In this document: in pieces, positions 1 through 64,000 of the stretch
Position numbering within the stretch: the first letter of the stretch is position 1
How the letters are laid out: every line of letters begins with the position of its first letter
Notes under the pieces: model-generated
Databases searched by the model: none
Seen by the model: the letters and a program-made list of their open reading frames with translations, nothing else
What the model was told of the DNA's origin: nothing
From: Candidatus Curtissbacteria bacterium
GTDB taxonomy: Bacteria; Patescibacteriota; Microgenomatia; Curtissbacterales; GWA2-41-24
Direction of reading: 5' to 3'
Assembly (NCBI GenBank): GCA_030647775.1
Contig: JAUSJC010000010.1
Coordinates: forward strand, 264,927-328,926
Length of the DNA stretch: 64,000 nucleotides
Program-made: the position numbers and the translations under genes

Positions 1-764
1 ACCTTGAAATAAAGATGTTTTTGTCGGGTGATCACGACGCGGCTTACGCAATCTTGGGGATCCACGCCGGCCAGGGCGGTACCGAAGCCATGGATTGGGT
101 GGACATGTTATCGCGCATGTACCAGAAATATTTCACAAGCAAAAAATGGGATTTTGATGTTATTAATGAAATGCCGGGGGAAGAAGCCGGATTCAAAACC
201 GTGACAATGTTGGTCAAGGTAAATTATGCTTACGGGATCCTGTCAAAAGAAACCGGCGTCCACAGGCTGGTTAGGCAGTCGCCTTTCAACGCCAATAACC
301 TGCGTCAGACCTCCTTCGCCTTAGTTGAAGTTATGCCGGAAATTGAGGAGGCCGAGGGGATAGAAATTAATCCTGATGATATAGAATTTGAAGCTTTCCG
401 TTCAGGCGGCCATGGCGGCCAAAACGTCAACAAAGTTTCCACTGCCGTCCGTCTTAAGCATAAACCCACGGGCATTGTTGTTACTTGCCAAACCCAGAGG
501 TACCAGGCTCAAAACAGGGAGAACGCCATGAAACTCCTGATGGCCAAACTTTGGGAGTTAAAGCAGCTGGAAGACAAAGCCCAGTACGACAAAATAAAAG
601 GCGGCCATATAACTCCCGGCTGGGGTAACCAGATCCGTTCTTATGTCCTCCATCCGTACAAAATGGTTAAAGATTTAAGGACTCAATATGAAACTTCAAA
701 TGCCCAGGCTGTTTTAGACGGAGACTTGGACGAATTCATCAAACATGAATTGGCTCTGCATTAA
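1..764 (+). CDS. prfB: Peptide chain release factor 2, 3' portion (5' end lies upstream of window)
   Basis: The translation aligns with RF2 from about residue 100 onward. It carries the SPF motif ([15 protein letters not shown]) and the GGQ motif ([12 protein letters not shown]). The frame stays open back to nt 1, so the gene is 5'-truncated by the window edge. Confidence 0.9.
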
Positions 765-769
765 CGTGC

Positions 770-1294
770 TTGCCCAATGAAGCTGACTGGTATATAATTT
801 TAAAAACAATGGACGAAAACCAAGACCAAACTCAAGCCCAATCCGCATCACCAATCCCGGGGCTAAGAAGAGTGCCGATTAAAGCAAAGTTCAGCCTGCC
901 AACTAAAGCCGTCCCAATCGCAGTTATTGCTGTTGTTTTGGCAGCCGGTATTTTCTCGGGCCTCATCCTCTCTTCAAGAAACAAAATCCAGTCTTCTAAA
1001 GTCAAGTCAGCCATTCAGGAAGAAAATCTAACTCCGGAACAAAAGACTTCTTTTAATCAAACCTTTAGGGATCAGGCAGAAGGAGAATTGCAAAAGAACG
1101 ATAAGTTAGATAAGTACGCCCAGGGCACGCACAAACTGATTAGGCCAGGCGGGGAAGACCAAACGGCATACCTAACTTCATCTATTTTAGACATGGACCA
1201 GTATGTGGGTAAAAAAGTCAAAGTTTTTGGAGAAACATTTGGTTCTTCACAAGTGGGTTGGTTGATGGATGTCGGCAAAGTCGAAGTCAAATAA
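770..1294 (+). CDS. Hypothetical membrane-anchored protein (single TM, charged ectodomain)
   Basis: 174-aa ORF with one hydrophobic helix (AVPIAVIAVVLAAGIFSGLILSS). No recognisable family. Confidence 0.4.
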   Translation: MPNEADWYIILKTMDENQDQTQAQSASPIPGLRRVPIKAKFSLPTKAVPIAVIAVVLAAGIFSGLILSSRNKIQSSKVKSAIQEENLTPEQKTSFNQTFRDQAEGELQKNDKLDKYAQGTHKLIRPGGEDQTAYLTSSILDMDQYVGKKVKVFGETFGSSQVGWLMDVGKVEVK

Positions 1295-1320
1295 TAACTA
1301 GCCCAAACAATCTCTGCCTC

Positions 1321-2007
1321 ATGATACAGTTCGAATCCGTAACTAAAAAATATCCAAACGGCCAAATTGCCCTGGAAGACATCGATTTAAAAATCGAGGA
1401 CGGCGAATTCGTTTTTCTGGTTGGCCCTTCCGGCGCCGGCAAGACCTCGCTTCTTCGCTTGTTTACCCGCGAAATCTGGCCAAGTGCCGGCAGAATTTTA
1501 TTCAACGAAGAAGATATTTTAAAAATCCCCTCATCCAAAATCCCTTATCTGCGCAGGAAAATTGGTACGGTCTTTCAGGATTTTAAACTGCTTCTCACCC
1601 GGACCCTTTTTGAAAACGTCGCTGTCCCCCTTGAGGTTGTTTCCAAGTCCGAAAAAGAGATCGAAGAAACGGTCAGTGGTGTTTTGGAAAAGGTCGGCTT
1701 ACTGGAAAAAGCCGATATGTTCCCGGCCCAGCTTTCCGGCGGAGAAGTCCAAAGGACGGCAATTGCCAGGGCCATTGTTTCCAAACCGTCAGTCCTTCTG
1801 GCTGACGAGCCAACGGGCGATTTGGATCCAAAAACAGCTTTATCTATCGTTAAGCTCCTTGAAAAAATAAACGAAGAAGATAAAACTACGGTTATTATGG
1901 CTACTCATAACGCCCAAATCGTTAACCACTTTAAAAAACGCGTTGTTTACCTAAAAAACGGTAAAATAGAAAAGGACGAGAAAGAAGGCAAATATGAGGC
2001 AGATTAA
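1321..2007 (+). CDS. ftsE: Cell division ATP-binding protein FtsE
   Basis: Walker A motif GPSGAGKTS and the ABC signature LSGGEVQR. The N-terminus MIQFESVTKKY is typical of FtsE, and ftsX follows immediately. I chose the internal ATG at 1321 over the longer track ORF. Confidence 0.9.
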   Translation: MIQFESVTKKYPNGQIALEDIDLKIEDGEFVFLVGPSGAGKTSLLRLFTREIWPSAGRILFNEEDILKIPSSKIPYLRRKIGTVFQDFKLLLTRTLFENVAVPLEVVSKSEKEIEETVSGVLEKVGLLEKADMFPAQLSGGEVQRTAIARAIVSKPSVLLADEPTGDLDPKTALSIVKLLEKINEEDKTTVIMATHNAQIVNHFKKRVVYLKNGKIEKDEKEGKYEAD

Positions 2008-2866
2008 AAAAACCGTAAAGCTTCTGCGCCGCAGCCCTTATCAGGCACTGGCCGCCGGTCTGGCCATGACCCTTACCTTTTTTGTTGCCTCTATTTTTGC
2101 CGTTCTTATAATCGGCGGCCAGATAGTTTTAAATTATGTTGAACAAAGGCCCCAGGTTATTGCTTTTTTTAAGGATGATGCCAGCCAGACAAAAATTAAC
2201 GATATCATTGCTAAGGTAAAATCAACAGGCCTTGCCAAAGATGTTAAATATGTTACCAAAGAGGAGGCGCTGGCAATCTACAGGGAACGCAATAAAGATG
2301 AACCGCTTCTTTTGGAATCAGTCTCTGCCGATTTCCTGCCGGCGTCAATTGATATATCCGTCAATAAGGCCGGCGACATAGGCGCCGTCACTCAAGCTGT
2401 CAAAGGAGAACCGGAAATTGAACGCGTCATCACCCCCCAAAACTTAGTTGAGCAGCTCGTTAAATGGACAAGCACTATTCGTGCCGGGGGGATTGTTTTT
2501 GTTACCGCGCTTCTTGCTATATCCTTCCTTATTATAATAATGGTTGTCGGTATGAGGATCGCCCTAAGGCGCGATGAAATTTCCATCATGAATTTAGTCG
2601 GTGCCACCAAATGGTATATTGCCAGACCGTTTTTGGCCGAAGGCGCGGTCTATGGCGTTATCGGCGCCAGCATTTCCACGTTTCTAATTTACGCGCTTCT
2701 TTTAATCTATTCCCGGTCTATTCAGAATTTTTTAGGGCCAATCCAGGTTTTTCCGATTAGCCCGCTCTTTTTCATCTATCTTTGGGTAGGAGAAGCGCTT
2801 CTTGCCGCCGCCGTCGGGGTTTCCGGCGCCGCAATAGCCCTTTACCGATACCTGAAGATTAAATGA
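1994..2866 (+). CDS. ftsX: Cell division permease FtsX
   Basis: 290 aa with four TM segments and a periplasmic loop in the FtsX arrangement. Its start overlaps the ftsE stop. Confidence 0.85.
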   Translation: MRQIKKTVKLLRRSPYQALAAGLAMTLTFFVASIFAVLIIGGQIVLNYVEQRPQVIAFFKDDASQTKINDIIAKVKSTGLAKDVKYVTKEEALAIYRERNKDEPLLLESVSADFLPASIDISVNKAGDIGAVTQAVKGEPEIERVITPQNLVEQLVKWTSTIRAGGIVFVTALLAISFLIIIMVVGMRIALRRDEISIMNLVGATKWYIARPFLAEGAVYGVIGASISTFLIYALLLIYSRSIQNFLGPIQVFPISPLFFIYLWVGEALLAAAVGVSGAAIALYRYLKIK

Positions 2867-4032
2867 AGAAACTTCTAGTTGCTCTATTTTTTATTGCCGT
2901 TTTTCTAGCAGGTTCGAGTTCTACATCCGCAATCACGGAATCAGAATGTGATCAAGGTAGCACAGATTCCGGTTGTGTCGACTACTTTACAAACAAAATA
3001 AACCAACTCTCTTCGCAAGCCAACACTCTTTCCGGTCAACTGGCCCAGTTTAATAGCCAAATCCTGTTAACTCAAGTTAAAATAGCCGACGCCCAGGTAA
3101 CTATAGATAAACTGGAAAAAGAAATTGGCGCGCTTGGTACCAGAATCGGCTACATTGCAACCTCTGTAGATAAACTCCAGGTACTTCTTAAACAAAGAAT
3201 CGTCGCAACTTACCAGCAGGGTTTTGTTTCCAATCTGGAAATCATTATGTCGTCACAAAACTTTTCCGATTTTATCCTGCGGGCCCAATATTTAAGACAA
3301 GTCCAGGAAAACGACAGGAAAATTCTGGCAAGCCTCCAGCAGACTAAGGCCAATTATGCAACCCAGAAAGACGACCGCGAGATTAAACAAGCCCAGATTG
3401 AAGAAAGCCAAAAGAAACTAGTTGCCTTAAAAGCAGATCTCGACCAACAAAAAGTATCTAAGCAAGCGCTTCTTAAACTGACTCAAAACGATGAAAGCCG
3501 ATATCAACAGCTGTTGGCAGCAGCTCTGGCTGAAAAGAAAGCTATATCTGCAGCCTTTTCTGACGCCGTTTCGAGGCTAAATTCTGAGGAAGGGTCTCCA
3601 GTTTCGCAGGGTCAAACGATTGCCGTGATGGGTAATTCTGGAGCACCTAACTGTTCTAGTGGCGCTCATCTTCACTTTATGGTTCTTAAAGATGGAATCG
3701 CCCAAAATCCGGCGAACTATCTAAAAAATATTTCTCCGGTTTGGGATAATTCCCCGGATTCCCCATTTGGCTTTTCCGGATCTTGGGATTGGCCGCTTTC
3801 TGGTCCAAGTATCACACAGGGTTTTGGGATGACTTACTGGGCAAGACTTGGTTGGTACAATGGCAGTATTCATGACGGTATTGATATGGTTGGTGGACCA
3901 ACAATAGTTGCCCCCCGCGCTGGGAAATTAATCCTCGGTGCAACCTCCTGTGGTTCCAGCACCCTAAAGTATGCGGCCATCAAACACAACGATGACTCAG
4001 GCATAATCACCCTCTATCTTCATATTCTGTAA
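2863..4032 (+). CDS. EnvC-like murein hydrolase activator / M23 peptidase with N-terminal coiled coil
   Basis: Signal peptide, a long Q/K/L-rich coiled coil, then an M23 (LytM) domain with GAHLHF. This is the expected partner of FtsEX, and its start overlaps the ftsX stop. Confidence 0.8.
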   Translation: MKKLLVALFFIAVFLAGSSSTSAITESECDQGSTDSGCVDYFTNKINQLSSQANTLSGQLAQFNSQILLTQVKIADAQVTIDKLEKEIGALGTRIGYIATSVDKLQVLLKQRIVATYQQGFVSNLEIIMSSQNFSDFILRAQYLRQVQENDRKILASLQQTKANYATQKDDREIKQAQIEESQKKLVALKADLDQQKVSKQALLKLTQNDESRYQQLLAAALAEKKAISAAFSDAVSRLNSEEGSPVSQGQTIAVMGNSGAPNCSSGAHLHFMVLKDGIAQNPANYLKNISPVWDNSPDSPFGFSGSWDWPLSGPSITQGFGMTYWARLGWYNGSIHDGIDMVGGPTIVAPRAGKLILGATSCGSSTLKYAAIKHNDDSGIITLYLHIL

Positions 4033-4070
4033 ATTTGACATTAAATCCCCGAAGCCTAATGATTTAATCA

Positions 4071-4991
4071 GTGGCAAAACTCGCTGCGTTAGTAATTTCC
4101 TTCCTAGCCCTTTTCGTTTTTGCGGAACTTGTTTTCGCCGAAAATCTTCTTTTGAACCCATCATTCGAGGATACTACCGGCGGTTCTCCAAACTCATGGA
4201 CTAAAAATGTAAGCACAGCTACTTTGTCTACGTCAACTACCGCCAAAGCTGGTACAGTGTCAGCGTCAATCAATAAAACAAATAGTACAACTGGGCTAAT
4301 CTACTTATATCAAGATATTGATGTGGAACCGGACGCCTTTTATTCTTTGTCCGGTTATGCAATTAAGAATAGTCCTAATTTTAGCTGGGTGATTTTACGT
4401 ATAAGCTGGAGAAGTTCTAGCGGGGAAATTAGTCAAACCGATTCCCCTCGATTAACATCTGATTCGTCTGATTTCCAATCGCTGAAAATAGATTCAGTAC
4501 AAGCGCCAAGCCAGGCGATAAAGGCCAGAATTGAACTCGCCGCCAATATTGTAACTGCTAATCCTAACAATCCAGCCCTTTTTGATGATGTAGATTTTTC
4601 CCAGATTCCGGCGCCCAACCAACCAACCTCTACACTTGCACCAATGTCTTCACCCACACCTCTTAAATCTCCGTCGCCAACCCCAACTGCTTTGCCAAAA
4701 TCTCCGACACCATCACCCCTAAAATCACCGGCGCCTGCTCCGCAAGTCTTAGCCGAATCTTCCCAAAGCGCCGCGCCGTCGGCCAGCCCAAGTTCATCTC
4801 CGGCATCAAACCAACAAAGCCCTCTGGACACAATTAAAAATAACCCCAAAACTGCTTTAATCCTTGTCGGCTCCGGCCTTATTTTAATCGGTTTATCATC
4901 GGCTTTTTATGTGTGGTATTCTAAGCTCTTGGGAAAAGGTCCAATAAAAAATGCCGAAGGCACTGAGCGAAGTCGAAGTGAAGACGATTAA
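4071..4991 (+). CDS. Cell-surface protein: signal peptide, CBM4/9-like domain, Pro/Ser/Thr-rich linker, C-terminal TM anchor
   Basis: The N-terminus reads MAKLAALVISFLALFVFA then NLLLNPSFEDT, which is CBM4/9-like. Next comes a low-complexity SPSPTPTALPKSPTPSP linker and a C-terminal hydrophobic helix. The C-terminal TERSRSEDD tail is encoded by a repeat motif. Confidence 0.55.
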   Translation: MAKLAALVISFLALFVFAELVFAENLLLNPSFEDTTGGSPNSWTKNVSTATLSTSTTAKAGTVSASINKTNSTTGLIYLYQDIDVEPDAFYSLSGYAIKNSPNFSWVILRISWRSSSGEISQTDSPRLTSDSSDFQSLKIDSVQAPSQAIKARIELAANIVTANPNNPALFDDVDFSQIPAPNQPTSTLAPMSSPTPLKSPSPTPTALPKSPTPSPLKSPAPAPQVLAESSQSAAPSASPSSSPASNQQSPLDTIKNNPKTALILVGSGLILIGLSSAFYVWYSKLLGKGPIKNAEGTERSRSEDD

Positions 4992-6156
4992 AATATCAAA
5001 GTCCGAAACACAAACCCAAAAACTCGGGGAAACTCTTGGGAAGTCATTAAAAGCCGGGGATATTGTTGCCCTGTATGGCGATCTTGGTGCCGGCAAGACC
5101 GTTTTTGTTAAAGGTATCGCCAAAGGCCTGGGCATTAAAAAGAGAATTCTCTCGCCGACCTTTGTCTTTATACGTTCTTACCCGCTTACGGGTGAAAAGC
5201 AGTTTTATCATGTCGATCTTTATCGCGGCCAAAGCCTTGAAGATTTTGAAGCGCTGGGGCTTGAAGAACTATTTTCCAAAAATAACATTGTTGTTTTGGA
5301 ATGGGCTGGGAAAATTGCTAAAATATTGCCTCAAAAACGGATCGATATCAATATAGAAAAAGTCGAAGATACTGAGCGTAGTCGAAGTAAAGATGAAAAT
5401 ACAAGAAAAATCACCATCACTTCACCTGTCATTGCGAGCGCAGCGAAGCAATCTCATAACGAGTCTTCGAGTTACAAGCGCTCTTATATTGTTCGAGCGA
5501 AGTCGAGAACTTCCTCTTCTGTCATCCTGAACTCGTTTCAGGATCTTAAAAAAGTCGTAGATCCTGAGCAAAGTCGAAGGGCCGCCTCCATTTTAAAATC
5601 TGGCGGTGTCGTTATTTTCCCGACCGATACGGTTTACGGTATTGGCTGTAGGTACGACGATAAGGACGCCCTCGACCGTATCTATAAAATTAAGTCAAGG
5701 CCAAAAGACGTACTGTTTCCCATTCTTGTATCAAGCGTCAAACAGGTCGAACGTTTAGCTATCATTACTCCCTCCGCCCGCGAGTTGATAGAAAAATATT
5801 GGCCCGGCGGCCTAACAATAATTCTCTCCACCCGTCATCCTGAACAATGTCATCCTGAACTCGATTCAGGATCTGTAATTGTTTCAGGACTCAATCAAAA
5901 AATCGGTTTCCGCATGCCGGACCACCAAGAAATCTTATCGATGATCGATCTTGTCGGTGTCCCAATAATCGGTACCTCCGCCAATTTCCATGGGCAGTCG
6001 TCCGCAGCGTCTTTTGAAGATCTGGATCCTAAACTCATTAAGCTCGCCGATTTTGTTATCAAAGGTACCTGCCGTAAGGGTGTAGAATCAACAGTAGTCG
6101 ATGCAACTGCAAACCATTTAAAAATCTTAAGACAAGGAGCAGTCACACTACGATGA
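4951..6156 (+). CDS. tRNA t6A biosynthesis: TsaE (P-loop ATPase) domain, repeat-derived linker, TsaC/YrdC/Sua5 domain, all in one continuous ORF
   Basis: The N-terminal 150 aa match TsaE/YjeE (GDLGAGKTVFVKGIAKGL). Residues from about 210 match TsaC/YrdC (SGGVVIFPTDTVYGIGC, GFRMPDH, GTSANFHGQ). The roughly 60-aa stretch between them is encoded by a repeat element with no stop codon. No ATG, GTG or TTG lies in frame ahead of the TsaC domain, so a separate tsaC start is not visible. Confidence 0.7.
   Translation: MPKALSEVEVKTIKISKSETQTQKLGETLGKSLKAGDIVALYGDLGAGKTVFVKGIAKGLGIKKRILSPTFVFIRSYPLTGEKQFYHVDLYRGQSLEDFEALGLEELFSKNNIVVLEWAGKIAKILPQKRIDINIEKVEDTERSRSKDENTRKITITSPVIASAAKQSHNESSSYKRSYIVRAKSRTSSSVILNSFQDLKKVVDPEQSRRAASILKSGGVVIFPTDTVYGIGCRYDDKDALDRIYKIKSRPKDVLFPILVSSVKQVERLAIITPSARELIEKYWPGGLTIILSTRHPEQCHPELDSGSVIVSGLNQKIGFRMPDHQEILSMIDLVGVPIIGTSANFHGQSSAASFEDLDPKLIKLADFVIKGTCRKGVESTVVDATANHLKILRQGAVTLR
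5420..5585. repeat. Palindromic repeat element, copy A (in-frame linker between the TsaE and TsaC domains)
   Basis: It contains gtcattgcgagcgcagcgaagcaatctc and the hairpin atcctgaactcgtttcaggat (5523-5543), followed by a gagcaaagtcgaag motif. It is homologous to the elements at 5835-5876 and 6490-6648. Confidence 0.6.
5835..5876. repeat. Repeat element fragment, copy B, in-frame inside the TsaC domain
   Basis: gtcatcctgaacaatgtcatcctgaactcgattcaggatctg, with the hairpin atcctgaa-ctcga-ttcaggat at 5852-5872. It encodes HPEQCHPELDSGS at a loop position that is longer than in E. coli YrdC. Confidence 0.55.
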
Positions 6157-6180
6157 TACGAATCATCGTAGTAAAATATC

Positions 6181-6489
6181 ATGATTTTAAAAATTGATTC
6201 GACAAACCGCGAAAAAATTACAGTTTCGCTCGACGACACAAAAATCATTGAGGAGCAAAAACTCGGGTCTCAAGTTCTCCTGCCGCTGATTGTCAAAATT
6301 CTCAAAAAGCAAAAAGCCACTTTTGCCGATATTTCCGAAATTAAGGTTAACATCGGCCCCGGTTCTTTTACGGGGACAAGGGTTGGAGTAGCCGTTGCCA
6401 ACGCGCTGGGATTTGCCTTAAATATCCCCGTTAATGGCAAAAAAGGTAAAATAGCATTACCTAAATATGAAAAATCAAAATTCGACTAA
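6181..6489 (+). CDS. tsaB: TsaB/YeaZ-like protein, N-terminal domain only (truncated relative to full-length TsaB)
   Basis: 102 aa with the NIGPGSFTGTRVGVAVANALGFALNIPV motif characteristic of TsaB/Kae1-family N-domains. It is about 100 aa rather than the usual 220 or so. The stop codon directly abuts repeat element copy C. Confidence 0.6.
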   Translation: MILKIDSTNREKITVSLDDTKIIEEQKLGSQVLLPLIVKILKKQKATFADISEIKVNIGPGSFTGTRVGVAVANALGFALNIPVNGKKGKIALPKYEKSKFD

Positions 6490-6648
6490 CATCTCACGTC
6501 ATTGCGAACCCTTCCCCTGTCATTCTGCGCGGAGCGAAAGAATCTCATCAAGTCAGGATAAACTCCGCGAAGCAATCTCTACGATTGTCATCTCTTCGAG
6601 CCTGAGCCTCAGAGCCGAAGGCCTGAACTCGTTTCAGGATCTAAAAAA
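6490..6648. repeat. Palindromic repeat element, copy C (intergenic, between tsaB-like and the epimerase)
   Basis: It shares gtcattgcga, gcgaagcaatctc, tcttcgag and the hairpin cctgaactcgtttcagg (6622-6640) followed by atctaaaaaa with copy A. The track ORF 6467..6655 lies wholly inside it. Confidence 0.6.
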
Positions 6649-6651
6649 CAA

Positions 6652-7563
6652 ATGAGCAGAATTCTTGTAACGGGCGGAGCCGGTTTCATCGGTGGACATG
6701 TAACTAAGATTTTACTTGACGAGGGTCACGATGTTGTCGTCCTCGACAACTTGTCCAAAGGCCATAAAGATTCTGTTGATAAAAGAGCGCAACTAATCGT
6801 CGGAGATATGGCTGATCCCGTCAAAACAAAAGAAGCGCTATCCGGTGCCGACGCCGTCATTCACATGGCCGGCCTGATTGTTGTACCCGAATCGGTTAAA
6901 GACCCCATCAAATATGCCCAAAATAATGTGCTTGGCTCGGTCAGTTTGCTTGAATCGATGAGAGAAACTGGTGTCAAGAAAATTATTTTCTCATCATCGG
7001 CGTGCGTTTACGGCACTCCAGATACTTTACCAATCAAAGAAGATGCGCCGCTTCGCCCGGATAATCCTTACGGCGCCACCAAAGCGTCAATTGAATCTTT
7101 CCTTCAGGCCTATCACGCCAATTTTGGTTTTGATGTCACAATTCTCCGCTACTTCAATCCTTACGGCCCCGGAGAATTGCATGACCCGGAAACCCACGCT
7201 ATCCCAAACTTCATCAAATCTGCTCTTTCAAAAAAACCGATACCTCTTTACTGGAAAGGGGAGCAGGTTAGAGATTTTATTTATATCGAAGACCTCGCCC
7301 GTGCCCATACGGACGTTCTGAGTCTTGCGGGTTTTAATATCTTTAATCTTGGCACGGAAAAAGGCGTGAAAGTGAAAGATGTCATTGACAAAATCTTTGA
7401 AATCGTGGGCTTCGAAGTCGAAGTTAAAGATCTTGGCGAGCGCCTGGGCGACGTGGCGGCAAACTACGCCTCAAGCGAAAGACTCCACGAAGCCGTCGGT
7501 TGGCAGGCAAAAGTGAACCTCAAAGACGGCTTAAAGCAAACAATCGAATTCTTCAAAAAATAA
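6652..7563 (+). CDS. NAD-dependent epimerase/dehydratase (UDP-glucose 4-epimerase family)
   Basis: The N-terminus is ILVTGGAGFIGGHV and the catalytic Y-x3-K lies in YGATKAS. Length and layout match GalE-like SDR enzymes. Confidence 0.8.
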   Translation: MSRILVTGGAGFIGGHVTKILLDEGHDVVVLDNLSKGHKDSVDKRAQLIVGDMADPVKTKEALSGADAVIHMAGLIVVPESVKDPIKYAQNNVLGSVSLLESMRETGVKKIIFSSSACVYGTPDTLPIKEDAPLRPDNPYGATKASIESFLQAYHANFGFDVTILRYFNPYGPGELHDPETHAIPNFIKSALSKKPIPLYWKGEQVRDFIYIEDLARAHTDVLSLAGFNIFNLGTEKGVKVKDVIDKIFEIVGFEVEVKDLGERLGDVAANYASSERLHEAVGWQAKVNLKDGLKQTIEFFKK

Positions 7564-7590
7564 GTTCCCGCAAAATTTGTCCTGAGTTTA

Positions 7591-7650
7591 CCGTCTAGCC
7601 TTGCAAGACCTTGCAAGGCTAGACGGGTCTCAAGGTCTTGTAAGGTCTCA
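7591..7650. promoter_or_regulatory. Structured palindromic element: perfect 16-bp stem-loop (7591-7626) containing CTTGCAAG twice, followed by a related caaggtcttg segment
   Basis: ccgtctagccttgcaa-gacc-ttgcaaggctagacgg is a perfect inverted repeat. No T-tract follows, so it is not a canonical intrinsic terminator. It lies between convergent genes. Confidence 0.4.
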
Positions 7651-7704
7651 TCTTTGCGAAGCGAAGTAAAGTTATAAGAACCCATTTTATTCTTTCTAAC
7701 TTCG

Positions 7705-7724
7705 ATAATCTAGATAATTAGAGT
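7705..7724. repeat. Second copy of the ataatctagat(t/a)a(a/t)tagagt motif, flanking the TrpR-like gene
   Basis: It matches 18 of 20 positions of the 8185-8204 copy in the same orientation. Confidence 0.4.
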
Positions 7725-7742
7725 TAGACTAAACGCAAGATT

Positions 7743-8180
7743 TTAGACAAGAGTTTTCTTTTTGTGACCCAACCTGTATTTAATTACCTCTTCTGGTAAA
7801 AAAGCTTTTCTTGGAGTCCCCAATCTATAAAGCGCGCTTTCTATATCTTGCCAGAATTGCCGACCCGCTTCAGTCATTACAATTTTATTAATTGCAAGTT
7901 TATATCCATTATTCATCTTCAATATTAAAGATACTTTTGAAATAGTTTCTCCCGAAACCTTTAGGAGATTTTTAATAGTCCCGTAATCTGTTGATTTCAA
8001 AAGCAAAACAGCAATAGCCAACCGTTTGGCCAGAACTATTCTTTCTACCGGAGTAAGGAGATCATTTAAAAATATTTGAATATCTTTCTTATCTTTGAGC
8101 TGGGATATGGCTTCCCACAGAGTTTCAAAAATCTGTTCTTCAATTCTTTTATCCAACAACCGTCTTGAAACTTGTGACAC
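7743..8180 (-). CDS. TrpR-related YerC/YecD-family HTH protein
   Basis: 145 aa. The KDKKDIQIFLNDLLTPVERIVLAKRLAIAV segment matches the YerC/TrpR-like pattern KDKEE..FL.DLLTP.E....R. It starts with GTG at 8180-8178. Confidence 0.45.
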   Translation of the reverse strand: MSQVSRRLLDKRIEEQIFETLWEAISQLKDKKDIQIFLNDLLTPVERIVLAKRLAIAVLLLKSTDYGTIKNLLKVSGETISKVSLILKMNNGYKLAINKIVMTEAGRQFWQDIESALYRLGTPRKAFLPEEVIKYRLGHKKKTLV

Positions 8181-8184
8181 TCTA

Positions 8185-8204
8185 ATAATCTAGATTAATA
8201 GAGT
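8185..8204. promoter_or_regulatory. Operator-like site with the perfect palindrome TAATCTAGATTA, 6 nt upstream of the TrpR-like start codon
   Basis: ataatctagattaatagagt carries a 12-bp perfect palindrome at 8186-8197. A near-identical copy (ataatctagataattagagt) lies at 7705-7724, just past the gene's 3' end. Confidence 0.4.
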
Positions 8205-8295
8205 AAAATTACGAAGTCAAGCCTTTACGAAGACCGATTATACGTGGGTTCAGGATTTGACATTATATAGCCGGATATAGTTTGCTGAATTTAGA

Positions 8296-10794
8296 TTGAA
8301 ATTTTTAAAACTTCTAATCTGCCCGATTTTTTTCTTAGCTATTTCGATAGTTATCTCTCCTAAGGAAATTTTTGCGTCAACAGAATTCAAACCGCAACTT
8401 TCCTGGCAAAGAAGCGCTGAAGCCCCGGATAGAATTGTTACGGAGACAAGTATTGGCTCAAAAGTAAACGATGCGCTTTCTCTTCCGCTTGATCCAAGCC
8501 AGGCAGTTTTTGATAATGGAGACTTTACTCCTCTGGCAAATAAAAATGTTGTCGCTTCAGGCATAAATTGGGCTTCCTGGAAACAATATTCGTCGCCGGC
8601 GCCAAATCAATGCGGAAATGTATTCGAGCTAAGACATCTCCAGGCCAAATTTAATTTATCTCAAGACTTCAACATTGCAAATGTTGACAAAGTGAAAATT
8701 GTCAGTCCCTACTATCCAAACGACCTTCTGCCAATAAACGATAATGCTTACATTTATCTCAATGGGAATTTCATCAAACGAGTCGGAACAAGCTATGGAG
8801 CGAGTAATTTTGGGATGAATGGTACTGCACCTTACGCAAACGAAACAGATGGTTGGGCAGGTAATGGCGATTTAGGACAAACAGCTTCTCAATATCTCCA
8901 TTCAGGACAAAACATTATTGATATAGTTGCCGGCGAATTTTGCCTTTGGGGTGGTATGGGGGAACTGGAATTAATACTCCAACTAAAAGCCCCCCTCGGC
9001 CCAACACCATTTCTAGACTTGCCATGGGATTATCAAAGCCAAGGTCAAAGTTTTCAAAATGCCGCAATGGATATTTATTCCTTTTTTGATCATAAGTATC
9101 CTTTAATCTTTACAGAACCGGGAGATGCAAAAGGGAAAATAGTAACTTACACCGGAGTCGAGGAGAGTGATCAAGTGAAACGTTACTCTGGCCACAACGG
9201 TTATGATTATCCTTTGCCAAATGGCACACCGGTTCTCGCAGCAGCAGGCGGTACTGCTTCATATAAATACGATATCGATGGCGGTGAAACTATTATCGTT
9301 TACCATGAGAGTGGCTTCTTTACTTGGTATATGCATCTCCAGAAAGGCACAACAATCACAAATGAACCAGGAAAGACAGTGAATGTTGTTAAAGGCCAAC
9401 AGATAGCTTTATCTGGTAATACTGGTAGTAATACAACCGGTCCTCACCTACATATTTCAGTGATCAAAGATTTAAATAGTAATGGAGTACTGGATTTCGA
9501 CACTGATCACCCTAATGGTTTAATTGATCCTTATGGTTGGGAAGGTGATGGTAATAATGGCACCATAAAAGATGACCCTTGGCCACTTTTTGGCGGCATA
9601 AAAAGCAGTTACCTTTGGATTAAACCTCTAGACCCGACAACTGGTCCAATTTCACAATCTGGGGGTGAGCTAACTGGGGGACAAGCAAAAGTAATTTTTC
9701 CGGAAGATTCTACAAGACCCAATCTTAATCTTAATATTTATGAGCAGCCAGCTTTTAATGCTTCATCAATTCTAAAAGGGATAAGTCACACATTTAACAT
9801 TAAAGTCGTCGATGTTATTGGAAACCTAATCACCAATTTCAATAAACCGTATAAACTAATCATAGACTACAGCAATTTTGACTTGGTAAATATCATTGAA
9901 AACACCCTTTCAATTTACTGGTTTAACCCCATAAGCCAAAACTGGGAAAAAGTGCCTACTGATCTGTCCAATAAAACCGCATCAGCAGAACTTAACCATG
10001 CCTCACTTTTTATCTTGATGGGTGAGGTTAAAGATCTAACACCCCCTACTACAACAATAAATTTGAGGGGTGATGAAGGCCAAGATAATTATTTCAGGTC
10101 AGATGTTACAGTCTCCTTAAATGCTTCTGATAATGGCGGAGTTGGTGTCAACGAAACTTATTTCAGTATTGGCAATAATATAGATTGGCAACTCTACACC
10201 CAGCCACTCAATTTTACCCAAGAAGGGATTTACACAATATTTGTACACTCAATTGATAAAGGCAGAAATGTTGAAACACCACATTCAATAACATTTCATA
10301 TTGATAAAACCCCGCCGGAAGCGAAAATATTTATAGATCAGGACAAACAAGATTTGGTCATTGCCGGCATAGATGCAAATCAAACAACAGTAACAAGAGC
10401 AGACAACCCAACAACCCAAAAGAAAGACGATGCCGTTTATACAATCACGGATATTGCAGGTAACACCCTAAAGCTAGATGTCCGTGAGCGTGACAAAGAA
10501 AAACAAGACAGATTTAAAATCTTCTCCGCACAATACAACAATGATCCACCCATTTTAGAACCGAGTAATCATTTCAATGTTTTATATCAAGGCAAAAAAG
10601 ACAAACTAAATGTTAAGGAGCAAAACTTTGAGATAAAAGACGAAGTAAAAATACGAATTCAATACAATCAAAAGAAAAACCAAAGCACTATTATTACAAA
10701 ACAAAATGGTCAGGAAAGAATTAAAGAAATAAAACCGGGCCTAGTTCTGTTGCAACTAACAACCAATAAAGGTAATCTAGAATATAGCTACTAA
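8296..10794 (+). CDS. Large secreted M23-family peptidase with additional N- and C-terminal domains
   Basis: TTG start and a signal peptide (MKFLKLLICPIFFLAISIV). The M23 core includes YSGHNGYDYPLPNGTPVLAAAGG and SGNTGSNTTGPHLHISV. A long beta-rich C-terminal region follows. Confidence 0.75.
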   Translation: MKFLKLLICPIFFLAISIVISPKEIFASTEFKPQLSWQRSAEAPDRIVTETSIGSKVNDALSLPLDPSQAVFDNGDFTPLANKNVVASGINWASWKQYSSPAPNQCGNVFELRHLQAKFNLSQDFNIANVDKVKIVSPYYPNDLLPINDNAYIYLNGNFIKRVGTSYGASNFGMNGTAPYANETDGWAGNGDLGQTASQYLHSGQNIIDIVAGEFCLWGGMGELELILQLKAPLGPTPFLDLPWDYQSQGQSFQNAAMDIYSFFDHKYPLIFTEPGDAKGKIVTYTGVEESDQVKRYSGHNGYDYPLPNGTPVLAAAGGTASYKYDIDGGETIIVYHESGFFTWYMHLQKGTTITNEPGKTVNVVKGQQIALSGNTGSNTTGPHLHISVIKDLNSNGVLDFDTDHPNGLIDPYGWEGDGNNGTIKDDPWPLFGGIKSSYLWIKPLDPTTGPISQSGGELTGGQAKVIFPEDSTRPNLNLNIYEQPAFNASSILKGISHTFNIKVVDVIGNLITNFNKPYKLIIDYSNFDLVNIIENTLSIYWFNPISQNWEKVPTDLSNKTASAELNHASLFILMGEVKDLTPPTTTINLRGDEGQDNYFRSDVTVSLNASDNGGVGVNETYFSIGNNIDWQLYTQPLNFTQEGIYTIFVHSIDKGRNVETPHSITFHIDKTPPEAKIFIDQDKQDLVIAGIDANQTTVTRADNPTTQKKDDAVYTITDIAGNTLKLDVRERDKEKQDRFKIFSAQYNNDPPILEPSNHFNVLYQGKKDKLNVKEQNFEIKDEVKIRIQYNQKKNQSTIITKQNGQERIKEIKPGLVLLQLTTNKGNLEYSY

Positions 10795-11361
10795 ATGAAA
10801 TTTATACTGCCCATTATTCTCGTACTAGTGCTAATCTCTGGCTACTTTATGTTGTCGAAAAACGGCGCTCCTAGCATTGCTCCTAAATCATCTCAAATAC
10901 AATCACCAAACCCCACGAGTCAAGCGGAGTTAACCCCAGTGAGGAGCTATATGAATAGTTCATTAAAACTCTCTCTTAATTATCCAGAAAATTGGCAAAT
11001 TTCAGAATCAGGAACAGACGTAATATTCGCAACAACAAAAGAAAGTTTGGGCAAGGACGAAACAAGGAAAGAGGAACTACGCGTTTTTATTGGAAGGACG
11101 CCTTTGCTTCAGGGTCAAAATTTAGAAAAATATATCTCCGATATCGATAAAAGATCCAAACCAAATATTTTTGACCAAAAAAGTATTTTAGTCGACAGAG
11201 AAAAAGCAATAAGAAGAGTTACCAGTCTAGGTAATTACGAAGCAATAGTTATTTATGTACAATCTGGAACGAAAATATATACAATATCTGCAACTCCCGC
11301 AGATTCTACGTTTATGCCAGCTTTTGACCAAATGCTCCAAAGTTTTAAATTCCTACCTTGA
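10795..11361 (+). CDS. Hypothetical secreted or membrane-anchored protein
   Basis: 188 aa with an N-terminal hydrophobic helix. Its start abuts the upstream stop. No family recognised. Confidence 0.4.
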   Translation: MKFILPIILVLVLISGYFMLSKNGAPSIAPKSSQIQSPNPTSQAELTPVRSYMNSSLKLSLNYPENWQISESGTDVIFATTKESLGKDETRKEELRVFIGRTPLLQGQNLEKYISDIDKRSKPNIFDQKSILVDREKAIRRVTSLGNYEAIVIYVQSGTKIYTISATPADSTFMPAFDQMLQSFKFLP

Positions 11362-11412
11362 CCAAATCGCCCAATCCTTCCGCTACACGCCGTAGCTTTC
11401 TAGTGCCTATAC

Positions 11413-11441
11413 TTGTTGCTTATTTTGCTGTGTAATATAAT
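11413..11441 (+). promoter_or_regulatory. Candidate sigma70-type promoter upstream of the rml operon
   Basis: -35 TTGTTG at 11413-11418, a 17-nt spacer, then -10 TATAAT at 11436-11441, about 15 nt before the rmlA start. Confidence 0.4.
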
Positions 11442-11455
11442 TACCAAATCAATAT

Positions 11456-12208
11456 ATGAAAGGCGTAATTTTAGCCGGCGGTCTTGGTACCCGCCTTTAT
11501 CCCTTAACCCACGCGACCAATAAACATCTACTTCCGGTTTTTGATAAGCCGATGATCTATTACCCCATAAAGACGCTTGTTGATGCCGGCATTGATGAGA
11601 TTTTAATTATTGTCGGCGGCCCCCACGCCGGAGATTTTATTAGGGTTCTTAAAAACGGTCAGGATTTCGGCGTCAAACATCTGGAATATGCTTATCAGGA
11701 TTCCGGTGACGGGGGAATAGCCGATGCTCTCCGCCTGGCACGTGATTTTGCGGACCATGATTCAGTTACCGTAATCCTTGGAGATAATTGTACCGATGCG
11801 GATATCGGAAAGGAAGTTAAAAATTTTAAAGAAGGCGCAGTTATTTTCTTAAAAGAAGTTCCGGATCCCGAGCGTTTTGGAATTGTCGAGCTTGACCCAA
11901 AGGACAAAACAAGGGTGGTTGATATTGCCGAGAAACCCCAGAAACCAAAAACAAATTTAGCTGTTACCGGTCTATATATTTACGACAGCAATGTCTTTCA
12001 TCATATAGAAACGATTAAACCTTCTGCCCGCGGACAATTGGAAATTACGGATGTAAACAATATTTATGTCAAAGAAGGCAATTTGCGCTGGGCGCCGCTT
12101 TCCGGCTTTTGGTCAGACGCCGGAACGTTTGAAAGTCTTTATCGGACTAGTGTTTATTGGGCAAGGAAAAACCTCGGCAAAGAAGAAAAAGAACTAACAA
12201 CCTTCTAA
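11456..12208 (+). CDS. rmlA: Glucose-1-phosphate thymidylyltransferase-like nucleotidyltransferase (short RmlA form)
   Basis: MKGVILAGGLGTRLYPLT then NKHLLPV. It sits ahead of the rmlB, rmlC and rmlD homologs. Confidence 0.8.
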   Translation: MKGVILAGGLGTRLYPLTHATNKHLLPVFDKPMIYYPIKTLVDAGIDEILIIVGGPHAGDFIRVLKNGQDFGVKHLEYAYQDSGDGGIADALRLARDFADHDSVTVILGDNCTDADIGKEVKNFKEGAVIFLKEVPDPERFGIVELDPKDKTRVVDIAEKPQKPKTNLAVTGLYIYDSNVFHHIETIKPSARGQLEITDVNNIYVKEGNLRWAPLSGFWSDAGTFESLYRTSVYWARKNLGKEEKELTTF

Positions 12209-12209
12209 T

Positions 12210-12344
12210 ATGAAACTCCTTATTACCGGTGGCGCCGGATTCTTAGAGTATGGAGTTACTCTGGGTTTTGAAAAAATACCTAGAGTAACGCAACACTCGC
12301 AAAACGGAGGAATCAACCAAATGCTTGTAGACAAATCAAAATAA
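12210..12344 (+). pseudogene. Remnant of an SDR epimerase/dehydratase N-terminus (MKLLITGGAGF...) followed by unrelated sequence
   Basis: The 44-codon ORF begins MKLLITGGAGF, the Rossmann start shared by rmlB and the other epimerases here, then degenerates. A strong RBS (acggagg) precedes an internal in-frame ATG at 12321, giving a 7-codon mini-ORF just before rmlB. Confidence 0.35.
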
Positions 12345-12351
12345 ACAATTC

Positions 12352-13365
12352 ATGAGTAAGATTTTAGTAACAGGCGGCGCCGGCTTTATCGGAAGCAACT
12401 TTATCTACTATTGGTTAAAAAATCATTCCCAAGACCAAGTAATTAACTACGATAAACTTACCTATTCGGGAAATTTAGAAAATCTCAAAAGCATAGAGTC
12501 AAACAAAAATTATTCTTTTATCCACAGTGATATTGCCGATGCTAAAAAAATTGGGGATGCGCTAAAAGGAGTCGATACTGTTGTAAACTTTGCCGCCGAA
12601 AGCCACGTTGATAGGTCAATTCTCGATCCGGCATCATTTATCCTGACCAATGTTGTTGGTACGCAAGTTCTTCTTGATGCCGCCCGCGATGCAAAAATTA
12701 AAAGGTTTCATCACATCTCAACCGATGAGGTCTTTGGGTCTCTTGATCTTGACTCAAAAGAGAAATTCACGGAAACCACCCCTTATAATCCGAGAAGCCC
12801 ATATGCCGCTTCCAAAGCCGCCTCCGACCATCTCGTCCGTGCCTACTTTCATACTTATGATTTACCAATTACTATCTCCAATTGCGCCAACAACTTTGGC
12901 CCTTACCACTTTCCGGAAAAACTAATCCCCCTTGCCATTACCAATATCCTGGAAGGCAAAAAAGTGCCGGTTTATGGCGACGGCCTTTATGTCCGCGAAT
13001 GGCTGTATGTCGAAGATCATTGTTCCGGTATCGAAAAAGTCTTGGAAAATGGGAAAATCGGCGAGACTTATCTTATCGGTATAGACATGGATATCCCCAA
13101 TATTGAAGTCATCAAAAAAATCCTGCGGCTCCTGTCAGCCAGTGATGATCTAATCGAATACGTTAAAGATCGCCCCGGCCATGACCGCCGGTACGCAATC
13201 GACTCGGCAAAAATCCGAAAAGAACTTGGTTGGGAACCAAAGTACGATTTTGACGAAGCTCTGGCCCTTACCGTAAAGTGGTATCAGGATAATCAAAATT
13301 GGTGGAAGAAACTCAAGGACAAAAGTTATAATGATTATTACAAGAAGCAGTATATAAAAAGATAA
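12352..13365 (+). CDS. rmlB: dTDP-glucose 4,6-dehydratase
   Basis: MSKILVTGGAGFIGSNF, the YDKLTYSGNLENL motif and the catalytic YAASKAASD segment. Length is 337 aa. Confidence 0.9.
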   Translation: MSKILVTGGAGFIGSNFIYYWLKNHSQDQVINYDKLTYSGNLENLKSIESNKNYSFIHSDIADAKKIGDALKGVDTVVNFAAESHVDRSILDPASFILTNVVGTQVLLDAARDAKIKRFHHISTDEVFGSLDLDSKEKFTETTPYNPRSPYAASKAASDHLVRAYFHTYDLPITISNCANNFGPYHFPEKLIPLAITNILEGKKVPVYGDGLYVREWLYVEDHCSGIEKVLENGKIGETYLIGIDMDIPNIEVIKKILRLLSASDDLIEYVKDRPGHDRRYAIDSAKIRKELGWEPKYDFDEALALTVKWYQDNQNWWKKLKDKSYNDYYKKQYIKR

Positions 13366-13904
13366 TGAACTACCAATACCTCAATTTAGAAAACCGGAAA
13401 GATTTAATCGACGGTGTGATTGTCCGCAAGCTAATAATCCATAAAGATGAATCAGGCAGTTTAGTTGAAACCTTAAGACGCGATTGGCAGGATGTTTTTA
13501 ATGACACGAATCTTTCGTTTGCCATGCAATATATGTCTATTACGCCGTCCGGCATTGCGCGCGACGAAGACAAATGGCACGTCCACAAATTTCAAAAAGA
13601 CCGTTTCATCTGTACTTCCGGGAAAATTGTAACCGCTATTTTCGATCCCCGCGAAGGATCCAAAACAAATGGAAAATTAAATCTTTTTGCAATGAGTCCG
13701 AGTAAAGTTGAAGAAATGTATATGGTTGTAATTCCCGAAAATACTTATCATGGTTTTATGGTTGTTTCCAAAGAACCGGCCCATCTTTTAAATTTTCCAA
13801 CCCAACTTTACAATACTGAAGATGAAGGTCGTATTCCAAATACCCAATTCTCTTGGGTAAAAGCCCGGGAAGATTTTGGGCTGCCATCTCTTTCCCTAAA
13901 ATAA
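13365..13904 (+). CDS. rmlC: dTDP-4-dehydrorhamnose 3,5-epimerase family protein (cupin)
   Basis: 179-aa cupin with the RmlC-like C-terminal pattern LYNTEDEGRIPNTQFSW. It sits between rmlB and rmlD. Confidence 0.65.
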   Translation: MNYQYLNLENRKDLIDGVIVRKLIIHKDESGSLVETLRRDWQDVFNDTNLSFAMQYMSITPSGIARDEDKWHVHKFQKDRFICTSGKIVTAIFDPREGSKTNGKLNLFAMSPSKVEEMYMVVIPENTYHGFMVVSKEPAHLLNFPTQLYNTEDEGRIPNTQFSWVKAREDFGLPSLSLK

Positions 13905-14812
13905 TGATTAAAACTAAAATAGCAGTAATTGGTGCGTCGTCAATGGTTGGTTCACGTTTTTATGAACTGGCGGAAGACGATTTTGATTTAATAAAAGCAG
14001 ACTTAAATGGGGAAAACCCTATTGATATAACCAACTCAAAATCGGTAGAAGATTTCTTTCAAAATCATGGTTTTGATTTGGCTATTCTTTTTTCGGCTTA
14101 TACCGATGTCGAAGGGGCCCAAAAACAAAAAGGTGATAAAAATGGTCCCTGTTGGCAAATTAATGTCGAAGGCACCAAAAATGTCGCAGGTGCCTGCCGA
14201 AAATTTCATAAGAGACTAATTTTCGTTTCAACCGATTTTGTTTTTGATGGAGTCGAGGGGCCATCGGCAGAAGACAAGCCAACCCAAAAAGATTATGAGA
14301 AAATTTCTTGGTATGGCGCCTCAAAAGTTGAAGCGGAAAAAATTATTCAGGAAATATTGCCCGAGTCAGTAATCCTAAGGATCGCCTACCCGTACCGCAG
14401 CCGGTACGAGGCCAAAGATGATATTGCCAAAAGGTATCTTAAACTTTACAGGGATCAAAAAATGTATCCGGTTTTTACCGATCAATTAATTACACCGACT
14501 TTTATAGACGATTTGGCTCCGGCGATTAAACTACTGGTTGAAAAAGGTGTAAATGGTATATTCCACGTTGCTAGCCCGAAAGTTGTGACACAATACAATT
14601 TTGCCAAAAAGACCATAGAAGTTTTCGGTGGCGACCCCAACACTATCCCTAAAGGTTCAATCTTGGAGTTTTTAAAAAATCCCGAAGTAACCCCGCGTCC
14701 GATAAATGGCGGCCTAAAAACAGAAAAAATTCAGGCTCTTGGCTTTACTCCCACCAGTTGGGATAAGGGTATTGAAATAATAAACGGACAGTCAAAAGGT
14801 AAATTGATTTAA
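13904..14812 (+). CDS. rmlD: dTDP-4-dehydrorhamnose reductase
   Basis: Starts at the ATG overlapping the rmlC stop (taATGa), giving MIKTKIAVIGASSMVGSRF. The YGASK catalytic motif is present and the size matches RmlD. Confidence 0.8.
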   Translation: MIKTKIAVIGASSMVGSRFYELAEDDFDLIKADLNGENPIDITNSKSVEDFFQNHGFDLAILFSAYTDVEGAQKQKGDKNGPCWQINVEGTKNVAGACRKFHKRLIFVSTDFVFDGVEGPSAEDKPTQKDYEKISWYGASKVEAEKIIQEILPESVILRIAYPYRSRYEAKDDIAKRYLKLYRDQKMYPVFTDQLITPTFIDDLAPAIKLLVEKGVNGIFHVASPKVVTQYNFAKKTIEVFGGDPNTIPKGSILEFLKNPEVTPRPINGGLKTEKIQALGFTPTSWDKGIEIINGQSKGKLI

Positions 14813-14866
14813 TTGACCATTTTTAGCTAAAATGTCCTATACCCGATGCCCATCGGGCTAGTTAAT

Positions 14867-16171
14867 ATGACTTTAACAATTGTAGGCGCTGGATATGTTG
14901 GTCTTGTCACCGCTGCCGTTTTTTCCGAACTCGGCAATAAAGTTTATTGCATTGATGTCGACAAGAAAAAAGTCGAAGGCCTTAAAAAAGGTAAAGTACC
15001 GTTTTTTGAACCCTCTCTCGAAGAATTTATCAAAAGGAACACCCAGGCAAAAAGACTTTTCTTTACCGCAAGTTACGCGGAATCGGTTCCCAAATCCCAG
15101 ATTGTTTTTATATGCGTCGGCACCCCTCCCAAAGAAAATGGAGAAGCTAATCTTACTTATCTGTTTTCCGCTGTTGAAGAAACCGCCAAAAACCTTTCAG
15201 GATATACCCTGATTACCATTAAAAGTACCATTCCCATTGGCCACGAAGGTGACTTGGAAGCAATTGTCAAAAAAAATGCCAAAGCCAAGTTTGAATTTGC
15301 CGCCTCGCCGGAATTTTTAAGGGAAGGGACAGCCCTGGAAGACACCCTGCATCCGGACAGGATTGTCATTGGCACTGCCAGCACCAAGGCCCAAAAACTG
15401 CTTTTAGAGCTGCATGCTCCCATTTCCGGGGAAAGAATCATTTGTGATATAAGATCCGCCCAGCTTATAAAATATGCTTCAAATTCACTTTTAGCAACGA
15501 AGGTTTCCTTTGCAAATGCCCTTGCCACCCTGTGTGAAAAAATGGGAGCAGATGTTAAAAAAGTCTTATTGGGAGTAGGAGCCGACAAGCGCATCGGCCA
15601 TTCTTTTCTTTATCCGGGCGTAGGCTATGGTGGCTCTTGCCTCCCCAAAGATGTCTTGGCTTTTATTGCTCTTTCTTCTCATTTTGGTTACGACTTTGAA
15701 CTAATCCGTGCCGTTGATGCCATCAATAATAACCAAATTGAATCTTTTATAGTCAAAATCCAAAATGCTCTTAAAGCAGGAGGCAAAAACGGTAAAACCA
15801 CGGCGGGTAAAGAATTAGCCGTTTTAGGTTTGGCTTTTAAACCAAATACCGACGACATGCGCGATGCGCCATCGATAAAAATTATTAATCACCTAACTGG
15901 CCTTGGTTACAAAGTTACTGCATACGACCCGCAGGCCATGGAAAATGCCAAAAAGGTTCTCCCTGATATTAAATATGCCAAAGATGAGTATCGGGCGGTC
16001 GATGGTAAAGATGCTATGATAATCATCACGGAGTGGTCACAATTTGCAAACCTTGACATGGATCGCGTTAAAAAGCTTTTAAGACACCCCATTATTATCG
16101 ACGGTCGTAATCTCCTGGATCCTGAAAAAATTCAAAGACTTGGATTTAAATACGTTAGCATCGGCAGATGA
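14867..16171 (+). CDS. ugd: UDP-glucose 6-dehydrogenase / nucleotide-sugar dehydrogenase
   Basis: MTLTIVGAGYVGLVTAAVFSELG and the catalytic GGSCLPKD motif. I chose the internal ATG at 14867 over the track start at 14846. Confidence 0.85.
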   Translation: MTLTIVGAGYVGLVTAAVFSELGNKVYCIDVDKKKVEGLKKGKVPFFEPSLEEFIKRNTQAKRLFFTASYAESVPKSQIVFICVGTPPKENGEANLTYLFSAVEETAKNLSGYTLITIKSTIPIGHEGDLEAIVKKNAKAKFEFAASPEFLREGTALEDTLHPDRIVIGTASTKAQKLLLELHAPISGERIICDIRSAQLIKYASNSLLATKVSFANALATLCEKMGADVKKVLLGVGADKRIGHSFLYPGVGYGGSCLPKDVLAFIALSSHFGYDFELIRAVDAINNNQIESFIVKIQNALKAGGKNGKTTAGKELAVLGLAFKPNTDDMRDAPSIKIINHLTGLGYKVTAYDPQAMENAKKVLPDIKYAKDEYRAVDGKDAMIIITEWSQFANLDMDRVKKLLRHPIIIDGRNLLDPEKIQRLGFKYVSIGR

Positions 16172-17157
16172 AAAAAGCCCTAAATTCCGCGCGGAATCAA
16201 GGTTCTTCGAAGAAGGTTCTTATTACCGGAGTTGCCGGTTTTGTCGGCAGCCATCTTACAAAATATTTAATCGCCCAAAATTTCAAAGTAGTCGGTTTCT
16301 TTCACCCCCTGCATTCAACCGAAAATATAAGTTCTCTAAAAGACAAATTAGAGCTTGTGGCATGTGACATCCTAAACTATAAGCAGGTAGAAGAGGAAAT
16401 TGCGGGGATAAAACCGGATTATGTTTTCCATCTTGCCGCATTTTCCTCGCCTTCGCAAAGTCTTCAAAATCCCCGCCAGACCTTGGAAAATAATATTTTC
16501 GGCCAGATCAACATACTAGATTCACTTGTAAAAATAAAATCCAATGCCAAAATTTTAATTGTCGGATCAGCTGACGAATATGGAAACGTGGATAAAAAAG
16601 ATTTACCCGTCAAGGAAGATCATCCGCTCTCTCCCGGTTCGCCATATGCCGTTTCAAAGGTTGCACAAGACATGCTTGGTTATCAGTACTTTTTAAATTA
16701 CGGGTTAAACATCGTTAGGGTTAGACCCTCAAACCATATCGGCCCCCGCCAGGCACCGGTCTTTGTTGTGTCGGCATTTGCTTCTCAGATAGCCGTGCTG
16801 GAAAAACAAGGAGGAGGCATTATGAAAGTTGGCAATCTTGAGAGTGAGCGTGATTTTACTGATGTGGGGGATATGGTAAAAGCTTATTTACTGGCTCTTG
16901 ATAGGGGCAAAATCGGAGAAGTCTACAATATCGGTTCGGGGAAAGTAATCAAAATTGGAAAAATATTAGAAATAATGCTTTCGCAAGTGCATGTAAAAAT
17001 AACCCCCCAAAAGGATAATGGACTCTTTCGGCCGACAGAGGTTTTTTATAGTGATCCAACAAAATTTAAAAAACAGACCGGTTGGCAGCCAACTATTCCC
17101 ATCAAGACCACTCTTTTTGATACAATAAACTACGAAAGAGAGAAACTCAAAGTATGA
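16168..17157 (+). CDS. NAD-dependent epimerase/dehydratase, probably a GDP-4-keto-6-deoxy-D-mannose reductase (Rmd/Fcl-like)
   Basis: [14 protein letters not shown] and Y-x3-K in YAVSKVAQD. It lies immediately upstream of gmd and is translationally coupled to it. Confidence 0.65.
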
Positions 17158-18125
17158 AAAGAGTGCTAATCACCGGTATCACTGGACAAGACGGCTCCTA
17201 CCTTGCCGAATTTTTGCTCTCCAAAGGTTATAAGGTTTATGGTCTCACCAGAAGGACATCGACTCCCAATTATGAACGCATCAAACACATCCAGGATCAA
17301 ATTGAACTGCTTCCGGGAGATCTTCTTGACCAGCAGTCGCTAACCTCAGCTGTCGCCAAGGCTAACCCGGACGAAATTTATAACCTCGCCGCCCAAAGTT
17401 TTGTCCAGACGTCATGGTCCCAGCCGGTCTTAACCGGAGAATTTACTGCTCTTGGAGCAACAAGAATGTTGGAAGCCCTAAGACAGGCAAAACCGGGGGC
17501 CAGATTTTATCAGGCTTCTTCATCAGAAATGTTTGGCAAAGCGCACGAAACGCCGCAGAATGAAAATACCCCATTTCACCCAAGAAGCCCCTATGGCGTT
17601 GCCAAAGTCTACGCCCACTGGATTACAATCAACTACAGAGAGTCGTATGACGTTTTTGCTGTTTCCGGGATTCTTTTTAACCATGAATCTCCAAGACGCG
17701 GCTTGGAATTTGTCACCAGGAAAATATCCCACTCCGTTGCCAAAATCCACCTTAAAGAGCAGGACCATATTGTCCTGGGAAACCTTGAGGCAAAACGCGA
17801 TTGGGGTTTTGCCGGCGATTATGTCGAGGCAATGTGGCTAATGCTGCAGCAGTCAAAACCGGATGATTATGTTGTAGCCACAGGTCAAAATCATTCGGTA
17901 AAAGAATTCGTCCAAGAAGCATTTAAGGTGATTGGTATTTCCAATTGGCAAAAATACGTTAAAACCTCGAAAGAATTTGTTCGCCCGGCTGAAGTGGATT
18001 TTTTAATTGGGGACAGTTCTAAAGCAAGAAAGGTTCTTGGATGGAAGCCGAAAGTAAATTTCCGGCAACTCGTAAGAATGATGGTCGAGTCCGATATCAA
18101 GCTTCTTGAGAAAAACCACAGATGA
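17154..18125 (+). CDS. gmd: GDP-mannose 4,6-dehydratase
   Basis: [30 protein letters not shown] is a near-canonical Gmd N-terminus. Also [10 protein letters not shown] and [16 protein letters not shown]. Confidence 0.9.
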
Positions 18126-19324
18126 AACTCGTTGTTAACATCCCAACCTACAATGAAAAAGAAAACATTGAATCCTGCATTAAAAATGTCCTTGCCCAGG
18201 CGAAAAACCTAAAAGGGCTAGATCTCGAGATTTTGGTTTCCGATAGTCATTCACCGGATGGTACGGGCGAAATTGTTAAAAAAATTTCACGAACCAACCC
18301 AAAAGTTCACTATCTGGATGTAAAAGAACGCGGTTTAGGAGTTGGTATCGTCAAGGGCCACAGATACGCTATCGACAAACTAAAAGCGGATATCTTAGCT
18401 CAAATGGATGGGGATCTTTCCCACGATCCGGTGACATTACCGCAAATGATTTCTTTCATAAATCAAGGCTACGATTTAGTCAACGGCTCCAGAATGATAA
18501 AGGGCGGTAAAAATCTTCTTGGGTGGCATCGCAGGCTTTTTACTAGAGGTTCTGCCTTATTTTGCAAATTGAGTTGGGGGACTTTCAAACTCACAGAATA
18601 TACTAATTCATACCGGGTTTTCACGAGAGGACTTTTCCAAAAGATTGATTTTTCCAAAGTCCCATGGAAGTCTAAAACTTATATCATCCAGCCGGCTTTT
18701 TTATATGCGGCAATTGAAGCCGGGGCAAAAATCAAAGAAGTCCCGATTACTTTTCAAGACAGGAAAAAAGGGTATTCAAAAGCCAAGATTGTTGCTTACA
18801 CTTTTGACGTTCTAAGGTTTGGTATTAGGGTCCGTCTGGAAAAATCCGCCACTTTCATTAAGTTCTTGATCGTCGGCACGATGAGTTATTTTGTCAATGC
18901 CGTTTTATTGGGCCTTTTATTTCGCGGCCAAATCTATTCATTAAAAGTTTTACCCGGTCCGATTCTATCTTTTCTTCCCCTCGGTGGAATGGCGGCAAAA
19001 ATTTCTATAATTACTCTAGACCGCCTGTTCATTGCTTCAGTAATCGCCGCGGAAGTTTCAATTATCTTCAACTTTTTTTGGCACGAAAATTGGACTTTTA
19101 AAAACCGTGAGCATAAAGGTTCAATATTCCTGCGGCTTTTTAAATTTAACTCCTCATCGATAATCAGCCCGATTATCCAAGTTGTGAGCATTCAGGTTTT
19201 CTTCCATGTTCTCCACTTGAGTGAGCAAATTGGCCTGGCTGTCGGCGTAATAGTCGGACTGTTCGTAAATTATGCCATCAATATCCTTTGGATTTGGAAA
19301 GCCCATCCCCGGCCCGCTAAATAA
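18122..19324 (+). CDS. GT2 polyprenol-phosphate glycosyltransferase (Dpm1/GtrB-like) fused to a C-terminal GtrA-like 4-TM domain
   Basis: The N-terminal 230 aa form a GT-A fold with DSHSPDG and the D-x-D of QMDGD. The C-terminal 150 aa have four TM helices with the GtrA signature [13 protein letters not shown]. Confidence 0.75.
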
Positions 19325-19325
19325 A

Positions 19326-20831
19326 ATGCGCATTGAAAAAAAGAAATTAGAATTAATTATTATTGCCGCGGTCATTTTGATTGCAGTTTTTTTTCGCTTC
19401 TGGCAGATTCGTGATTATGTCGTCTTCTTGGGTGACGAAGGCCGCGATATGCTCGTTATGAGAAATATGATTCTGGAAAAACGTCCGGTTTTTCTTGGCC
19501 CGACAGCCTCTGTCGGGGGTTTTTACCTTGGCCCGATTTATTACTGGATGGCAGCTCCGTTTTTGGCACTTTGGCGCTTTGACCCCGTTGGCCCTTCCGT
19601 TATGGTTGCCACGTTCGGAGTCGCTACTGTCGTCCTTCTTTATAAGTTTTTAAGAGAAGTGGCAGGATTTTGGCCGGCAACTCTTGCCAGTCTTCTTTAT
19701 GCCATTGCCCCTTTAATTGTTCGGTACTCCAGGTCATCTTGGAACCCCAACCCTCTACCATTTTTCGCCCTTCTGCAAATCTATTCTGTCTATTTGGCAA
19801 TTACCAGGAAAAAGCCTTTGCTTTTTTTGGTTTCCGGTTTATGTTTTGGGGTAGCGATCCAACTGCATTATTTGGCGATTTCTCTTATTCCGATCTCGAT
19901 TGCAATAATCGTCTTAAATTCAAATTTCAAAAGTTGGCCCAAGGCGATTGCCTTGACATTTATCGGTGCTTTTATTACTTTTTCTCCTTTTTTAATATTC
20001 GAAGCAAGGCACGGTTTTCCAAACTTTCACACGATTTTAGAATTTGTAACCCGCAAAACGACTCACGGTTATCAAAGTCCGAATATAATCTGGGTTATTT
20101 CGAACTTTGGCAATATTTTATTGGAAGATATTGCAAAATTTAGCGGAACCATTCTTACTAAAGTTGCTTTTTGGAGTTTAAGCTTCGGCAGTATATTTAT
20201 TCTTGCCAAAAATTGGCAAAACGAGAAAAAGCGCCTTATCGGTTCAATTTGTGTCATTTGGTTTTTGGGGGGCTTGGCAGTTCTAAGGTTCTACTCCGGC
20301 CAGATATTCGATTACTATTTCGGTTTTATGTTTCCCGCGCCGTTTTTTGCGTTTGGTGTTGTTGTAGGGGAGTATTGGCAAAAGAATACTTTCAAGTTAA
20401 TTTTTATTTCCTTTACAATTTTTGCATCGGTACTATTTTTAAATAGAGGTTTTTGGCAAAGCCCCCCCAACCGTTTAATTAATCAGACTCAAACTATTGC
20501 GGATTATGTAATACAAAAGTCTCAAGGCGAGCCTTTCAATTTCGCTCTAATGTCAGACCATAATAGCGACCACGCGTATCGCTATTTTCTGGAAATCAGA
20601 GGGGCAAAACCTGTACAATTAGAAACGATGGTTACAGACCAGCTTCTAATAGTCTGTGAATCAAAAAAATGTTCCCCGCTTGGATATCCAAGCTGGGAGG
20701 TAGCCGGTTTTGGTAGAGGAGAAGTAAATGACCAGTGGGAACTGCCAAATTTTGGAATCCGGATTTTTCGTCTGACTCATTGGGCAGGTGCTCCCAACCC
20801 GGCCGGTAAACCCGCAGTCAAAGAACAATGA
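19326..20831 (+). CDS. Polytopic GT-C-type membrane glycosyltransferase (ArnT/PMT-like)
   Basis: Has at least 11 TM helices. The first loop reads VVFLGDEGRDMLV, placing the acidic motif where GT-C enzymes carry it. Follows the GtrB-GtrA fusion gene. Confidence 0.6.
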   Translation: MRIEKKKLELIIIAAVILIAVFFRFWQIRDYVVFLGDEGRDMLVMRNMILEKRPVFLGPTASVGGFYLGPIYYWMAAPFLALWRFDPVGPSVMVATFGVATVVLLYKFLREVAGFWPATLASLLYAIAPLIVRYSRSSWNPNPLPFFALLQIYSVYLAITRKKPLLFLVSGLCFGVAIQLHYLAISLIPISIAIIVLNSNFKSWPKAIALTFIGAFITFSPFLIFEARHGFPNFHTILEFVTRKTTHGYQSPNIIWVISNFGNILLEDIAKFSGTILTKVAFWSLSFGSIFILAKNWQNEKKRLIGSICVIWFLGGLAVLRFYSGQIFDYYFGFMFPAPFFAFGVVVGEYWQKNTFKLIFISFTIFASVLFLNRGFWQSPPNRLINQTQTIADYVIQKSQGEPFNFALMSDHNSDHAYRYFLEIRGAKPVQLETMVTDQLLIVCESKKCSPLGYPSWEVAGFGRGEVNDQWELPNFGIRIFRLTHWAGAPNPAGKPAVKEQ

Positions 20832-21748
20832 AATTAAAACACATTATATCTTCAAAACAGTTCGAGAAAAGTTTTATCCGATCTATTTTTGAAAAGGCCG
20901 ATCAGATTAAAAGCGGCAGATATAATAAAAATATTCTTGCCGGTAGAATAATGGCGACACTCTTTTACGAACCCTCAACAAGGACAAGATTTTCTTTCGA
21001 GTCGGCGATGCAAAGGCTTGGCGGCAGCGTCATCTCAACCGAAAATGCATACCAGTTCTCTTCCGCTGCCAAAGGGGAAACAATTGAGGATACTATTAGG
21101 ATTGTAAGCTCCTACAGCGATGTCATTGTCTTGAGGCACGACACGCTCGGCGCTTCCCAAGTAGCGGCAAGTCTTTCAAAAGTCCCCGTTATCAACGCCG
21201 GGGACGGAAATGGTGAGCACCCCACACAAGCGCTTCTCGATCTTTATACAATTTTCTCAAAATTCAAAACCCCCGATTTTACAGTTATCATGATTGGTGA
21301 TCTTCTAAACGGAAGAACAATTCACTCGCTATCGTATCTACTTTCACTTTACCCAAAAATCAAAATTATTTTTGTTTCACCAAAAGCGCTGGCCATTCCC
21401 AAAACCTTAAAGAGTCATTTAATTGCTACCAAAATTGATTTTACCGAAACAGAAGATTTTGATTTTGCCTTAAAGAAAGCGGACGTAATTTACCAGACAA
21501 GAATTCAAAAAGAAAGGTTTAAAACAAAAAACGATTATAAGAAATATTTTGGAAGGTTCATCATTGATGAAAGTACTTTGCAAAAGATTAAACCAAGAAG
21601 TATCATTATGCACCCTCTGCCAAGAATTAACGAAATTGCACCTAGTGTTGATTCTGACCCCCGTGCCCTTTACTTCCAGCAGGCGGCAAATGGCGTTTAC
21701 ATTAGAATGGCCCTTCTGCTTTATCTCCTTGGCCCGAAAAATCAATGA
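20828..21748 (+). CDS. pyrB: Aspartate carbamoyltransferase catalytic subunit
   Basis: STRTRFSFE, HPTQALLD (ATCase-type HPTQ rather than the OTC-type HPCQ) and HPLPR. Confidence 0.85.
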   Translation: MKLKHIISSKQFEKSFIRSIFEKADQIKSGRYNKNILAGRIMATLFYEPSTRTRFSFESAMQRLGGSVISTENAYQFSSAAKGETIEDTIRIVSSYSDVIVLRHDTLGASQVAASLSKVPVINAGDGNGEHPTQALLDLYTIFSKFKTPDFTVIMIGDLLNGRTIHSLSYLLSLYPKIKIIFVSPKALAIPKTLKSHLIATKIDFTETEDFDFALKKADVIYQTRIQKERFKTKNDYKKYFGRFIIDESTLQKIKPRSIIMHPLPRINEIAPSVDSDPRALYFQQAANGVYIRMALLLYLLGPKNQ

Positions 21749-21771
21749 TAATTTTCGGGCTTTGACAAAGC
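21732..21771. promoter_or_regulatory. Hairpin spanning the pyrB stop codon, then the perfect 13-bp palindrome GCTTTGACAAAGC
   Basis: gcccgaaaa...ttttcgggc forms a 9-bp stem at 21732-21760, followed by gctttgacaaagc at 21759-21771. A second copy, GCTTTGTCAAAGC, lies at 22662-22674. Confidence 0.35.
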
Positions 21772-21801
21772 AGAGTCCTCAAAGCGATAATTATTCTTAC
21801 A

Positions 21802-22623
21802 ATGAAACCAAATCCGCTAGGCCCGCAGTCGAGTCTTGACTCGACGAGGACCGCAAGGAAGTTAACCGAAGGAAAACTTCCTTATCTTTCAGTTATCATC
21901 CCGGCTTACAATGAAGAACCAAATTTCGAAAAAGGTCTTCTCGAGGCTGTCCCCAAATATTTGGAAAAACAAAATTATTCTTATGAAATCTTAATTGTAG
22001 ATGATGGCTCGCTCGACCAGACGGCAAAACTTTGCCAGGGCTTTGCCCAAAAACATAAAAATGTCCGGGTCATCAAAAACCCCCATCAGGGGAAAGCTGA
22101 AACGGTGAAAAAGGGAGTCCAAGAAGCAGGTGGTGAGTACATACTCTTTACCGATTTTGATCAGGCGACCCCAATTTCCGAAATTGAAAAACTTATGCCT
22201 TTTTTTCCACAGTATGATATTGTCATCGGCTCCCGTCAGCTCCCCGGTGCCAAGCGCGAAAAAGAATCATTGCACCGTCATTTAATGGGTTTAGTGTTTA
22301 ATATGATTGTCCAGACAATCGCCGTTAGGGGGATTTGGGACACTCAAGCCGGTTTTAAATGCTTCAAGAAAGAAGTTGCAAAAGAACTATTTGGACAGCT
22401 TAAAGTCTACGGAAAAGGCAAGCAGATCCAAGGGGCTTTAGTTACTGCTTTTGATGTTGAACTTCTTTTTATTGCCAGAAAGAAAGGCTACAAAATAAAA
22501 GAAGTACCTATCATGTGGCACGCTGTTGAGACAACGCGGGTCAGCCCGCTTAAAGATTCCGTAAGGATGTTTCGGGACGTCCTCAAAGTCCGCCTAAACG
22601 ATATTAAGGGTGTCTATAAATAA
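21802..22623 (+). CDS. GT2 glycosyltransferase (Dpm1/GtrB-like polyprenol-phosphate sugar synthase)
   Basis: LSVIIPAYNEE, the D-x-D of VDDGSLD, and a DPM-synthase-like length. Confidence 0.75.
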   Translation: MKPNPLGPQSSLDSTRTARKLTEGKLPYLSVIIPAYNEEPNFEKGLLEAVPKYLEKQNYSYEILIVDDGSLDQTAKLCQGFAQKHKNVRVIKNPHQGKAETVKKGVQEAGGEYILFTDFDQATPISEIEKLMPFFPQYDIVIGSRQLPGAKREKESLHRHLMGLVFNMIVQTIAVRGIWDTQAGFKCFKKEVAKELFGQLKVYGKGKQIQGALVTAFDVELLFIARKKGYKIKEVPIMWHAVETTRVSPLKDSVRMFRDVLKVRLNDIKGVYK

Positions 22624-22687
22624 ATTGAATCTCCGATCTTATTCAGTTAGTTCCTAATTTGGCTTTGTCAAAGCAATTTAGGTAGAA

Positions 22688-23899
22688 TTGTCTAAAGTGT
22701 CCAAACTCGAAAAAATACTCCTTGCGGCAAACGTCCTTCTATATGGTTTCTTAGCCGTATTCTCCTACGCTTATGTTGATTTGAACCTGACACTTTCCCA
22801 AAACCCTGCCGCGCTCGAATTTGTCGGCCTCATGCAGCAGCTTGGCTATTATCACCGCCCCCAGGCGACCTTTATATATGTAATCTTTATAGCTGTCGCC
22901 TTCTCTTTTTTCGTCTTGAATTTATTTCTTTTTGCCAAATCAAAAATCAGCCTTAAATATCTCAAGGTTGCCACCGTCGTAAATACGCTGATACTTATCT
23001 TTGCCTACCCGTTTTTGTCATCGGACCTTTTTAATTATCTTTTTGACGCCAAAATCATTACCCATTATCACGTCAGTCCATACAATCATCGCGCCTTGGA
23101 TTTTCCCCAAGACGATTGGATCCGTTTCATGCGCTGGGTTCACCGCTATTCTCCCTATGGCCCGGCCTGGCTTGGGATGTCACTTATTCCCTCATTCCTT
23201 GGATTTGGAAAATTCCTATTAACGTTTTTTACTTTCAAAGTTTTTATCGGCATTTTCCATCTGGTTAACAGCAGAATTATCTATAAAGTTTTGGAGAAAG
23301 TTAACCCAAAACAAGCTCTTTTTGGCACCGCTTTTTACGCCCTTAATCCGCTGTTTTTAATTGAGGGTATTGCCAATGGCCACAATGATCTCGTTTTTGC
23401 CACATTTTTACTTCTCCCGATTTATTTTTCTCTCGCCAAACGGAAAGAAATCTTATTCGCCGCGACTTTTTTAATAGGGGTACTTATTAAATATATTTCA
23501 GTTTTAAATCTTCCTTGGTACATAGTGAGGACTTATTTGAAAAAACCAAAAGGCTTTGAAAATTTTGTAATTTTAAATATCCTAACAATGGCCGTCTTTA
23601 CCTTTTTATACTCGACCTTCAGGATTACCGTCCCATTTGTTTCTTCCGGTAGCACTCAAGTCCAGTTTCAGCCATGGTATCTTTTCTGGACAATACCGCT
23701 TATCGCTTTTATTCCCAATCCTTTCTATATGGCAGTCGCAATAATTTTGGTAATTGGATCAATGTTGCGTTATCTTCCGTTTATCTATTTCGGCGACTGG
23801 TCCACGCCCGGAACCATCCAGTATATGCGCCTAGTAACTGTTCTGCCTACTTTTATAGCATTATTTGTAGTTGCGGTTCTAAAATTTAGGAAAAGATGA
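22688..23899 (+). CDS. Polytopic integral membrane protein, possible GT-C glycosyltransferase
   Basis: 403 aa with about 11 TM helices and a TTG start. No specific family recognised. Confidence 0.45.
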   Translation: MSKVSKLEKILLAANVLLYGFLAVFSYAYVDLNLTLSQNPAALEFVGLMQQLGYYHRPQATFIYVIFIAVAFSFFVLNLFLFAKSKISLKYLKVATVVNTLILIFAYPFLSSDLFNYLFDAKIITHYHVSPYNHRALDFPQDDWIRFMRWVHRYSPYGPAWLGMSLIPSFLGFGKFLLTFFTFKVFIGIFHLVNSRIIYKVLEKVNPKQALFGTAFYALNPLFLIEGIANGHNDLVFATFLLLPIYFSLAKRKEILFAATFLIGVLIKYISVLNLPWYIVRTYLKKPKGFENFVILNILTMAVFTFLYSTFRITVPFVSSGSTQVQFQPWYLFWTIPLIAFIPNPFYMAVAIILVIGSMLRYLPFIYFGDWSTPGTIQYMRLVTVLPTFIALFVVAVLKFRKR

Positions 23900-25356
23900 A
23901 AAAAACCTATTTTGCCCTTGCAATAATTTTAACAGTTGCAGCACTTTTGAGAATTCCACTAGTTGCCCAGGGCTTTTTTGCTTTTACCTACGACCAGGGA
24001 AGGGATTTTCTGGCAGTTAGTCAAATAGTCGAAACTCATAAAATTCCCTTAATCGGCCCTACAACCGGGTTGCAGGGAATTTTCTACGGGCCGTGGTGGT
24101 ATTATTTCTTAGTCCCATTATTTCTTATAACAAACGGTAATCCCACTGGCATAGCTCTAGCCTTTTCCGTTATTGGCATTATTAATGTTTTTCTTTTTTT
24201 CTTTCTCATTAAAAAAATCACCGGCAGCGATCTTGCCGCGCTTGGAGTCGCCGCTATTGCCGCAATGTCTTCGGTTTTTCTGACATCCTCCAGCCAAATT
24301 TGGAGTCCGTCTTTGGTTTTACCGCTTATGCTGCTTTATGTTTACTCCCTCGTAAAAATTTTTGAAAAGCACACAAAACTCTGGTTTTTTCTGCTTGGTT
24401 TATCATCAGCTTTGGTTATGGAAAGTGGCGCAGCCTTCGGGATAGTACTTATAATTTCAACCTTTATCGCATTTATCTTCTTCTCTAAAGATTTTTTTAG
24501 GAAAAATCTAATCTTCTTTTTCTTGGGACTGATGCTGATTTTCTTGCCGAGAATAATTTTTGAATTGCGGCATAACTTTCTTATTACAAAATCCACTGTT
24601 GATTGGCTTAGCCATCCGAGGGTTTATCAGGAAAAGTTGAATATCCTCCAAAGGTTTTTTATAAGGATTGATCTTTTCGATTGGAATTTAGCCCAAACAT
24701 TCACCCGGTCAAATAAAATTTTAACACTTATACCGATACTGGCAATTGTCCTTGGCCTTAAACTTTCAAAGTTTAAACTCCTCAAAAATAAGCTTTTCAA
24801 ATTTCTTTCAATATTAACCATCATCATACTTTTGGGTTTCACTATTTACCCGGATGCGCTTTGGGATTACTACTTAGTCGGTTTACCGCAAATCGCCCTT
24901 ACCATTTTTGCCATCAGCATTGCGCATCTATTGTCTTATGCAAAAAAACTTGCCATTTCCATTTTGACTCTGACAATTATCTTGGGGTTTAACACCCAAT
25001 TACTCTCCCCATTTTTAATTACTTGGCTTGGAGACGGGGCTATATACCGTAACCAAAAGATGGTTATGGACTATATTGCATCCCAAAAGCCGCAAAATTA
25101 CAGTTTTTACGCTTATACACCGGCCATTTTTGATTACCCTTTCGACTACATTGTCGATTGGTATGCTAGAAGAGGTTTGATAGAAAAGCCCAAAAGCATG
25201 CAAAAATCTTTTTACTTGGTGATCAGAGATAAAAGTAATAAAAAGTATTTTAACGAGGGATGGTATGGGGATAAAACCAGGGATAAAACCCAAGTAATTG
25301 ATAAAAAAGAATTTCCCGGCGATTTACTTTTGGAAAAGCATATCAGAAATGATTAA
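23896..25356 (+). CDS. GT-C membrane glycosyltransferase (ArnT/PMT-like)
   Basis: Polytopic. The first loop FAFTYDQGRDFL carries the acidic motif, and there is a C-terminal soluble domain. Confidence 0.55.
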   Translation: MKKTYFALAIILTVAALLRIPLVAQGFFAFTYDQGRDFLAVSQIVETHKIPLIGPTTGLQGIFYGPWWYYFLVPLFLITNGNPTGIALAFSVIGIINVFLFFFLIKKITGSDLAALGVAAIAAMSSVFLTSSSQIWSPSLVLPLMLLYVYSLVKIFEKHTKLWFFLLGLSSALVMESGAAFGIVLIISTFIAFIFFSKDFFRKNLIFFFLGLMLIFLPRIIFELRHNFLITKSTVDWLSHPRVYQEKLNILQRFFIRIDLFDWNLAQTFTRSNKILTLIPILAIVLGLKLSKFKLLKNKLFKFLSILTIIILLGFTIYPDALWDYYLVGLPQIALTIFAISIAHLLSYAKKLAISILTLTIILGFNTQLLSPFLITWLGDGAIYRNQKMVMDYIASQKPQNYSFYAYTPAIFDYPFDYIVDWYARRGLIEKPKSMQKSFYLVIRDKSNKKYFNEGWYGDKTRDKTQVIDKKEFPGDLLLEKHIRND

Positions 25357-27754
25357 ATCCAAAATCTTTCCTATTATATTTATAACTCTTGTAACGTGTC
25401 TTATCTTTTTCAAGATTTTTAGCCGTGGCCTTTATCCAATCCCCGGTGACCTGTTAGTCTCCTTTTATTTCCCTTGGTATTCGGGGAATTGGCAGGGCTA
25501 TAATCCCTGGACTACCCATAAGGAGCTTCTAAACGCCGATAGTATCCGCCAGATTTATCCCTGGAAAGAATTTGCCGTTCGCGAGTTTAAAAAGGGAAAT
25601 TTTCCGCTCTGGAATCCTTACACCTTTTCCGGCCAGCCGCTTGCCGCCAATTTTCAGTCCAGCGTCTATTATCCTTTTAATATCTTTTACTTTTTGCTGG
25701 ACCCCAAAAACGCCTGGATCGTCCTAATTATTATGCAGCCATTTTTGGGCGGCATTTTTATGTATTTGCTCGTAAGGAGTTTCAAACAATCCCGAACCGC
25801 TTCACTTTTTGCCTCCGTCGCCTTCATGTTTTCCAGCTACTTAATCACCTGGATGGAAAACGGCAATATTGGGAATAGTTACATTTGGCTGCCGCTTGCC
25901 TTTTTTTCAATTATTAAGTATTTCCAACATGCGAAGTTCCGCTATATTTTAATTCTCTCGCTGTCTCTTGCGCTTTCCATATTGGGCGGACATCCGCAAA
26001 CCGCTATTTATATTTATATAGCAACTTTCCTTTTCTGGATTTACAAATCGAGAGAGGGGAGACGAAAGTATTTTTCAAGCACCTTGATTTTTCTTTTTGC
26101 CGCGCTGTCATCACTGCTAGTTAGCTCTATTCAAATCATCCCGACAGCTTATTTTTATAAAGTCTCACCCATATCTTTGCCGTTTTCCAAAGAAGTTTTC
26201 GACAGGTCGATTCTCCCTTTTCAAAACCTGGTTACTTTCTTTGCCAGTGATTTTTTTGGTCATCCGGGAAACAATAATTTCTGGAGTTTTTCCTATGGCG
26301 ATTTCACGCCATATTTCGGAGTAGTTCCGCTTATTTTTTCCCTATGGGCAATTATCAAATTATGGAAAAATAATTTTGTAAAATTTGCGTCCGTTGCATC
26401 AGCCTTTTTTATTATCTGCGCAGTCAATGGCCCCATCACGGCGTTTATTAAGGTAGCTAAAATTCCGCTAATCGACTCAACTACCCCCTCCCGCTTCATT
26501 TCTATTTCAATTTTTCTCATGGTTATTTTATCGGCTTTCGGCGTAGGCGATTTTCTGAAAAATCTGAAAGATATCAAATACCAAAAAAGGTTTTTAAGGT
26601 TTCTTTTCCCGATTCTCGCGCTTTATGCTTTTCTTTGGGTCTTTGCCGTTTTTGGTACCAAATTTCTTCCTCAAACCGAAATTTGGAGCATCAATTTGGC
26701 GGTTACCAGAAGGAATTTAATTCTGCCGACTTTAATGTTTCTTTCGATTTTTGGCCTCACTTCCGGTCTTATATTCATAAGCCCGGTAAAAAAATTCGGC
26801 TACCTAATTTCCGTCTGTGGAATATTTTTCGTAACCCTTTTAGGAGGAGTTTACTTTAGTAATAAATTCATGCCGACTGCCCCAAAAAGTTTTATCTTTC
26901 CGGATCACCCATTGTTTAATTGGTTATCGACGAGTGCCGGGTTGGATAGATTTTACGGCGGGGGAACGGCCCACATTGATTTTAATTTTCCTACCCATTA
27001 CCAAATTTACGGCGCGGAAGGTTACGATACCTTGAGGCTTGAGCGCTATGCCCAGCTGCTGGCGTCATCGTTCTCGGGCTCTGTTCCCAAAACTTATTTA
27101 AGGTCGGACGGAGTATTTCCATCTGCCGAAAACGGGTATAGAAAAAGGTTATTTGAACTCTTGGGTGTTAAATACCTCTTGGACAAAGAAGACAATCCCA
27201 AAACAGGCAGCGACTGGCATTACGAAAGATTTTCCGGCGATAGTGTTGAAGGTTTTTGGCAATATGACAAGTTCCAGGTTTATAGAAGGCGGGAAGTTCT
27301 ACCAAGAATATTTCAAACGACCAAATATTATGTTGCTAAAAATGATAGTGACATAATCCAAAAAATTTACGATCCCAACTATGACCTCCGGCGGATTATT
27401 ATTGAAAAAGATCCGCCCTTAACAATTACCGAGTCAAGCGGGGATCTCGTTATCCCAAAAGTGGAAAAATATGATTCTGATCAGATTTTAATTTCCACCA
27501 GTGATAAGAGTAGTTCACTTCTTTTTCTTTCCGATGCTTATGATAAGGACTGGAATGTATATATCGATAGTCAAAAATCCCAAATTCTTCGTGCCAATTA
27601 CGCCCTTAGGGCAGTAGCTGTCCCCAGTGGAAATCATCAGGTTGCATTTAAATATCAGCCAAAATCATTTACATTGGGCGCATTGGCAACACTCTTTTCA
27701 ATTGTAGGTCTTGCTGCCATCTCTGCCTATCTTGTAAAAAAGAAGAAATTCTGA
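25349..27754 (+). CDS. YfhO-family GT-C membrane glycosyltransferase (paralog 1)
   Basis: About 800 aa. FPLWNPYTFSGQPLAANFQS is shared with the 42621 paralog. A C-terminal DKDWNVYIDSQ beta domain and a final TM are present. Start taken at the ATG overlapping the upstream stop. Confidence 0.7.
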   Translation: MIKSKIFPIIFITLVTCLIFFKIFSRGLYPIPGDLLVSFYFPWYSGNWQGYNPWTTHKELLNADSIRQIYPWKEFAVREFKKGNFPLWNPYTFSGQPLAANFQSSVYYPFNIFYFLLDPKNAWIVLIIMQPFLGGIFMYLLVRSFKQSRTASLFASVAFMFSSYLITWMENGNIGNSYIWLPLAFFSIIKYFQHAKFRYILILSLSLALSILGGHPQTAIYIYIATFLFWIYKSREGRRKYFSSTLIFLFAALSSLLVSSIQIIPTAYFYKVSPISLPFSKEVFDRSILPFQNLVTFFASDFFGHPGNNNFWSFSYGDFTPYFGVVPLIFSLWAIIKLWKNNFVKFASVASAFFIICAVNGPITAFIKVAKIPLIDSTTPSRFISISIFLMVILSAFGVGDFLKNLKDIKYQKRFLRFLFPILALYAFLWVFAVFGTKFLPQTEIWSINLAVTRRNLILPTLMFLSIFGLTSGLIFISPVKKFGYLISVCGIFFVTLLGGVYFSNKFMPTAPKSFIFPDHPLFNWLSTSAGLDRFYGGGTAHIDFNFPTHYQIYGAEGYDTLRLERYAQLLASSFSGSVPKTYLRSDGVFPSAENGYRKRLFELLGVKYLLDKEDNPKTGSDWHYERFSGDSVEGFWQYDKFQVYRRREVLPRIFQTTKYYVAKNDSDIIQKIYDPNYDLRRIIIEKDPPLTITESSGDLVIPKVEKYDSDQILISTSDKSSSLLFLSDAYDKDWNVYIDSQKSQILRANYALRAVAVPSGNHQVAFKYQPKSFTLGALATLFSIVGLAAISAYLVKKKKF

Positions 27755-29343
27755 TGAAAAAATTATTAGTAATTTTGTTTTTATTTTCACTAGTTTCGAT
27801 TTGGCCATTTTTTAAAATTGGATACTTTGAAAGCCATGACGGGGAGTGGATGGTCATTCGTTTTACGGCCTTTCACCAAACATTTAGGGCAGGGCAGTTC
27901 CCTGTCCGTTTTGTGGATAGATTAAATAGTAATTATGGCTATCCGGTTTTAAACTTCCTTTACCCCCTCCCTTTTTACCTGGCGGAAATTCCAAAGATTC
28001 TAGGTTTTAATTTCGTTGACAGCATCAAGGCCGTTTTTGCTATCTCGGCAGTCTTTTCATCTCTGGCCATGTTTTGGGCTCTTCGTCAGAAATTTGACAA
28101 ATATTCCGCTTTTGCCGGCAGTATCTTATATCTTTTTATCCCTTACAGGTTTGTCGATCTTTATGTCAGGGGTTCATTGGGTGAAAGCCTCGCCTTTGCT
28201 TTTGTGCCGCTTTGTTTCGGGGCAATTTTAAAAATCCAAAACGGCAAGAGAATTTATTTCCCTATCCTATCTGCGTCTATCGCTCTTTTAATTTTGTCTC
28301 ATAACGTGATTGCCTTTTTGTTTTTACCATTTTTTTTAATTATCTCCCTAGTCCTTATTAAGAAAAGCCGAATCTTTTTAGTTATGTCATTCTTACTTGG
28401 CATACTTATCTCTTCTTTTTTCACAGTCCCGGCACTTTACGATTTGAAGTTTGTGAGGCTTCCTCAAATTAAAATTGGCAATCCCCAAGATCATTTGGCA
28501 AATTTGATTGATCTGATTGTTCCTAAATGGGGATATGGACCAACCCCCAATGGCCAAAATGCCTTGCCGGTTCAATTTGGCATAGTGCCGCTATTTATTG
28601 CCCTAGCGGCCTTTTATTCACAAATGATTAAAAAAAACAGAAACGTCCTTGTCCAATTTCTTCTTGGCATTTTTGTCTTGATTGCTTTTCTTATGTCAAA
28701 ATTATCTGCCCTCTTTTGGACCAACTTGCCATTCTCAGACCTTATCCAGTTTCCCTGGAGATTGCTCTCAATAATAGTTTTTATTTCAAGTTTTCTTGCC
28801 GCTTACGTTATTGGTATCAGTAAGAATAAAAAAACCCTGACCGCCATTATGGTAGCCGCGAGTATCGCCTCGACCATTCTTTACACAAAACCTGCCGGTT
28901 TCACCGACAAAGGAGATGGTTTCTATTCCACCAATGAGGGCACAACAACGGTGCGGGATGAATATTTGCCCCTTTGGGTAAAAAAACAAAACCCGATAAG
29001 GGCAAACACCAAGATCCAAATAACCGGAGATAGCCCAGTCGAAGATCTAAACATCCGGCCTACTTCATATACTGCAACAATAAAATCGGATATTGATACG
29101 AACGTCCAAGTGAATTCAATTTATTTTCCCGGGTGGCAGGTCAAGATTGATGGTAAAATTACGCCGATAAATTATATGAATGATTTTGGCTTAATAAATT
29201 TCCAGTTGCCACGAGGGGAACACAAAGTTATAATCAAATACACGGAAACTCCGGTTCACACTGCCGCTGATTTAGTATCAATAGGTTCACTGTTGGCTGC
29301 TGGAATTTCCTTTTTCATTTTATGGCGAAAACAAAATTCTTAG
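27754..29343 (+). CDS. YfhO-superfamily-like polytopic membrane protein (paralog family with 34900 and 48911)
   Basis: N-terminus GYFESHDGEWMV...YPVLNFLYPLPFYL and a C-terminal YFPGWQVKIDGK motif like the YfhO C-domain. Confidence 0.55.
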   Translation: MKKLLVILFLFSLVSIWPFFKIGYFESHDGEWMVIRFTAFHQTFRAGQFPVRFVDRLNSNYGYPVLNFLYPLPFYLAEIPKILGFNFVDSIKAVFAISAVFSSLAMFWALRQKFDKYSAFAGSILYLFIPYRFVDLYVRGSLGESLAFAFVPLCFGAILKIQNGKRIYFPILSASIALLILSHNVIAFLFLPFFLIISLVLIKKSRIFLVMSFLLGILISSFFTVPALYDLKFVRLPQIKIGNPQDHLANLIDLIVPKWGYGPTPNGQNALPVQFGIVPLFIALAAFYSQMIKKNRNVLVQFLLGIFVLIAFLMSKLSALFWTNLPFSDLIQFPWRLLSIIVFISSFLAAYVIGISKNKKTLTAIMVAASIASTILYTKPAGFTDKGDGFYSTNEGTTTVRDEYLPLWVKKQNPIRANTKIQITGDSPVEDLNIRPTSYTATIKSDIDTNVQVNSIYFPGWQVKIDGKITPINYMNDFGLINFQLPRGEHKVIIKYTETPVHTAADLVSIGSLLAAGISFFILWRKQNS

Positions 29344-30299
29344 TTACCGGCGGTGCCGGCTTTATCGGGTCAGAGATTGTCAGACAACTTCTTGATGTGG
29401 GTTACATGGTTCGAGTTGCTGATAACTTGTCCAAAAAAAACGCTTCCGTCGACAAACGTGCCGAATTTATCAATGTCGATTTAACAGATTCCAGGAAGAC
29501 AAAAGCAGTTTTTAAAAATATTGATATCTGCATTAATGCCGCAGCAAAAATCGGAGGCATCGGCTACTTTCATAAATTCCCCGCCACAATCCTTTCGGAA
29601 AACAATAAAATTTATAGTTCCACTTTTGAGTCAGCTGTTGCCGCCGGTATCAAAAGGCTCGTTTATATTTCCTCTTCAATGGTATTTGAATCGGCGACAA
29701 AATTTCCGTCGGAAGAAGAAGACGTCACCAAAATTCCGCCCCCCGTCTCATCGTATGGGTTTTCAAAACTTTCCGGCGAATGGTATTGCCGATCTTTTTG
29801 GGACCAATACAGATTGCCATTTTCTATTTGCAGGCCATTTAATGCTTATGGCATCAACGAATTTCCGGAAAGGGAAGTCGGTTACGCGCACGTTATTCCG
29901 GACTTAGTCAGAAAAATTGTAGAAGGTCAGTATCCCTTAGAAATGCTCGGAGACGGAAAACAAACCCGCTGCTTTACTCATGTTTCAGATGTTGCCGACG
30001 GCATAATAACAGTTGCGCTTCACCCAAATGGCCAAAACCAGGATTTTAATATCGGTTCCGATAAAGAAATAAAAATGATAGATTTGGCAGAGAAGATTTG
30101 GGACGTTATGGAAATTAAAAAGCCATTCAAAGTCAAGTTTGTAAAGGGCTTTAAGTATGATATAAGGAAAAGGGTACCAAACGTTCAAAAGGCTAAAAAG
30201 CTAATTAACTGGGAACCCAAAGTAAAATTTGATGATGGACTAAAGGAGGTAATAACTTGGCTGCAAGAGAAAAAAGCAGAAGGAAAATTTCAAAGGTAA
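29322..30299 (+). CDS. NAD-dependent epimerase/dehydratase (UDP-sugar 4-epimerase family)
   Basis: FLVTGGAGFIGSEIV and Y-x3-K in YGFSKLSGE. Confidence 0.8.
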   Translation: MAKTKFLVTGGAGFIGSEIVRQLLDVGYMVRVADNLSKKNASVDKRAEFINVDLTDSRKTKAVFKNIDICINAAAKIGGIGYFHKFPATILSENNKIYSSTFESAVAAGIKRLVYISSSMVFESATKFPSEEEDVTKIPPPVSSYGFSKLSGEWYCRSFWDQYRLPFSICRPFNAYGINEFPEREVGYAHVIPDLVRKIVEGQYPLEMLGDGKQTRCFTHVSDVADGIITVALHPNGQNQDFNIGSDKEIKMIDLAEKIWDVMEIKKPFKVKFVKGFKYDIRKRVPNVQKAKKLINWEPKVKFDDGLKEVITWLQEKKAEGKFQR

Positions 30300-31564
30300 C
30301 GGTTTCCGTAATCGGAATAGGCAGAGTTGGTCTTCCGCTTGCGCTATTTCTGGCTGAATCTGGTCATTTCGTTTACGGTCTAGATGTAGACCAGGGAAAG
30401 GTGAACACTATTCTAAAGGGGGTAATGCCTTTCTTGGAAGAAGGAGCTCCCGAGCTTCTTAAAAAACATATTTCTAAAAACTTTGTTCCAACGACAAATT
30501 TTTCAAGCGTTGCCAAATCCCAAGTCATTATCTTAACTCTGGGAACTCCTGTTGATGAAAACATGAATCCAAGTTTAGTCCAAATTGATAAAACTCTGGA
30601 AAATATTAAACCCCACCTTAAAAAAGGCCAACTCTTAATTTTAAGATCAACCGTTTCTCCGGGGACCACGGATTATGTTAATTTTTATCTTAAGGAATTA
30701 GGTTTTAAAGTAGGGACAAATTTTTTCCTTGCGTTTTGTCCGGAGAGAATAGCCGAAGGAAAATCCCTTCAGGAACTGGCGCAGCTTCCGCAAATAGTTG
30801 GCGGCGTAGAAAGAGTAAGTACGCAAAGAGCCTCTGAATTTTTTCAAAAACTCGGCATTACAGTCAACAAATCCGACGCAGTTTCGGCAGAACTCGCCAA
30901 ACTGTTTACCAATATGTACCGTTATATTAATTTTGCTATCGCCAACGAATTTATGATCCTTGCCGGTAACAACCACCGTGATATTTACCAAATCGTTGAT
31001 CTTGTGAACAAAAATTACAAAAGGGGAGGGCTTGCCCTTCCAGGCTTGACCGGCGGTCCATGTCTTTTTAAAGACGGTTTCTTTTTGGTTGGCGACGTTC
31101 CGTTTGCCGATCTTATCGTTACCAGTTGGAAAATTAACGAATCAATTCCTCTGTTTCTCATCAAGAAAGTCAGGGAAAGAATAAGGCTGGAAGGTAAAAA
31201 AGCTGCCATTCTCGGACTTGCCTTTAAAGCGGAAATCGACGACACTCGCGAATCTTTATCCTTCAAGGTTAAAAAAGCCCTCGAAAGGGAAAGGGCCAAA
31301 GTTTTCTTGCATGACCCCTATGTGCCTGGTTATCAAAATGATCTCGATGAAACCTTAAGGGGGGCAGATCTTATCTTTTTGGCAACAAATCATTCATTCT
31401 ACCGCAAAATGGATATTGCCAAAGTCAAGAAATTAGTTTCCAAAAATTGCATAATTTGTGATGTCTGGAACGTTTTTAAAACCAATAAAATAATTTTCAC
31501 CATTAAATCACTTGAATTCCATCTCAATAAAAACTCCGAGGAAGGCTTGGGAGATATCTTCTAA
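30257..31564 (+). CDS. Nucleotide-sugar dehydrogenase (UDP-ManNAc / UDP-GlcNAc 6-dehydrogenase family)
   Basis: VSVIGIGRVGLPLALFLAESGH Rossmann fold and catalytic GGPCLFKD. Start uncertain; it overlaps the upstream gene by 43 nt. Confidence 0.75.
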   Translation: MAAREKSRRKISKVTVSVIGIGRVGLPLALFLAESGHFVYGLDVDQGKVNTILKGVMPFLEEGAPELLKKHISKNFVPTTNFSSVAKSQVIILTLGTPVDENMNPSLVQIDKTLENIKPHLKKGQLLILRSTVSPGTTDYVNFYLKELGFKVGTNFFLAFCPERIAEGKSLQELAQLPQIVGGVERVSTQRASEFFQKLGITVNKSDAVSAELAKLFTNMYRYINFAIANEFMILAGNNHRDIYQIVDLVNKNYKRGGLALPGLTGGPCLFKDGFFLVGDVPFADLIVTSWKINESIPLFLIKKVRERIRLEGKKAAILGLAFKAEIDDTRESLSFKVKKALERERAKVFLHDPYVPGYQNDLDETLRGADLIFLATNHSFYRKMDIAKVKKLVSKNCIICDVWNVFKTNKIIFTIKSLEFHLNKNSEEGLGDIF

Positions 31565-31613
31565 AACTTGCAATTTACTCAAAAAGTAATATAAAATTAC
31601 CAAGACGAAAAAA

Positions 31614-31630
31614 GCAAAGATTTTCTTTGC
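31614..31630 (-). terminator. Hairpin plus T-tract reading as an intrinsic terminator on the minus strand
   Basis: gcaaaga-ttt-tctttgc, preceded on the + strand by aaaaaa, which is TTTTTT on the minus strand. Confidence 0.35.
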
Positions 31631-31639
31631 AAAATAGAG

Positions 31640-31758
31640 TGATGCCAGAACTGTTCCTGTATTAGGGGCAAGCGCGGTACTTCCACCGCAATGTAGAGCA
31701 TCCGCAACCCAGAAGCGAAAGCACGCCGGGTGCCAGGAAGTTTCAATATAATTGACTC
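31640..31758. ncRNA. Candidate structured RNA or cis-regulatory leader of unknown class
   Basis: About 120 nt of relatively GC-rich non-coding sequence with several potential helices (gcgcggtac...accgc, gccggg...), bracketed by convergent terminator hairpins. I could not match it to SRP, 6S, tmRNA, RNase P or c-di-GMP riboswitch consensus by eye. Confidence 0.2.
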
Positions 31759-31786
31759 GTCCTCTCCGCTTCGAGAGGACTTTTTT
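31759..31786 (+). terminator. Intrinsic terminator on the plus strand
   Basis: gtcctctc-cgcttcg-gagaggac, an 8-bp GC-rich stem, followed by TTTTTTG. Confidence 0.55.
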
Positions 31787-31828
31787 GTTCTTCCACAAAA
31801 AACGCCCGGTACACGAAAGGAAAAATCA

Positions 31829-32617
31829 GTGGAATCTGATCGTTTACGCGCACCGAGCGCAACTATTGCCAATATCAAGAATCAAGCCAAAAAAGTAGGG
31901 CGACCATTGGCCGCCGCTATTATGGCTTTCTCGGGGCAAGTATATGGCGGAGGCCCTTCCGAAGTCAAGGCCGATGATGATGGCCTTGCCCAACAGACAC
32001 TTTCCTCGCAGAGTTTGGAGGTAAATCCCTTTGGCCCGACAGGCCCAGACATTGGAATTCCCTTCCATCCCGCTCTTTCCGAGCAGCAAATAAAAGAAGC
32101 AGTCTTTGCACTCGAATTCCAAGATGTGATGCGCCGGGCCGAACAAGCTGATTTACCAGCCTTTTTTTCTCCAATTTCCTATGCTGCTAAAAGGGGTCAA
32201 GCGCAACTTATGGAAGACCTGAAAGTTTATTATCCCATATATAAAGCGGTAGGAGATAAGTTTGGTCACGATTGGTTTCTCATATGGATTATCCACGAGG
32301 TCGAAAGTTTAGCATCCCAACACCCGGATGTGGTAAATGGTACCTCTTATCACATCGGAGCAGGACAACGAGCGCCAGGTTGGTCCGAATCTGTTGTTGA
32401 CGAAGCTTCCTCGGGTTTAGAATACCTTGCGTTGCTACCTCAAAGACTGCCAAATGACTGGCGGGAGTTGGCTTTTACTGGATGGCATCTTAGAAATGTT
32501 ACCGAGGATGGTACTGTTCTAGGATCACTTAGGGAATACAGTGCTGCTTGGCATGGAGAATTGCGTTACATAATCTTTTTGGACCTCAAGAAAATCTTTG
32601 ACGCTCCGATCAATTAG
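31829..32617 (+). CDS. Hypothetical secreted protein (GC-richer than neighbours)
   Basis: GTG at 31829 is preceded by aaaggaaaaa, and the N-terminus KKVGRPLAAAIMAFSGQVYG is signal-peptide-like. The longer track ORF from 31730 would read through the terminator hairpin. A weak SLT-like segment IIHEVES...GAGQ suggests a lytic transglycosylase but is not convincing. Confidence 0.4.
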   Translation: MESDRLRAPSATIANIKNQAKKVGRPLAAAIMAFSGQVYGGGPSEVKADDDGLAQQTLSSQSLEVNPFGPTGPDIGIPFHPALSEQQIKEAVFALEFQDVMRRAEQADLPAFFSPISYAAKRGQAQLMEDLKVYYPIYKAVGDKFGHDWFLIWIIHEVESLASQHPDVVNGTSYHIGAGQRAPGWSESVVDEASSGLEYLALLPQRLPNDWRELAFTGWHLRNVTEDGTVLGSLREYSAAWHGELRYIIFLDLKKIFDAPIN

Positions 32618-32632
32618 CATTACAATCTATCC

Positions 32633-33382
32633 ATGCGTCTTTCCATCGTTATGCCTGTTTACAATGAAGGGGAAATTATCCCCGAGACAGTAAAACGGAT
32701 TCATGAACAAGTCAAAACGCCGTTTGAACTCTTAATTGTCTACGATATGGAAGGAGATACCACTGTTGACGCCGTAAAAAAAATCCGGAATAAATACAAA
32801 AGTGCAAAGTTAGTCAAAAATATTTATGGCAGGGGAGCATTAAATGCCATTAAAACCGGTTTTACAAAAGCAAAAGGCGATGCCGTTTGTGTCATGATGG
32901 CCGATTTAACCGACGACCCGCAAACCTTAAACGAAATGATGAGGAAATTTGACGCAGGTTTTGATATTGTCTCCGGTTCCCGCTATATGCCCGGCGGCAA
33001 ACAAATCGGAGGTCCTTTTTTGAAGCAGCTTATGTCAAAAACTGCCGGCATTAGTCTCCACTTTCTTGCGGGCATTCCCACGTGGGATCCAACCAACTCT
33101 TTCAGGCTCTATTCCAGCAGATTTCTAAAAAAGGCCAAGATCGAATCAAACGGAGGATTCGAACTTGGCATAGAATTAACAGTAAAAGCCTATTTCGGCG
33201 GTTATAAAGTTACCGAGGTCCCGACAACCTGGGATTATCTCTCAAAGGAATCAAGATTTCTGCTTAAAAAATGGCTGCCGAAATATTTAAAATGGTATCT
33301 CTGGGCGCTTGAAAAAAGATTGCAGGGATATCCGATTTCGAGTTTACGAGAAACAAGCTCTCTTAAAAAAAGTGTAAAATGA
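32633..33382 (+). CDS. GT2 glycosyltransferase (Dpm1/GtrB-like)
   Basis: LSIVMPVYNEGE, the D-x-D of MADLTDD, and a C-terminal amphipathic region. Confidence 0.75.
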   Translation: MRLSIVMPVYNEGEIIPETVKRIHEQVKTPFELLIVYDMEGDTTVDAVKKIRNKYKSAKLVKNIYGRGALNAIKTGFTKAKGDAVCVMMADLTDDPQTLNEMMRKFDAGFDIVSGSRYMPGGKQIGGPFLKQLMSKTAGISLHFLAGIPTWDPTNSFRLYSSRFLKKAKIESNGGFELGIELTVKAYFGGYKVTEVPTTWDYLSKESRFLLKKWLPKYLKWYLWALEKRLQGYPISSLRETSSLKKSVK

Positions 33383-34764
33383 CACGAAAAAATTGGTGGA
33401 TCTTTCCATCTATTTTTATTCTTTCCTTAATCATTTTCAGCCAAAGTCTAACCTATTATTTTTTTCAAGATGACTGGTTTGTTCTAAACTGGATAAGGAC
33501 AGGGAATCTTTTCTCGTTCTTCTCTTTCAGGACAGATATCATTTATTGGCGGCCGCTTTCAATGCCCATTTTTTTCTTCATTGGGAAACAATTGTTTGGT
33601 TTAAACCCGCTTGGTTTTCATATACTCGCTTTCCTAATTCACTTTATAAACATTATATTAGTCTATCTCTTAATAAGACAGCTCAAATTTGAAAAAACAC
33701 TTTCCTATTTTGCAGCTTTCATCTGGGGGACAGCGGCTTTTCATTTTGTACCATTGTCTTGGTTGTCAACTACGTCATACATAATTGGACCTACTTTTAT
33801 CCTATCTTCAATTATTTTTTTCTTAAAATCAAAAATAAAAACGTCTTTTCTCTTTTTTCTTCTTGGCCTTTTGACAAGCGAATTAACGCTAGTCACGATT
33901 CCACTTATTGTTCTTGTCGACGAAAATATTAGGAAAAAGTTTAAAAACCTATTACCGTTTCTAATAGCGGTGGTTCCATATCTTGTGGTTCGATTTTTTA
34001 TCTTCCCGGTTCCGGCTAGTGGAGCTTATGCTATTGCACCAAGAAAAAAGATTATTTCGAATCTCTTGTGGTATTTTGCCTGGACTTTTAATGTTGCCGA
34101 AAGATTTTCGACTATTTTTTACCTCTCAACTGTTAAAAGCGCCGCTGGCTATTTTAAGGATTTTTTTAAACTTTTAATTGGGCCGCTTATTTTGATGCTC
34201 ACATTTTGGCTGCTAACCTTGTCGCTAAAACCAAACCTTAAAATTCTAGCGAGGGGATTTGGCTGGTTTATTATTGGTTTGTCACCTGTTATTTTTCTGC
34301 CCGATCATGCTTATGCCATGTATTTGCCTATAGCGTCTCTGGGCATCATTTATATATTTTGCGCTGCTCTTGAGAAAGCCAAACGGTTCCGGCCCCCAAT
34401 AATGGCAGTAGTCGCGCTACTGTGGTTTATCTCCTCTTTCTTAACCGTAGACCTGTTAAGATCGAATCACTGGATCGGGAACGAGCAGGCGGCCTCCAGG
34501 GCTTATATGGATTTTCTCAAAAAAGAAATAAGGACCCCGCCTCATGGATCAATTTTCATATTTCGAAACCCAGTTGGAAATATCTCCGCAACAAACGGTT
34601 TTACCCTCCACGATTCCGAAAGTACTCTTTATCAATCCTTGAATGCTTCTGCAGCGGTCCAAGTATTATATGACGATTCTACACTGACAAGTTTCTTCCC
34701 GAAAGCGAACCAAAAAGTTGAATTTAACCAAAATCAGCCGGTTTTTGAAATAGTGCCAAAATAG
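33379..34764 (+). CDS. Polytopic membrane protein, GT-C-like
   Basis: 461 aa with at least 11 TM helices. The first loop FFQDDWFVL is acidic. It immediately follows a GtrB-like GT2. Confidence 0.5.
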   Translation: MTRKNWWIFPSIFILSLIIFSQSLTYYFFQDDWFVLNWIRTGNLFSFFSFRTDIIYWRPLSMPIFFFIGKQLFGLNPLGFHILAFLIHFINIILVYLLIRQLKFEKTLSYFAAFIWGTAAFHFVPLSWLSTTSYIIGPTFILSSIIFFLKSKIKTSFLFFLLGLLTSELTLVTIPLIVLVDENIRKKFKNLLPFLIAVVPYLVVRFFIFPVPASGAYAIAPRKKIISNLLWYFAWTFNVAERFSTIFYLSTVKSAAGYFKDFFKLLIGPLILMLTFWLLTLSLKPNLKILARGFGWFIIGLSPVIFLPDHAYAMYLPIASLGIIYIFCAALEKAKRFRPPIMAVVALLWFISSFLTVDLLRSNHWIGNEQAASRAYMDFLKKEIRTPPHGSIFIFRNPVGNISATNGFTLHDSESTLYQSLNASAAVQVLYDDSTLTSFFPKANQKVEFNQNQPVFEIVPK

Positions 34765-34899
34765 GGAAATACATTGAGTTTAAGTTTAATATAATAAGGA
34801 AGGAGTATCCTTCCTTGCGAGAATTTTGCTACTATTGAAATCGTTGTTTCAGTAGTGCTCCATTCTCTAAGGGAAGGAGTAAACTGTCGGATTAACCTT

Positions 34900-36705
34900 A
34901 TGAAAAAGAATCTTATTTTGAACGAAAATCAGAGAACCACGGCCTTTAGACCGTGGGAATCTATTTTTATTATCTTCTTGTTTTTTTTCTCAATTATTAT
35001 CTCAAGCCCTTTTCTAAAACCCGGATTTTATACGGTGCATGATGATCAGCAATTCGCCAGGCTTTTCGAATTTGATAAATCTCTAAGATCCGGTCAAGTC
35101 CCGCCGCGTTGGGTCGAAGACTTAGGCTTTGGTTTTGGCTATCCGCTGTTTGTATTTTATCCGCCGCTTGTCTATTTTTTGGGAGAGGCGTTTCATCTTG
35201 CTGGTTGGGGATATATCGATTCGATAAAACTTGTCTTTTTTATATCAGTATTCGGATCGGCAGTTGCCATGTACATTTTGACTAGAGAATTCTGGGGGAA
35301 GCTCGAGGCCTTTACCTCCAGCATGTTTTACATCTTCGCTCCTTATAGAGCTCTTGATATCTACGTTAGAGGGGCCTTAGCGGAAAGTTTTTCATTTGTT
35401 TGGCTGCCTCTTCTCTTCTGGTCATTTTACAAGCTGCAAAAAACCCAAAAGCCAGTCTATATTATAGCTTCCGGGTCTTTTTTGGCTCTCCTTATGCTCA
35501 CCCATAATTTAATATTTATTCCTTTCATGCTGATTCTTCCTATTTTCCTCCTTTTCCTTCTTTGGCAATCTAAAAGCAAAAAGCTATTCCTAATTGGAAG
35601 TCTTATTTCTTTTATTATTGCTTTTGGAGCCAGTGCCTTTTTTTGGATACCGGCACTTTTGGAAAAAAGATTTACAATCGTTGACCAATTACTTTTAGTT
35701 AATCTTGCCGATTTTCGAATGCATTTTGTTTATCCCGAGCAACTCTGGAATTGGCCATGGGGCTTTGGCGGTTCAGCGCCCGGACTAACAGACGGCATCT
35801 CTTTCAAAATAGGTAAGCTCCACGTTATTGTCTCACTTCTTGCATTTAGCTTAACAATACTACAGCTTGTCAAAGACAAGATAAAATCAAAACAATCAAC
35901 TATTTCGAGTCCACGAGAAACAAGCGCTCTTATATTTTTTGCCCTATTCTTATTTTCGGCATTTATGACCACATCTTACTCGCAGTTGATCTGGGATTTT
36001 ATACCCCCTCTTGCCTATCTTCAATTCCCTTGGCGTTTTCTGACATTTGTTATTCTGACAGGTTCAATCTTGGCAGGTGCCTTTATCTATTTTTTAAGGC
36101 TAGAGATTTTAAAAATAGTTTTTTCGGTACTTTTAATCTCTCTTTTAATTTTTCCGAACCTTAAGCTTTTTAAGCCCCAGACCTACAGGGAAAATTTAAC
36201 GGACAAAATTGTGACCTCAAAGGAGGTCATTAATTGGGATGTTTCATCATCGTCATTTGAGTACGCGCCAAAAGGCGTCGAGCTTTATAAAAATAGCCGG
36301 GGAGCCAATGTCATCAAAATTGAAAAATCCCAAATCCCCAAGGAAAAACTAGAAATTTTATCAGGGGTAGCCCAAATTAATTTGTCAAAAAATAATCCGT
36401 CGGATTTAGAGTTTGATATCAATGCCAAAGAAGACACTAAACTCAAAGCAAACATTTTTTCCTTTCCGGGATGGCAATTAAAAATTGATGGGAATCTGTC
36501 ACCAATTAACGACGATAACAACCTTAAGTTGATCACATTCAATATTCCGTCGGGGTTGCACCATGTAGAACTCGCCTTCAAAAACAGCCTGGTCATAAGT
36601 CTAGCAAACTTGATAACGCTTATGACACTGGTGGCACTTGTAATAATTATTATGTTTAGGAATAATCAACGAGTTAAAACAAAACTAAAATATGTCAGAC
36701 CCTGA
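34900..36705 (+). CDS. YfhO-superfamily-like polytopic membrane protein (paralog of 27754 and 48911)
   Basis: GFYTVHDDQQFARLFEF...YPLFVFYPPLVYFL and a C-terminal FSFPGWQLKIDGN. Start taken at the internal ATG (MKKNLIL). Confidence 0.55.
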   Translation: MKKNLILNENQRTTAFRPWESIFIIFLFFFSIIISSPFLKPGFYTVHDDQQFARLFEFDKSLRSGQVPPRWVEDLGFGFGYPLFVFYPPLVYFLGEAFHLAGWGYIDSIKLVFFISVFGSAVAMYILTREFWGKLEAFTSSMFYIFAPYRALDIYVRGALAESFSFVWLPLLFWSFYKLQKTQKPVYIIASGSFLALLMLTHNLIFIPFMLILPIFLLFLLWQSKSKKLFLIGSLISFIIAFGASAFFWIPALLEKRFTIVDQLLLVNLADFRMHFVYPEQLWNWPWGFGGSAPGLTDGISFKIGKLHVIVSLLAFSLTILQLVKDKIKSKQSTISSPRETSALIFFALFLFSAFMTTSYSQLIWDFIPPLAYLQFPWRFLTFVILTGSILAGAFIYFLRLEILKIVFSVLLISLLIFPNLKLFKPQTYRENLTDKIVTSKEVINWDVSSSSFEYAPKGVELYKNSRGANVIKIEKSQIPKEKLEILSGVAQINLSKNNPSDLEFDINAKEDTKLKANIFSFPGWQLKIDGNLSPINDDNNLKLITFNIPSGLHHVELAFKNSLVISLANLITLMTLVALVIIIMFRNNQRVKTKLKYVRP

Positions 36706-38164
36706 TTTTGAACTGGATATCGAACTTATCACCAAAAGAGCTATTTCCGGAGTTGTTACCTTTACCCTAAGGACATTTTTCCTCCAGATATTCACTTTCT
36801 TTGCCACCTTTATTTTAACTATTCTCCTTGAGCCCTCAATTTTCGGAATTTTCTTTGTCGTTTCTGCTCTTTTAAATTTCTTGGTTTACTTTTCGGATAT
36901 TGGTCTGGCTGCTGCTCTCATTCAGAAAAAAGAAAAGCCGACCGAAGAAGATTTGGCAACAACTTTCACAATTCAACAGGTCATAATTTTAACTCTCGTC
37001 ACAGTAGGCTTATTGTTCTCTTCCCAAGTAGCCAAGTTCTATAATTTAGACGCGAATGGTCTGCAGCTTTTAAGAGTCCTTATTTTTTCGCTGGTCCTCT
37101 CGTCACTGAAAACAATTCCCTCTATTATTCTTGAGCGCCAGTTGAAATTTAGCCGGCTTGTCATTCCCCAAATACTGGAAAACGTTGCCTTTTATACTGT
37201 CGCGGTCGTGCTTGCTTATCTCAAATTTGGTATAGCCGCCTTTACTTGGGCAGTTCTGGCAAGGGGTATCACGGGCCTCGTTACGATCTACATTCTTTCC
37301 CCGTGGATTCCAAAGCTATCCTTCAATAAAGCCGTTGCAAAAAGTCTCACGTCATTTGGTGTACCTTTCCAGTTAAATAGCATCCTTGCTCTCCTAAAAG
37401 ATGATTTGCTCACAGTTTTTTTGGGAAAAATCTTGTCATTCACCCAAATCGGTTACATTGGCTGGGCACAAAAATGGGCCTTCATTCCACTGCGATTTTT
37501 TATGGACAATGTTAACAAAGTTACCTTCCCCGCTTACTCCCGAATGCAATCACATTCGGAAAAACTCGGCAAAGCCATTGAGAAATCAATATTTTTCGTC
37601 ACTTATTTTGTCTACCCGTCAGTTTTTGGAATGGCCGCCATTGCTCCAAAAGTCATAGATATAATCCCCAAATATGGCAAATGGGAACCTGCCCTTCCTC
37701 TCCTATATCTTTTTGGTGTAAATGCTATTTTCTCGGCAGTTTCTACAACTTTTACTAATGCTCTTTTTGCAACGGGTCGTCCTAAGATAGTCTTAAAATT
37801 CATGGTCTTTTGGACAACTTCAACTTGGCTCCTTACTTATCCATTGGTTTCCAAATTTGGGTACGTCGGGGTGGGTATTGCTTCTGCAATCGTCGCCGTA
37901 ACTTCGATTGCCACGGTTTACTTTGTCAAAAAAGAAATCCCCATTTCTGTCGGCAAAAGCATAATCGGACCACTAGCCATATCCATTACTATGTTCTTAG
38001 TAGTTAAATCCCTCCAAAATGTCCTAGTGCCCAACCTACTTGGCTTAATTATTACAATCATAAGCGGAGTCGTTGTCTATATTATTCTCTCGTTCGCGGT
38101 TTTCCGCAGACACCTGTTTGAAGATGCTATGATTATTATTAAATCTCTGCTCTCCAAATCTTAA
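36692..38164 (+). CDS. Polysaccharide biosynthesis flippase (Wzx-like, MOP superfamily)
   Basis: 490 aa with about 14 TM helices and a MOP/Wzx-like topology. Confidence 0.65.
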   Translation: MSDPDFELDIELITKRAISGVVTFTLRTFFLQIFTFFATFILTILLEPSIFGIFFVVSALLNFLVYFSDIGLAAALIQKKEKPTEEDLATTFTIQQVIILTLVTVGLLFSSQVAKFYNLDANGLQLLRVLIFSLVLSSLKTIPSIILERQLKFSRLVIPQILENVAFYTVAVVLAYLKFGIAAFTWAVLARGITGLVTIYILSPWIPKLSFNKAVAKSLTSFGVPFQLNSILALLKDDLLTVFLGKILSFTQIGYIGWAQKWAFIPLRFFMDNVNKVTFPAYSRMQSHSEKLGKAIEKSIFFVTYFVYPSVFGMAAIAPKVIDIIPKYGKWEPALPLLYLFGVNAIFSAVSTTFTNALFATGRPKIVLKFMVFWTTSTWLLTYPLVSKFGYVGVGIASAIVAVTSIATVYFVKKEIPISVGKSIIGPLAISITMFLVVKSLQNVLVPNLLGLIITIISGVVVYIILSFAVFRRHLFEDAMIIIKSLLSKS

Positions 38165-38165
38165 A

Positions 38166-39071
38166 ATGAAAATTTCAGTTGTTATTTCCGCATTCAATGA
38201 AGAAAAAATGATCGAGGATTGTTTAAAGTCGGCTAAGCTGGTGGCAGATGAGATAATCTTAGTCGACAATACTTCACAGGATTCAACTGTCGAAATTGCC
38301 AAAAAATATACGGATAAGATCTTTATTCGTCCAAACGACCCTGTGATGTTAAATAGGAATAAAAACTTCGGTTTTTCCAAGGCAACAGGCGACTGGATTA
38401 TTTCCCTTGATGCGGACGAAAGAATTACCGGGCAGTTGGCATCTGAAATTAAAAAAGCAGTTGCTAAAAAAGATTTTAATGGTTGGGAAATCCCCAGAAA
38501 AAATATAATCTTTGGGAAATGGATAAGGCACTCAATTTGGTGGCCGGATTATAATTTAAGACTTTTTAGAAGGGGATACGGCAAATTTGCTGAAAAGCAC
38601 GTTCACGAAAAATTGGACGTTAAAGGAGAAATCGGCCAATTAGAAAATCCTATGACTCATTATAACTATCAAACGGTCTCCCAATTTATCGGGAAGCTTG
38701 ATAAAACTTATACCGAGTCAGAAGTTGATAATTTTTTGAAAAGCGGCAAAAGCATTTTTTGGTACGATGCCATTCGTTGGCCGGCCAACGATTTTATTAA
38801 AACCTTCTTTTTTCAACAAGGCTATAAAGACGGTCTGCACGGCCTGATCCTTTCTCAACTCCAGGCATTTTATGCGCTTATCTTTTTTGCCAAGGTTTGG
38901 GAAAGAAAAGAAAACTTTAAAGATCTAACACCTGATAATTTCTTCATGGAATTTCTAAAGGAATTGTCGCAAATTGCCAAAGATATAAAATACTGGATTT
39001 ATGAAGTACTAATGGAAGAAAATCCTGCTAAAAAAATCCTCTTTAGAATTAAAAGAAGGCTAAATCTTTAG
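38166..39071 (+). CDS. GT2 glycosyltransferase
   Basis: ISVVISAFNEEKMIEDCL and the D-x-D of LDADE. Paralogous to the 40094 gene. Confidence 0.75.
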   Translation: MKISVVISAFNEEKMIEDCLKSAKLVADEIILVDNTSQDSTVEIAKKYTDKIFIRPNDPVMLNRNKNFGFSKATGDWIISLDADERITGQLASEIKKAVAKKDFNGWEIPRKNIIFGKWIRHSIWWPDYNLRLFRRGYGKFAEKHVHEKLDVKGEIGQLENPMTHYNYQTVSQFIGKLDKTYTESEVDNFLKSGKSIFWYDAIRWPANDFIKTFFFQQGYKDGLHGLILSQLQAFYALIFFAKVWERKENFKDLTPDNFFMEFLKELSQIAKDIKYWIYEVLMEENPAKKILFRIKRRLNL

Positions 39072-39192
39072 TGGAGTTCGAGAACCGGCGTCTCCTCATT
39101 ATATCAGCCGCCGAAGACACTACCCTGATATAATTACTCAGTGCATTTCAGAAAGTTAAATCGCCGGCCCAAATCTTAGATAAATAACAACC

Positions 39193-40092
39193 ATGGATCA
39201 ACTAAAAATAGCGATTGTTGTCTTAAATTATAAAGGCTTGGGAGAAACGCTCGAATGTCTTGAGTCTTTAAGACGCTGTGCAAAAGGAAATTACAATGTC
39301 GAAATAATTGTTGTCGAAAACGGGTCGGATGACGGATCGGTTGAAGCGCTTTCCAAAATAAAGGACACACATTTTGTGGCAAATAATAAAAATCTAGGAT
39401 TCTCAGGAGGGATGAATAGCGGAATAAGATATGCGCTAAAAAGAAACGCCGATTATATTATCATTTTAAATAACGACACCATAGTCGACAAAAATCTCGT
39501 CGTAACTCTTGCTAAGTCGGCACAAAGTGCCGATATTGTTGCCCCGAAAATTTATTTCGCCCCGGGTTTTGAATTTCATAAGGATAGATACAAAAAGCAA
39601 GACCTTGGCAAAGTTATATGGTATGCCGGAGGTTCTATCGACTGGAAAAATATACTTGGAATACATACGGGAGTTGACGAGATAGACAAAGGCCAATTTG
39701 CAAAGTATAAAGAAATTGATTTCGCAACCGGCGCCTGTATGCTTATAAAAAAAGAGGTCTTTGAAAAGATTGGCCTTCTTGACGAAAAATATTTTTTATA
39801 TCTGGAAGATATGGATTTTTGTGTCAGGGTCAAAAAGGCAGGATTTAAAATAAAATTTTGCCCAGGAGCCATTTTATGGCATAAAAATGCCGTCTCTGCT
39901 GGCGGTTCCGGATCAAAACTTCAGGACTACTATATAACCCGCAACAGGCTTCTTTTTGCTTTTAAATACGCAAAGCCAAGGACAAAAATTGCCGTTTTAA
40001 AACAAATCATTTTACAATCCGGCGATCCTCTTAAAAGAAAGGCTCTGATTGACTTCTTAACTTTCAAATTTGGAGCAAAACAATTTACATAA
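39193..40092 (+). CDS. GT2 glycosyltransferase (rhamnosyltransferase-like)
   Basis: IAIVVLNYKG, then NNDT, and YLEDMDFC. Confidence 0.75.
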   Translation: MDQLKIAIVVLNYKGLGETLECLESLRRCAKGNYNVEIIVVENGSDDGSVEALSKIKDTHFVANNKNLGFSGGMNSGIRYALKRNADYIIILNNDTIVDKNLVVTLAKSAQSADIVAPKIYFAPGFEFHKDRYKKQDLGKVIWYAGGSIDWKNILGIHTGVDEIDKGQFAKYKEIDFATGACMLIKKEVFEKIGLLDEKYFLYLEDMDFCVRVKKAGFKIKFCPGAILWHKNAVSAGGSGSKLQDYYITRNRLLFAFKYAKPRTKIAVLKQIILQSGDPLKRKALIDFLTFKFGAKQFT

Positions 40093-40093
40093 C

Positions 40094-40879
40094 ATGAATA
40101 TCTCAGCCCTTGTTCTCGCTAGAAATGAAGAGGAAATGATCAAAGATTGTCTAAGTCAACTAAATTTTGTTGATGAAATAATTATTCTAGACCAGGGCTC
40201 AACAGATAAAACCCGCCAAATCGCCAAAAAATATACAAAAAAAATATTTACAACATCCTATGAATCATTTGCGAAAAATCGTGAAATCTTAGCTGCTCAC
40301 GCAAAAAGTGATTGGCTACTTTACATAGATGTCGACGAAAGGTTTGATAATGAGGTAATTGAAGAAATTAAAGAAGCTATCAGGCAGCAAAAATATCAGG
40401 CCTTCTACTTCCCCAGAAAAAACATCATTCTTGGAAAATGGCTCAGGCACGGCGGCTGGTTTCCGGATTACGTGCCGAAGCTTTTTGAAAGAGGTTCCTT
40501 AAAAGGTTGGACGGGGCAAGTTCATGAAAGCCCAAAGGTAGACGGGGCATTTGGATATTTCAAAACGCCCATTACGCATTTAACTGCCAGAAATTTAAGT
40601 TCGATGCTTGGAAAAACTATTAAATGGGCTAAGGTCGAAGCCGATCTGGCTTATAGTGCCAACCATCCCCGGGTAACAATCACCAGGGTTATTTGGGCAG
40701 CCGCCAAGGAATTCTCCGGACGTTATTTTGTAAAACTCGGTCTTCTGGATGGATTTATCGGTTTTATCGAAGCAGTCTATCAGGCCCTCCATCGAGCGAT
40801 AACCCTCGTCTATTTATGGGAAACACAAAATAATATTCAAGAATTGTTTGAAAAAACCAAGGACAAATTAAATGAATAA
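40094..40879 (+). CDS. GT2 glycosyltransferase (paralog of 38166)
   Basis: ISALVLARNEEEMIKDCL, YIDVDER, then WLRHGGWFPDY, which parallels WIRHSIWWPDY in the paralog. Confidence 0.7.
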   Translation: MNISALVLARNEEEMIKDCLSQLNFVDEIIILDQGSTDKTRQIAKKYTKKIFTTSYESFAKNREILAAHAKSDWLLYIDVDERFDNEVIEEIKEAIRQQKYQAFYFPRKNIILGKWLRHGGWFPDYVPKLFERGSLKGWTGQVHESPKVDGAFGYFKTPITHLTARNLSSMLGKTIKWAKVEADLAYSANHPRVTITRVIWAAAKEFSGRYFVKLGLLDGFIGFIEAVYQALHRAITLVYLWETQNNIQELFEKTKDKLNE

Positions 40880-41621
40880 GCACAGCTTTTCTTCGAATAA
40901 GCACAGCTTTTCTTCGAATAAGCATGGCTTTTCTTCGAATAAGCACTTTCTTTTTTACGACACTTATGAAAGACATAAAAAAATCGGCGGTTTAATCAAA
41001 AACGGTGAAACGGTACTGGATGTTGGCGGAGCCGCCAATCACCTGTCACAATTTGCCAAACCACGGAAGATTATCACTGCCAACCTGTCCGGTGGCGAAA
41101 ATTCCGATGTGATAATTAAGGGAGACAAATTACCTTTTAAAAATAATTCTTTTGACGTTGTTTGTTCAATTGATGTCCTTGAACATCTTCCCAAAAATGA
41201 TAGAGCGAAATTCATTAAAGAGTTAAAAAGGGTAGCAGCCAAAAGAATTATCTTGTCTTTTCCCATCCAAACCCCCCAGCATGAGGCCTACGAACGCCAA
41301 ACCCAAGAATGGCTCCAGTCCAAGGGGAAAGATGTCACCTATTTGAAAGAACACATAAAATTTGGACTTCCGGAAAAAGATGAAATCTTAAATATAACAA
41401 AGGGCCAAAAAACTGCTATGATTTATTCCGGCAATACCAATGTAAATAAATTCCTTTTCATGCTATTTATATTTGATCCAAGATTAAAATTCATAAGAAA
41501 ATTAACGTACTGCGCCAAACTTGTCTTTAATTTGGTAACGAACAGGTTGTTTTATGAGATCCTATCCAATAAAAAATTTAGAAAATCGGTAAATCGCGCC
41601 TACTTAATCATTGAAAAATGA
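40872..41621 (+). CDS. Class I SAM-dependent methyltransferase with a repeat-encoded N-terminus
   Basis: Motif I VLDVGGAANH and motif II FDVVCSIDVLEHL. The only in-frame ATG is at 40872, so the NKHSFSS repeats are translated if this start is used. Confidence 0.7.
   Translation: MNKHSFSSNKHSFSSNKHGFSSNKHFLFYDTYERHKKIGGLIKNGETVLDVGGAANHLSQFAKPRKIITANLSGGENSDVIIKGDKLPFKNNSFDVVCSIDVLEHLPKNDRAKFIKELKRVAAKRIILSFPIQTPQHEAYERQTQEWLQSKGKDVTYLKEHIKFGLPEKDEILNITKGQKTAMIYSGNTNVNKFLFMLFIFDPRLKFIRKLTYCAKLVFNLVTNRLFYEILSNKKFRKSVNRAYLIIEK
40874..40950. repeat. 21-bp tandem repeat gaataagcacagcttttcttc, about 3.7 copies
   Basis: Three full units (40874-40894, 40895-40915, and 40916-40936 carrying a ca-to-tg variant) plus a partial fourth. 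The array starts at the upstream stop codon and encodes (NKHSFSS)n at the methyltransferase N-terminus. Confidence 0.9.
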
Positions 41622-42667
41622 AATTTGGTTTTTATAGTCCTTATCTTGACACGTTTGGTGGGGGGGAGAGATATATGCTGTCCCTTGCCTCTCATCTTGC
41701 CCAAAACCATTTAGTTGATATTTTTTGGGATGATGTAAATATTAAACCTCCACTGGCGCGATTTTTAAAAATAGATCTTACTAAAACGAGGTTTGTTAAA
41801 AATATTTTTGCAGAAAGTTTAGCCAAAAGGGCATTTGCAATGCTTGGCTATAATTTAATTTTTGTTCTTTCCGATGGCTCTATTCCCTCCACATTCGCGC
41901 CCAAAAATATTCTTCATTTTCAAGTGCCATTTAACTTCCAGGGGACAAGCCTTAGCAATAAGCTGAAATTAAAAAGATATAACTACGTTGTCTGCAACTC
42001 CAATTTTACAAAAAAATTTATAGACAAGAGTTTTAATGTTAACTCAATAGTTATATACCCCCCAGTCGATATCCAATCAATAAAACCGGGGAAAAAAGAA
42101 AATTTAATAATTTCAGTCGGCCGTTTTAGCGCCCACCAGCTTCATCCCAAAAAGCAGGAAGTATTGATAGAAATATTTAAAGAACTTTCAAAAAAGGCAA
42201 AGGGATGGCGTCTTGTTTTGGCAGGGCAGGCAAAAAAAGAAGACGAGAAATATTTACGGCAGCTCAAAAAGGCTTGTCGCGGTTTTGCTATCAGAATAGA
42301 AGAAAATATGCCGATTGAGGAATTAGGGAAATTATATTCGCAGGCATCAATCTATTGGCACGCGACTGGATTTGGCGAGGACGAATTAAAAAACCCCGAA
42401 AAAATGGAGCACTTCGGAATTTCTACTGTTGAAGCTCAGGCTGGCGGTGCGGTTCCGGTAGTAATCGATAAAGGGGGGCAAAAAGAGATAGTCCAAGAAG
42501 GCAAAAATGGTCTTCTTTGGACGACAAAAGCCCAGCTTTATGAACAAACTTTAAGGCTGATTAACTCACCCGATCTCATCGAAAAACTTTCCCTGGCGGC
42601 TATTAGAAATAGTAAAAGATTTGACCAGGAAAAATTCTTCCGCAAATATGGAGAGATCATTTTATAA
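41618..42667 (+). CDS. GT4 (GT-B) glycosyltransferase
   Basis: C-terminal EHFGISTVEAQAGGAVPVV, matching the E-x7-E motif. Confidence 0.8.
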   Translation: MKFGFYSPYLDTFGGGERYMLSLASHLAQNHLVDIFWDDVNIKPPLARFLKIDLTKTRFVKNIFAESLAKRAFAMLGYNLIFVLSDGSIPSTFAPKNILHFQVPFNFQGTSLSNKLKLKRYNYVVCNSNFTKKFIDKSFNVNSIVIYPPVDIQSIKPGKKENLIISVGRFSAHQLHPKKQEVLIEIFKELSKKAKGWRLVLAGQAKKEDEKYLRQLKKACRGFAIRIEENMPIEELGKLYSQASIYWHATGFGEDELKNPEKMEHFGISTVEAQAGGAVPVVIDKGGQKEIVQEGKNGLLWTTKAQLYEQTLRLINSPDLIEKLSLAAIRNSKRFDQEKFFRKYGEIIL

Positions 42668-44981
42668 TAATATCTTAGGCCTTTTAGTAACCGTCCTTCT
42701 TATTTTGGCTTTTTTTCTTCCAGGCGCGTTTAAAGGTAAATTCCCAATCCCTGCAGATGCACTTATCAATCTTTATCATCCCCTAAGAGATATATCCCAA
42801 GACGGCTATAGTCCGGGCAGGTTCCCGGCAAAAAATACTCTCATTACCGATCCGGTTCTTCAAACTTATCCATGGAGGTTTACGGCAGTCAGCGATATGA
42901 AGTCTGGCAATTTTCCGCTATGGAATCCCTACAATTTTTCCGGCCAGCCGCTTTCAGCCAATATCCAATCCGCGCCCTTTCAAATCACAAACATTTTGTT
43001 TCTTGTTCTTCCTTTTAAAATAGCATGGTCAATCCAAATTATTCTTCCAGAAATCCTTTTGGGGGTTTTTATCTATTTTTACTTACGGTTTGGGCTCAAT
43101 CTTTCTATTATCCCATCGGTTTTTGGCGGTTTTATAGCACCTTTTACCGGTTTTTTTGTTGCTTGGATGACGTGGGGAACTGTGGTTACAACTGCCATGT
43201 GGCTGCCCCTAATTTTGCTTTCAATAGAACAAATTTTCAAAAAATCTCCTCTTTGGATAATTATCCTGATTCTTAGTGTCTCTCAAACAATTTTCTCCGG
43301 TCATTGGCAAACTGCCCTCTATGTTCTTGGCGCAAGCACCGTCTATATAATTTTTAAAATTGCCCAATTCAAAGATTATAAAAGATTAGGAGAAGTTGTA
43401 TTTGCGCTAATAGTTTCAGTTTTAATTACAGGCGTTCAAATCCTACCCGCCTTCGAATTTTTAAAATATTCTGCCAGAGGCTTGGATCAAGCCTTTACTT
43501 CCGGTAGACAAGATTGGTTTTTACCGCCTCAGCATCTAATCCAAATGATCGCGCCGGATTTTTTTGGTAATCCGGCAACGGGTAATTACTGGGGAATTTG
43601 GAATTATGGAGAATTTGTTTCCTTCATTGGCATCGTTCCGTTGTTTTTGGTAATTCTTGCTTTTTTCAAAAGGAATAGGGGAACTTACTTCTTTATCTTT
43701 TTAGCTGTAACATCTCTGGTTCTAGCTCTTCCCAATCCGATTTCAAAAATTCCCTATCTCTTAAACCTTCCGCAAATATCCTCCATGCAGCCCTCCAGAA
43801 TAATTTTTTTATTGGATTTTTCACTAATAATCCTTGCTGCTTTTGGGCTGGAGTTTCTGCTTAAGGAGAAAAAAATCAAAAAGATACTTTTTTCTGCACT
43901 CCCAATCATATTTATATCAATAGTTCTCGCTCTTGCACCACTTCTGGCAAAGGGTTTTTTCCCAAATATAAACGGTATAGATCCGATATCAATATCTTCA
44001 AGGAACGTAGTGATGCCGCTTTTTACCTCAATCCTATTACTGCTCATTATTTTTGTGAAAAAGATAACCACAAAAAAGCATTATTTGGTTTTAATCATCT
44101 TTTTGATAACGGCGTTTGAACTATTCAGGTTCTCTTACAAGTTCACGCCATTTTCAAAACTATCATGGGTTTTCCCCCAGACAAAAACACTGACATATTT
44201 AGGGTCTCAGGAAAAACCGTTTAGAATAATTACCACCGACAGAAGAATCCTTCATCCAAACTCATCCGCCGCTTACGGCATCGAGTCGATTGATGGTTAT
44301 GACCCCCTGTACCTGCTCAAGTATGCAAAATTTATCTCTGCCCTGCAGTCAAATAGCGTCCAGTCAGCCGTGTCTTCTTACAATAGAATCATTACGCCCC
44401 AAAAAATAGAATCGAATCTCACCAATCTTCTAAACGTAAAATATATACTTACTTTTAATGAATTTAAAAACCCGGATTTTGTAAAAGTTTTTGAAGAGGG
44501 GGAAACAAAAACATATTTGAATAAAAAATCTCTGCCAAGGGCGTTTTTTGTTAGTAGTGTGGAAAAACAATCAACCGACGCAGGAGAGCTTGCAAAGCTT
44601 TTGGACAAGAATTTCGATATTGCCTCTCAAGCAACATCGAAGGATTTTTCGTTTCCAAGACAAGTTCTTATCGGTCAAGTAAAAATTAATTCTTATAGCG
44701 ACTCTTCAATAACCCTAAAAACGTCGCTTGATAAAGAGGCCCCTCTAGTTTTAACAAATATCAATTACCCCGGTTGGAAAGCAGAAATTGACGGGAAAGA
44801 AACAAAGATAAATGAAGTTGATTTTATGTTCCAATCGGCATTAATCCCGGCAGGTGAACATATTGTTGATTTCAAATACAAGCCCCAATCCTTCTATAAT
44901 GGGTTATACTTAACTCTAGCTGGAATAGCGATTTCAATTGCAAGCTTAATCTTTTTATGCCGCAAAAAATATCTGTCGTAA
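42621..44981 (+). CDS. YfhO-family GT-C membrane glycosyltransferase (paralog 2)
   Basis: FPLWNPYNFSGQPLSANIQS, and the C-terminal INYPGWKAEIDGKETKI is YfhO-like. It is a clear paralog of 25349..27754. The exact start is uncertain by 1 nt in my counting. Confidence 0.7.
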   Translation: MTRKNSSANMERSFYNNILGLLVTVLLILAFFLPGAFKGKFPIPADALINLYHPLRDISQDGYSPGRFPAKNTLITDPVLQTYPWRFTAVSDMKSGNFPLWNPYNFSGQPLSANIQSAPFQITNILFLVLPFKIAWSIQIILPEILLGVFIYFYLRFGLNLSIIPSVFGGFIAPFTGFFVAWMTWGTVVTTAMWLPLILLSIEQIFKKSPLWIIILILSVSQTIFSGHWQTALYVLGASTVYIIFKIAQFKDYKRLGEVVFALIVSVLITGVQILPAFEFLKYSARGLDQAFTSGRQDWFLPPQHLIQMIAPDFFGNPATGNYWGIWNYGEFVSFIGIVPLFLVILAFFKRNRGTYFFIFLAVTSLVLALPNPISKIPYLLNLPQISSMQPSRIIFLLDFSLIILAAFGLEFLLKEKKIKKILFSALPIIFISIVLALAPLLAKGFFPNINGIDPISISSRNVVMPLFTSILLLLIIFVKKITTKKHYLVLIIFLITAFELFRFSYKFTPFSKLSWVFPQTKTLTYLGSQEKPFRIITTDRRILHPNSSAAYGIESIDGYDPLYLLKYAKFISALQSNSVQSAVSSYNRIITPQKIESNLTNLLNVKYILTFNEFKNPDFVKVFEEGETKTYLNKKSLPRAFFVSSVEKQSTDAGELAKLLDKNFDIASQATSKDFSFPRQVLIGQVKINSYSDSSITLKTSLDKEAPLVLTNINYPGWKAEIDGKETKINEVDFMFQSALIPAGEHIVDFKYKPQSFYNGLYLTLAGIAISIASLIFLCRKKYLS

Positions 44982-45877
44982 TCCCTAACTTCAACGGCGC
45001 AAATCTGCTATCTAAAAATTTACCGCAAGTTTTAAAAAACTGTCCCGGATGTCAAATAATTGTTGTCGATGATGCTTCCACCGACAACTCGGTTTCCATT
45101 CTCAAAGAAAAGTTTAAAAACATTAAACTGCTCATTAACCCCGAAAACCTCGGTTTTTCGGGAGCAGTCAATCGAGGGATCAAGAACTCCAGTGGTGATT
45201 TAGTTTTACTCTTAAACTCCGATGTTTCCCCAAGAATCGGTTTTTTAAAACCCACACTCGACCGCTTTAAAGATAAAAAAGTTTTCGCTGTCGCCCTGAA
45301 TGATTGCAGTCACGAGGGAGGGAAAATTATTGAGAGAGGGAAGGGAGGAGCCAATTATAAAAAAGGATTCTTAAACCATTTCGCGGCCAGAATCGGAGAA
45401 GGGGAAACCCTTTGGGTTTCCGGTGGATCCGGTCTTTTCGTCAGGGAAATCCTAAATAGGCTTGGGGGTTTTGATCCGATTTACTCCCCTTTTTATTGGG
45501 AAGACATAGATCTCTCTTTTAGAGCCCGCCAAAACGGATATATTTGCATTTTTGAACCGGCATCAAAAGTTGATCATTACCACGAAGAAGGTGCTATTAA
45601 AAAAACGAGAAAACCTTTCGAAATAAAGACTATCTCATATAGGAACCAATTCATTTTCATCTGGAAAAACTTTTCAGATCCTATTTTCCTGGTTCAGCAC
45701 TTATTATGGTTTCCTTACCATTTGCTAAAAGCGATTATGTCCAAAGACTTTGCTTTTTTCTTGGGTTTTACCAAAGCGCTTGCAAAAATTCCCCAAATAG
45801 TTCAAAATCCCCAGTATCGGGTTAGCCCAAAGGCTGTTTCCGACAGGGATGTTATTAAGAAATTCGAAAAACCATAA
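44957..45877 (+). CDS. GT2 glycosyltransferase
   Basis: ISVVIPNFNG, the D-x-D of VDDASTD, NSDV, and YWEDIDLSFR. Confidence 0.75.
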   Translation: MPQKISVVIPNFNGANLLSKNLPQVLKNCPGCQIIVVDDASTDNSVSILKEKFKNIKLLINPENLGFSGAVNRGIKNSSGDLVLLLNSDVSPRIGFLKPTLDRFKDKKVFAVALNDCSHEGGKIIERGKGGANYKKGFLNHFAARIGEGETLWVSGGSGLFVREILNRLGGFDPIYSPFYWEDIDLSFRARQNGYICIFEPASKVDHYHEEGAIKKTRKPFEIKTISYRNQFIFIWKNFSDPIFLVQHLLWFPYHLLKAIMSKDFAFFLGFTKALAKIPQIVQNPQYRVSPKAVSDRDVIKKFEKP

Positions 45878-46637
45878 TATTCTTTGGGAATCTTCCAAAA
45901 AGCCTAAAATTATCGTTGTTCTGCCTGCATATTTTGCCGAAAAAACCGTCAGAAAAACCTACGACGATCTCCCAAAAGATCTTATATCCGAAATCATCTT
46001 AGTCGACGACGCCTCAAAGGATAAAACCGTAGAGGTTGCTAAAAAGCTTGGCCTTTCGGTTTATATCCACCCCAAGAATAAGGGTTATGGTGGAAACCAA
46101 AAGACTTGCTACGATCAGGCGCTAAAGAGAAATCCCAGCGTTGTTGTTATGGTCCATCCCGATTATCAGTACGACCCCAAACTTTTAGGAATACTCTGTG
46201 AGCCAATCGTCAACGGTAGGGTAGATATAATGTTGGGTTCGCGAATTCAGAGCCGGCGCCAAGCCTTAGCAGGCGGTATGCCGCTTTATAAATATTTTTT
46301 CAATAGGTTCCTAACAATGCTGGAAAACATAGTTCTTGGAATAAATCTATCAGAGTTTCATACTGGTTACAGAGCATTTTCCTCCAAATCTTTAAACATG
46401 TTACCTTATCACAAATTTTCTGACGACTTCGTCTTCGATCAGGAGATTTTAATTTCGGCAGTCTCTTATGGTTTAACAATTTCAGACACGCCGGTTCCAT
46501 GCAAGTATTTTCCGGAAGCATCATCAATAAACTTTAAAAGATCAACTACATATGGGATCATGACTCTTTGGACACTTTCTCTTTATGTCATGCACCAGGC
46601 AGGTTTAATAAAAAGTAAATTCTTCAAGAAGATCTAA
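45849..46637 (+). CDS. GT2 glycosyltransferase (Dpm1/GtrB-like)
   Basis: IIVVLPAYFAE and the D-x-D of VDDASKD. Confidence 0.7.
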   Translation: MLLRNSKNHNILWESSKKPKIIVVLPAYFAEKTVRKTYDDLPKDLISEIILVDDASKDKTVEVAKKLGLSVYIHPKNKGYGGNQKTCYDQALKRNPSVVVMVHPDYQYDPKLLGILCEPIVNGRVDIMLGSRIQSRRQALAGGMPLYKYFFNRFLTMLENIVLGINLSEFHTGYRAFSSKSLNMLPYHKFSDDFVFDQEILISAVSYGLTISDTPVPCKYFPEASSINFKRSTTYGIMTLWTLSLYVMHQAGLIKSKFFKKI

Positions 46638-47637
46638 ATCTCTCAAGTAATTTCAAGAAGCCTGTTTTTGTTTCCTCCGTTACAGTAATTAGGACCAAGC
46701 CTTCGTTGGGTTGTCCGTAAACGATTCGCCACCCAAGCGGCGCCAAAATTGTTGCCGGCAAAACTGCGAGGTCTTCTTCACCAATAATTTCTATGACAGA
46801 ACCGTCATTCTTATTAGCAATATTTTCCTTTATACTTCTCGAAAGTTTCCGCTTGATTGTCGAAGCTGGATTTTGAATAATCTCAAACTTTTGGTTCTTT
46901 GAAAACCCCAAATCCGCAATATCCTCAAAAATCTTTTTTCTCCCGACCTTTAAATCAACAATCGAAAGCCTTGGCACAATTCCCTTTTTCAGAAAATTGA
47001 AAGTTGTTTCATCTCCAACAGCGATGACTTTACTTGGTAAGACTCGAGATTTAAGGTCGTCAATATCCCCAAAGAGTTCCCCGTGTGGCACCGAAAGTTC
47101 AATACGCAGGTTTTCCGGCAGATAATAATCCTTATTGCCTATTTTTGAAAAGTAACCGCTGCCGTCTCGATCGATTTCCCCAAGACTTATTCTGCTTGAA
47201 GAAATAGGTTTATTATCATCTGCCATAACAATTGGGAACACTAAAACTTTCAAAGAGGCAAGCCCCAGCCGTGTTCTTTTCTTGTTAATCAAAGCCGCTC
47301 CTTCCTGTGTGAGTTTGGTTACGGCAATCCCATCAATTGTTATATCTGAAACTGTACTGCCGAAGACATCGTCAAGTAAAATCGTTTTTGACCGTTTGTC
47401 AAAACCTTTCGCCCTTAAATAATTATTTAGCTCTGCCAACCGCAGCTTGAGAGGCCGGACGTTTAATTTTTCGCTTGATATAAATTTATCGGTTGTAATC
47501 CCAATAGAAACAGCCGCCGCTTTGGAAAAGGCAAAATCCAAAAAAGCTTTATGTCCCAGATGTAAATAATCAAAGGTTCCGCCAAGTGCCAAATGATTAA
47601 ATGGGTACCCCATAAATGTTAATCTTAGCTCCCCCAT
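46624..47637 (-). CDS. Bifunctional archaeal-type PPAT / DUF359 (GTP-dependent dephospho-CoA kinase-like) protein
   Basis: The N-terminal half has a cytidylyltransferase fold with the HxGH motif (GGTFDYLHLGH). The C-terminal half carries GDETTF and GEEDLAVLPA, which I recall as DUF359 signatures. Start taken at the internal ATG (MGELRL) to avoid overlap with the convergent... rather, the divergent pyrC-like gene. Confidence 0.55.
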   Translation of the reverse strand: MGELRLTFMGYPFNHLALGGTFDYLHLGHKAFLDFAFSKAAAVSIGITTDKFISSEKLNVRPLKLRLAELNNYLRAKGFDKRSKTILLDDVFGSTVSDITIDGIAVTKLTQEGAALINKKRTRLGLASLKVLVFPIVMADDNKPISSSRISLGEIDRDGSGYFSKIGNKDYYLPENLRIELSVPHGELFGDIDDLKSRVLPSKVIAVGDETTFNFLKKGIVPRLSIVDLKVGRKKIFEDIADLGFSKNQKFEIIQNPASTIKRKLSRSIKENIANKNDGSVIEIIGEEDLAVLPATILAPLGWRIVYGQPNEGLVLITVTEETKTGFLKLLERFRSS

Positions 47638-47660
47638 CTTAAATTTGCTAGAATTAACTC

Positions 47661-48734
47661 GTGTCCAAGCTTGACAAAATTCTGAAATTACCAGGCTTGG
47701 TTGATGTCCATGTTCACCTTCGGGAACCCGGAGCAACCCAAAAAGAAGATTTCCGAACCGGAACCATGGCAGCTGTCGCTGGTGGTTATACCCAGATTTT
47801 AGATATGCCCAATAACACACCGCCAACAACAAGTCCTAATGCTCTAAATCAAAAAATTGATTTGGCAAAGGGTAAAATTTGGTGCGATCTAGGTTTTAAT
47901 TTCGGAGCAACTGCCTCTTCCACAAAATATTTTAGAAAGATTGAGAATAAAGTTTTCGGCCTTAAAGTTTATATGAATCAAACAACCGGACCGCTTCTTG
48001 TCGAGAGCGAAGAAGATCGGGATTTGATATTCAAATCATGGCCTTCTTCTTTACCGATTATGGTTCACGCAGAAGGGGAGACCGTGGAAATAGCTATCAA
48101 GCTTGCTAAAAAATACCATAAATCACTTCACGTTTGTCATGTAACGGCAGATCAAATTAATGCAATCGAAAACGCAAAAAAGGAAAACGTTTTGATAAGC
48201 TGTGAAGTTTGTCCCCATCACCTTTTTTTGAATCAATTTGACATTCAAAAACTGGGGCCGTTTGGTTTAATGAAACCGCCGCTGCTTTCCAAAAAAGATC
48301 AAGAAAAACTCTGGAGTAAAATGGATAAAATCGATATGATATCAACCGACCACGCACCTCATACAAAAGAAGAAAAGATGAATCAGCCTGGCCCTAAGTT
48401 TGGTGTTCCCGGTCTTGAAACAACGCTCCCGCTTCTTTTAAAAGCCGTTGAAGAAGGCAGAATTTCGCTTGAAAGATTAATCGAAATGACCGCAACAAAT
48501 CCCAGGAAAATCTTTAAAATTCCAACTCAAAAAAATACTTACGTTCTTATCAATTCAAAAATTACTTATAAAATTTCTAACAAAAATTTATTTACAAAAT
48601 GCCGCTGGACTCCCTTTGTCGGTATGGAAGGCAGGGGAGAAATACAGAAAGTTATTATCCGCGGCAAAACGGTTTATGAGAATGGTAAATTTATTGGCAG
48701 ACCCATAGGCAAAGTAATCTATCCTCGTATTTAA
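47661..48734 (+). CDS. pyrC: Dihydroorotase-like amidohydrolase
   Basis: LPGLVDVHVHLREPG, DMPNNTPP, and STDHAPH. Confidence 0.8.
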   Translation: MSKLDKILKLPGLVDVHVHLREPGATQKEDFRTGTMAAVAGGYTQILDMPNNTPPTTSPNALNQKIDLAKGKIWCDLGFNFGATASSTKYFRKIENKVFGLKVYMNQTTGPLLVESEEDRDLIFKSWPSSLPIMVHAEGETVEIAIKLAKKYHKSLHVCHVTADQINAIENAKKENVLISCEVCPHHLFLNQFDIQKLGPFGLMKPPLLSKKDQEKLWSKMDKIDMISTDHAPHTKEEKMNQPGPKFGVPGLETTLPLLLKAVEEGRISLERLIEMTATNPRKIFKIPTQKNTYVLINSKITYKISNKNLFTKCRWTPFVGMEGRGEIQKVIIRGKTVYENGKFIGRPIGKVIYPRI

Positions 48735-48892
48735 TGTAGCGATTTTAAAACATCAAAAAACCAGGCCAGTAAACTTTCATTTTTCACCAGCACACTTTTT
48801 TCAGCAAGCACTCTTTCTGAGTCAGGAATCGAAAGATCTATGTTTGATTCACCGATCACCGGCCTGCCGATCGAGTTTAAATAGGCAGTTGT

Positions 48893-48901
48893 GCTACAAT
48901 T
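48893..48901 (+). promoter_or_regulatory. Extended -10 element (TGcTACAAT) close to the GTG start of the next gene
   Basis: tgctacaat at 48893-48901 with a GTG start at 48911. If used, the mRNA would have little or no leader. Confidence 0.25.
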
Positions 48902-48910
48902 TCAAAAATT

Positions 48911-50662
48911 GTGAAGTTTTGGCCCAATCCCCATTTTTTATCGATATTTGCTCTCCTTTTTTTCTCAGTCTTCGCGCTTAAAAGCTTGAGTACTTCCGGA
49001 TTCTATACTAGCCATGATGGAGAAACCCATACGGCCAGAATTGCCCAATACTTTATAGCACTTTCAGACTGGCAAATTCCCCCGCGCCATGCCGCCTCAT
49101 TCTATAGTGGACTTGGCAGTCCGATTTTTGTCTACATTTATCCTCTTCCGTACCTACTGGGATCGGCAGTCCACGTGCTGGGTTTTTCTTTCGCAAATTC
49201 ATTCAAGATAATAATGGCACTGGGTTTCGTCATGTCGCAAGTTTTTGCCTATCTTTGGTTTTTCGAGTTTTTTAAAAGCCAAAAAGCAGCTTTTCTGGGG
49301 GCTCTATTTTATGTATGGGTACCTTACAGGCTTTCCCTGGTTTATGTTCGGGGGTCTCTTTCCGAACTTCTTGCTTATACTTTTCTGCCTCTGGCATTTT
49401 ATGCTCTCACAAAATTATCAAAACAAAAAAATCCTCTTTGGATTGCCATAAGCGCCGTTTCTATCTCCTTGATTCTCCTGTCACAAAATCTCGTTGCGGC
49501 AATTACACTGCCTGTAATTTTTGCCTACGTCATTATCCTTAGTATTTTTGAAAAATCAATCAAATATTTAGCTTTGGCTTCAATCGCTTTTTTGTGGGGA
49601 TTGGCGCTGTCGCTAGTTACCTACTTGCCGTCACTTTTTGAAATAAAATTTACGAGATTTAGCGAAACCATTCCGCTTGCCTATGCCAACCACTTTATTA
49701 CCCTAAAACAGCTCATCAGTTCGCCTTGGGGTTATGGTTTCGACCTGGATGGAAGCGCCGCCGATGCGATGTCTTTTCAGATAGGCCTTGCGCACATCCT
49801 GATTTTAGGTACCGCCATTTTTCTGTGTACATACTTTTTTGTCAAAAAATTCCCTTTCGTTAAGAAAATTGGCCGGGTTTTTGTGCGCGAGGTAGAAGCG
49901 AAATCCCAAGCTGTTGCCATTTTTTTCATTGCCGCCTTTCTAATCAGCGTCGTTTTGATGCTCGACATTAAAGCGACTAGATCAATCTGGAACGATTTTA
50001 AACCACTCCACACAATTGATATCCCCTGGAGATTTTTAGGTATCTCCTCACTCGCCACTGCTTTCTTGGCGGCATTCGTTTCTAAAACCGTTAAAAGCGG
50101 ATTGATATTTATTTTGGCAATTTTGGCGGTAGTTATTGCAAACAGAAATAACCTAAGAATCAATGAACCGGTTTTTTATAGTGACAGCCATTTTTTAAAC
50201 TATACCGGGAGTGCCACCCAATACGGTGAATTTACGCCGGTCTGGAGACAGACGACGAGGGTGCCCATCGGCATTGACCCCGGCAGCAAAATTCGTTCAA
50301 TCCCGCAAACAGTCGATATAATAGGCCTTGTCGCTTCGTCCCAAAAAATCACTTTCGATGCCGATGTTCTTTCCCAAACAGCCGAAGTTAGAATCAATAA
50401 GTTCTATTTTCCCGATACCGATGTTAAGGTTGACGGCAAAAAATTAAAGCCGTTTTCGGATTTTTCAATTACCGGTTCGACTAGCTTGGTTATTGATAAG
50501 GACGAAGACGGATCAGGCATGCTTCTTATAAAACTGGCAAAAGGCCTCCACCATATCGATGTAGCCTACAAAGAAACTACCCTTAGGTTATTTGCCGACA
50601 TTCTCTCTCTTGTGGCTTTCGTCGCGGCTCTTTTCGTCATTGTCAAATATGCTAAAAAATAA
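48911..50662 (+). CDS. YfhO-superfamily-like polytopic membrane protein (paralog of 27754 and 34900)
   Basis: GFYTSHDGETHTARIAQY...SPIFVYIYPLPYLL. A C-terminal beta domain and a final TM are present. Confidence 0.55.
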   Translation: MKFWPNPHFLSIFALLFFSVFALKSLSTSGFYTSHDGETHTARIAQYFIALSDWQIPPRHAASFYSGLGSPIFVYIYPLPYLLGSAVHVLGFSFANSFKIIMALGFVMSQVFAYLWFFEFFKSQKAAFLGALFYVWVPYRLSLVYVRGSLSELLAYTFLPLAFYALTKLSKQKNPLWIAISAVSISLILLSQNLVAAITLPVIFAYVIILSIFEKSIKYLALASIAFLWGLALSLVTYLPSLFEIKFTRFSETIPLAYANHFITLKQLISSPWGYGFDLDGSAADAMSFQIGLAHILILGTAIFLCTYFFVKKFPFVKKIGRVFVREVEAKSQAVAIFFIAAFLISVVLMLDIKATRSIWNDFKPLHTIDIPWRFLGISSLATAFLAAFVSKTVKSGLIFILAILAVVIANRNNLRINEPVFYSDSHFLNYTGSATQYGEFTPVWRQTTRVPIGIDPGSKIRSIPQTVDIIGLVASSQKITFDADVLSQTAEVRINKFYFPDTDVKVDGKKLKPFSDFSITGSTSLVIDKDEDGSGMLLIKLAKGLHHIDVAYKETTLRLFADILSLVAFVAALFVIVKYAKK

Positions 50663-52274
50663 TCTATTACTCGTCATAATTATTGCTCTATCAATAGCCC
50701 TTCGTTTTTACCAGCTTGGCCAAAATCCGCCGGCATTGGATTGGGATGAAACCGCTCATGGCTATAACGCTTACAGTCTATTAAAAACAGGCCGCGACGA
50801 ATATGGTTATAAATTGCCGCTGTCAATAAGGTCATTTGACGACTATAAACCGCCGCTTTATACATACCTCGTAGTTCCGTCGGTTGCCGTCTTCGGCATT
50901 AATGATTTCGCTGTCCGCTTTCCGTCTGCTTTTCTTGGGGTTTTGGCAGTCTTTTTCACTTACCTGATGGTTTTTGAACTTTTCAAAAACAAAAATATTG
51001 CTCTTCTTGCCGCATTATTCTTAGCTATTTCTCCATGGCACGTTCAATTTTCAAGAGTCGCCTTTGAGACAAATAGTGCAACTTTTTGGTCGGTGCTTGG
51101 CACCTGGGCGTATTTAAAAGGCATGGATTCCAAAGGTAAAAAAATCACATTGTGGCTGTCACTAGCGGCAATAGCATTCGGTGCCAATCTCTACATGTAC
51201 CATAATGCCCGGGTTTTTATACCAATTTACTCACTCGCTCTTGTAATCCTTTTTCGGAAATTTATTCAAAAGAATATAAAATATATTATTCCTCCTCTCT
51301 TAATTTTCGCGATATTTATTGTATTTTTGATACCCATCATTTTCTCAATTTCCGGCCAGCTTAGATTCAAAGGTACCACAATTTTTTCCGACGTTTCTCC
51401 GCAGTTTCATGCCTCAGGCCTAATCGTCCAGGATGAAAAAGCCGGACTTGGAACCGTTGGCAAAATCTTGCATAACCGCCGCTTTGTCTACGTGCCTATT
51501 TTAATTGATAATTACCTTTCACATTTTCGCCCGACATTCCTTTTTATAACTGCCGATATGGAAAGGCATCACGCCCCCCAAATCGGTCTTTTATATTTTT
51601 GGGACCTGCCGTTTATTGTTGCCGGTATTTACTTTTTAATAAAAAACAAATTCGTTGCGTCTTCCAAAATTATCGTTTTATGGTGGTTTTTGATTTCTCC
51701 GGTAGCAGCCTCCGTAACTTGGGGAGTACCGCATTCTCTAAGGAGCGAGATTTTTCTGCCCACTTTCCAGATCTTTGCGGCAATTGGTGTTTATACCCTT
51801 TACACTTACTCAAAAAGGAAAAAACTCTTCGCAATCTTGGCGGCTATTACTCTTTTGGCCAATTTCACCTTTTATCTTCATCAATATTATGTTCATATGC
51901 CGTACGATTTTTCTAAATATTGGCTTTATGGCAGAAAAGAAGCAATAGAGTACACCGAAGCAAATAAAAATAAATACCAGCAAGTCATTGTTTCCACCAA
52001 GTTGGAACAGCCGCATGAGTTCTGGCTTTATTATTCAAAATACGACCCGGTTAAATATCTTTCAGAAGGTGGAACCGTTTCTGGCGGATTTTTAGAAGAT
52101 AGAAATAAATTCGATAAATATTTGTTCAAACCTATCGATTTTGCCAAGCAAAATGAAGAAGCAAAAACCCTATTCGTTGGCACGCCCAAAGAATTCCCTC
52201 CCGGTGTAAATATCCTAAAGCAAATAAATTATCTAAATGGCGAGCCGGCTATTTATATTATAGGCAATGACTAA
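50649..52274 (+). CDS. ArnT/PMT-family (GT39/GT83-like) GT-C glycosyltransferase, array paralog 1
   Basis: LRFYQLGQNPPALDWDETAHGYNAYS carries the D-E loop motif. Also YKPPLY and SPWHVQFSR. Confidence 0.75.
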   Translation: MLKNNLLLVIIIALSIALRFYQLGQNPPALDWDETAHGYNAYSLLKTGRDEYGYKLPLSIRSFDDYKPPLYTYLVVPSVAVFGINDFAVRFPSAFLGVLAVFFTYLMVFELFKNKNIALLAALFLAISPWHVQFSRVAFETNSATFWSVLGTWAYLKGMDSKGKKITLWLSLAAIAFGANLYMYHNARVFIPIYSLALVILFRKFIQKNIKYIIPPLLIFAIFIVFLIPIIFSISGQLRFKGTTIFSDVSPQFHASGLIVQDEKAGLGTVGKILHNRRFVYVPILIDNYLSHFRPTFLFITADMERHHAPQIGLLYFWDLPFIVAGIYFLIKNKFVASSKIIVLWWFLISPVAASVTWGVPHSLRSEIFLPTFQIFAAIGVYTLYTYSKRKKLFAILAAITLLANFTFYLHQYYVHMPYDFSKYWLYGRKEAIEYTEANKNKYQQVIVSTKLEQPHEFWLYYSKYDPVKYLSEGGTVSGGFLEDRNKFDKYLFKPIDFAKQNEEAKTLFVGTPKEFPPGVNILKQINYLNGEPAIYIIGND

Positions 52275-53865
52275 AAAATATCTGCTGGTAATAATCATTC
52301 TCGCCGCATTTTTGCGATTTTATAAACTTGCCTCCTTTCCTGTTTCTCTTTACTGGGACGAAGCGGCAATCGGCTATAATGCTTTTTCCATTGCCAAAAC
52401 CGGCCACGATGAGTATGGAAGAAAATTCCCTCTCCTTTTTCAGTCATTCAACGATTACAAACTACCGGGCTATATTTATACCGACTCCATTTTTATAAAA
52501 GTTTTCGATTTGTCGGAGTTTTGGGTTAGATTCCCGTCGGCGCTTTTTGGAACGTTTGCCGTTTTGTTAATTTACTTGTTGAATCGTAAAATTTTTAATG
52601 AAAATATAGCTCTTGCCTCCGCATTTTTGCTGGCAATTTCCCCTTGGCATTTACAATTTTCCCGGGCCGCTTTTGAAGCAAATGCGGCTTTGACCTTGGT
52701 CGTTTTGGGAATCGTCCTAATTTTTTACGGGTTCAGAAATAAAATAGCGGCTATGCTTTCACTGCCAATTTTGTTTTTATCATTTTATTTCTATCATTCT
52801 CCAAGAATCTTTGTTCCTGCTATCCTGCTTACGATAGCTTTTTTATACCGCAAAGAAATTGCCAAAAACGCAAAAGCATATATTGTCGGTTTGGTTGTTG
52901 GTGCAATATTGATTATCCCGATTTTAGTCCAAATTGTTTCGCCTCAAGGCATGAAGCGGGTAGGAGAGGTAAGCCTTTTTTCAGACCGGTCAATAATCGA
53001 ACCGTATGTTCTTATCAGAGAATCGGTAAACATCCCTTCATCTGCAATTTTCTTAAACCGCAGAATTCCGCTTGCGTTTGAAATACTTCATAGTTACTTT
53101 TCGCATTTTTCACCAGGGTTCTTATTTTTCGGTGACGATCCAAACCCAAGGCAAAAATCGGCCCTCCACGGCAATCTTTATTTGGTTGAAATCCCGCTTC
53201 TTTTGGCGGGCTTATGGATGCTGTTAAAACAAAAAGACAACAAATCTAAACTCTTCATCGTCGCTTGGCTTTTAGTTGCTCCTATCCCGGCGGGTTTAGC
53301 TAGAGAATTCCCGCATTCCTTGCGCGCGCTTTTAATGCTTCCTGCACTTGTCACCCTATCCGCCATAGGTTTTACCTCTGCCTTCAGGATCAAGTTCGCG
53401 AAATTAATAATCCCGATAGTCTTTTCGCTTTCAATAATCAATTATTTATTCACTTATTACGTGGTATCCCCGCAAACGAGTAGCGCCTCTTGGGCATATG
53501 GTTATGAGCAAGCCTTTGTCAAAGTCGCCGCACTTGAGGGGGATTACGATCGGGTTATTTTCACCGGCAACTACTGGAAACCATATATTTTCTATCTTTT
53601 TTATAATAAAGTTGATCCCGGCATCTTTGCCAAAAGCCGCAGCGAAACGGAATTGGGTAAGTACAGATTCGGCGTGGCCGCTTGGGATGGCGGCAAAAAT
53701 TTTGACAACACGAGGGTTGAAGAACTCAAATCTGGCAAAACCCTTGTCGTACTTTCGCCCCAGGAGTTTTCAACTCTTATGTCTGGAGAAAAACTTAAAT
53801 CACTTCAAACGATTTACGATTTCGCCGGTACCAACGAAATATTTAAGATAGGGCAGTGGCAATGA
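52267..53865 (+). CDS. ArnT/PMT-family GT-C glycosyltransferase, array paralog 2
   Basis: LRFYKLASFPVSLYWDEAAIGYNAFS and SPWHLQFSR. Confidence 0.75.
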   Translation: MTKKYLLVIIILAAFLRFYKLASFPVSLYWDEAAIGYNAFSIAKTGHDEYGRKFPLLFQSFNDYKLPGYIYTDSIFIKVFDLSEFWVRFPSALFGTFAVLLIYLLNRKIFNENIALASAFLLAISPWHLQFSRAAFEANAALTLVVLGIVLIFYGFRNKIAAMLSLPILFLSFYFYHSPRIFVPAILLTIAFLYRKEIAKNAKAYIVGLVVGAILIIPILVQIVSPQGMKRVGEVSLFSDRSIIEPYVLIRESVNIPSSAIFLNRRIPLAFEILHSYFSHFSPGFLFFGDDPNPRQKSALHGNLYLVEIPLLLAGLWMLLKQKDNKSKLFIVAWLLVAPIPAGLAREFPHSLRALLMLPALVTLSAIGFTSAFRIKFAKLIIPIVFSLSIINYLFTYYVVSPQTSSASWAYGYEQAFVKVAALEGDYDRVIFTGNYWKPYIFYLFYNKVDPGIFAKSRSETELGKYRFGVAAWDGGKNFDNTRVEELKSGKTLVVLSPQEFSTLMSGEKLKSLQTIYDFAGTNEIFKIGQWQ

Positions 53866-55646
53866 CTAAAAACAAGCTTTTTATTCGCAGAAAAGCTCTG
53901 CTTATTCGCAGAAAAGCTCTGCTTATTCGCAGAAAAGCTCTGCTTATTCGCAGAAAAGCTCTGCTTATTCGCAGAAAAGCTCTGCTTATTCGCAGAAAAG
54001 CTCTGCTTATTCGCAGAAAAGCTTTGCTTAATTCGAGCACCACGAGAATCAAGGTTCTGAGTAAAACTCAGGTTCTTCTTTTTCTCGCAATTGCCATTTT
54101 ATCCTTTGGTCTAAGATTTTATAATCTTTCGGAAAATCCTCCGGGCCTTTATTGGGATGAGGCGGCCTTTGGTTACAACGCTTATTCAATTTTAAAAACA
54201 GGGCACGATGAACATGGGCGCTTTTTGCCATTATTTTTTGAAAGCTTTGGGGACTGGAAACTACCGGGCTATTTCTATCTCCTTGTTCCGTCAATAAAAC
54301 TTTTTGGCCTGTCAGAATTATCGGTACGCTTCCCTTCTGCCTTACTTGGTTCACTGGCGCCGCTTATTTTCTTTCTGCTTATCAAAAAAATTACCAAAAA
54401 TACAAACCTGGCCTTGACGAGTATGTTTTTTCTGGCAATTTCCCCCTGGCATATCCAGTTCTCAAGGTCTGGTTTTGAGTCTACTCCAAGTCTTTTCTTC
54501 GTTGTTTCTGGCGTCTATCTGATGCTTTTAGGGATCGAGACAAAGAAAATATCAATACTTTCTTTGTCTTTTTTTCTTTTTGTTCTTTCAATCTACACAT
54601 ACCATGCTTCCCGAATTTTTGTTCCGCTTCTGGTTATTTCAATAATTCTTACAAACTTGAAGTGGATTAAGCAAAATATTAAACTTTGGGCTTTTCCAGC
54701 CCTCATCGGGCTAATTTTGTTGATTCCGATGATTATATTCACCCTTTCCCCAAATGGTAGAAGCAGGGCAATTTCCGAGTCGGCTTTTAAAGAAGATGAT
54801 CGCCAAACTGCCCGCCTAAACTTTGACCAGAAGTCCAAAAAACCCTTGCGCTTCTTGTCCGGGTATCTTTTCAATCCTCCTGCTTATTATACGCAAGTTG
54901 TGCTTATCGGGTACTTGAATCATTTTTCCCCGACCTTCCTTTTTATAAACGGTGACCAGATAGGCCGCCATTCCCAAGTCGATATGGGGCAAATTTATCT
55001 GTTTGATGCTATCTTTTTATTTCTGTCCTTCTCCGCTTATAAAAAACTTAAAGGAGACGGCAAAAAAATAATGCTTTTTTGGCTGCTGCTTGCACCAATT
55101 CCGGCTAGCTTTGTCACCCCGACGCCCCATGCTCAAAGAGCCCTTCAGATGTCCATACCCCTGGCTTTTCTCTCAAGCCTCGGGGCTTATTATTTTTTCT
55201 CGGCCAAAAAACTAATTGTTATTAAAATTCTTCTTGCCGGAGTTGTGATATTTTCCTTTGCCGTTTTTATCCACCTCTTATTTGTTCACTATCCTAAAAA
55301 GTTTGCTGCCGATTGGCAGGACGGCTATAGGCAAATGGTTCAAGAGGTCAAAAAATACCAAGATGACTATCCAAAAGTATACATAACCAATATAAACAAT
55401 GTCCCCTATATTTATTTACTTCTTTACTTGCCATACGATCCAGAAAAATTTGTCAAAGAAAATAGCACCAAGGGCGCTTTTGGCAAGTATGTTTTTATTG
55501 ACCCAAATTACAATATATATAATAAAGGAAGAGTTCTTTATGTTGCACCCTCATGGCAAAAAGAAGACGGCGAAAGGCTTTCTACCGTCAATGATTCTTC
55601 CGGCAGGCATATTTATTCACTTTGGGATATAGGGGGTAAAAATTAA
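53856..55646 (+). CDS. ArnT/PMT-family GT-C glycosyltransferase, array paralog 3, with a repeat-encoded basic N-terminal extension
   Basis: GTG start, then (IRRKALL)x7, then LRFYNLSENPPGLYWDEAAFGYNAYS and SPWHIQFSR. No canonical start codon lies between the repeat and the first TM helix. Confidence 0.7.
   Translation: MAMTKNKLFIRRKALLIRRKALLIRRKALLIRRKALLIRRKALLIRRKALLIRRKALLNSSTTRIKVLSKTQVLLFLAIAILSFGLRFYNLSENPPGLYWDEAAFGYNAYSILKTGHDEHGRFLPLFFESFGDWKLPGYFYLLVPSIKLFGLSELSVRFPSALLGSLAPLIFFLLIKKITKNTNLALTSMFFLAISPWHIQFSRSGFESTPSLFFVVSGVYLMLLGIETKKISILSLSFFLFVLSIYTYHASRIFVPLLVISIILTNLKWIKQNIKLWAFPALIGLILLIPMIIFTLSPNGRSRAISESAFKEDDRQTARLNFDQKSKKPLRFLSGYLFNPPAYYTQVVLIGYLNHFSPTFLFINGDQIGRHSQVDMGQIYLFDAIFLFLSFSAYKKLKGDGKKIMLFWLLLAPIPASFVTPTPHAQRALQMSIPLAFLSSLGAYYFFSAKKLIVIKILLAGVVIFSFAVFIHLLFVHYPKKFAADWQDGYRQMVQEVKKYQDDYPKVYITNINNVPYIYLLLYLPYDPEKFVKENSTKGAFGKYVFIDPNYNIYNKGRVLYVAPSWQKEDGERLSTVNDSSGRHIYSLWDIGGKN
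53881..54037. repeat. 21-bp tandem repeat ttattcgcagaaaagctctgc, about 7.5 copies
   Basis: Seven full units (53881-54027; the last has a c-to-t change) plus a partial eighth. The unit is the reverse complement of the 40874 repeat unit with 2 mismatches in 21. Confidence 0.9.
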
Positions 55647-55710
55647 AAAATTAATTTTCGTCCTTTTAGCACTAACCTTTTTCTTCAGGCTTTGGCAAAC
55701 AACCGGCTGC

Positions 55711-56208
55711 GTGCATTTTAACGGTTTTTATTTTAATCCACTCTCTGTCAAGATTAATGTCGAATCCCAAACCGGTCTTGATCCTTCAGGCCAAAAGGTA
55801 ATATCAAAAATCTTTCATAATAAAATAGTTACCTTTCCGTTTGAGGCCTCAAAGTCTTTTGCAAAAACAATCGATCCGGGATTCCTCTTAGAAGTACTCG
55901 GCCCGGCGGGGTTTTTACTGCTGATTCTATCTCCGGTCGAAATTTTTAGGAGAAAAAGAAAACTGGGGTTTATCCACTTAACAGTAGTCCTGGCAGTTCT
56001 TATCTTTTCCCTAAGACCAATATCACCCAAAATCGCCTTTTGGGCCGTATCAATATCTTTTTATACCCTTTCTCTTTGGGGCATCGGTGCGGTAGTCAAG
56101 AACAAATATATTAGTTTTTTCTTTATCGTATTAATTTTTTACTCGTTGTGGTATTTTGCTATAAATTGGCAAATGCCGGCACTTTGCAATGAAATCTTTT
56201 TTAACTAA
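55711..56208 (+). CDS. Small membrane protein, paralog of 57688..58134
   Basis: HNKIVTFPFEASKSFAKTIDPGFLLEVLG aligns with HNKIGIYASEFSRCYANVFDPNFIYHTVG of the other copy. There are three C-terminal TM helices. The frame is open upstream to 55633 and encodes a signal-like KKLIFVLLALTFFF segment, but no canonical start codon is present there. Confidence 0.5.
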   Translation: MHFNGFYFNPLSVKINVESQTGLDPSGQKVISKIFHNKIVTFPFEASKSFAKTIDPGFLLEVLGPAGFLLLILSPVEIFRRKRKLGFIHLTVVLAVLIFSLRPISPKIAFWAVSISFYTLSLWGIGAVVKNKYISFFFIVLIFYSLWYFAINWQMPALCNEIFFN

Positions 56209-57691
56209 AAACGTTTTCCTCATTATTATTATGGTAATTGCGGCGGCTTTAAGGTTCTACCAGTTTGGTCAGGATCATCCCAGCCTTTTCGTTGATGAGG
56301 TGTCCAATGGCTATAACGCTTACAGCATTTTAAAAACCGGCCGCGATGAATATGGAAATTTCCTCCCGCTGGTAATTAGGTCATTCGGGGACTATAATCC
56401 GGCTCTCTCCGCATACCTATTAATCCCCTCGATTGCCGTTTTTGGTTTAAACGAAAGTGGCGTCAGGTTTCCGTCGGCACTTCTGGGCACATTGACTGTT
56501 CTTCTGACCTATTTTTTAGTTTTAAAACTCTTAAGAAATAATAAAATCGCCCTGTTTTCAAGTTTTTTTCTGGCTATTTCCCCATGGCACTTACAATTTT
56601 CCCGTTATGACCACGAAGCTAATTTTATGGTCTTTTTTGGCGTTTTAGGTATCGTACTTTTCCTGCATTCGTCAAAAAATCTTCGTTTGCTTATTGCTTC
56701 AACGCTGTCATTCGGTCTTGCCCTCAATTCTTACCAGGGTGCAAAGATTTGGATTCCTGTTCTTTTGACGGTGATCTTTCTTTTCTACCATAAAGAAGTC
56801 CTTGCCTTTAGACATAAGCTCGTTTATCCGTTTATCATCCTGTTAATATTTTGCTTTCCAATCATTTTAAACTTCAAAAGTAGTTTAATCCGCGGCCAAT
56901 CTGTGGGAATTTTGGGTACTCAAAAACCCCTAGAAACATTTATTACCGGGTATCTTTCCCACTACAATCCCAATTTTCTTTTCACTTCAGGAGACAACAT
57001 TGGCCGCCATTCGGTTCCTGGTATGGGCGAGCTTTATATTTTTGAAGCACCGTTGATTGTCTTAGGTCTCCTTTTTCTTGTTCGTCAAAAAACACGGGCC
57101 CCCAAATTCCTTCTGGCATGGCTTCTGGTTGCCGCTATCCCGCCGGCTACAGCCGTTCCTACACCCCATGCACTGCGGGGACTGACATTCATTCCGATTT
57201 GGTCGATAGTTGCCGCCTGCGGCGCAAGTGTCATCTTCTCCGCCAAAATTAAAGGCGGCGCCAAAAAGGGGTTAGTTTTTATTTTGGCAGCTGTTGCCTT
57301 TTACAATATCGTTACTTACTTCCATCTCTACTACAAACATTACCCCAAAGAAAAAGCCCCTGATTGGTCGGACGGCTATAAAGAGATGGTACAGGCCGTG
57401 GATAAGATTAAAGATGGTTATAGCTCTATCGCTATCTCTTCGTACTACGGCCATCCGTATATTTTTACGCTCTTTTACGGAAAGTACGATCCCGTTAAGT
57501 ATCAACCCCAGTCTGCTGATCAAACCAAATTTGACAAATTCGAATTTTTTGGCCCTTCATGGAAAAAGACCAAACCAGGCAAGGCTTTGGTCGTTACGCC
57601 CGAGTGGCAGGCGCATCCCGATAAAGTTTTAAAACAAATATACTCGATAAACGGCGATCTAAGATTTAATATCTCCGAAACAGAACAATGA
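56189..57691 (+). CDS. ArnT/PMT-family GT-C glycosyltransferase, array paralog 4
   Basis: LRFYQFGQDHPSLFVDEVSNGYNAYS and SPWHLQFSR. Confidence 0.75.
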   Translation: MKSFLTKNVFLIIIMVIAAALRFYQFGQDHPSLFVDEVSNGYNAYSILKTGRDEYGNFLPLVIRSFGDYNPALSAYLLIPSIAVFGLNESGVRFPSALLGTLTVLLTYFLVLKLLRNNKIALFSSFFLAISPWHLQFSRYDHEANFMVFFGVLGIVLFLHSSKNLRLLIASTLSFGLALNSYQGAKIWIPVLLTVIFLFYHKEVLAFRHKLVYPFIILLIFCFPIILNFKSSLIRGQSVGILGTQKPLETFITGYLSHYNPNFLFTSGDNIGRHSVPGMGELYIFEAPLIVLGLLFLVRQKTRAPKFLLAWLLVAAIPPATAVPTPHALRGLTFIPIWSIVAACGASVIFSAKIKGGAKKGLVFILAAVAFYNIVTYFHLYYKHYPKEKAPDWSDGYKEMVQAVDKIKDGYSSIAISSYYGHPYIFTLFYGKYDPVKYQPQSADQTKFDKFEFFGPSWKKTKPGKALVVTPEWQAHPDKVLKQIYSINGDLRFNISETEQ

Positions 57692-58134
57692 AAATCTTTT
57701 TACTAATAATATTTTCGGCAGTGATTATTTCAGTTAGGGCAAATGCCAGCCTGCCGATTTGCAATTTGGATACCGCAAAACAAGCTATTCCTCCCCGGAT
57801 TTTTGCCGAACAAACGATAGACGGTAGAGATCAAAATATCACGCTTACCAGATTTTTACACAATAAAATCGGAATTTACGCTTCGGAGTTTAGCAGGTGC
57901 TACGCAAATGTCTTCGACCCCAATTTTATATATCACACCGTTGGGATAGTCGGAATTATCACCTGGCTTTATTTTGTATACCAAATCATCCAAAGAAAAT
58001 ATTATTTTCTGCTTATTGTTCTACTTGCTTTACCTCTTCTGCCGTTTCTAAAATTTTCGCTTCTGCCAATTTTATTTGCCTACAAGCTTTTTGCTATCAT
58101 AGGACTGGGGTTTCTGCTGTCTAAACTAAAATGA
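57688..58134 (+). CDS. Small secreted/membrane protein, paralog of 55711..56208
   Basis: Signal peptide MKIFLLIIFSAVIISVRANA, the conserved HNKIGIYASEF...DPNF block, and two or three C-terminal TM helices. Confidence 0.5.
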   Translation: MKIFLLIIFSAVIISVRANASLPICNLDTAKQAIPPRIFAEQTIDGRDQNITLTRFLHNKIGIYASEFSRCYANVFDPNFIYHTVGIVGIITWLYFVYQIIQRKYYFLLIVLLALPLLPFLKFSLLPILFAYKLFAIIGLGFLLSKLK

Positions 58135-59753
58135 GGAAATATTTACTTCTTGGCATTATCCTTCTGGCCGCAACTTTGAGATTATATAAATTGGCTTCTG
58201 TTCCGCCGTCGCTTTATTGGGACGAAGCATCTTTGGGCTACAATGCATATTCAATTTTAAAGACCGCGCATGATGAGCATGGAAAATTTTTACCACTCAC
58301 CAATTTTGCCGCTTTTGGTGATTACAAACCGCCCGGCTACATCTACGCCGCGGTTCCTTCTATTGCCGTCTTTGGCCTTACCGAATTTGCTATTCGTTTC
58401 CCATCGGCGTTTTTTGGAACGCTGACCGTTTTATTAACTTATCTTCTTGCCAAAAAACTTTTTGAAAAAGAAAAAATTGCGCTTCTTTCGGCCTTTTTTC
58501 TGGCTATTTCCCCATGGCACTTACAATTTTCCCGGGGTGCCTTTGAGGCGAATCTTGGTTTATTTTTAAGTGTTCTTGGAATTTACTTATTTGTAAAATT
58601 TGCAAAAGATAATCAATATTGGATTCTTCTGTCCCTCCTATCGTTTTTAGCCGCCATGTATACCTTTACGGGGCAAAGGTTATTTGTTCCTTTTATTCTG
58701 CTTATTCTTTTCATCCAGTTTAAAAATGCAGTTGTCAAAAATCTCAAAGTTGTTATCCCGGGTATAATTATCTTTGCTTTTCTCTTTTGGCCGCTTTATA
58801 AATTTGCCACCGGTACCATTGAAGGCAGGCTTCGTTTTAACGAGGTTTCAATTTTCAACGATCTGGCGCCGGCAGACGAGTCAACACGCTTAAGGACGAA
58901 AGATAACTTCGCCTGGTGGGCAAATCTAATCCATAACAGGCGCTTAGAGTACGCCCATGAATATCTAGTCCACTATTTCGATGCTTTCAACCCGGCCTTT
59001 CTTTTTACAAAAGGGGATGTTAATCCGAGGCTTTCCGTTCAGGAAGTAGGCGAACTATATCTTATCGATTTGCCGCTAATTTTATCCGGCATTTACTTTC
59101 TTTTTGCCAAAAAACAAAATTTCAGGTTCTTAATTATCGCCTGGTTACTGGTTTCCCCGCTCGGTCCGGCAACAGCCCGCGAAACTCCCCATGCCTTGCG
59201 GATGATTCATATCCTGCCCACATTCCAATTGCTTGCCGCTTTTGGATTTTTTGGCCTTTGGGAAATGATTAAGTACAAAAAAGTCTTCGCCGTTTCTGTT
59301 TTCTTACTGCTTGCGGCCAGTTTTATCTATTATCTCAATATGTACTATATTCACTGGCCAATAAATTATTCGGGGGAGTGGCAATACGGCTATAAACAGG
59401 CTGTCCAGACAGCTAACTTGCAAAAGTCCGCCAATGTTGTTGTCACCAAAAGCCTTGGGAGGCCCTATATCTATTTCCTTCTCTATTCAAAATATGACCC
59501 TGGAGAGTTTTGGGCCACGGGGCAAGTCGTCAGGGATAAATTTTTCTTTCTAGACGTTAACGGTTTTGGTAAATATCACTTTGTTGACGATGTAAATCAA
59601 GCAAAAGTCTCCGGCGAAACCGTCTACGTTTCACCTCCCGGGAGTGTTCCAAAAGGAGCCCAAGTAATTGATACGATCTTAAACCTCGATGGCAGCCCGA
59701 CCTTGGTCATTTCAAAGAAGAACGTGCCGAATCCTCCCGATAATAAAAACTAA
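58131..59753 (+). CDS. ArnT/PMT-family GT-C glycosyltransferase, array paralog 5
   Basis: LRLYKLASVPPSLYWDEASLGYNAYS, YKPPGY, and SPWHLQFSR. Confidence 0.75.
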   Translation: MRKYLLLGIILLAATLRLYKLASVPPSLYWDEASLGYNAYSILKTAHDEHGKFLPLTNFAAFGDYKPPGYIYAAVPSIAVFGLTEFAIRFPSAFFGTLTVLLTYLLAKKLFEKEKIALLSAFFLAISPWHLQFSRGAFEANLGLFLSVLGIYLFVKFAKDNQYWILLSLLSFLAAMYTFTGQRLFVPFILLILFIQFKNAVVKNLKVVIPGIIIFAFLFWPLYKFATGTIEGRLRFNEVSIFNDLAPADESTRLRTKDNFAWWANLIHNRRLEYAHEYLVHYFDAFNPAFLFTKGDVNPRLSVQEVGELYLIDLPLILSGIYFLFAKKQNFRFLIIAWLLVSPLGPATARETPHALRMIHILPTFQLLAAFGFFGLWEMIKYKKVFAVSVFLLLAASFIYYLNMYYIHWPINYSGEWQYGYKQAVQTANLQKSANVVVTKSLGRPYIYFLLYSKYDPGEFWATGQVVRDKFFFLDVNGFGKYHFVDDVNQAKVSGETVYVSPPGSVPKGAQVIDTILNLDGSPTLVISKKNVPNPPDNKN

Positions 59754-61243
59754 TGAAATATCTTCGTAAACTAAATTTTTTAGCTCTGGTAGTTCCAGTC
59801 TATTTTGCAACAAGGCTTGTTAATTTTTTAATTATCCCGATTTTTACCGATGAGGCAATCTATAGCTATTGGGCCCAAGTCGCCCTTCACGATCCCGCCA
59901 ATCGGTTTATATCTTTAGAAGACGGGAAACAGCCTCTTTTTATCTGGCTGGCGGCTATCTTTCAGAGATTAATTTCTGATCCTTTGGTGGCAACTCGTCT
60001 CGTTTCGGTTTTTGCCGGTCTTGGGTCTTTACTGGGGGTTTACTTTCTAGCCCGTGAATTGTTTGGCACAAAAGTTGCCAAAATTGCCGGCGTTCTTTAT
60101 ATAATTTTACCCTTCACCCTGCTTTATGACCGCATGGCTCTTTTTGATTCGCTCCTAACCATGTTTTGCGTCTGGTCAGTCTTTCTGACTTATAAGATGG
60201 CTAAAAGCCCTCGCCTCGACTACGCGCTGCTCAATGGAATTATTTTGGGTCTCGGCTTAATAACCAAATCCTCAATAAGCTTTTTCCTGTATCTTCTTCC
60301 GGCATCACTCATAGTTTTTGATTTCAAAAAAGAGCTGTTAATAAAACGTTTATCAAAGTGGCTAGGGTTGTCCGTAATAACTTTTGCCATATCCGAAACA
60401 ATTTATAATGCACTTCGAGTTTCCCCTCTCTTTTACATGATCGACCGCAAAAACCATGAGTTTATTAGAACTTTTTCCGAGGTTATCAAAAATCCATTCC
60501 TGCATTTTTCCGGAAACATCAATAGCATGGCTACATGGTTATTCCAATACAATGGGCCGCTTATTTTGGTAGTTCCGGCCGTGATGATTTATGGATTGGC
60601 AAAGAAGGACAAAAGAATAATTCTTCTTTCGGTATACATCTTGGTGCCTTTTTTGGCTAAAGCTCTTTTCAATCAAATTTTATATCCGAGGTTTTCTTTA
60701 TTCTATTTCCCATTTATTATTATTTTAATTAGTTTTGGTATAAGTTTAACTTTGGCGTCGTTATCAAAATATAAAGGGTTAGTCTGGACTGTGCTTTCGG
60801 CTTTAATAATTTTTCCGCTGGTCTCGTCATTTTATTTGCTGACAAATCCCCCCAAAGCTGGTATTGCTGGTTCCGATAAATTCCAATATATAAACGGTTG
60901 GTCTTCCGGATATGGAATCCGCCAAATCGTCAATATTTTAAAAACGGGAAACTCCAAAGAGAAAGTTTATGTGGGGACAGAAGGCACTTTTGGTCTTTTA
61001 CCATTCGCCTTGCAAATCTATTTTTATGGCAACCCGAATATTCAAGTGGTAGGTTATTGGCCTGTCGGAAGCCTTCCAAAACAGGTTTTAGATTCGGCCA
61101 AAACCCAAAAAACTTATTTCATCTTTTACCAAAACCAAAATCTCCCGCAAATGGACGATCTTGCTCACTTGAAATTAATTGGCAAATATCAAAAAGGTAA
61201 CGGTGCAAACTTTATGAGTTTTTACGAAGTTAATGGAAACTAA
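59753..61243 (+). CDS. PMT/ArnT-family GT-C glycosyltransferase, divergent subfamily
   Basis: IIPIFTDEAIYSYWAQV carries a D-E loop, and the protein has about 12 TM helices. Its sequence family differs from that of the flanking paralogs. Confidence 0.65.
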   Translation: MKYLRKLNFLALVVPVYFATRLVNFLIIPIFTDEAIYSYWAQVALHDPANRFISLEDGKQPLFIWLAAIFQRLISDPLVATRLVSVFAGLGSLLGVYFLARELFGTKVAKIAGVLYIILPFTLLYDRMALFDSLLTMFCVWSVFLTYKMAKSPRLDYALLNGIILGLGLITKSSISFFLYLLPASLIVFDFKKELLIKRLSKWLGLSVITFAISETIYNALRVSPLFYMIDRKNHEFIRTFSEVIKNPFLHFSGNINSMATWLFQYNGPLILVVPAVMIYGLAKKDKRIILLSVYILVPFLAKALFNQILYPRFSLFYFPFIIILISFGISLTLASLSKYKGLVWTVLSALIIFPLVSSFYLLTNPPKAGIAGSDKFQYINGWSSGYGIRQIVNILKTGNSKEKVYVGTEGTFGLLPFALQIYFYGNPNIQVVGYWPVGSLPKQVLDSAKTQKTYFIFYQNQNLPQMDDLAHLKLIGKYQKGNGANFMSFYEVNGN

Positions 61244-62913
61244 TGAAAGGCAAACTTATCCTTCTGGTTATCATTCTAATTGCAGCACTGCTCAGATTAA
61301 TTAACCTCGGATCAATACCTGTCGGTTTTAACGATGATGAAGCCGCTTTTGGCTACAATGCTTATTCAATTTTAAAAACGGGTCAAGATGAGTGGGGAAG
61401 GAAAATCCCTTTTCCGGTCTTTGAAAGTTTTGGTGACTGGAAGCTAGTCGGTTACTTGTATATGACTGTAGTTTCAGTGAAATTCTTTGGTCTGAACGAA
61501 TTTGCGACAAGATTCCCTTCAGTGTTATTTGGGATTCTTTCTGTTTTTGCTACCTATCTTTTATCAAAAAAACTTTTCAACAGGGAAATTGCTTACGGTG
61601 CGGCCTTTTTGCTTGCAATCTCACCCTGGCACATTGTCGCTTCTAGGAACGCCTTTGAATCAGACGTATTAATATTCTTAATTACAATTTCGGCATATTT
61701 CTTTCTATGCGGTTTACAAAAGAGCAAATATTTGCTTCTTTCCTATTTAGGATTTATAGCTAGTTTTTATATCTATAGATCCAGCTGGATTTTCGTACCC
61801 CTGTTCATTCTAACTCAAACCTATTTTTTCAGAAGCCGGATTAAAAAAGCGGTTTTAAAACACTCCAAATATTTTATCGCCATAACTTTTTTGATATTAC
61901 CTTTAATTCCTGTTGTATTAACATTTAAAGGTCAATCTAGGTTTATTCAAGAGAGTTTTATTTCCGGAACTTCTAAAATTGGTATCATAAATAACATTAA
62001 TGAAAAACGGGGATTGTGCCAAACCAAAATACCGGACATTGTCTGTAGACTTATCCATAATAAATATAGCTATTTTGCAAACACTTACATAAACAACTAT
62101 TTAGGAAATTTGTCGGGTGTGACATTCTTTAATAAGGCAAACCCGACCGGTTTTCAATCTTTTGCAACAAGAAGCGTTTTTTATATTTTTGAGCTGCCTT
62201 TACTAATTGCCGGTCTTATCTTTCTTTTTAAAAATAAAAACCAAGGCGCAAAAATACTAATTCCGTGGTTATTATTAGTCCCGGTCGGAGCATCAATGGT
62301 TGGCATTGGAAATTTTGGTCGGATCAACATTATTATGCCGGCTCCTCAGATAATAGAAGCCTTCGGATTTTTTTCCCTTTTCGGTTTCCTAAAAAAAATA
62401 GAATTAAGGAAAATGACCTTAATATTTGTAATATTTATTGTTTCGATTTCATTTTTAGAATTTATTTCAGAACTGTTTCTGGTTGAACCCTATACAACCG
62501 CAAGAGCCGGAAGATATGGCTACAAAGGGCTTTTTAACTATCTGGAATCCCAGGAAAATAGCTACAGTCAAATTCTTATTTCTAAAAAAATTGATAGTAG
62601 TCATCAATACATTCAATACGTCTTCTTTCAAAAGATAAATCCTCAGTATTTTATTGCAAGCGCCAATCGCCCCAAAGCAGATAACGGTTGGGTAGATTTT
62701 GAAAGCATAGGCAAGTATGAATTTGTTCACTCAATGCCCGATGTTCCAAAAATTCCCAAAAATACGCTGGGAGTGGTGGGTGAAAATGAAGTTGAATACC
62801 CAATTCCTCCAAAATTTATAATACGAGATTTAAGAGGGGACATTTTATTTAAAATCTTCGATATTGACGAAGTAAAAGAAAAGTTGCAGGCGAATATAAA
62901 TAAAAATTCATAA
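61243..62913 (+). CDS. ArnT/PMT-family GT-C glycosyltransferase, array paralog 6
   Basis: LRLINLGSIPVGFNDDEAAFGYNAYS and SPWHIVASR. Confidence 0.75.
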   Translation: MKGKLILLVIILIAALLRLINLGSIPVGFNDDEAAFGYNAYSILKTGQDEWGRKIPFPVFESFGDWKLVGYLYMTVVSVKFFGLNEFATRFPSVLFGILSVFATYLLSKKLFNREIAYGAAFLLAISPWHIVASRNAFESDVLIFLITISAYFFLCGLQKSKYLLLSYLGFIASFYIYRSSWIFVPLFILTQTYFFRSRIKKAVLKHSKYFIAITFLILPLIPVVLTFKGQSRFIQESFISGTSKIGIINNINEKRGLCQTKIPDIVCRLIHNKYSYFANTYINNYLGNLSGVTFFNKANPTGFQSFATRSVFYIFELPLLIAGLIFLFKNKNQGAKILIPWLLLVPVGASMVGIGNFGRINIIMPAPQIIEAFGFFSLFGFLKKIELRKMTLIFVIFIVSISFLEFISELFLVEPYTTARAGRYGYKGLFNYLESQENSYSQILISKKIDSSHQYIQYVFFQKINPQYFIASANRPKADNGWVDFESIGKYEFVHSMPDVPKIPKNTLGVVGENEVEYPIPPKFIIRDLRGDILFKIFDIDEVKEKLQANINKNS

Positions 62914-64000
62914 TGTTGAAAAACAAGTTATTTTTAATCATAATTTGTTTGGCACTCGTCTTGAGATTCTATAAGTTAGGGCAAATTCCGCTTTCTCTGG
63001 ATTGGGATGAGGCCAGTAATGCTTATAATGCCTATTCCATCCTAAAAACCGCCCGTGACGAATACGGTACTTTTCTTCCCCTTACCAACAGGTCGTTTGA
63101 TGATTACAAACCGCCTCTTTACATGTATCTTAATGTCCCGACAGTCGCTATTTTTGGTTTAACTCCATTTGCCGCAAGGTTCCCATCGGCATTTTTTGGG
63201 TTTCTGACGGTACTGGCTATTTATTTTCTGGTCAAGAAATTATTTAACCAGAAGATTATGGCTCTTACCGCTATGTCTCTGCTTACAATTTCCCCATGGC
63301 ATATCCAGTTTTCCAGAGTAGGTTTTGAGGCCAATGTCGGCCTTTTTACGGCAGTGGCGGCAGTCACGGCGTTCCTTTACGGACTTAAGAACTGGAAATT
63401 CTTGATTCTTTCAAGCATTTTTCTGGGGCTTTCCATGTACAGTTACCATACAGAAAGAATGGTTGCACCCCTACTTTTTTTGTCGGCTTTCATAATTTGG
63501 AGAAAAGAAGTGTTTTCCCTTTCCAAAAAATACTTAAGCCTGTTTGTAGTAATTTCCGTCTTGATTATCTTACCGCTGGTAATATTCACCCCCCAGAAGG
63601 TTATCCTTCAAAGGTTCGAGACAACCACCGCCAATAGCACGCTGGACGATATCAATAAATCGATTAAATTTATTCGACAGGATCAGGATGCCCATTTTCC
63701 GCTTGGAAACATTATTGACAATAGAAGGGTTATTATTGCAAAAACTTATCTTACAAATTATTTGTCCCATTTTAGTTTCAACTTCCTCTTTATAAAAGGC
63801 GATGATAACTTCAGGCATCACGTTGAAGGTTTTGGTATGCTTTATCTCTTTGAACTGCCCCTTTTAATTCTGGGTGTTATAAGATTAGTTAGAGAGAAAA
63901 ATAAAGCAAAATATTTTGTTTTTGCTTGGCTGCTTATCTCGCCGATTGCGGCCGCCCCGGCTAGCCCTAGCCCTCATGCCGTAAGGTCACTGCCGGAAGT
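62913..64000 (+). CDS. ArnT/PMT-family GT-C glycosyltransferase, array paralog 7 (3' end beyond window)
   Basis: ATG at 62913, giving MLKNKLFLIIICLALVLRFYKLGQIPLSLDWDEASNAYNAYS, YKPPLY, and SPWHIQFSR. The frame is open to the window end. It is absent from the ORF track only because no stop lies inside the window. Confidence 0.7.
   Translation, partial: MLKNKLFLIIICLALVLRFYKLGQIPLSLDWDEASNAYNAYSILKTARDEYGTFLPLTNRSFDDYKPPLYMYLNVPTVAIFGLTPFAARFPSAFFGFLTVLAIYFLVKKLFNQKIMALTAMSLLTISPWHIQFSRVGFEANVGLFTAVAAVTAFLYGLKNWKFLILSSIFLGLSMYSYHTERMVAPLLFLSAFIIWRKEVFSLSKKYLSLFVVISVLIILPLVIFTPQKVILQRFETTTANSTLDDINKSIKFIRQDQDAHFPLGNIIDNRRVIIAKTYLTNYLSHFSFNFLFIKGDDNFRHHVEGFGMLYLFELPLLILGVIRLVREKNKAKYFVFAWLLISPIAAAPASPSPHAVRSLPE

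Follow-up and report, generated by a model that had tools for sequence, protein, structure and literature searches.

The window, by which we mean the whole 64-kb stretch of Candidatus Curtissbacteria DNA analysed here, carries two tandem arrays of a 21-bp unit, each at the 5' end of a glycosylation-cluster gene. Tandem Repeats Finder placed array 1 at 40874-40946 (period 21, 3.5 copies, 94% matches, unit GAATAAGCACAGCTTTTCTTC) and array 2 at 53881-54035 (period 21, 7.3 copies, 98% matches, unit TTATTCGCAGAAAAGCTCTGC). The arrays and the genes that carry them are as follows.

40872..41621, plus strand: SAM-dependent methyltransferase ORF (Pfam Methyltransf_11/25/23); codons 2-25 are array 1
40874..40946, plus strand: array 1, 21-mer GAATAAGC-aCa-GCTTTTC-tTc, 3 full units and a partial unit, GAATAAGCAC
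40877..40879, plus strand: TAA stop of the upstream GT2 gene (40070-40879), within the first unit of array 1 (GAA-TAA frame)
53862..55646, plus strand: GT39 / ArnT-like (PMT_2) membrane glycosyltransferase ORF (Pfam PMT/PMT_2)
53874..54068, plus strand: net in-frame gain of 195 nt (65 codons = 7x21 + 48) in comparison with GT39 orthologues, L071 DNA among them
53881..54035, minus strand: array 2, GAATAAGC-aGa-GCTTTTC-tGc, 7.3 units; plus-strand reading (IRRKALL)x7
54027..54081, minus strand: M1 companion module, 48-nt period, GAAGAAG-AACCTGAGT-ttt-ACTCAGAACCTTGATTCTCG-tggtg-CTCGAATTAAG

Within each array the units follow one another head-to-tail; there are no unique spacers between them, which rules out a CRISPR array. 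Searching the window with the array-1 unit, allowing up to 3 mismatches, gave three plus-strand matches at array 1, six minus-strand matches at array 2, all of which had exactly 2 mismatches, and no further match in the 64 kb (0.00 expected from 100 dinucleotide shuffles). The two mismatches fall at loop-centre positions 10 and 20 of the unit, and the initial annotation was right that the two units are reverse complements differing at two of 21 positions. For array 2 (155 nt), 7.3 copies is a provisional figure taken from a metagenome-assembled genome (MAG); in a separate assembly of this strain from short reads (L109, Logan SRR13727527) the contig stops 1.4 units into the array. That contig was the only other one to emerge when variants of this strain were sought through exact matches to proteins of neighbouring genes; two further neighbours had no match.

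An invertible 13-kb segment bounded by the two inverted arrays was considered and rejected on inspection of the sequence. With differences at positions 10 and 20 of every unit, array 1 and the reverse complement of array 2 are identical over no more than 10 nt at a stretch; this is too short for RecA-type recombination, and inversion would also part the body of the GT39 gene from its start codon. Other small palindromic elements, likewise in frame, are present in the window and in related genes.

Insertions in the methyltransferase and GT39 genes

As had been proposed, each array shares the frame of a long ORF and lies just 3' of its start codon, which is conserved; neither occupies a promoter spacer. 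Translation from a start downstream of the arrays had been raised as a possibility. However, neither gene offers an alternative in-frame ATG, GTG or TTG between the array and the conserved domain, and because of this both arrays are, as judged from the reading frames, very probably translated.

The methyltransferase ORF is preceded by an AAGGA Shine-Dalgarno-like motif 5' of the ATG at 40872, and its product begins MNKHSFSS NKHSFSS NKHGFSS NKHFLFYD; NKHSFSS corresponds to the dominant frame of the repeat family described below. The stop codon of the upstream GT2 gene is contained in the first unit, in line with the reported proximity of each array to an upstream glycosyltransferase stop, and orthologue L072 has a matching arrangement with GAATAG. 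The N-termini of 120 homologues give MNKxFL(F/P)YD as the ancestral form. Orthologue lengths form a ladder of 228, 235, 242 and 249 aa, equivalent to 0-3 heptads: L107 has zero copies and reads ATGAATAAACGCTTC, L108 has one copy and exactly 21 nt extra, L072 has three decayed copies, and the window has three fresh ones. Older arrays (P0122/L072) have been eroded by point mutation. Array 1 is probably an old insertion at the MNK start of the methyltransferase that was later re-homogenised to 3.5 copies.

The GT39 ORF begins MTKNKLF(IRRKALL)x7, and its start codon overlaps the stop of an upstream PMT_2 paralogue as ATGA (53862-53865), an overlap kept in orthologue L071. The protein has 594 aa here versus 529 aa in orthologues, and the ends of the 195-nt insertion are ambiguous by a few nt owing to microhomology. 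P0002 and P0003, with N-termini MKKNQIIVF and MRKNQLLIF, have 0 copies, and array 2 was not found in any of 1,901 other GT39 homologues, including orthologues at 85-86% identity. Its absence from every other homologue marks the GT39 array as a probable recent accident rather than a device that has been conserved. Independent single-unit insertions do occur in other GT39 genes, N-terminally in L105 (IRRKALL) and internally in L106, where an insert of exactly 21 nt is flanked by TTATT at either end. Seven units and M1 probably entered the window's gene as one recent antisense composite after codon 4, and (IRRKALL)7 would add a basic amphipathic tail ahead of the first transmembrane helix.

The M1 module beside array 2 reads LLNSSTTRIKVLSKTQVL on the plus strand. 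Eleven copies of M1 were found, in L016, L020, L032, L047, L053, L074, L085, L100, L102, L104 and the window. Its predicted hairpin, CTGAGY-nnn-RCTCAG, is conserved, and the window copy has a compensatory C:G to T:A change relative to the others.

Copy number thus changes without a shift of frame, as the initial annotation had supposed: the methyltransferase has anything from 0 to 3 heptads (0, 1, 2 or 3) depending on the orthologue, and GT39 either 0 or 7. Relatives do not share one invariant number.

A dispersed repeat family in Microgenomates

The search for further 21-mers that the initial annotation had suggested found none elsewhere in the window but many outside it. The pattern GAATAAGCANNGCTTTTCTNC occurs at 70 genome loci, of which 58, with the unit GAATAAGC-aNa-GCTTTTC-tNc, belong to 32 species-level MAGs of the CPR, often with 3-6 loci per MAG. 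The other 12 are singletons in unrelated taxa and are chance matches; about 17 loci are expected by chance according to our own arithmetic (18 specified bases, 596 Gb, two strands). A two-unit pattern added 31 metagenome loci. The lineages with the repeat are Microgenomates (Curtiss-, Davies-, Gottesman- and Levybacteria and relatives), spanning at least four candidate orders. Arrays have 1-7 or more copies, often with companion modules M1 (48 nt) and M2, and their copy number differs between orthologous loci: L015 has 3 and L093 has 4, L077 has 3 and L103 at least 5. A phage origin was rejected, with 0 unit matches in 2.9 million viral contigs. Rfam at the gathering threshold returned only tRNAs in the window and in 16 repeat-bearing loci, which rules out a known RNA family, and in full-text literature searches no account of a repeat of this kind turned up for CPR, Patescibacteria or Microgenomates.

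The unit is a 21-nt quasi-palindrome, GAA(T)AAGC-aNa-GCTTTTC-tNc, whose arms are visible in the sequence. It can fold into either of two 7-bp hairpins, which have one bulged T and the variable positions at the centres of their loops. In units outside the search seeds, conservation at third codon positions equals that at first and second positions (82-95%), and only the loop centres, positions 10 (64%) and 20 (47%), vary freely. Array RNAs are predicted to fold only modestly better than shuffled sequences (z = -2.6 and -1.85). We therefore rejected strong RNA structure of the arrays, and for the same reason the hairpins lend little weight to an argument for slippage.

Of 95 arrays, at least 55 are within long ORFs (100 aa or more); intergenic copies also exist. 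In the repeat-bearing proteins Pfam domains continue on both sides of the array. The host genes are unrelated to one another and include dnaA, cysS (CysRS), tpiA, fmt and the genes for IF-2, phosphoglucomutase, RseP, NAD synthase and dCTP deaminase; Pfam matches among the host ORFs include Formyl_trans, tRNA-synt_1e, TIM, NAD_synthase, Bac_DnaA, Transgly, Peptidase_M50, PfkB, DCD, IF-2, PGM_PMM (domain I split) and GT1/GT2/DegT. Glycan or envelope genes make up 12 of the 37 annotated hosts, and the family may be associated with glycosylation to some degree.

The unit is seven codons long and five of its six reading frames are open, yet 40 of 55 genic arrays (~73%) are read in the sense NKQSFSx frame, one in another open sense frame and 14 antisense, with readings that include IRRKALL and SQKSFAY. 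Frame shares predicted from AATAA/TTATT sites, counted in the coding sequence of the window alone, were ~19%, ~21% and ~58% (binomial p = 5e-17). Target availability was rejected as the cause of the bias, since it predicts ~19% in the NKQSFS frame against the 73% observed. About 36% of genic copies lie within 60 nt of a start codon, compared with 6% of AATAA sites. The heptad nevertheless has no consistent place in its host proteins, being N-terminal, internal within domains, or C-terminal, and the NKQSFSx peptide has no Pfam family match. Arrays start near unit phase 0, and 37 of 64 stop after GAATA, GAATAA or GAATAAG. AATAA/TTATT flanks the inserts on both sides and AATAA is also part of the unit itself; on sequence grounds such flanks would fit target-site duplication and microhomology-mediated copying alike.

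Origin and role of the arrays

We think it probable that each array arose by local amplification of a single dispersed Microgenomates repeat family that spans the lineage, best read as a coding-tolerated palindromic minisatellite. The sequences show membership of the family, the polarity of insertion, compatibility with translation and differing copy numbers among orthologues; slippage, the selection filter and mobilisation are inferred. New copies would arise at sites that already hold AATAA, leaving AATAA on both sides of the insert. Arrays would then grow and shrink by whole units, most likely through slipped-strand mispairing aided by the palindromic structure, and could acquire the companion modules M1 and M2. 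Microgenomates genomes are about 90% coding, and an insertion would survive only if it leaves the frame open and encodes a harmless peptide. Such a filter would favour N-terminal tails, loops and gene junctions, and above all the NKQSFSx frame. The appearance of one repeat in two genes in opposite orientations, which had been singled out as unusual, comes down to two insertions of a dispersed quasi-palindromic family.

The initial annotation had instead seen a contingency-type locus, in which hypermutable tracts are selected because copy-number change varies two surface-glycan enzymes within a population. In-frame tandem repeats at the 5' ends of two glycosylation-cluster genes, the 0-3 copy ladder among methyltransferase orthologues and the roughly one-third share of glycan or envelope genes among the family's hosts would all suit such a locus. 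The dispersal of the 21-mer does not: it sits in dozens of unrelated genes across the 32 MAGs, among them dnaA, cysS, tpiA, fmt and those for IF-2, PGM and RseP, and in intergenic DNA. An on/off switch is not supported either, as a 21-nt unit keeps the frame and allows no switching by frameshift, and neither array is in a promoter. The GT39 array is missing from every other homologue found, and the decay of the older methyltransferase arrays by point mutation is unexpected for a maintained mutable tract. We regard a contingency locus as quite improbable, and most likely neither array is dedicated to varying glycans.

A 40:1 bias toward one sense frame exceeds what simple tolerance predicts, and this bias, or the conservation of the 21-mer at the level of orders, could reflect a function of the peptide or of the DNA or RNA. 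The 21-mer might be a functional cis-element recognised by a conserved Microgenomates factor, either a putative dimeric DNA-binding protein (21 bp being two helical turns) or a putative RNA-binding regulator, with arrays at gene starts and junctions regulating translation, coupling or mRNA stability. Conservation of the nucleotide sequence across orders with variation confined to the loop centres, the M1 pairing kept through compensatory change, the ~75% of genic copies in sense orientation and their concentration near start codons all speak for it. Against these stand the arbitrary internal positions in unrelated ORFs, the 14 antisense arrays among 55, the low density (2 per 64 kb in the window), the weak folding z-scores and the lack of an Rfam match; the frame bias, moreover, points to a filter at the level of the peptide and not to a DNA or RNA site. 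We judge a cis-element unlikely. If the peptide itself were selected, NKQSFSx would be a heptad (a linker, tag or sorting signal) that spreads because it is useful, which would account for a single frame in 40 of 55 genic arrays where ~19% is expected and for M1 and M2 being open in that frame too. But synonymous positions are conserved equally with non-synonymous ones, antisense readings and intergenic copies occur, and neither a consistent position in the hosts nor a Pfam family marks the heptad, all of which makes a protein-level module very unlikely.

More speculatively, the 21-mer, M1 and M2 might be substrates of an active, lineage-wide mobilisation system that seeds seven-codon units directly into coding sequence, the elements having become adapted to a single reading frame. 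We consider this unlikely. No transposase, recombinase or other mobilising function came to light in the 64 kb of this genome or in the stretches of up to 8 kb covered in the other genomes. A candidate would be a single-strand, hairpin-recognising Y1/RAYT-like enzyme using the bulged-T hairpin and an AATAA target, another a templated copying mechanism of an undescribed kind. If it exists, it would be the first REP-like system to operate mainly inside genes, continually remodelling the termini and loops of CPR proteins.

The genomes of CPR/Patescibacteria are tiny and gene-dense, and unexplained insertions specific to single lineages are a known trait of the proteins they encode. A coding-tolerated 21-nt minisatellite with hairpin modules, inserting in frame into housekeeping and envelope genes in at least four candidate orders and varying in copy number between close relatives, is one concrete source of these insertions. 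For the two genes of the window it argues against a purpose-built switch for glycan variation. The repeat affects gene calling and protein-family alignments for Microgenomates and accounts for broken contigs and gapped scaffolds among their MAGs, and its arrays offer natural VNTR markers by which strains could be followed in groundwater communities. What mobilises so short an element, and why 40 of 55 genic arrays use one frame, are tractable questions.

Comparison with known repeat systems

Contingency loci of Neisseria and Haemophilus rely on repeat units of 1-7 nt that switch expression through frameshifts or altered promoter spacing. The arrays described here are likewise tandem repeats close to the 5' ends of genes related to the surface, and their copy number is prone to slippage, but the unit is 21 nt and frame-preserving and the hosts extend beyond surface, virulence or host-interaction genes. 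REP/BIME sequences are imperfect palindromes of 21-65 bp, extragenic, present in hundreds per genome and mobilised by RAYT (Y1) transposases. The present family shares with them a very short imperfect palindrome with a bulge, arrays, and mosaics with other short motifs. Unlike REP/BIME, which are extragenic and usually alternate in orientation within clusters, most of its arrays lie inside long ORFs. MITEs have terminal inverted repeats and a target-site duplication. In the present family the arms of the unit are inverted repeats and AATAA/TTATT flanks the inserts, but this motif also belongs to the unit, and the flanks would fit microhomology as well as a duplication.

We consider the family closest to the mycobacterial MIRUs and the Rickettsia palindromic elements (RPEs). 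MIRUs are described as 40-100 bp units, intergenic within Mycobacterium operons and variable in copy number between strains (Supply et al. 1997, as summarised in PMC3184786); in that account their units carry ORFs that overlap flanking stop and start codons, and empty and filled sites with short direct repeats suggest insertion. As in MIRU-VNTR, the number of tandem units differs here at the same locus (the methyltransferase ladder, L015 versus L093, L077 versus L103), and as in MIRUs a unit of array 1 holds the upstream GT2 stop while the ATG adjoins it. Empty and filled sites bearing short flanking repeats point to insertion in both families. Here, however, the unit measures only 21 nt and is mostly inside ORFs, including internal positions within domains. 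RPEs are described as single palindromic insertions of ~105-150 bp, in frame in many unrelated Rickettsia genes (Ogata et al. 2000, as summarised in PMC10969869 and PMC3184786), each insert being compatible with the ORF and adding a conserved peptide to hosts that are often housekeeping proteins (PMC10969869, PMC3184786). Both families are dispersed palindromes in frame in unrelated, often housekeeping genes of a host-dependent bacterium with a small, gene-dense genome. The 21-nt unit differs from RPEs in being tandem (1-7 or more copies), variable in length and modular (M1, M2), and it spans at least four candidate orders of Microgenomates where RPEs belong to Rickettsia, in another phylum. 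By description and not by sequence, then, the 21-mer family is an analogue of the RPEs and not a member of them.

Two arrays of one repeat in a glycosylation cluster

Two tandem arrays of a 21-bp repeat, both described in the initial annotation, were recovered by Tandem Repeats Finder and in the raw sequence. As claimed there, each lies at the 5' end of a gene and in frame with a long ORF:

40872-41621: class I SAM methyltransferase ORF, N-terminus MNKHSFSS-NKHSFSS-NKHGFSS-NKHFLFYD...
40874-40946, plus strand: array 1, period 21, 3.5 copies of GAATAAGCACAGCTTTTCTTC
53862-55646: GT39/ArnT-like PMT_2 ORF, N-terminus MTKNKLF(IRRKALL)7NSSTTRIKVLSKTQVLLFLAI...
53881-54035, family unit on the minus strand: array 2, period 21, 7.3 copies of TTATTCGCAGAAAAGCTCTGC
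54027-54081: copy of companion module M1, its hairpin kept by a compensatory C:G to T:A change

Searching the window with the array-1 unit (up to three mismatches) returned only the two arrays, with three matches on the plus strand and six, all array 2, on the minus strand; the expectation from shuffles was 0.00. All six minus-strand matches carry exactly two mismatches, which bears out the reported reverse complementarity, and the array units differ solely at positions 10 and 20. An inversion between the arrays is unlikely, their longest shared run being 10 nt. The surrounding 24 kb form a glycosylation cluster with a flippase, five GT2, a GT1, a YfhO homologue, PTPS_related membrane proteins and tandem PMT_2 paralogues. 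At least seven GT39/PMT_2 paralogues follow one another at 50592-64000 (conserved N-terminal motif copies at 50726, 52338, 54137, 56275, 58202, 61317 and 62987), and the orthologous region L071 holds a comparable run of nine. A solo degenerate unit-like sequence at 31608-31628 (AAAAAAGCAAAGATTTTCTTTGC, four mismatches to the consensus) may represent a decayed family member or a coincidental match.

The proximity of array 1 to the upstream glycosyltransferase's stop also held: the GT2 stop TAA (40877-40879) is part of the GAA-TAA of the first unit. Among the 120 methyltransferase homologues listed, the ancestral N-terminus is MNKxFL(P/F)YD in proteins of 225-228 aa, and the Curtissbacteria proteins form a length ladder of zero to three heptads: 228 aa (MNKRFLFYD), 235 aa (MNKQSFSS-NKHFLFYD), 242 aa (two heptads) and 248-249 aa (three). 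At the DNA level, a zero-copy gene (L107) reads ATGAATAAACGCTTC, and a one-copy gene (L108) has exactly 21 nt more, ATG|AATAAGCAGAGCTTTTCTTCA|AATAAACAT. The three copies in the window are near-identical to each other; those of L072 have decayed through point mutation and a 3-nt deletion.

In the GT39 gene, the start codon overlaps the upstream paralogue's stop as ATGA. A length of ~529 aa is shared by the nearest orthologues, P0002 (86% identity) and P0003 (85%), and by practically every other homologue, and orthologues begin MKKNQIIVF or MRKNQLLIF immediately ahead of the first transmembrane helix. Compared with orthologues, the window protein has 65 additional residues, or 195 nt (7x21 + 48). 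Because the L071 orthologue keeps the ATGA overlap without the repeat and homologues are ~529 aa, array 2 is a recent insertion 3' of a conserved start codon. Several proteins with no relation to one another (L038/L080, L022, L082, L103, L067) have N-terminal (IRRKALL)n tails, n ranging from 1 to at least 5. Some of the tails directly precede a transmembrane helix and others are on soluble proteins, so this frame is not strictly linked to membrane topology. GT39 homologues also show numerous in-frame insertions that are lineage-specific and fall in the same loops (P0006, P0049, P0081 and L110/P0079, the last around codons 121-160 and 535-560). One is a stand-alone copy of companion module M2 (CTTGCGGTCC-hairpin-CGGGCCTAAAG, read SLRSS...GLK), and another is an HPELDS palindrome that is present in the window too.

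Inspection of both genes revealed no alternative in-frame ATG, GTG or TTG between array and conserved domain, and an AAGGA motif lies 8 nt 5' of the methyltransferase ATG at 40872; on these grounds both arrays are most likely translated.

A dispersed family of quasi-palindromic units

We scanned 596 Gb of genomes, one per species, with the pattern GAATAAGCANNGCTTTTCTNC and found 70 loci. Twelve are single matches in unrelated taxa without a flanking partial unit, where our own arithmetic predicts ~17 by chance. The other 58 fall in 32 MAGs, with up to five per MAG, named Curtissbacteria, Daviesbacteria, Gottesmanbacteria, Levybacteria or 'Patescibacteria group'. Some repeat-bearing co-assembly MAGs (CAY*/CAZ* 'binchicken' records, including L002, L006, L015, L016, L033 and L041) are labelled 'uncultured Gammaproteobacteria bacterium'. 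Their loci have orthologues among those of Curtissbacteria or Patescibacteria (L033 with L024, L041 with L034), and the labels are probably wrong. A two-unit pattern found 31 further loci in groundwater and sediment metagenomes. Viral contigs gave no match to the unit, Rfam held no matching family, and the literature searched contained no published description of it.

The family consensus is GAATAAGC-aNa-GCTTTTC-tNc. Since GAA(T)AAGC is complementary to GCTTTTC save for one bulged T, a unit can fold on itself, with aNa as the loop, or pair with the adjacent unit, with tNc as the loop. Among units outside the search seeds, stem positions are 82-99% conserved and the loop centres are free (position 10, 64%; position 20, 47%). 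Third-codon positions are conserved as strongly as first and second positions in these units, and therefore conservation acts on DNA and not on the peptide. Loop bases are mostly uniform inside one array and different among arrays, the pattern expected from local amplification. Array ends are defined: arrays start approximately at a unit start and, in 37 of 64 cases, finish with an incomplete unit, GAATA, GAATAA or GAATAAG. Filled sites are flanked by AATAA/TTATT on both sides, as in L106 (ATTTATT|CGCAGAAAAGCTTTGC|TTATT, exactly 21 nt).

Two modules accompany the unit: M1 (48-nt period, GAATAAG-AACCTGAGC-nnn-GCTCAGAACCTTGATTCTCG-nnnnn-CTCGAATTAAG, 11 copies) and M2 (...AGCTTGCGGTCC-variable hairpin-GCGGGCCTAAAG..., translated SLRSS...GLK). 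Units and inserted hairpins together form higher-order tandem repeats, with periods of 60 nt (L020, 1650-2000), 25 and 57 nt (L063, 7350-7620) and 42 nt (L014, 3640-3910), which reveal hierarchical satellite evolution. Other short palindromic modules lie in the window at 5400-5580, 5830-5880, 6490-6650, 33339 and 35906, including TGTCATCCTGAACTCGTTTCAGGATCT (three times) and modules resembling GTCATTGCGAGCGCAGCGAAGCAATCTC or CGAGTCTTCGAGTTACAAGCGCTC. The copy at 5848 is in frame within ORF 4951-6156, whose GGVVIFPTDTVYGIGC motif marks the product as Sua5/TsaC-like. Several families of in-frame hairpin elements are therefore present in this genome.

Hosts, copy number and interpretation

Of 95 arrays, 55 lie within ORFs of at least 100 aa. 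Their hosts are mutually unrelated and include housekeeping genes: methionyl-tRNA formyltransferase, CysRS, IF-2, DnaA, triosephosphate isomerase, NAD synthase, PfkB kinase, dCTP deaminase, an epimerase, phosphoglucomutase (domain I split), a PBP transglycosylase, an RseP-type M50 protease, an NTP-transferase/HAD/Mur-ligase fusion, DegT, and GT1, GT2 and several GT39 glycosyltransferases. The sense frame AAT-AAG-CAA-AGC-TTT-TCT-NCG (NKQSFS[S/A/T]) is used by 40 of these 55, the other open sense frame by one, and antisense readings (IRRKALL, SQKSFAY or EEKLCLF) by 14. AATAA/TTATT counts in the window's coding sequence predict ~19%, 21% and 58%, respectively (p = 5e-17 for the NKQSFS excess). 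The TAA-containing frame is never used inside a gene; in the window it supplies the GT2 stop. Positions no more than 60 nt from the start codon account for ~36% of genic arrays but only 6% of AATAA sites.

Counting repeats in related assemblies, a check the initial annotation had proposed, showed that copy number differs between orthologous loci: three versus four (L015, L093), three versus at least five (L077, L103), zero to three in the methyltransferases, and zero, one (P0058/L105) or seven in GT39. At other loci (for example L024, L033, L089 and L101) it is stable across samples. Assemblies frequently have N runs or breaks inside arrays (L014, L019, L020), many arrays sit at contig ends (L016, L018, L026, L044, L052, L060, L069), and one Logan contig from this strain (L109) stops 1.4 units into array 2. 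Reported copy numbers are therefore unreliable, absolute values for the longer arrays being estimates, and the repeats systematically fragment Microgenomates MAGs.

The family fits a coding-tolerated palindromic minisatellite. New copies would be seeded at AATAA sites, arrays would then expand and contract locally, probably by slippage, and copies would persist only at sites that bear the extra peptide without harm. This reading accounts only partly for the very strong bias towards one frame and for a 21-mer being conserved at order level. The initial annotation had proposed a contingency locus varying surface glycans. That switch is not supported and seems very improbable, because the unit leaves the reading frame intact, its hosts are housekeeping genes with no relation to one another, and the array in GT39 was gained once and recently. 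Several observations likewise contradict a regulatory cis-element, which we regard as unlikely, and a useful peptide module, for which the chances are slimmest.

Relation to known repeat families

The repeat family is relevant to CPR genomics and mobile-DNA biology. It belongs to no Rickettsia palindromic element (RPE), MIRU or REP/BIME family, and its host phylum differs too. RPEs are nearest in behaviour: they are palindromic in-frame insertions in unrelated genes (PMC10969869), as here, but the present unit is far shorter and tandem. Mycobacterial MIRUs, described in PMC3184786 as dispersed VNTRs that maintain ORF continuity over gene junctions, are also near in behaviour, whereas the family here has a far shorter unit and is intragenic. 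Its modularity resembles that of REP/BIME elements, from which it differs in lying within genes.

Follow-up and report, generated by a model that had tools for sequence, protein, structure and literature searches.

A fused archaeal-type PPAT–DUF359 protein in a Curtissbacteria genome, a probable bifunctional enzyme that completes CoA synthesis

Results

A bacterial gene that joins two archaeal-type CoA enzymes

A minus-strand gene of a Candidatus Curtissbacteria bacterium encodes, in one open frame, an archaeal/eukaryotic-type PPAT domain followed by a DUF359 dephospho-CoA kinase (DPCK) domain. Profile matches, conserved catalytic residues and a structure model indicate that the product is very probably a bifunctional enzyme carrying out the last two steps of CoA synthesis with archaeal versions of both enzymes. 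The gene lies in a stretch of 64,000 nucleotides that was analysed as a whole (hereafter, the window). The original prediction of an archaeal-style PPAT–DUF359 fusion in a bacterial genome is thus borne out by profile HMMs, catalytic residues, the structure model and the bacterial surroundings of the gene. The fusion is not new as a kind: a large family is already in the databases, and the same PPAT–DUF359 fusion in uncultured group II/III euryarchaeota provided the published clue from which the archaeal DPCK was identified (Shimosaka 2019, PMC6650551).

Gene model and divergent control region

The minus-strand open reading frame is closed by TGA at 46624–46626. An earlier model placed the gene at 46624–47637 (337 aa); the frame holds, and its start, ATG at 47637, is probably 24 nt (8 codons) too far 5', the true start probably being 47613. 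The preferred coding sequence spans 46624–47613 on the minus strand and encodes 329 aa plus the TGA stop; its verified translation is 100% identical to GenBank MDO8487447.1. We prefer this start because in a 78%-identical homolog (L001/L002) an upstream TAA is followed by no possible in-frame start codon (ATG, GTG or TTG) until a GTG that aligns with the second ATG of the window, at 47613, and because 11 of the 12 closest homologs begin at the equivalent position with an M-x-Y-x-F N-terminus. An 'ELRLTF' N-terminus conserved between the window and P0007 was considered as support for the 47637 start and rejected, since L001/L002 offer no possible in-frame start there and since it is the nucleotides of these upstream codons that are conserved, with zero synonymous changes, a pattern that fits a conserved non-coding divergent control region. 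Residue numbers below follow the 337-aa numbering, from which 8 is subtracted for the 329-aa protein.

The divergent intergenic region of 47 bp (47614–47660) is common to the fusion gene and a divergently transcribed dihydroorotase gene (47661–48734, plus strand), which we report for context only (TIGR00857, 283.4 bits against a cutoff of 279.05) and which is also the neighbour in L002, L003 and L004. In a three-genome DNA alignment (window, L001 and L003), the intergenic region shows higher conservation than the coding DNA on either side, with TAATTCTAGCAAATTT and GGAGCTAAGATTAACATTT identical in all three, and it contains a GGAG 15 nt 5' of the start codon. It is presumed to serve as a bidirectional promoter and 5' leader. 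A promoter and terminator scan returned nothing beyond chance and no convincing sigma-70 consensus site, and tRNA and Rfam scans of the window gave no matches.

The N-terminal PPAT domain

Residues 14–160 (47158–47598, minus strand) form the PPAT domain. NCBIfam NF001985 (PPAT), a 'subfamily' model only, matches these residues at 135.3 bits (cutoff 104) over profile positions 5–151 of 157, and Pfam PF01467 (CTP_transf_like) matches with an E-value of 2e-9 (38.2 bits, cutoff 21), in agreement with the nucleotidyltransferase domain first recognized from the HxGH signature in GGTFDYLHLGH, which is present. Among solved structures, the domain matches 3do8 in sequence (E 3.4e-21), an A. fulgidus chain whose molecule name is phosphopantetheine adenylyltransferase. 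HLGH (res. 26–29; 47551–47562, minus strand; translation verified) corresponds to the (H/T)xGH nucleotide-binding motif of the nucleotidyltransferase superfamily, and its residues H26, G28 and H29 are invariant both in 17 and in 73 homologs. ISSSRI (res. 145–150; 47188–47205, minus strand; translation verified) is the ISSTxxR-type second motif of the fold, and in the alignment with 3do8 its counterpart reads ISSTRI; among the 73 homologs, I150 never varies, while S146, S147 and R149 are each kept in 90% or more. The Thermococcales equivalog model NF041124 gives 75 bits, far below its cutoff of 290. No CoaD or CoaE family appears among Pfam or NCBIfam matches at E ≤ 1.

The C-terminal DUF359 domain

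Residues 171–335 (46633–47127, minus strand) form a DUF359/arCOG04076 dephospho-CoA kinase domain. The two motifs from which DUF359 had been proposed, GDETTF (46999–47016) and GEEDLAVLPA (46753–46782), are both present, and the C-terminal 200 aa contain a match to PF04019 with an E-value of 1.8e-30 (105.6 bits, cutoff 25) that covers res. 211–334 and profile positions 1–125 of 126. NF041125 matches over res. 171–334 (E 1.7e-28) at 99.3 bits and does not reach its equivalog cutoff of 300, a shortfall that excludes only membership of the Thermococcales equivalog, the clade for which this model is specific, and not membership of the family. Such sub-cutoff NF041125 and NF041124 scores are expected for relatives this distant, but they give no equivalog-level assignment. 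Among solved structures, the GTP-dependent DPCK of T. kodakarensis (8jvc) matches the domain in sequence with an E-value of 6.7e-22; 8jvc and 3do8 are the best solved relatives.

A script-mapped alignment with this enzyme, TK1697, pairs Asp209 in VGDETT (47011–47013, minus strand) with Asp48, Asp228 in IVDLKV (46954–46956, minus strand) with Asp67, and Asp289 in GEEDLAVLP (46771–46773, minus strand) with Asp125. Asp48, Asp67 and Asp125 of TK1697 are required for in vivo complementation, as established by the phenotypes of D48A, D67A and D125A (PMC6650551). The three aspartates of the fusion protein are invariant in 73 homologs. Over these 73 sequences, whose mean identity is 35%, the invariant positions of the GD, GEEDL and YGQ motifs comprise G208, D209, G286, E287, D289, L290, Y307 and G308, and invariance at this level of divergence points to purifying selection on the active site. 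These data bear on the alternative that one half is degenerate or non-catalytic, for example that DUF359 is a regulatory or CoA-sensing domain and the protein acts as a PPAT only. Such a reading would agree with the GenBank/PGAP product name, 'pantetheine-phosphate adenylyltransferase', and with an identity to TK1697 of only about 35%. We consider it very unlikely: the PF04019 match is full length, the three mutationally tested aspartates and the surrounding motifs do not vary, and the PGAP name merely reflects which HMM passes its curated cutoff.

A model of the whole protein

An AlphaFold2 model of the fusion protein has a pLDDT of 95.5 and a pTM of 0.90. Foldseek aligns it to the DPCK structures 8jvc and 8jvg with E-values of 3.7e-14 to 4.5e-9, target-normalised TM-scores of 0.82–0.87 and 33–36% identity, and to 3do8 with an E-value of 1.5e-8, TM-scores of 0.79–0.84 and an rmsd of 1.7–2.4 Å. 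Bacterial CoaD structures are found as remote fold neighbours only (E about 1e-4, 12–17% identity).

Genomic setting

The fusion gene sits within a large glycosyltransferase/sugar-nucleotide island, on the strand opposite to it. It had been described as the only sizeable minus-strand gene in the island, which is correct from ~8.3 to 63 kb, where every other minus-strand ORF of 120 aa or longer overlaps plus-strand genes. A further real minus-strand gene, a Trp-repressor-like ORF (7743–8180), lies upstream of the glycan genes. In more distant Microgenomates, the glycan-island setting is not kept, and genes for tRNA synthetases or GreA, or conjugation-type genes, flank the fusion gene instead. 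There is no other CoA-pathway gene within the 64-kb window or adjoining the homologs examined, so genomic context gives no independent support for a role in CoA synthesis. A separate 162-aa CTP_transf_like gene near the L005 homolog was considered as a bacterial CoaD and rejected as RfaE domain II-like, with 111.7 bits to TIGR02199 versus 38 bits to the PPAT model.

This setting could instead suggest an enzyme of a different pathway, in which the N-terminal half would be some other HxGH-superfamily nucleotidyltransferase (for instance FAD synthetase, NMN adenylyltransferase or a sugar-/glycerol-phosphate cytidylyltransferase serving the glycan island), and DUF359 would act on another nucleotide-linked substrate. 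Besides the island and the absence of CoA genes nearby, weak matches to rfaE domain II, glycerol-3-phosphate cytidylyltransferase and FAD synthetase models speak for it. These matches, however, fall far under their cutoffs (20.7 bits versus 181.5, 13.6 versus 165.4 and 13 versus 27), whereas the PPAT model scores above cutoff over the whole domain and the best structural matches are PPAT-type. Moreover, the gene runs against the island and loses its place there in more distant relatives, and DUF359 is the only characterized family of its kind, with the PPAT product as substrate. We regard a different pathway as improbable and retain the assignment to CoA synthesis.

Could the gene instead be a piece of archaeal DNA placed in a CPR genome by mis-assembly or mis-binning? 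Public records of this family do contain mis-binned or mislabelled entries (L053, L062 and L026, described below). The surroundings, however, make this extremely unlikely here. It is located 46 kb from the start of the 64-kb window, on a contig recorded as 526,960 bp long, its GC content (40.2%) matches that of the window (40.4%), and its 3' end overlaps the adjoining glycosyltransferase gene by 14 bp. The genes of the window are bacterial, with a release factor, FtsE/FtsX, M23 peptidases, TsaE-Sua5, rml genes and GT2/PMT_2/YfhO genes. The same locus architecture is seen in three independent assemblies, recurring in independent NCBI and JGI assemblies, and one Logan contig also carries it on the dihydroorotase side only. 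Finally, there are hundreds of CPR homologs. The gene is best read as part of a bacterial genome.

Distribution and domain trees

An exhaustive search at E ≤ 1e-30 yields 680 cluster representatives (50% identity clusters). Among the matches listed, >120 homologs contain both domains under the names Curtiss-, Levy- or Daviesbacteria or Microgenomates; the PPAT and DPCK domains share a single open frame, in the same order, in the window as well as at loci L010–L031. The host, a Candidatus Curtissbacteria bacterium, belongs to the Microgenomates group (CPR), across which the fusion is probably inherited. As evidence on where the organism belongs phylogenetically, as had been suggested, the gene carries little weight, the fusion being common to hundreds of Microgenomates-group lineages. 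The fusion is a lineage-wide trait of the Microgenomates group, or the outcome of an old inter-domain transfer, not a marker of archaeal affinity, and the gene has no bearing on the place of the organism in the tree.

The closest architectural counterparts are the Poseidoniales fusions (e.g., AIF21550.1, PMC6650551), which likewise carry PPAT followed by DUF359 on a single chain of ~320–370 aa. Full-length tblastn matches at L022, L024 and L027–L031 have 27–33% identity and the same catalytic motifs; their host is an archaeon, whereas the host here is a CPR bacterium. We computed the phylogeny of DUF359 and CTP_transf_like matches that the original prediction called for as rough neighbour-joining trees, one per domain, with 100 bootstraps. 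The trees separate the Poseidoniales fusions as a clade of their own, apart from the bacterial fusions (bootstrap 93% for PPAT and 100% for DPCK); their deep CPR–archaeal nodes, with bootstrap values <30%, point to no donor lineage. With CPR-trained domain HMMs, stand-alone archaeal proteins score mostly, not always, above the fused Poseidoniales ones: 121–178 bits versus 108–124 for PPAT and 129–153 bits versus 73–110 for DPCK. The top stand-alone archaeal PPAT scorers are Bathyarchaeia and an Asgard sequence (166–178 bits). The bacterial and Poseidoniales proteins may represent independent fusions, or the Poseidoniales sequences may be fast-evolving.

Apparent fusions in MAGs labelled 'Gammaproteobacteria', 'Pseudomonadales' and 'Vitreimonas' were set aside and their labels treated as unreliable. 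At the 'Vitreimonas' locus L026, the closest named relatives of a neighbour gene are Patescibacteria and Pacebacteria (70–73% identity), and L026 groups together with L025 and Patescibacteria UBA1449 in the neighbour-joining tree; the L026 contig is really CPR. The neighbours of L018 are likewise CPR-like. A stand-alone DPCK from an 'Anaerolineales' MAG (L053) is nearly identical to the Methanosarcinales sequence L064, and the MAG entry is thus probably mis-binned. L062, a contig of 1 kb that bears the label 'Nanoarchaeota', falls with Roizmanbacteria.

Discussion

We propose a scheme in which both reactions take place on one polypeptide. The N-terminal Rossmann-like nucleotidyltransferase domain, with its HLGH and ISSSRI motifs, would convert 4'-phosphopantetheine and ATP to dephospho-CoA. 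The C-terminal DUF359 domain, which has a thiamine-pyrophosphokinase-like fold and the acidic triad D209/D228/D289, would then phosphorylate the 3'-OH of dephospho-CoA to yield CoA. The phosphate donor for this second step is probably GTP, by analogy with Thermococcus TK1697, the one characterized enzyme from which we infer this specificity (PMC6650551). Both enzyme activities in this scheme are predicted, and it would also involve a hand-over of substrate between the domains and feeding by salvage, whereby the cell would supply the enzyme with salvaged 4'-phosphopantetheine or pantetheine instead of running the full de novo pathway.

Known enzymes for these two steps differ from the fusion protein. 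In Thermococcus, PPAT (TK2128) and DPCK (TK1697; 8jvc, 8jvf and 8jvg) are separate genes, whereas they are fused here. The DPCK domain of the fusion protein is 33–36% identical to TK1697 and keeps Asp48, Asp67 and Asp125, and its PPAT domain matches archaeal PPAT models, although the Thermococcales equivalog cutoffs are missed. Eukaryotic COASY also unites the last two steps of CoA synthesis in one protein, with a PPAT of the archaeal/eukaryotic type rather than the CoaD type (PMC6650551). The kinase domain of COASY is, however, a P-loop CoaE-type DPCK with a fold unrelated to DUF359, which makes the kinase halves of the two fusions analogues and not homologues. In bacteria, this pair of reactions is catalysed by CoaD (PPAT) and CoaE (DPCK). 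The fusion protein has the general HxGH nucleotidyltransferase fold in common with CoaD, whereas the P-loop kinase domain of CoaE has no equivalent in it.

Public names for the fusion proteins are 'pantetheine-phosphate adenylyltransferase', 'cytidyltransferase-like' or 'hypothetical', and GenBank names the PPAT half only. With the DUF359 half unnamed, metabolic reconstructions of CPR genomes that seek CoaE would score the last CoA step as missing, an apparent gap that recognition of this half closes. A literature search for DUF359 or DPCK in CPR or Patescibacteria returned nothing relevant on bacterial copies. The archaeal DPCK has been reported with an archaea-only distribution (PMC6650551), and the type of DPCK is used to discriminate archaeal from bacterial CoA pathways (PMC7883664). 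A large bacterial clade carrying the archaeal DPCK qualifies the archaea-confined view, and the CPR copies provide a mesophilic homolog set for the study of nucleotide specificity.

It is quite possible, though we stop short of calling it probable, that Microgenomates-group CPR bacteria lack CoaD, CoaE and the upstream pathway altogether and make CoA only through the fused archaeal-type, probably GTP-dependent enzyme, from 4'-phosphopantetheine or pantetheine of a host or neighbour. If so, the Microgenomates group would be the first clade of bacteria recognized as relying on the 'archaeal' DPCK, which would contradict both the use of DPCK type as a discriminator of archaeal and bacterial pathways (PMC7883664) and the archaea-only distribution (PMC6650551). 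An ancient exchange of genes between the domains of life would then also be indicated, perhaps accompanied by a separate fusion event. For an organism that retains no more of CoA synthesis than these final two steps, auxotrophy for 4'-phosphopantetheine would be predicted, a testable dependency for episymbiotic CPR bacteria.

Domain architecture and active sites of the fused protein

The minus-strand open frame spans positions 47832 to a TGA at 46624–46626 and offers two in-frame starts, ATG 47637 (337 residues) and ATG 47613 (329 residues); residue numbers here follow the longer product. All three motifs quoted in the original prediction (GGTFDYLHLGH, GDETTF and GEEDLAVLPA) are present in the translation, and the profile search it had proposed matched both families in Pfam, with PF04019 (DUF359) at E = 1.8e-30 over the entire profile (res. 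211–334) and PF01467 (CTP_transf_like) at E = 2e-9 (res. 18–150). The protein passes the NCBIfam model for archaeal-type pantetheine-phosphate adenylyltransferase (PPAT), NF001985, at 135.3 bits (cutoff 104). It matches NF041125, the Thermococcales GTP-dependent dephospho-CoA kinase (DPCK) model, at E = 1.7e-28 and 99 bits, far under a cutoff of 300 that is a clade-specific equivalog threshold. CoaD and CoaE families gave no match at E ≤ 1 in Pfam or NCBIfam. Among solved structures, the top sequence matches are the DPCK of Thermococcus kodakarensis (8jvc, E = 6.7e-22, res. 172–332) and the PPAT of A. fulgidus (3do8, E = 3.4e-21, res. 16–159).

Complementation by the T. kodakarensis kinase TK1697 requires Asp48, Asp67 and Asp125 (Shimosaka et al., PMC6650551), whose aligned counterparts in the fused protein are D209, D228 and D289. 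Across 73 aligned fused homologs (mean column identity 35%) these three residues are invariant, as are G208, G286, E287, L290, Y307 and G308 of the kinase domain and G20, F22, D23, H26, G28, H29 and I150 of the PPAT domain; within the ISSSRI motif, S146, S147 and R149 reach at least 90% conservation. Judged by residue conservation, this pattern speaks for two active enzymes and against a decayed domain.

An AlphaFold2 model built from the same 73-sequence alignment has a mean pLDDT of 95.5 and a pTM of 0.90. Foldseek aligned it with the DPCK crystal structures 8jvc, 8jvg and 8jvf (E = 3.7e-14 to 4.5e-9, TM by target 0.82–0.87, 33–36% identity) and with 3do8 (E = 1.5e-8, TM by target 0.79–0.84), and placed bacterial CoaD structures at E of about 1e-4 with 12–17% identity. 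Domain identity, catalytic residues and fold thus bear out the proposed archaeal-style PPAT–DUF359 fusion in a bacterium; the part of that interpretation that probably does not hold is the start codon.

Start codon and the divergent intergenic region

The open frame and stop of the gene originally drawn at 46624–47637 stand, and we prefer the start at 47613. In the homolog shared by the related Curtissbacteria loci L001 and L002 (78% identical), no in-frame ATG, GTG or TTG lies between a TAA and the GTG aligned with 47613; 11 of the 12 closest homologs begin with M-x-Y-x-F at that position; and the GGAGCTAAGATTAACATTT bases upstream of 47613 are invariant across three genomes, though their coding sequences vary freely. 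Conservation of ‘ELRLTF’ ahead of the second Met could suggest 47637, but all three observations favor 47613. On these comparisons, the gene is best placed at 46624–47613 (minus strand), and its 329-residue product is 100% identical to GenBank MDO8487447.1, recorded as ‘MAG: pantetheine-phosphate adenylyltransferase [Candidatus Curtissbacteria bacterium]’ on a contig of 526,960 bp. This identity places the window in a bacterium of the Microgenomates group, within the candidate phyla radiation.

A divergent dihydroorotase begins with GTG at 47661, leaving 47 bp (47614–47660) between the two genes. A DNA comparison of three Curtissbacteria genomes found this interval better conserved than the adjoining coding DNA, with the blocks TAATTCTAGCAAATTT and GGAGCTAAGATTAACATTT the same in all three. 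Given the missing upstream start in L001/L002, the homolog starts and the GGAGCTAAGATTAACATTT identity, the interval is most readily interpreted as a conserved, bidirectional stretch of control and leader sequence, and it may be a shared regulatory element. A simple scan of the 47 bp for a sigma-70 site returned nothing above chance, and no Rfam match was found there.

Genomic setting

By gene content the window is plainly bacterial: it encodes a peptide-chain release factor, FtsE/FtsX, M23 peptidases, a TsaE–Sua5 fusion, rml genes, UDP-glucose dehydrogenases, a GDP-mannose dehydratase and a long run of GT2, PMT_2, YfhO and PTPS_related membrane glycosyltransferase genes, within which aspartate carbamoyltransferase-like and dihydroorotase genes are scattered. 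In the TsaE–Sua5 ORF (4951–6156, plus strand), TsaE (PF02367, res. 17–143) is joined to Sua5/YciO/YrdC (PF01300, res. 214–396), both being components of t6A tRNA modification. The cell-envelope glycan region occupies about 11.4–63 kb (plus strand), about 50 kb of same-strand genes nearly without breaks, an unusually high proportion of a genome of at least about 0.5 Mb. It holds rmlABCD-like genes, a GDP-mannose dehydratase, two UDP-glucose/GDP-mannose dehydrogenases, many GT2 genes, a flippase-like Polysacc_synt_3 and at least nine large PMT_2/YfhO/PTPS_related membrane proteins. An aspartate/ornithine carbamoyltransferase-like gene (20828–21748, plus strand) lies 26 kb from the dihydroorotase (47661–48734, plus strand); the two pyrimidine-biosynthesis genes stand singly, with no pyr operon.

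The fused gene has the GC content of its surroundings (40.2% versus 40.4% for the window), and its 3' end reaches 14 bp into the preceding glycosyltransferase gene. Between about 8.3 and 63 kb no other real minus-strand gene occurs, in line with the original remark that it is the island's only sizeable one; the window's only other real one is a Trp-repressor-family ORF at 7743–8180 (PF01371, E = 1.4e-13). Three independent Curtissbacteria assemblies (L001, L003 and L004) keep the arrangement, with the gene on the opposite strand, a GT2 gene at its 3' side and PMT_2/YfhO genes around it. The divergent dihydroorotase recurs in L003 and L004 and also on L002, a short contig; its place in L001 is taken by a 324-residue gene without a Pfam match. 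More distant Microgenomates have unrelated neighbors (tRNA synthetases, GreA or conjugation-type genes), so the gene has neither a conserved operon nor a CoA-related neighbor.

Distribution of the fusion

A word-indexed search returned at least 120 homologs; among those listed, nearly all carry both Pfam domains in 312–373 residues and, where named, belong to Curtiss-, Levy- or Daviesbacteria or Microgenomates. When 1.84 billion cluster representatives were searched exhaustively, 3,893 matched at E ≤ 1e-3; of these, 680 reached E ≤ 1e-30, and the best 150 were nearly all full-length. Across GTDB species genomes, full-length fusions occur in Levyibacteriota, Roizmanbacteria and other Patescibacteria and, among archaea, in the Poseidoniales/Thalassarchaeaceae group (marine group II), most other archaea having PPAT or DPCK as stand-alone proteins only. 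The same scan gave no solid case in bacteria outside the candidate phyla radiation (CPR).

Public metagenome-assembled genomes titled Vitreimonas sp., Pseudomonadales or Gammaproteobacteria (L026, L025, L018, L020 and L033; 35–49% GC) carry the fused gene. The ‘Vitreimonas’ locus L026 (DASPLQ010000012.1) is a 1.41-Mb contig of 45% GC, and its organism label is wrong, because the RarA-like protein adjoining the fused gene has its nearest named relatives in Patescibacteria and Pacebacteria (70–73% identity). The other labels are probably wrong too; L025 and L026 cluster with Patescibacteria UBA1449 in the domain trees. The L033 copy is divided over two reading frames, suggesting either a frameshift or a pseudogene. 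Ahead of the fused gene in the Roizmanbacteria locus L017, the open frame contains an extra partial PPAT-like segment (HMM positions 3–83) that may be a tandem-duplication remnant. PPAT ORFs of L089 (Thermoplasmata) and L085 (Micrarchaeota) extend 177 and 408 residues past the PPAT with no DPCK-profile match and may be other PPAT fusions, of which NCBIfam NF002250 (PPAT/NTP phosphatase) is an example.

Phylogeny and origin

Rough neighbor-joining trees, one per domain with 100 bootstraps, separate the Poseidoniales fusions as a clade from the bacterial ones (93% for PPAT, 100% for DPCK); the latter mostly group together with weak support. Domain HMMs trained on CPR sequences scored stand-alone archaeal PPATs at 121–178 bits, with Bathyarchaeia and one Asgard sequence on top (166–178), and stand-alone DPCKs at 129–153 bits. 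Fused Poseidoniales domains mostly fell below these (PPAT 108–124, DPCK 73–110 bits). Neither trees nor scores demonstrate descent of the CPR fusion from that of marine group II; the domains may have fused independently in the two groups, or the Poseidoniales sequences may have evolved fast. Deep nodes have bootstraps below 30%, and no donor lineage can be named from these trees. The original prediction had considered the gene relevant to the organism's phylogenetic placement. This finds no support: the fusion characterizes a whole group within the CPR and is no sign of archaeal affinity.

Two loci look like mis-binned contigs and not inter-domain transfers: the stand-alone DPCK of L053 (JAIWAT010000064.1, ‘Anaerolineales’) is nearly identical to that of L064 (Methanosarcinales), and the PPAT of L062 (‘Nanoarchaeota’, a 1,020-bp contig) pairs with that of L017 at 100% bootstrap.

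Function and significance

The protein most likely turns 4'-phosphopantetheine into CoA in two successive steps. In the first, its PPAT domain would form dephospho-CoA with ATP; in the second, the DUF359 domain would convert this to CoA, probably with GTP as donor by analogy with TK1697. We infer both activities, the choice of nucleotide and any substrate channelling from one domain to the other. Eukaryotes have an analogous fusion, CoA synthase, whose kinase is a P-loop enzyme unrelated to DUF359. No PanK, CoaBC or CoaE gene lies within the 64-kb window; the lack of upstream CoA-pathway genes there, together with the small size of CPR genomes, makes salvage of 4'-phosphopantetheine or pantetheine by the cell plausible.

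The gene is a bacterial member of a known enzyme fusion, already deposited and half-annotated: public records name the PPAT half only or call the proteins hypothetical. DPCK type has been treated as a discriminator of archaeal versus bacterial CoA pathways (PMC7883664), and the literature searched contains no mention of bacterial DUF359 proteins. The finding is of value chiefly for putting CPR metabolic reconstructions right and for the testable idea that the last two CoA steps of Microgenomates rest solely on the archaeal-type route.

Follow-up and report, generated by a model that had tools for sequence, protein, structure and literature searches.

A single operon of approximately 15.6 kb was found in the genome of Candidatus Curtissbacteria, a groundwater bacterium of the Candidate Phyla Radiation with a tiny genome. 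It lies on the plus strand and extends from position 48911 to roughly 64480 in the numbering of the window, the 64,000-nucleotide stretch of DNA that was analyzed. The operon encodes a PTPS_related membrane protein, eight GT-C (PMT/PMT_2) glycosyltransferases, and two small membrane proteins (Table 1). A preliminary description had placed seven genes of one subfamily and a divergent gene at 59753 tail-to-head, and the ORFs are indeed all on the plus strand and overlap or abut. Stop and start codons overlap as ATGA at 52267, 53862, 57688, and 58131 and meet as TAATG at 59753, 61243, and 62913; longer overlaps occur at 56189 (20 bp) and 50649 (14 bp; the ORF of this gene opens at TTG 50592), and the sole intergenic gap in the array is 65 bp (55646–55711). 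The array had been described as continuing beyond the window, but it ends with its eighth large gene, that at 62913, whose stop lies approximately 480 bp outside the window; it is followed by a convergent PMT_2 gene on the opposite strand (L001 5979–7538/7607). The gene at 48911 encodes a further GT-C-like membrane protein in the same overlapping string. It has paralogs at 27754 and 34855 (27–30% identity) and a weak match to the 50649 protein, and its orthologues sit before the array in L002, L006, and L010–L014.

Table 1 Genes and repeat of the glycosyltransferase operon, with positions in the window
Feature	Position	Strand	Supporting data
PTPS_related (GT-C-like) polytopic membrane protein, 583 aa; first gene of the overlapping string	48911..50662	+	Pfam PF10131, 35.8 bits (cutoff 26.4)
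GT-C paralog 1, 541 aa; intact HNRR loop	50649..52274	+	PMT 55.8 bits, PMT_2 51.9 bits; dN/dS 0.06
GT-C paralog 2, 532 aa; loop motif LNRR; lineage-variable	52267..53865	+	Passes PMT and PMT_2; dN/dS 0.13
GT-C paralog 3; degenerate loop motif	53856..55646	+	Passes PMT and PMT_2; dN/dS 0.06
Tandem repeat at the 5' end of paralog 3; unit of 21 bp, 7.3 copies, 98% identity	53881..54035	+	Repeat analysis
Small membrane protein A, 165 aa; stand-alone post-TM7-loop copy with HNK motif plus helices	55711..56208	+	dN/dS 0.08; travels with paralog 3
GT-C paralog 4, 500 aa; shortened loop after TM7	56189..57691	+	Passes PMT and PMT_2; dN/dS 0.10
Small membrane protein B, 148 aa	57688..58134	+	dN/dS 0.24; travels with paralog 4
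GT-C paralog 5, 540 aa; core member, 12/12 loci	58131..59753	+	Passes PMT and PMT_2; AlphaFold model; dN/dS 0.09
Divergent PMT_2 gene, 496 aa; core member	59753..61243	+	PMT_2 63.4 bits, no PMT match; dN/dS 0.13
GT-C paralog 6, 556 aa; loop motif HNKY and two loop Cys	61243..62913	+	Passes PMT and PMT_2
GT-C paralog 7; core member, last of the array, truncated by the window	62913..64000	+	Passes PMT and PMT_2; full gene 522 aa (L001 4409–5977)

All eight large proteins scored above the gathering cutoff (26.1 bits) of Pfam PMT_2 (PF13231), with 39.7 to 63.4 bits, and all except the 59753 protein exceeded that of Pfam PMT (PF02366; 22.7 bits), with 26.9 to 55.8 bits. More specific models gave scores below their curated cutoffs: at best 27.2 bits versus 567 for ArnT (NCBIfam NF009784, equivalog), 20.4 versus 800 for bacterial Pmt (NF058602), and 56.1 versus 126.25 for Agl23 (TIGR03663, N-terminal part only). 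Pfam matches with E values up to 0.01 included no MIR domain for any of the paralogs. Paralog 5, which matches a Candidatus Curtissbacteria protein at 100% and which NCBI names 'glycosyltransferase family 39 protein', was the one of the eight enzymes that was modeled; its AlphaFold model (pLDDT 91.5, pTM 0.90) displayed a clear GT-C fold, about equally near ALG12, STT3, ArnT, and Pmt4 in the structure comparison. The assignment of the array to GT-C glycosyltransferases thus held on both profiles and fold.

The arrangement is that of GT-C_A enzymes, in which a conserved N-terminal module with seven TM helices precedes a variable one. In the seven subfamily members the N-terminal module has two invariant elements, the SPWH..SR..E block and the Asp-Glu pair of the first outside loop; D31, E32, S127–H130, S134, R135, and E139 were invariant in 36 sequences. 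D31-E32 lies at the start of helix 30–45 and would provide the acidic catalytic residue expected in the first outside loop of a GT-C_A enzyme. The variable C-terminal part begins with a long post-TM7 loop and continues with four helices and an outside α/β domain. Identity between paralog clades was greatest in the SPWH block (0.72) and the first outside loop (0.58) and reached its minimum in the initial portion of the post-TM7 loop (0.17, versus 0.50 within orthologues). The blocks LRFY-x-L, WDE, and SPWH-x-QFSR, previously ascribed to all eight genes, were present in the seven; the 61243 gene carries the variants LRLINL, DDE, and SPWHIVASR, and the 56189 gene carries VDE. The 59753 gene has the D-E pair only and no SPWH block, and its match to the seven is confined to approximately 100 to 150 residues.

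The seven subfamily paralogs share 30 to 45% identity over nearly their full length (E values of 1e-47 to 1e-117), and their orthologues in relatives, 41 to 84% identical, correspond one to one. Each paralog formed its own orthologue clade with 96 to 100% bootstrap, and dN/dS was 0.06 to 0.13 for the large genes and up to 0.24 with the small genes included; given the low values, no large gene looks like a pseudogene. The paralogs are anciently diverged and intact. DNA similarity between copies was just 60 to 82% and limited to conserved motifs, and no long shared identical DNA tracts were found between array copies.

A synteny comparison over 12 loci showed that the array varies from three to eight genes between lineages around a constant core of the 58131, 59753, and 62913 types, in which the 59753 type always directly follows paralog 5. 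Among these loci paralog 2 occurs only in the window, L002, L009, and L013. The orthologues of paralog 1 are 61 to 83% identical, and paralog 6 (56% identity to the L002 orthologue) is the fastest evolving and most copy-variable, with relatives having none, one, or a duplicate. For paralog 3, the start is likely ATG 53862, which overlaps the preceding stop codon; the 21-bp repeat would then encode (LIRRKAL)n, whereas it would be untranslated if the start were TTG 54024. The repeat was absent from the paralog 3 orthologues checked (L002, L009, and L010).

The loop motif was kept in every clade except those of paralogs 3 and 4. It was degenerate in all six paralog 3 orthologues (NPP, NQP, QES, PTP, or SKP), and approximately 30 residues of the post-TM7 loop, including HNRR, were deleted in all eight paralog 4 orthologues examined. 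By analogy with other GT-C enzymes, the HNRR motif would lie near the active site. Both of these paralogs retain the D-E pair, the SPWH..SR..E block, and the other conserved residues.

Each is directly followed by one of the small genes. The two small proteins are paralogous, as had been proposed, with 26% identity over 65 residues (E value of 2e-6) and with a single profile retrieving both types. Both small ORFs are conserved and under purifying selection; the 55711-type family comprises 31 clusters (30–100% identity, 113–222 aa) and the 57688-type family 69 clusters, both of constant size. The 57688 protein starts with a signal-anchor helix, followed by a loop-like domain, in which D45, Q49, and H58-N59-K60 are invariant and two Cys are conserved, and by three helices; its predicted topology places both ends inside. 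The small-family profile aligned to residues 236 to 381 of the 58131 protein (hhalign, E value of 3e-5), and a search of 1.84 billion proteins matched three full-length family members exactly at the loop (residues 248–300 and 248–358, E values of 3e-6 to 1e-4), which in these three reads TIDGxxQNxxxTRFxHNK and resembles the small proteins. These alignments show that the small proteins are stand-alone copies of a segment from within the large enzymes, namely the post-TM7 loop with its H-N-K/R motif and three helices. This relationship was missed earlier; the new point is that the genes for these copies are placed right behind the two paralogs with a damaged loop of their own.

The 55711 type was present in all six loci with paralog 3 and in none of the six without it, and the 57688 type in all eight loci with paralog 4 and in none of the four without it; because the 12 loci are phylogenetically related, this co-occurrence may partly reflect shared descent. 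The proposed duplicated two-gene unit therefore stands as a unit of inheritance, but duplication of one such unit is only weakly suggested, as the clades of paralogs 3 and 4 were sisters with 49% bootstrap. In one clade, the 57688-type module is fused in frame to the N terminus of a paralog 5 orthologue. These fusions (P0060, P0091, and P0104) are three diverged 678-aa proteins in which the downstream enzyme has an intact loop, which suggests either that the partner is not the upstream gene or that three proteins form a complex. In another protein, P0242, the small module is joined to a PMT_2-like protein without its own loop.

The surroundings contain sugar-nucleotide enzymes (6652–18125), and the rest of the window carries sugar-nucleotide, many GT2/GT4, Wzx-like, and YfhO-like genes. 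The GT2 proteins at 18122, 21802, 32633, and 45849 were most similar to PgfS, ArnC, AglJ, and PpgS, all far below the curated cutoffs; at that level, the closest models of the latter three were polyprenyl-phosphate-sugar synthases. The 18122 protein is fused to a GtrA_DPMS_TM domain (61.2 bits), and a Polysacc_synt_3/MurJ-like (Wzx-like) protein is encoded at 36692; these two genes would supply putative flippases of the GtrA or Wzx type.

We propose, with a probability of roughly 0.55, that the array is a set of acceptor-specific GT-C enzymes that builds or decorates a surface glycan, with the small proteins as trans-acting loop modules. Each enzyme would act at the outer face of the cytoplasmic membrane, transferring a sugar from a polyprenyl-phosphate-sugar to an acceptor chosen by its variable part; in ALG3, ALG9, and ALG12, acceptor contacts are reported to involve mainly the variable module (PMC13503287). 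The eight enzymes would share a common chemistry and probably a common donor class and differ in acceptor or linkage. Together they may build or decorate a surface glycoconjugate from precursors supplied by the sugar-nucleotide, GT2/GT4, and Wzx-like genes of the window, and gain or loss of genes around the constant core would alter the glycan between lineages. The highly elaborated surface glycoconjugate suggested in the preliminary description is plausible in this gene context. Each small protein would provide the loop element in trans to the enzyme directly upstream, whose own element is missing in the 56189 type and degenerate in the 53856 type.

Other readings concern either the acceptor or the partner of the small proteins. 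The enzymes might be Pmt-type O-glycosyltransferases, each modifying its own set of secreted or surface proteins, such as pilins and S-layer or adhesin-like proteins, instead of a polysaccharide. The Pfam PMT matches of seven of the eight and the D-E pair in the first loop are shared with GT39 (Pmt1/2/4 and bacterial Pmt). Nevertheless, the paralogs have no MIR domain, differ in the layout of the C-terminal half, and remain at or below 20.4 bits with the protein O-mannosyltransferase model; the matches to ALG12, STT3, and ArnT equal or exceed that to Pmt, and the Wzx-like, GT2/GT4, and YfhO-like neighbors resemble a polymer pathway. We consider protein acceptors unlikely. It is likewise doubtful that the small proteins serve the downstream enzyme (58131, also the 56189 type) as an added N-terminal membrane module, for example in complex formation or acceptor capture, with the upstream loop loss being a coincidental linkage. 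The three diverged fusions, the ATGA overlap of the 57688 stop with the 58131 start, and the predicted topology, which fits a fusion, would agree with such a role; by contrast, paralog 5 lacks any small gene in L003, L004, and L007 and is preceded by the other small type in L013, no small gene precedes paralog 4 in L006, L011, and L014, and the presence of the small genes tracks the upstream gene perfectly in the 12 loci.

The same fusions, which link the module to a neighboring enzyme, would also suit hetero-oligomeric complexes like Pmt1-Pmt2 or EmbA-EmbB, in which some subunits are catalytic and the loop-deficient copies are scaffolds. Known GT-C enzymes of such types are dimeric (entries 6p25, 9i5k, and 7bvf), and the operon couples the genes tightly. 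This reading is nonetheless quite improbable, because the loop-deficient copies keep the conserved residues of the subfamily, including the D-E pair and SPWH..SR..E, under selection as strong as that on the others. Variation of the cell surface within a population by a diversity-generating or phase-variable family has very little probability left; a diversity-generating family was one of two readings in the preliminary description. Gene content differing between lineages, the near-perfect 21-bp repeat, and a few split copies in relatives would fit it; one-to-one orthology, low dN/dS, and the copy-to-copy DNA comparison gave no sign of such a mechanism, and a repeat unit of 21 bp means that copy-number change cannot shift the reading frame.

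The proposed glycan-building set resembles several known systems in part. ArnT (GT83) transfers aminoarabinose to lipid A; no lipid A pathway is evident within the window, and bacteria of the Candidate Phyla Radiation are generally regarded as having no outer membrane. In mycobacteria, the tandem GT-C paralogs EmbC-EmbA-EmbB and Aft, encoded in one operon and partly forming heterodimers, use polyprenyl-phosphate-sugars to build wall polysaccharide stepwise. The present array is likewise a tandem of GT-C paralogs in one operon, and Emb/Aft structures (7bvf, 8if8, 6w98, and 9dlh) were among the structure matches of the 58131 model. The ER-lumenal mannosyltransferases ALG3, ALG9, and ALG12 (GT58/GT22; PMC13503287) have only 11 to 12% sequence identity and belong to other Pfam/CAZy families; they also differ in having known substrates and in the absence of gene clustering. 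In the multi-component transmembrane glycosylation systems of Gram-positives (CsbB/GtcA/YfhO, GtlA/GtlB, GacI-J-K-L, and CsdAB/CD/EF), a GT2 makes the polyprenyl-phosphate-sugar, a GtrA/Wzx-type flippase follows, and a PMT_2/YfhO-type GT-C enzyme transfers the sugar outside the membrane (PMC8035078). Gene types of all these kinds, with the GT2 genes as candidate polyprenyl-phosphate-sugar synthases, are present in the window, but here eight PMT_2-type enzymes share one operon without one-to-one GT2 pairing. That review asks whether small GT-C enzymes require a second protein for acceptor binding; partner proteins that are copies of an enzyme piece, as proposed here, are not described in it. 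GPI mannosyltransferase I, Gpi14-Pbn1, likewise combines a GT-C catalytic subunit with a small membrane partner (PMC12653191), a pairing like that proposed here. Known partners are unrelated to the enzyme, whereas the present fragment is paralogous to it (post-TM7 loop plus three helices) and corresponds in position to the defect of the neighboring enzyme.

The array comprises eight large ORFs, all intact, and two small ORFs encoding small proteins A (55711) and B (57688), which follow the 53856 and 56189 genes, respectively; genes are named by their start in the window. The junctions at 52267, 53862, 57688, and 58131 are ATGA overlaps, and those at 59753, 61243, and 62913 are TAATG overlaps. 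The overlap is 20 bp at 56189 and 14 bp at the 50649 gene, whose ORF opens at TTG 50592, and the single gap in the string is 65 bp (55646–55711). Seven of the large proteins share 30–45% pairwise identity over nearly their full length (E 1e-47 to 1e-117), a likeness that, judged from these alignments, far exceeds chance; the 59753 protein aligns with the other seven over only ~100–150 residues. With intact ORFs, overlapping or abutting junctions, and this degree of identity, the array proposed in the preliminary description is real. Contrary to that description, the array does not continue beyond the window: the 62913 gene (522 aa), read from a contig with an identical 61243 protein, is the last, and a convergent PMT_2 gene follows on the opposite strand. 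Upstream of 50649, the same overlapping string contains a further GT-C-like membrane protein gene (48911, PTPS_related in Pfam), which is likely the operon start. An 18-bp repeat (2.1 copies) lies at 48780–48816, inside the 177-bp gap upstream of this gene. A promoter and terminator scan was uninformative, with promoter-like sites at about the shuffle expectation and terminator-like matches inflated by the tandem repeat described next. The 53856 gene begins with this repeat, at 53881–54035, which has 7.3 copies of a 21-bp unit that are 98% identical; with ATG 53862 as the start codon it encodes (LIRRKAL)n, and with TTG 54024 it is untranslated. The unit length keeps the reading frame, and the repeat is absent from the 53856-type orthologues of the related loci L002, L009, and L010.

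Features of the array and of the glycan locus around it (window coordinates)
Feature	Position	Strand
ORF combining TsaE and Sua5/YciO/YrdC domains	4951–6156	
Sugar-nucleotide enzymes	6652–18125	
GT2 fused to GtrA domain	18122	
Further PMT_2 genes	19272, 23896	
Pyrimidine and DUF359 genes	20828–21748; 46624–47832; 47661–48734	minus for 46624–47832
ORFs without Pfam match	22688–23899 (403 aa); 31730–32617 (295 aa); 33379–34764 (461 aa)	
YfhO-like genes	25298, 42621	
PTPS_related genes	27754, 34855, 48911 (to 50662)	
Wzx-like gene	36692	
Large ORFs of the array (starts)	50649, 52267, 53856/53862, 56189, 58131, 59753, 61243, 62913	+
Small ORF (small protein A)	55711–56208	+
Small ORF (small protein B)	57688–58134	+

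All eight large genes passed the Pfam gathering score for PMT_2 and seven also passed that for PMT; the glycosyltransferase assignment therefore stands, and placement in a membrane family of another kind does not apply. The GT-C genes gave only sub-threshold NCBIfam matches, to Agl23, ArnT, and Pmt, so that membership of these three families as modeled by NCBIfam was not obtained. Four GT2 proteins of the locus were most similar to polyprenyl-phosphate-sugar synthases, all below the curated NCBIfam cutoffs. With sub-threshold names only, no specific activity could be assigned to the GT-C and GT2 genes. A single-sequence search of the PDB returned nothing and a 14-sequence profile matched ArnT alone, weakly, which made it necessary to compare folds. 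The 58131 protein matches a Candidatus Curtissbacteria protein on a 526,960-bp contig at 100% identity, and NCBI names it a family 39 glycosyltransferase. The secondary structure of the 58131 protein reads as an N-terminal module of seven helices, a long loop (229–312), four helices, and a C-terminal alpha/beta domain (418–540), the same layout as described for ALG9 and ALG12 (PMC13503287). The large proteins belong to Pfam PMT_2/PMT and to the GT-C_A fold class, with a GT-C fold, modeled for one of the eight, and a conserved acidic pair, and the secondary-structure layout places all conserved motifs on the outer side. Invariant across 36 sequences are, among others, D31-E32, where the first loop helix begins, S127-P128-W129-H130, S134, R135, and E139. 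The three motif blocks previously ascribed to all eight proteins (LRFY-x-L, WDE, and SPWH-x-QFSR) are kept by seven, with variants in 61243 and 56189; the 59753 protein keeps only the D-E pair. Identity between clades is highest in the first loop (0.58) and the SPWH block (0.72) and lowest in the first portion of the post-TM7 loop (0.17 versus 0.50 within orthologues), and the remainder of the C-terminal half has also diverged. Orthologues of two different paralogs carry unrelated insertions of 10–45 residues at one site, in the short loop that follows residue ~110 in the 58131 protein: the proteins P0034 and P0120 (alignment A1 columns 122–164) and L012 6361–8004, where the case includes Ns in the assembly.

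Synteny was compared across 12 distinct, phylogenetically related loci of related genomes, gathered mostly by exact-protein look-ups, with four supplied by a genome-collection scan. Each paralog has a 1:1 orthologue, with 41–84% identity versus 30–45% between paralogs, and a neighbor-joining tree gave seven orthologue clades at 96–100% bootstrap. The dN/dS values of the large genes against the closest relative, L002, were 0.06–0.13 where computable, approximate values because synonymous sites are close to saturation; in the 61243 gene these sites are fully saturated, and pN is still far below pS. Low dN/dS together with orthologue identity above paralog identity indicates that the copies are old and all maintained, which rules out pseudogene status for those in the window. 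The 58131, 59753, and 62913 types (orthologue groups) occur in all loci compared and the 50649 type in most; the 52267, 53856, 56189, and 61243 types are present in some loci and absent from others, the last being duplicated in some, and an array has between 3 and 8 genes. Such lineage-specific gain and loss of enzymes offers a concrete handle on surface variation. In relatives, the 62913 type, the 61243 type, and the convergent PMT_2 gene are found split into two ORFs (L006 14767–16328, L007 16652–18330, and L012 14917–15661 on the minus strand); these copies could be pseudogenes or assembly errors.

Neither small ORF matched Pfam or NCBIfam. The 57688 type forms 69 database clusters, almost all of ~147 aa and 40–99% identity, and the 55711 type forms 31; the family has invariant D45, Q49, and H58-N59-K60 and two conserved cysteines. 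The dN/dS of the two small genes was 0.08 and 0.24 (versus L002; approximate, with synonymous sites near saturation). Purifying selection, constant length in the 69 and 31 clusters, and invariant motifs exclude pseudogene relics. An HMM of the seven paralogs matched the 57688 protein at the segment HNrr..Y..hFsPtFlF. When fused sequences were included, hhalign matched the small family only to N-terminal extensions that three fused proteins carry in the large-family alignment, which exposed the fusions; without the fused sequence, the small-family profile aligned with residues 236–381 of the 58131 protein (E 3e-5, probability 73%). Searched against 1.84 billion proteins, the profile hit mostly proteins of 80–220 aa and, in addition, three full-length members of the GT-C subfamily, matched exactly at residues 248–300 or 248–358 (E 3e-6 to 1e-4), whose loop reads TIDGxxQNxxxTRFxHNK, as in the small proteins. 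By these profile matches, the small proteins share homology with an internal segment of the large enzymes. In a MAFFT alignment for the fusion P0091, the free small proteins fell on the internal loop of the large part, not on the N-terminal module; since this left the module with three rows, the free small protein was modeled instead of P0091.

The loop in question is altered in exactly the paralogs that precede small genes. All eight 56189-type orthologues lack ~30 loop residues, including the HNRR motif of the loop after TM7, and the motif is degenerate in all six 53856-type orthologues; the remaining clades all retain H/L/D-N-R/K. The 57688 type is present in 8/8 loci with the 56189 type and 0/4 without, and the 55711 type in 6/6 loci with the 53856 type and 0/6 without. 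The downstream neighbor varies: in L013, the 55711 type is followed by the 58131 type, and in L006, L011, and L014 the 56189 type has no preceding small gene. Strict upstream co-occurrence with a variable downstream neighbor identifies the large gene plus the following small gene as the unit of inheritance, in agreement with the two-gene unit suggested previously. Three diverged 678-aa proteins begin with a 57688-type module that runs in frame into the downstream 58131-type enzyme, and these fusions suggest that the enzymes are near one another in the membrane. P0242 (627 aa), a distant protein from a representative search, has an N-terminal small module followed by a divergent PMT_2-like enzyme without its own loop, in effect a permuted arrangement.

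The window from ~6.6 kb (6652) to 64000 is almost wholly glycan genes, including about ten GT2/GT4 genes; it encodes at least 16 GT-C-like membrane proteins, of the PMT_2, YfhO, and PTPS_related types, and one more is encoded just beyond the window. In related genomes, the genes that follow in the locus encode GT2, GT4, a Mannosyl_trans2-type GT-C, and a small SMR-like protein. Three ORFs of the locus have no Pfam match, and two of them, run against NCBIfam, also gave none; all three could be polymerase- or ligase-like membrane proteins. Embedded in the locus are pyrimidine genes (aspartate carbamoyltransferase and a dihydroorotase-like amidohydrolase) and a cytidylyltransferase-like plus DUF359 gene, the DUF359 gene being the sole large minus-strand gene across 18–64 kb; the amidohydrolase and DUF359 genes hold the same position in the relatives L003 and L010. 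Outside the locus, a single 401-aa ORF combines TsaE and Sua5/YciO/YrdC domains, two t6A tRNA-modification proteins normally found apart. Candidate Phyla Radiation bacteria, whose genomes are <1 Mb, are believed to have a lifestyle of attachment to other cells, and to our knowledge almost nothing is known of their surface chemistry. Glycan synthesis taking >50 kb of one 527-kb contig, with at least 16 GT-C-like enzymes, speaks for a central role of an elaborate surface glycan in this lifestyle.

By analogy with the GT-C_A mechanism of other enzymes (PMC13503287; PMC8035078), each enzyme would transfer a sugar outside the membrane from a polyprenyl-phosphate-sugar to an acceptor chosen by its variable part. 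Each of the eight enzymes would then carry out a step specific to an acceptor or linkage in the building or decoration of a surface glycan, with the small proteins delivering in trans the loop element missing from the upstream paralog. We give this account as a whole a probability of 0.55; its trans-loop part is tentative and somewhat less likely than not. The 58131-type enzyme in the 678-aa fusions has an intact loop, which counts against a simple upstream-partner reading, and the small proteins may instead serve the downstream enzyme, to which the module is joined in those fusions; given the varying downstream neighbor, we regard this as improbable. That the operon products form hetero-oligomers with non-catalytic subunits is a further, very unlikely reading, set beside an acidic pair conserved in the large enzymes.

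The large enzymes might alternatively be protein O-glycosyltransferases with different protein targets, a reading that we consider unlikely; the sub-threshold Pmt matches in NCBIfam and the glycan genes around the array count against it. The diversity-generating family raised in the preliminary description can point to the turnover of types among loci; DNA identity between copies is only 60–82%, in conserved motifs, with no long shared tracts between array copies. No gene conversion or diversity-generating mechanism was seen, and we judge this explanation extremely improbable. Within the surface-glycan account, it is conceivable, if somewhat doubtful, that a GT-C glycosyltransferase functions in two pieces. 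The loop after TM7, with its H-N-K/R motif, and the next helices would come from a separate small protein that arose as a partial copy of the enzyme, and this protein would recover or adjust donor or acceptor binding where a paralog has lost its own loop. Given module-enzyme fusions in some lineages, the operon products may on this reading act as one membrane complex. Such a split enzyme would be a modular way to alter surface-glycan specificity in bacteria with very small genomes.

No account of this array or of its small proteins turned up in a full-text literature search; a Microgenomates genome paper gives 29 glycosyltransferase genes, as a count only. A review of Gram-positive glycosylation systems raised the question of whether compact GT-C enzymes depend on a second protein to recognize their substrates (PMC8035078). 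The small loop-module proteins bear on this question and amount to a natural experiment on which part of a GT-C enzyme determines its specificity. [quoted passage not shown] The array is a large new member of a kind already known, and the pairing of enzyme-derived loop modules with loop-deficient paralogs is its new feature.
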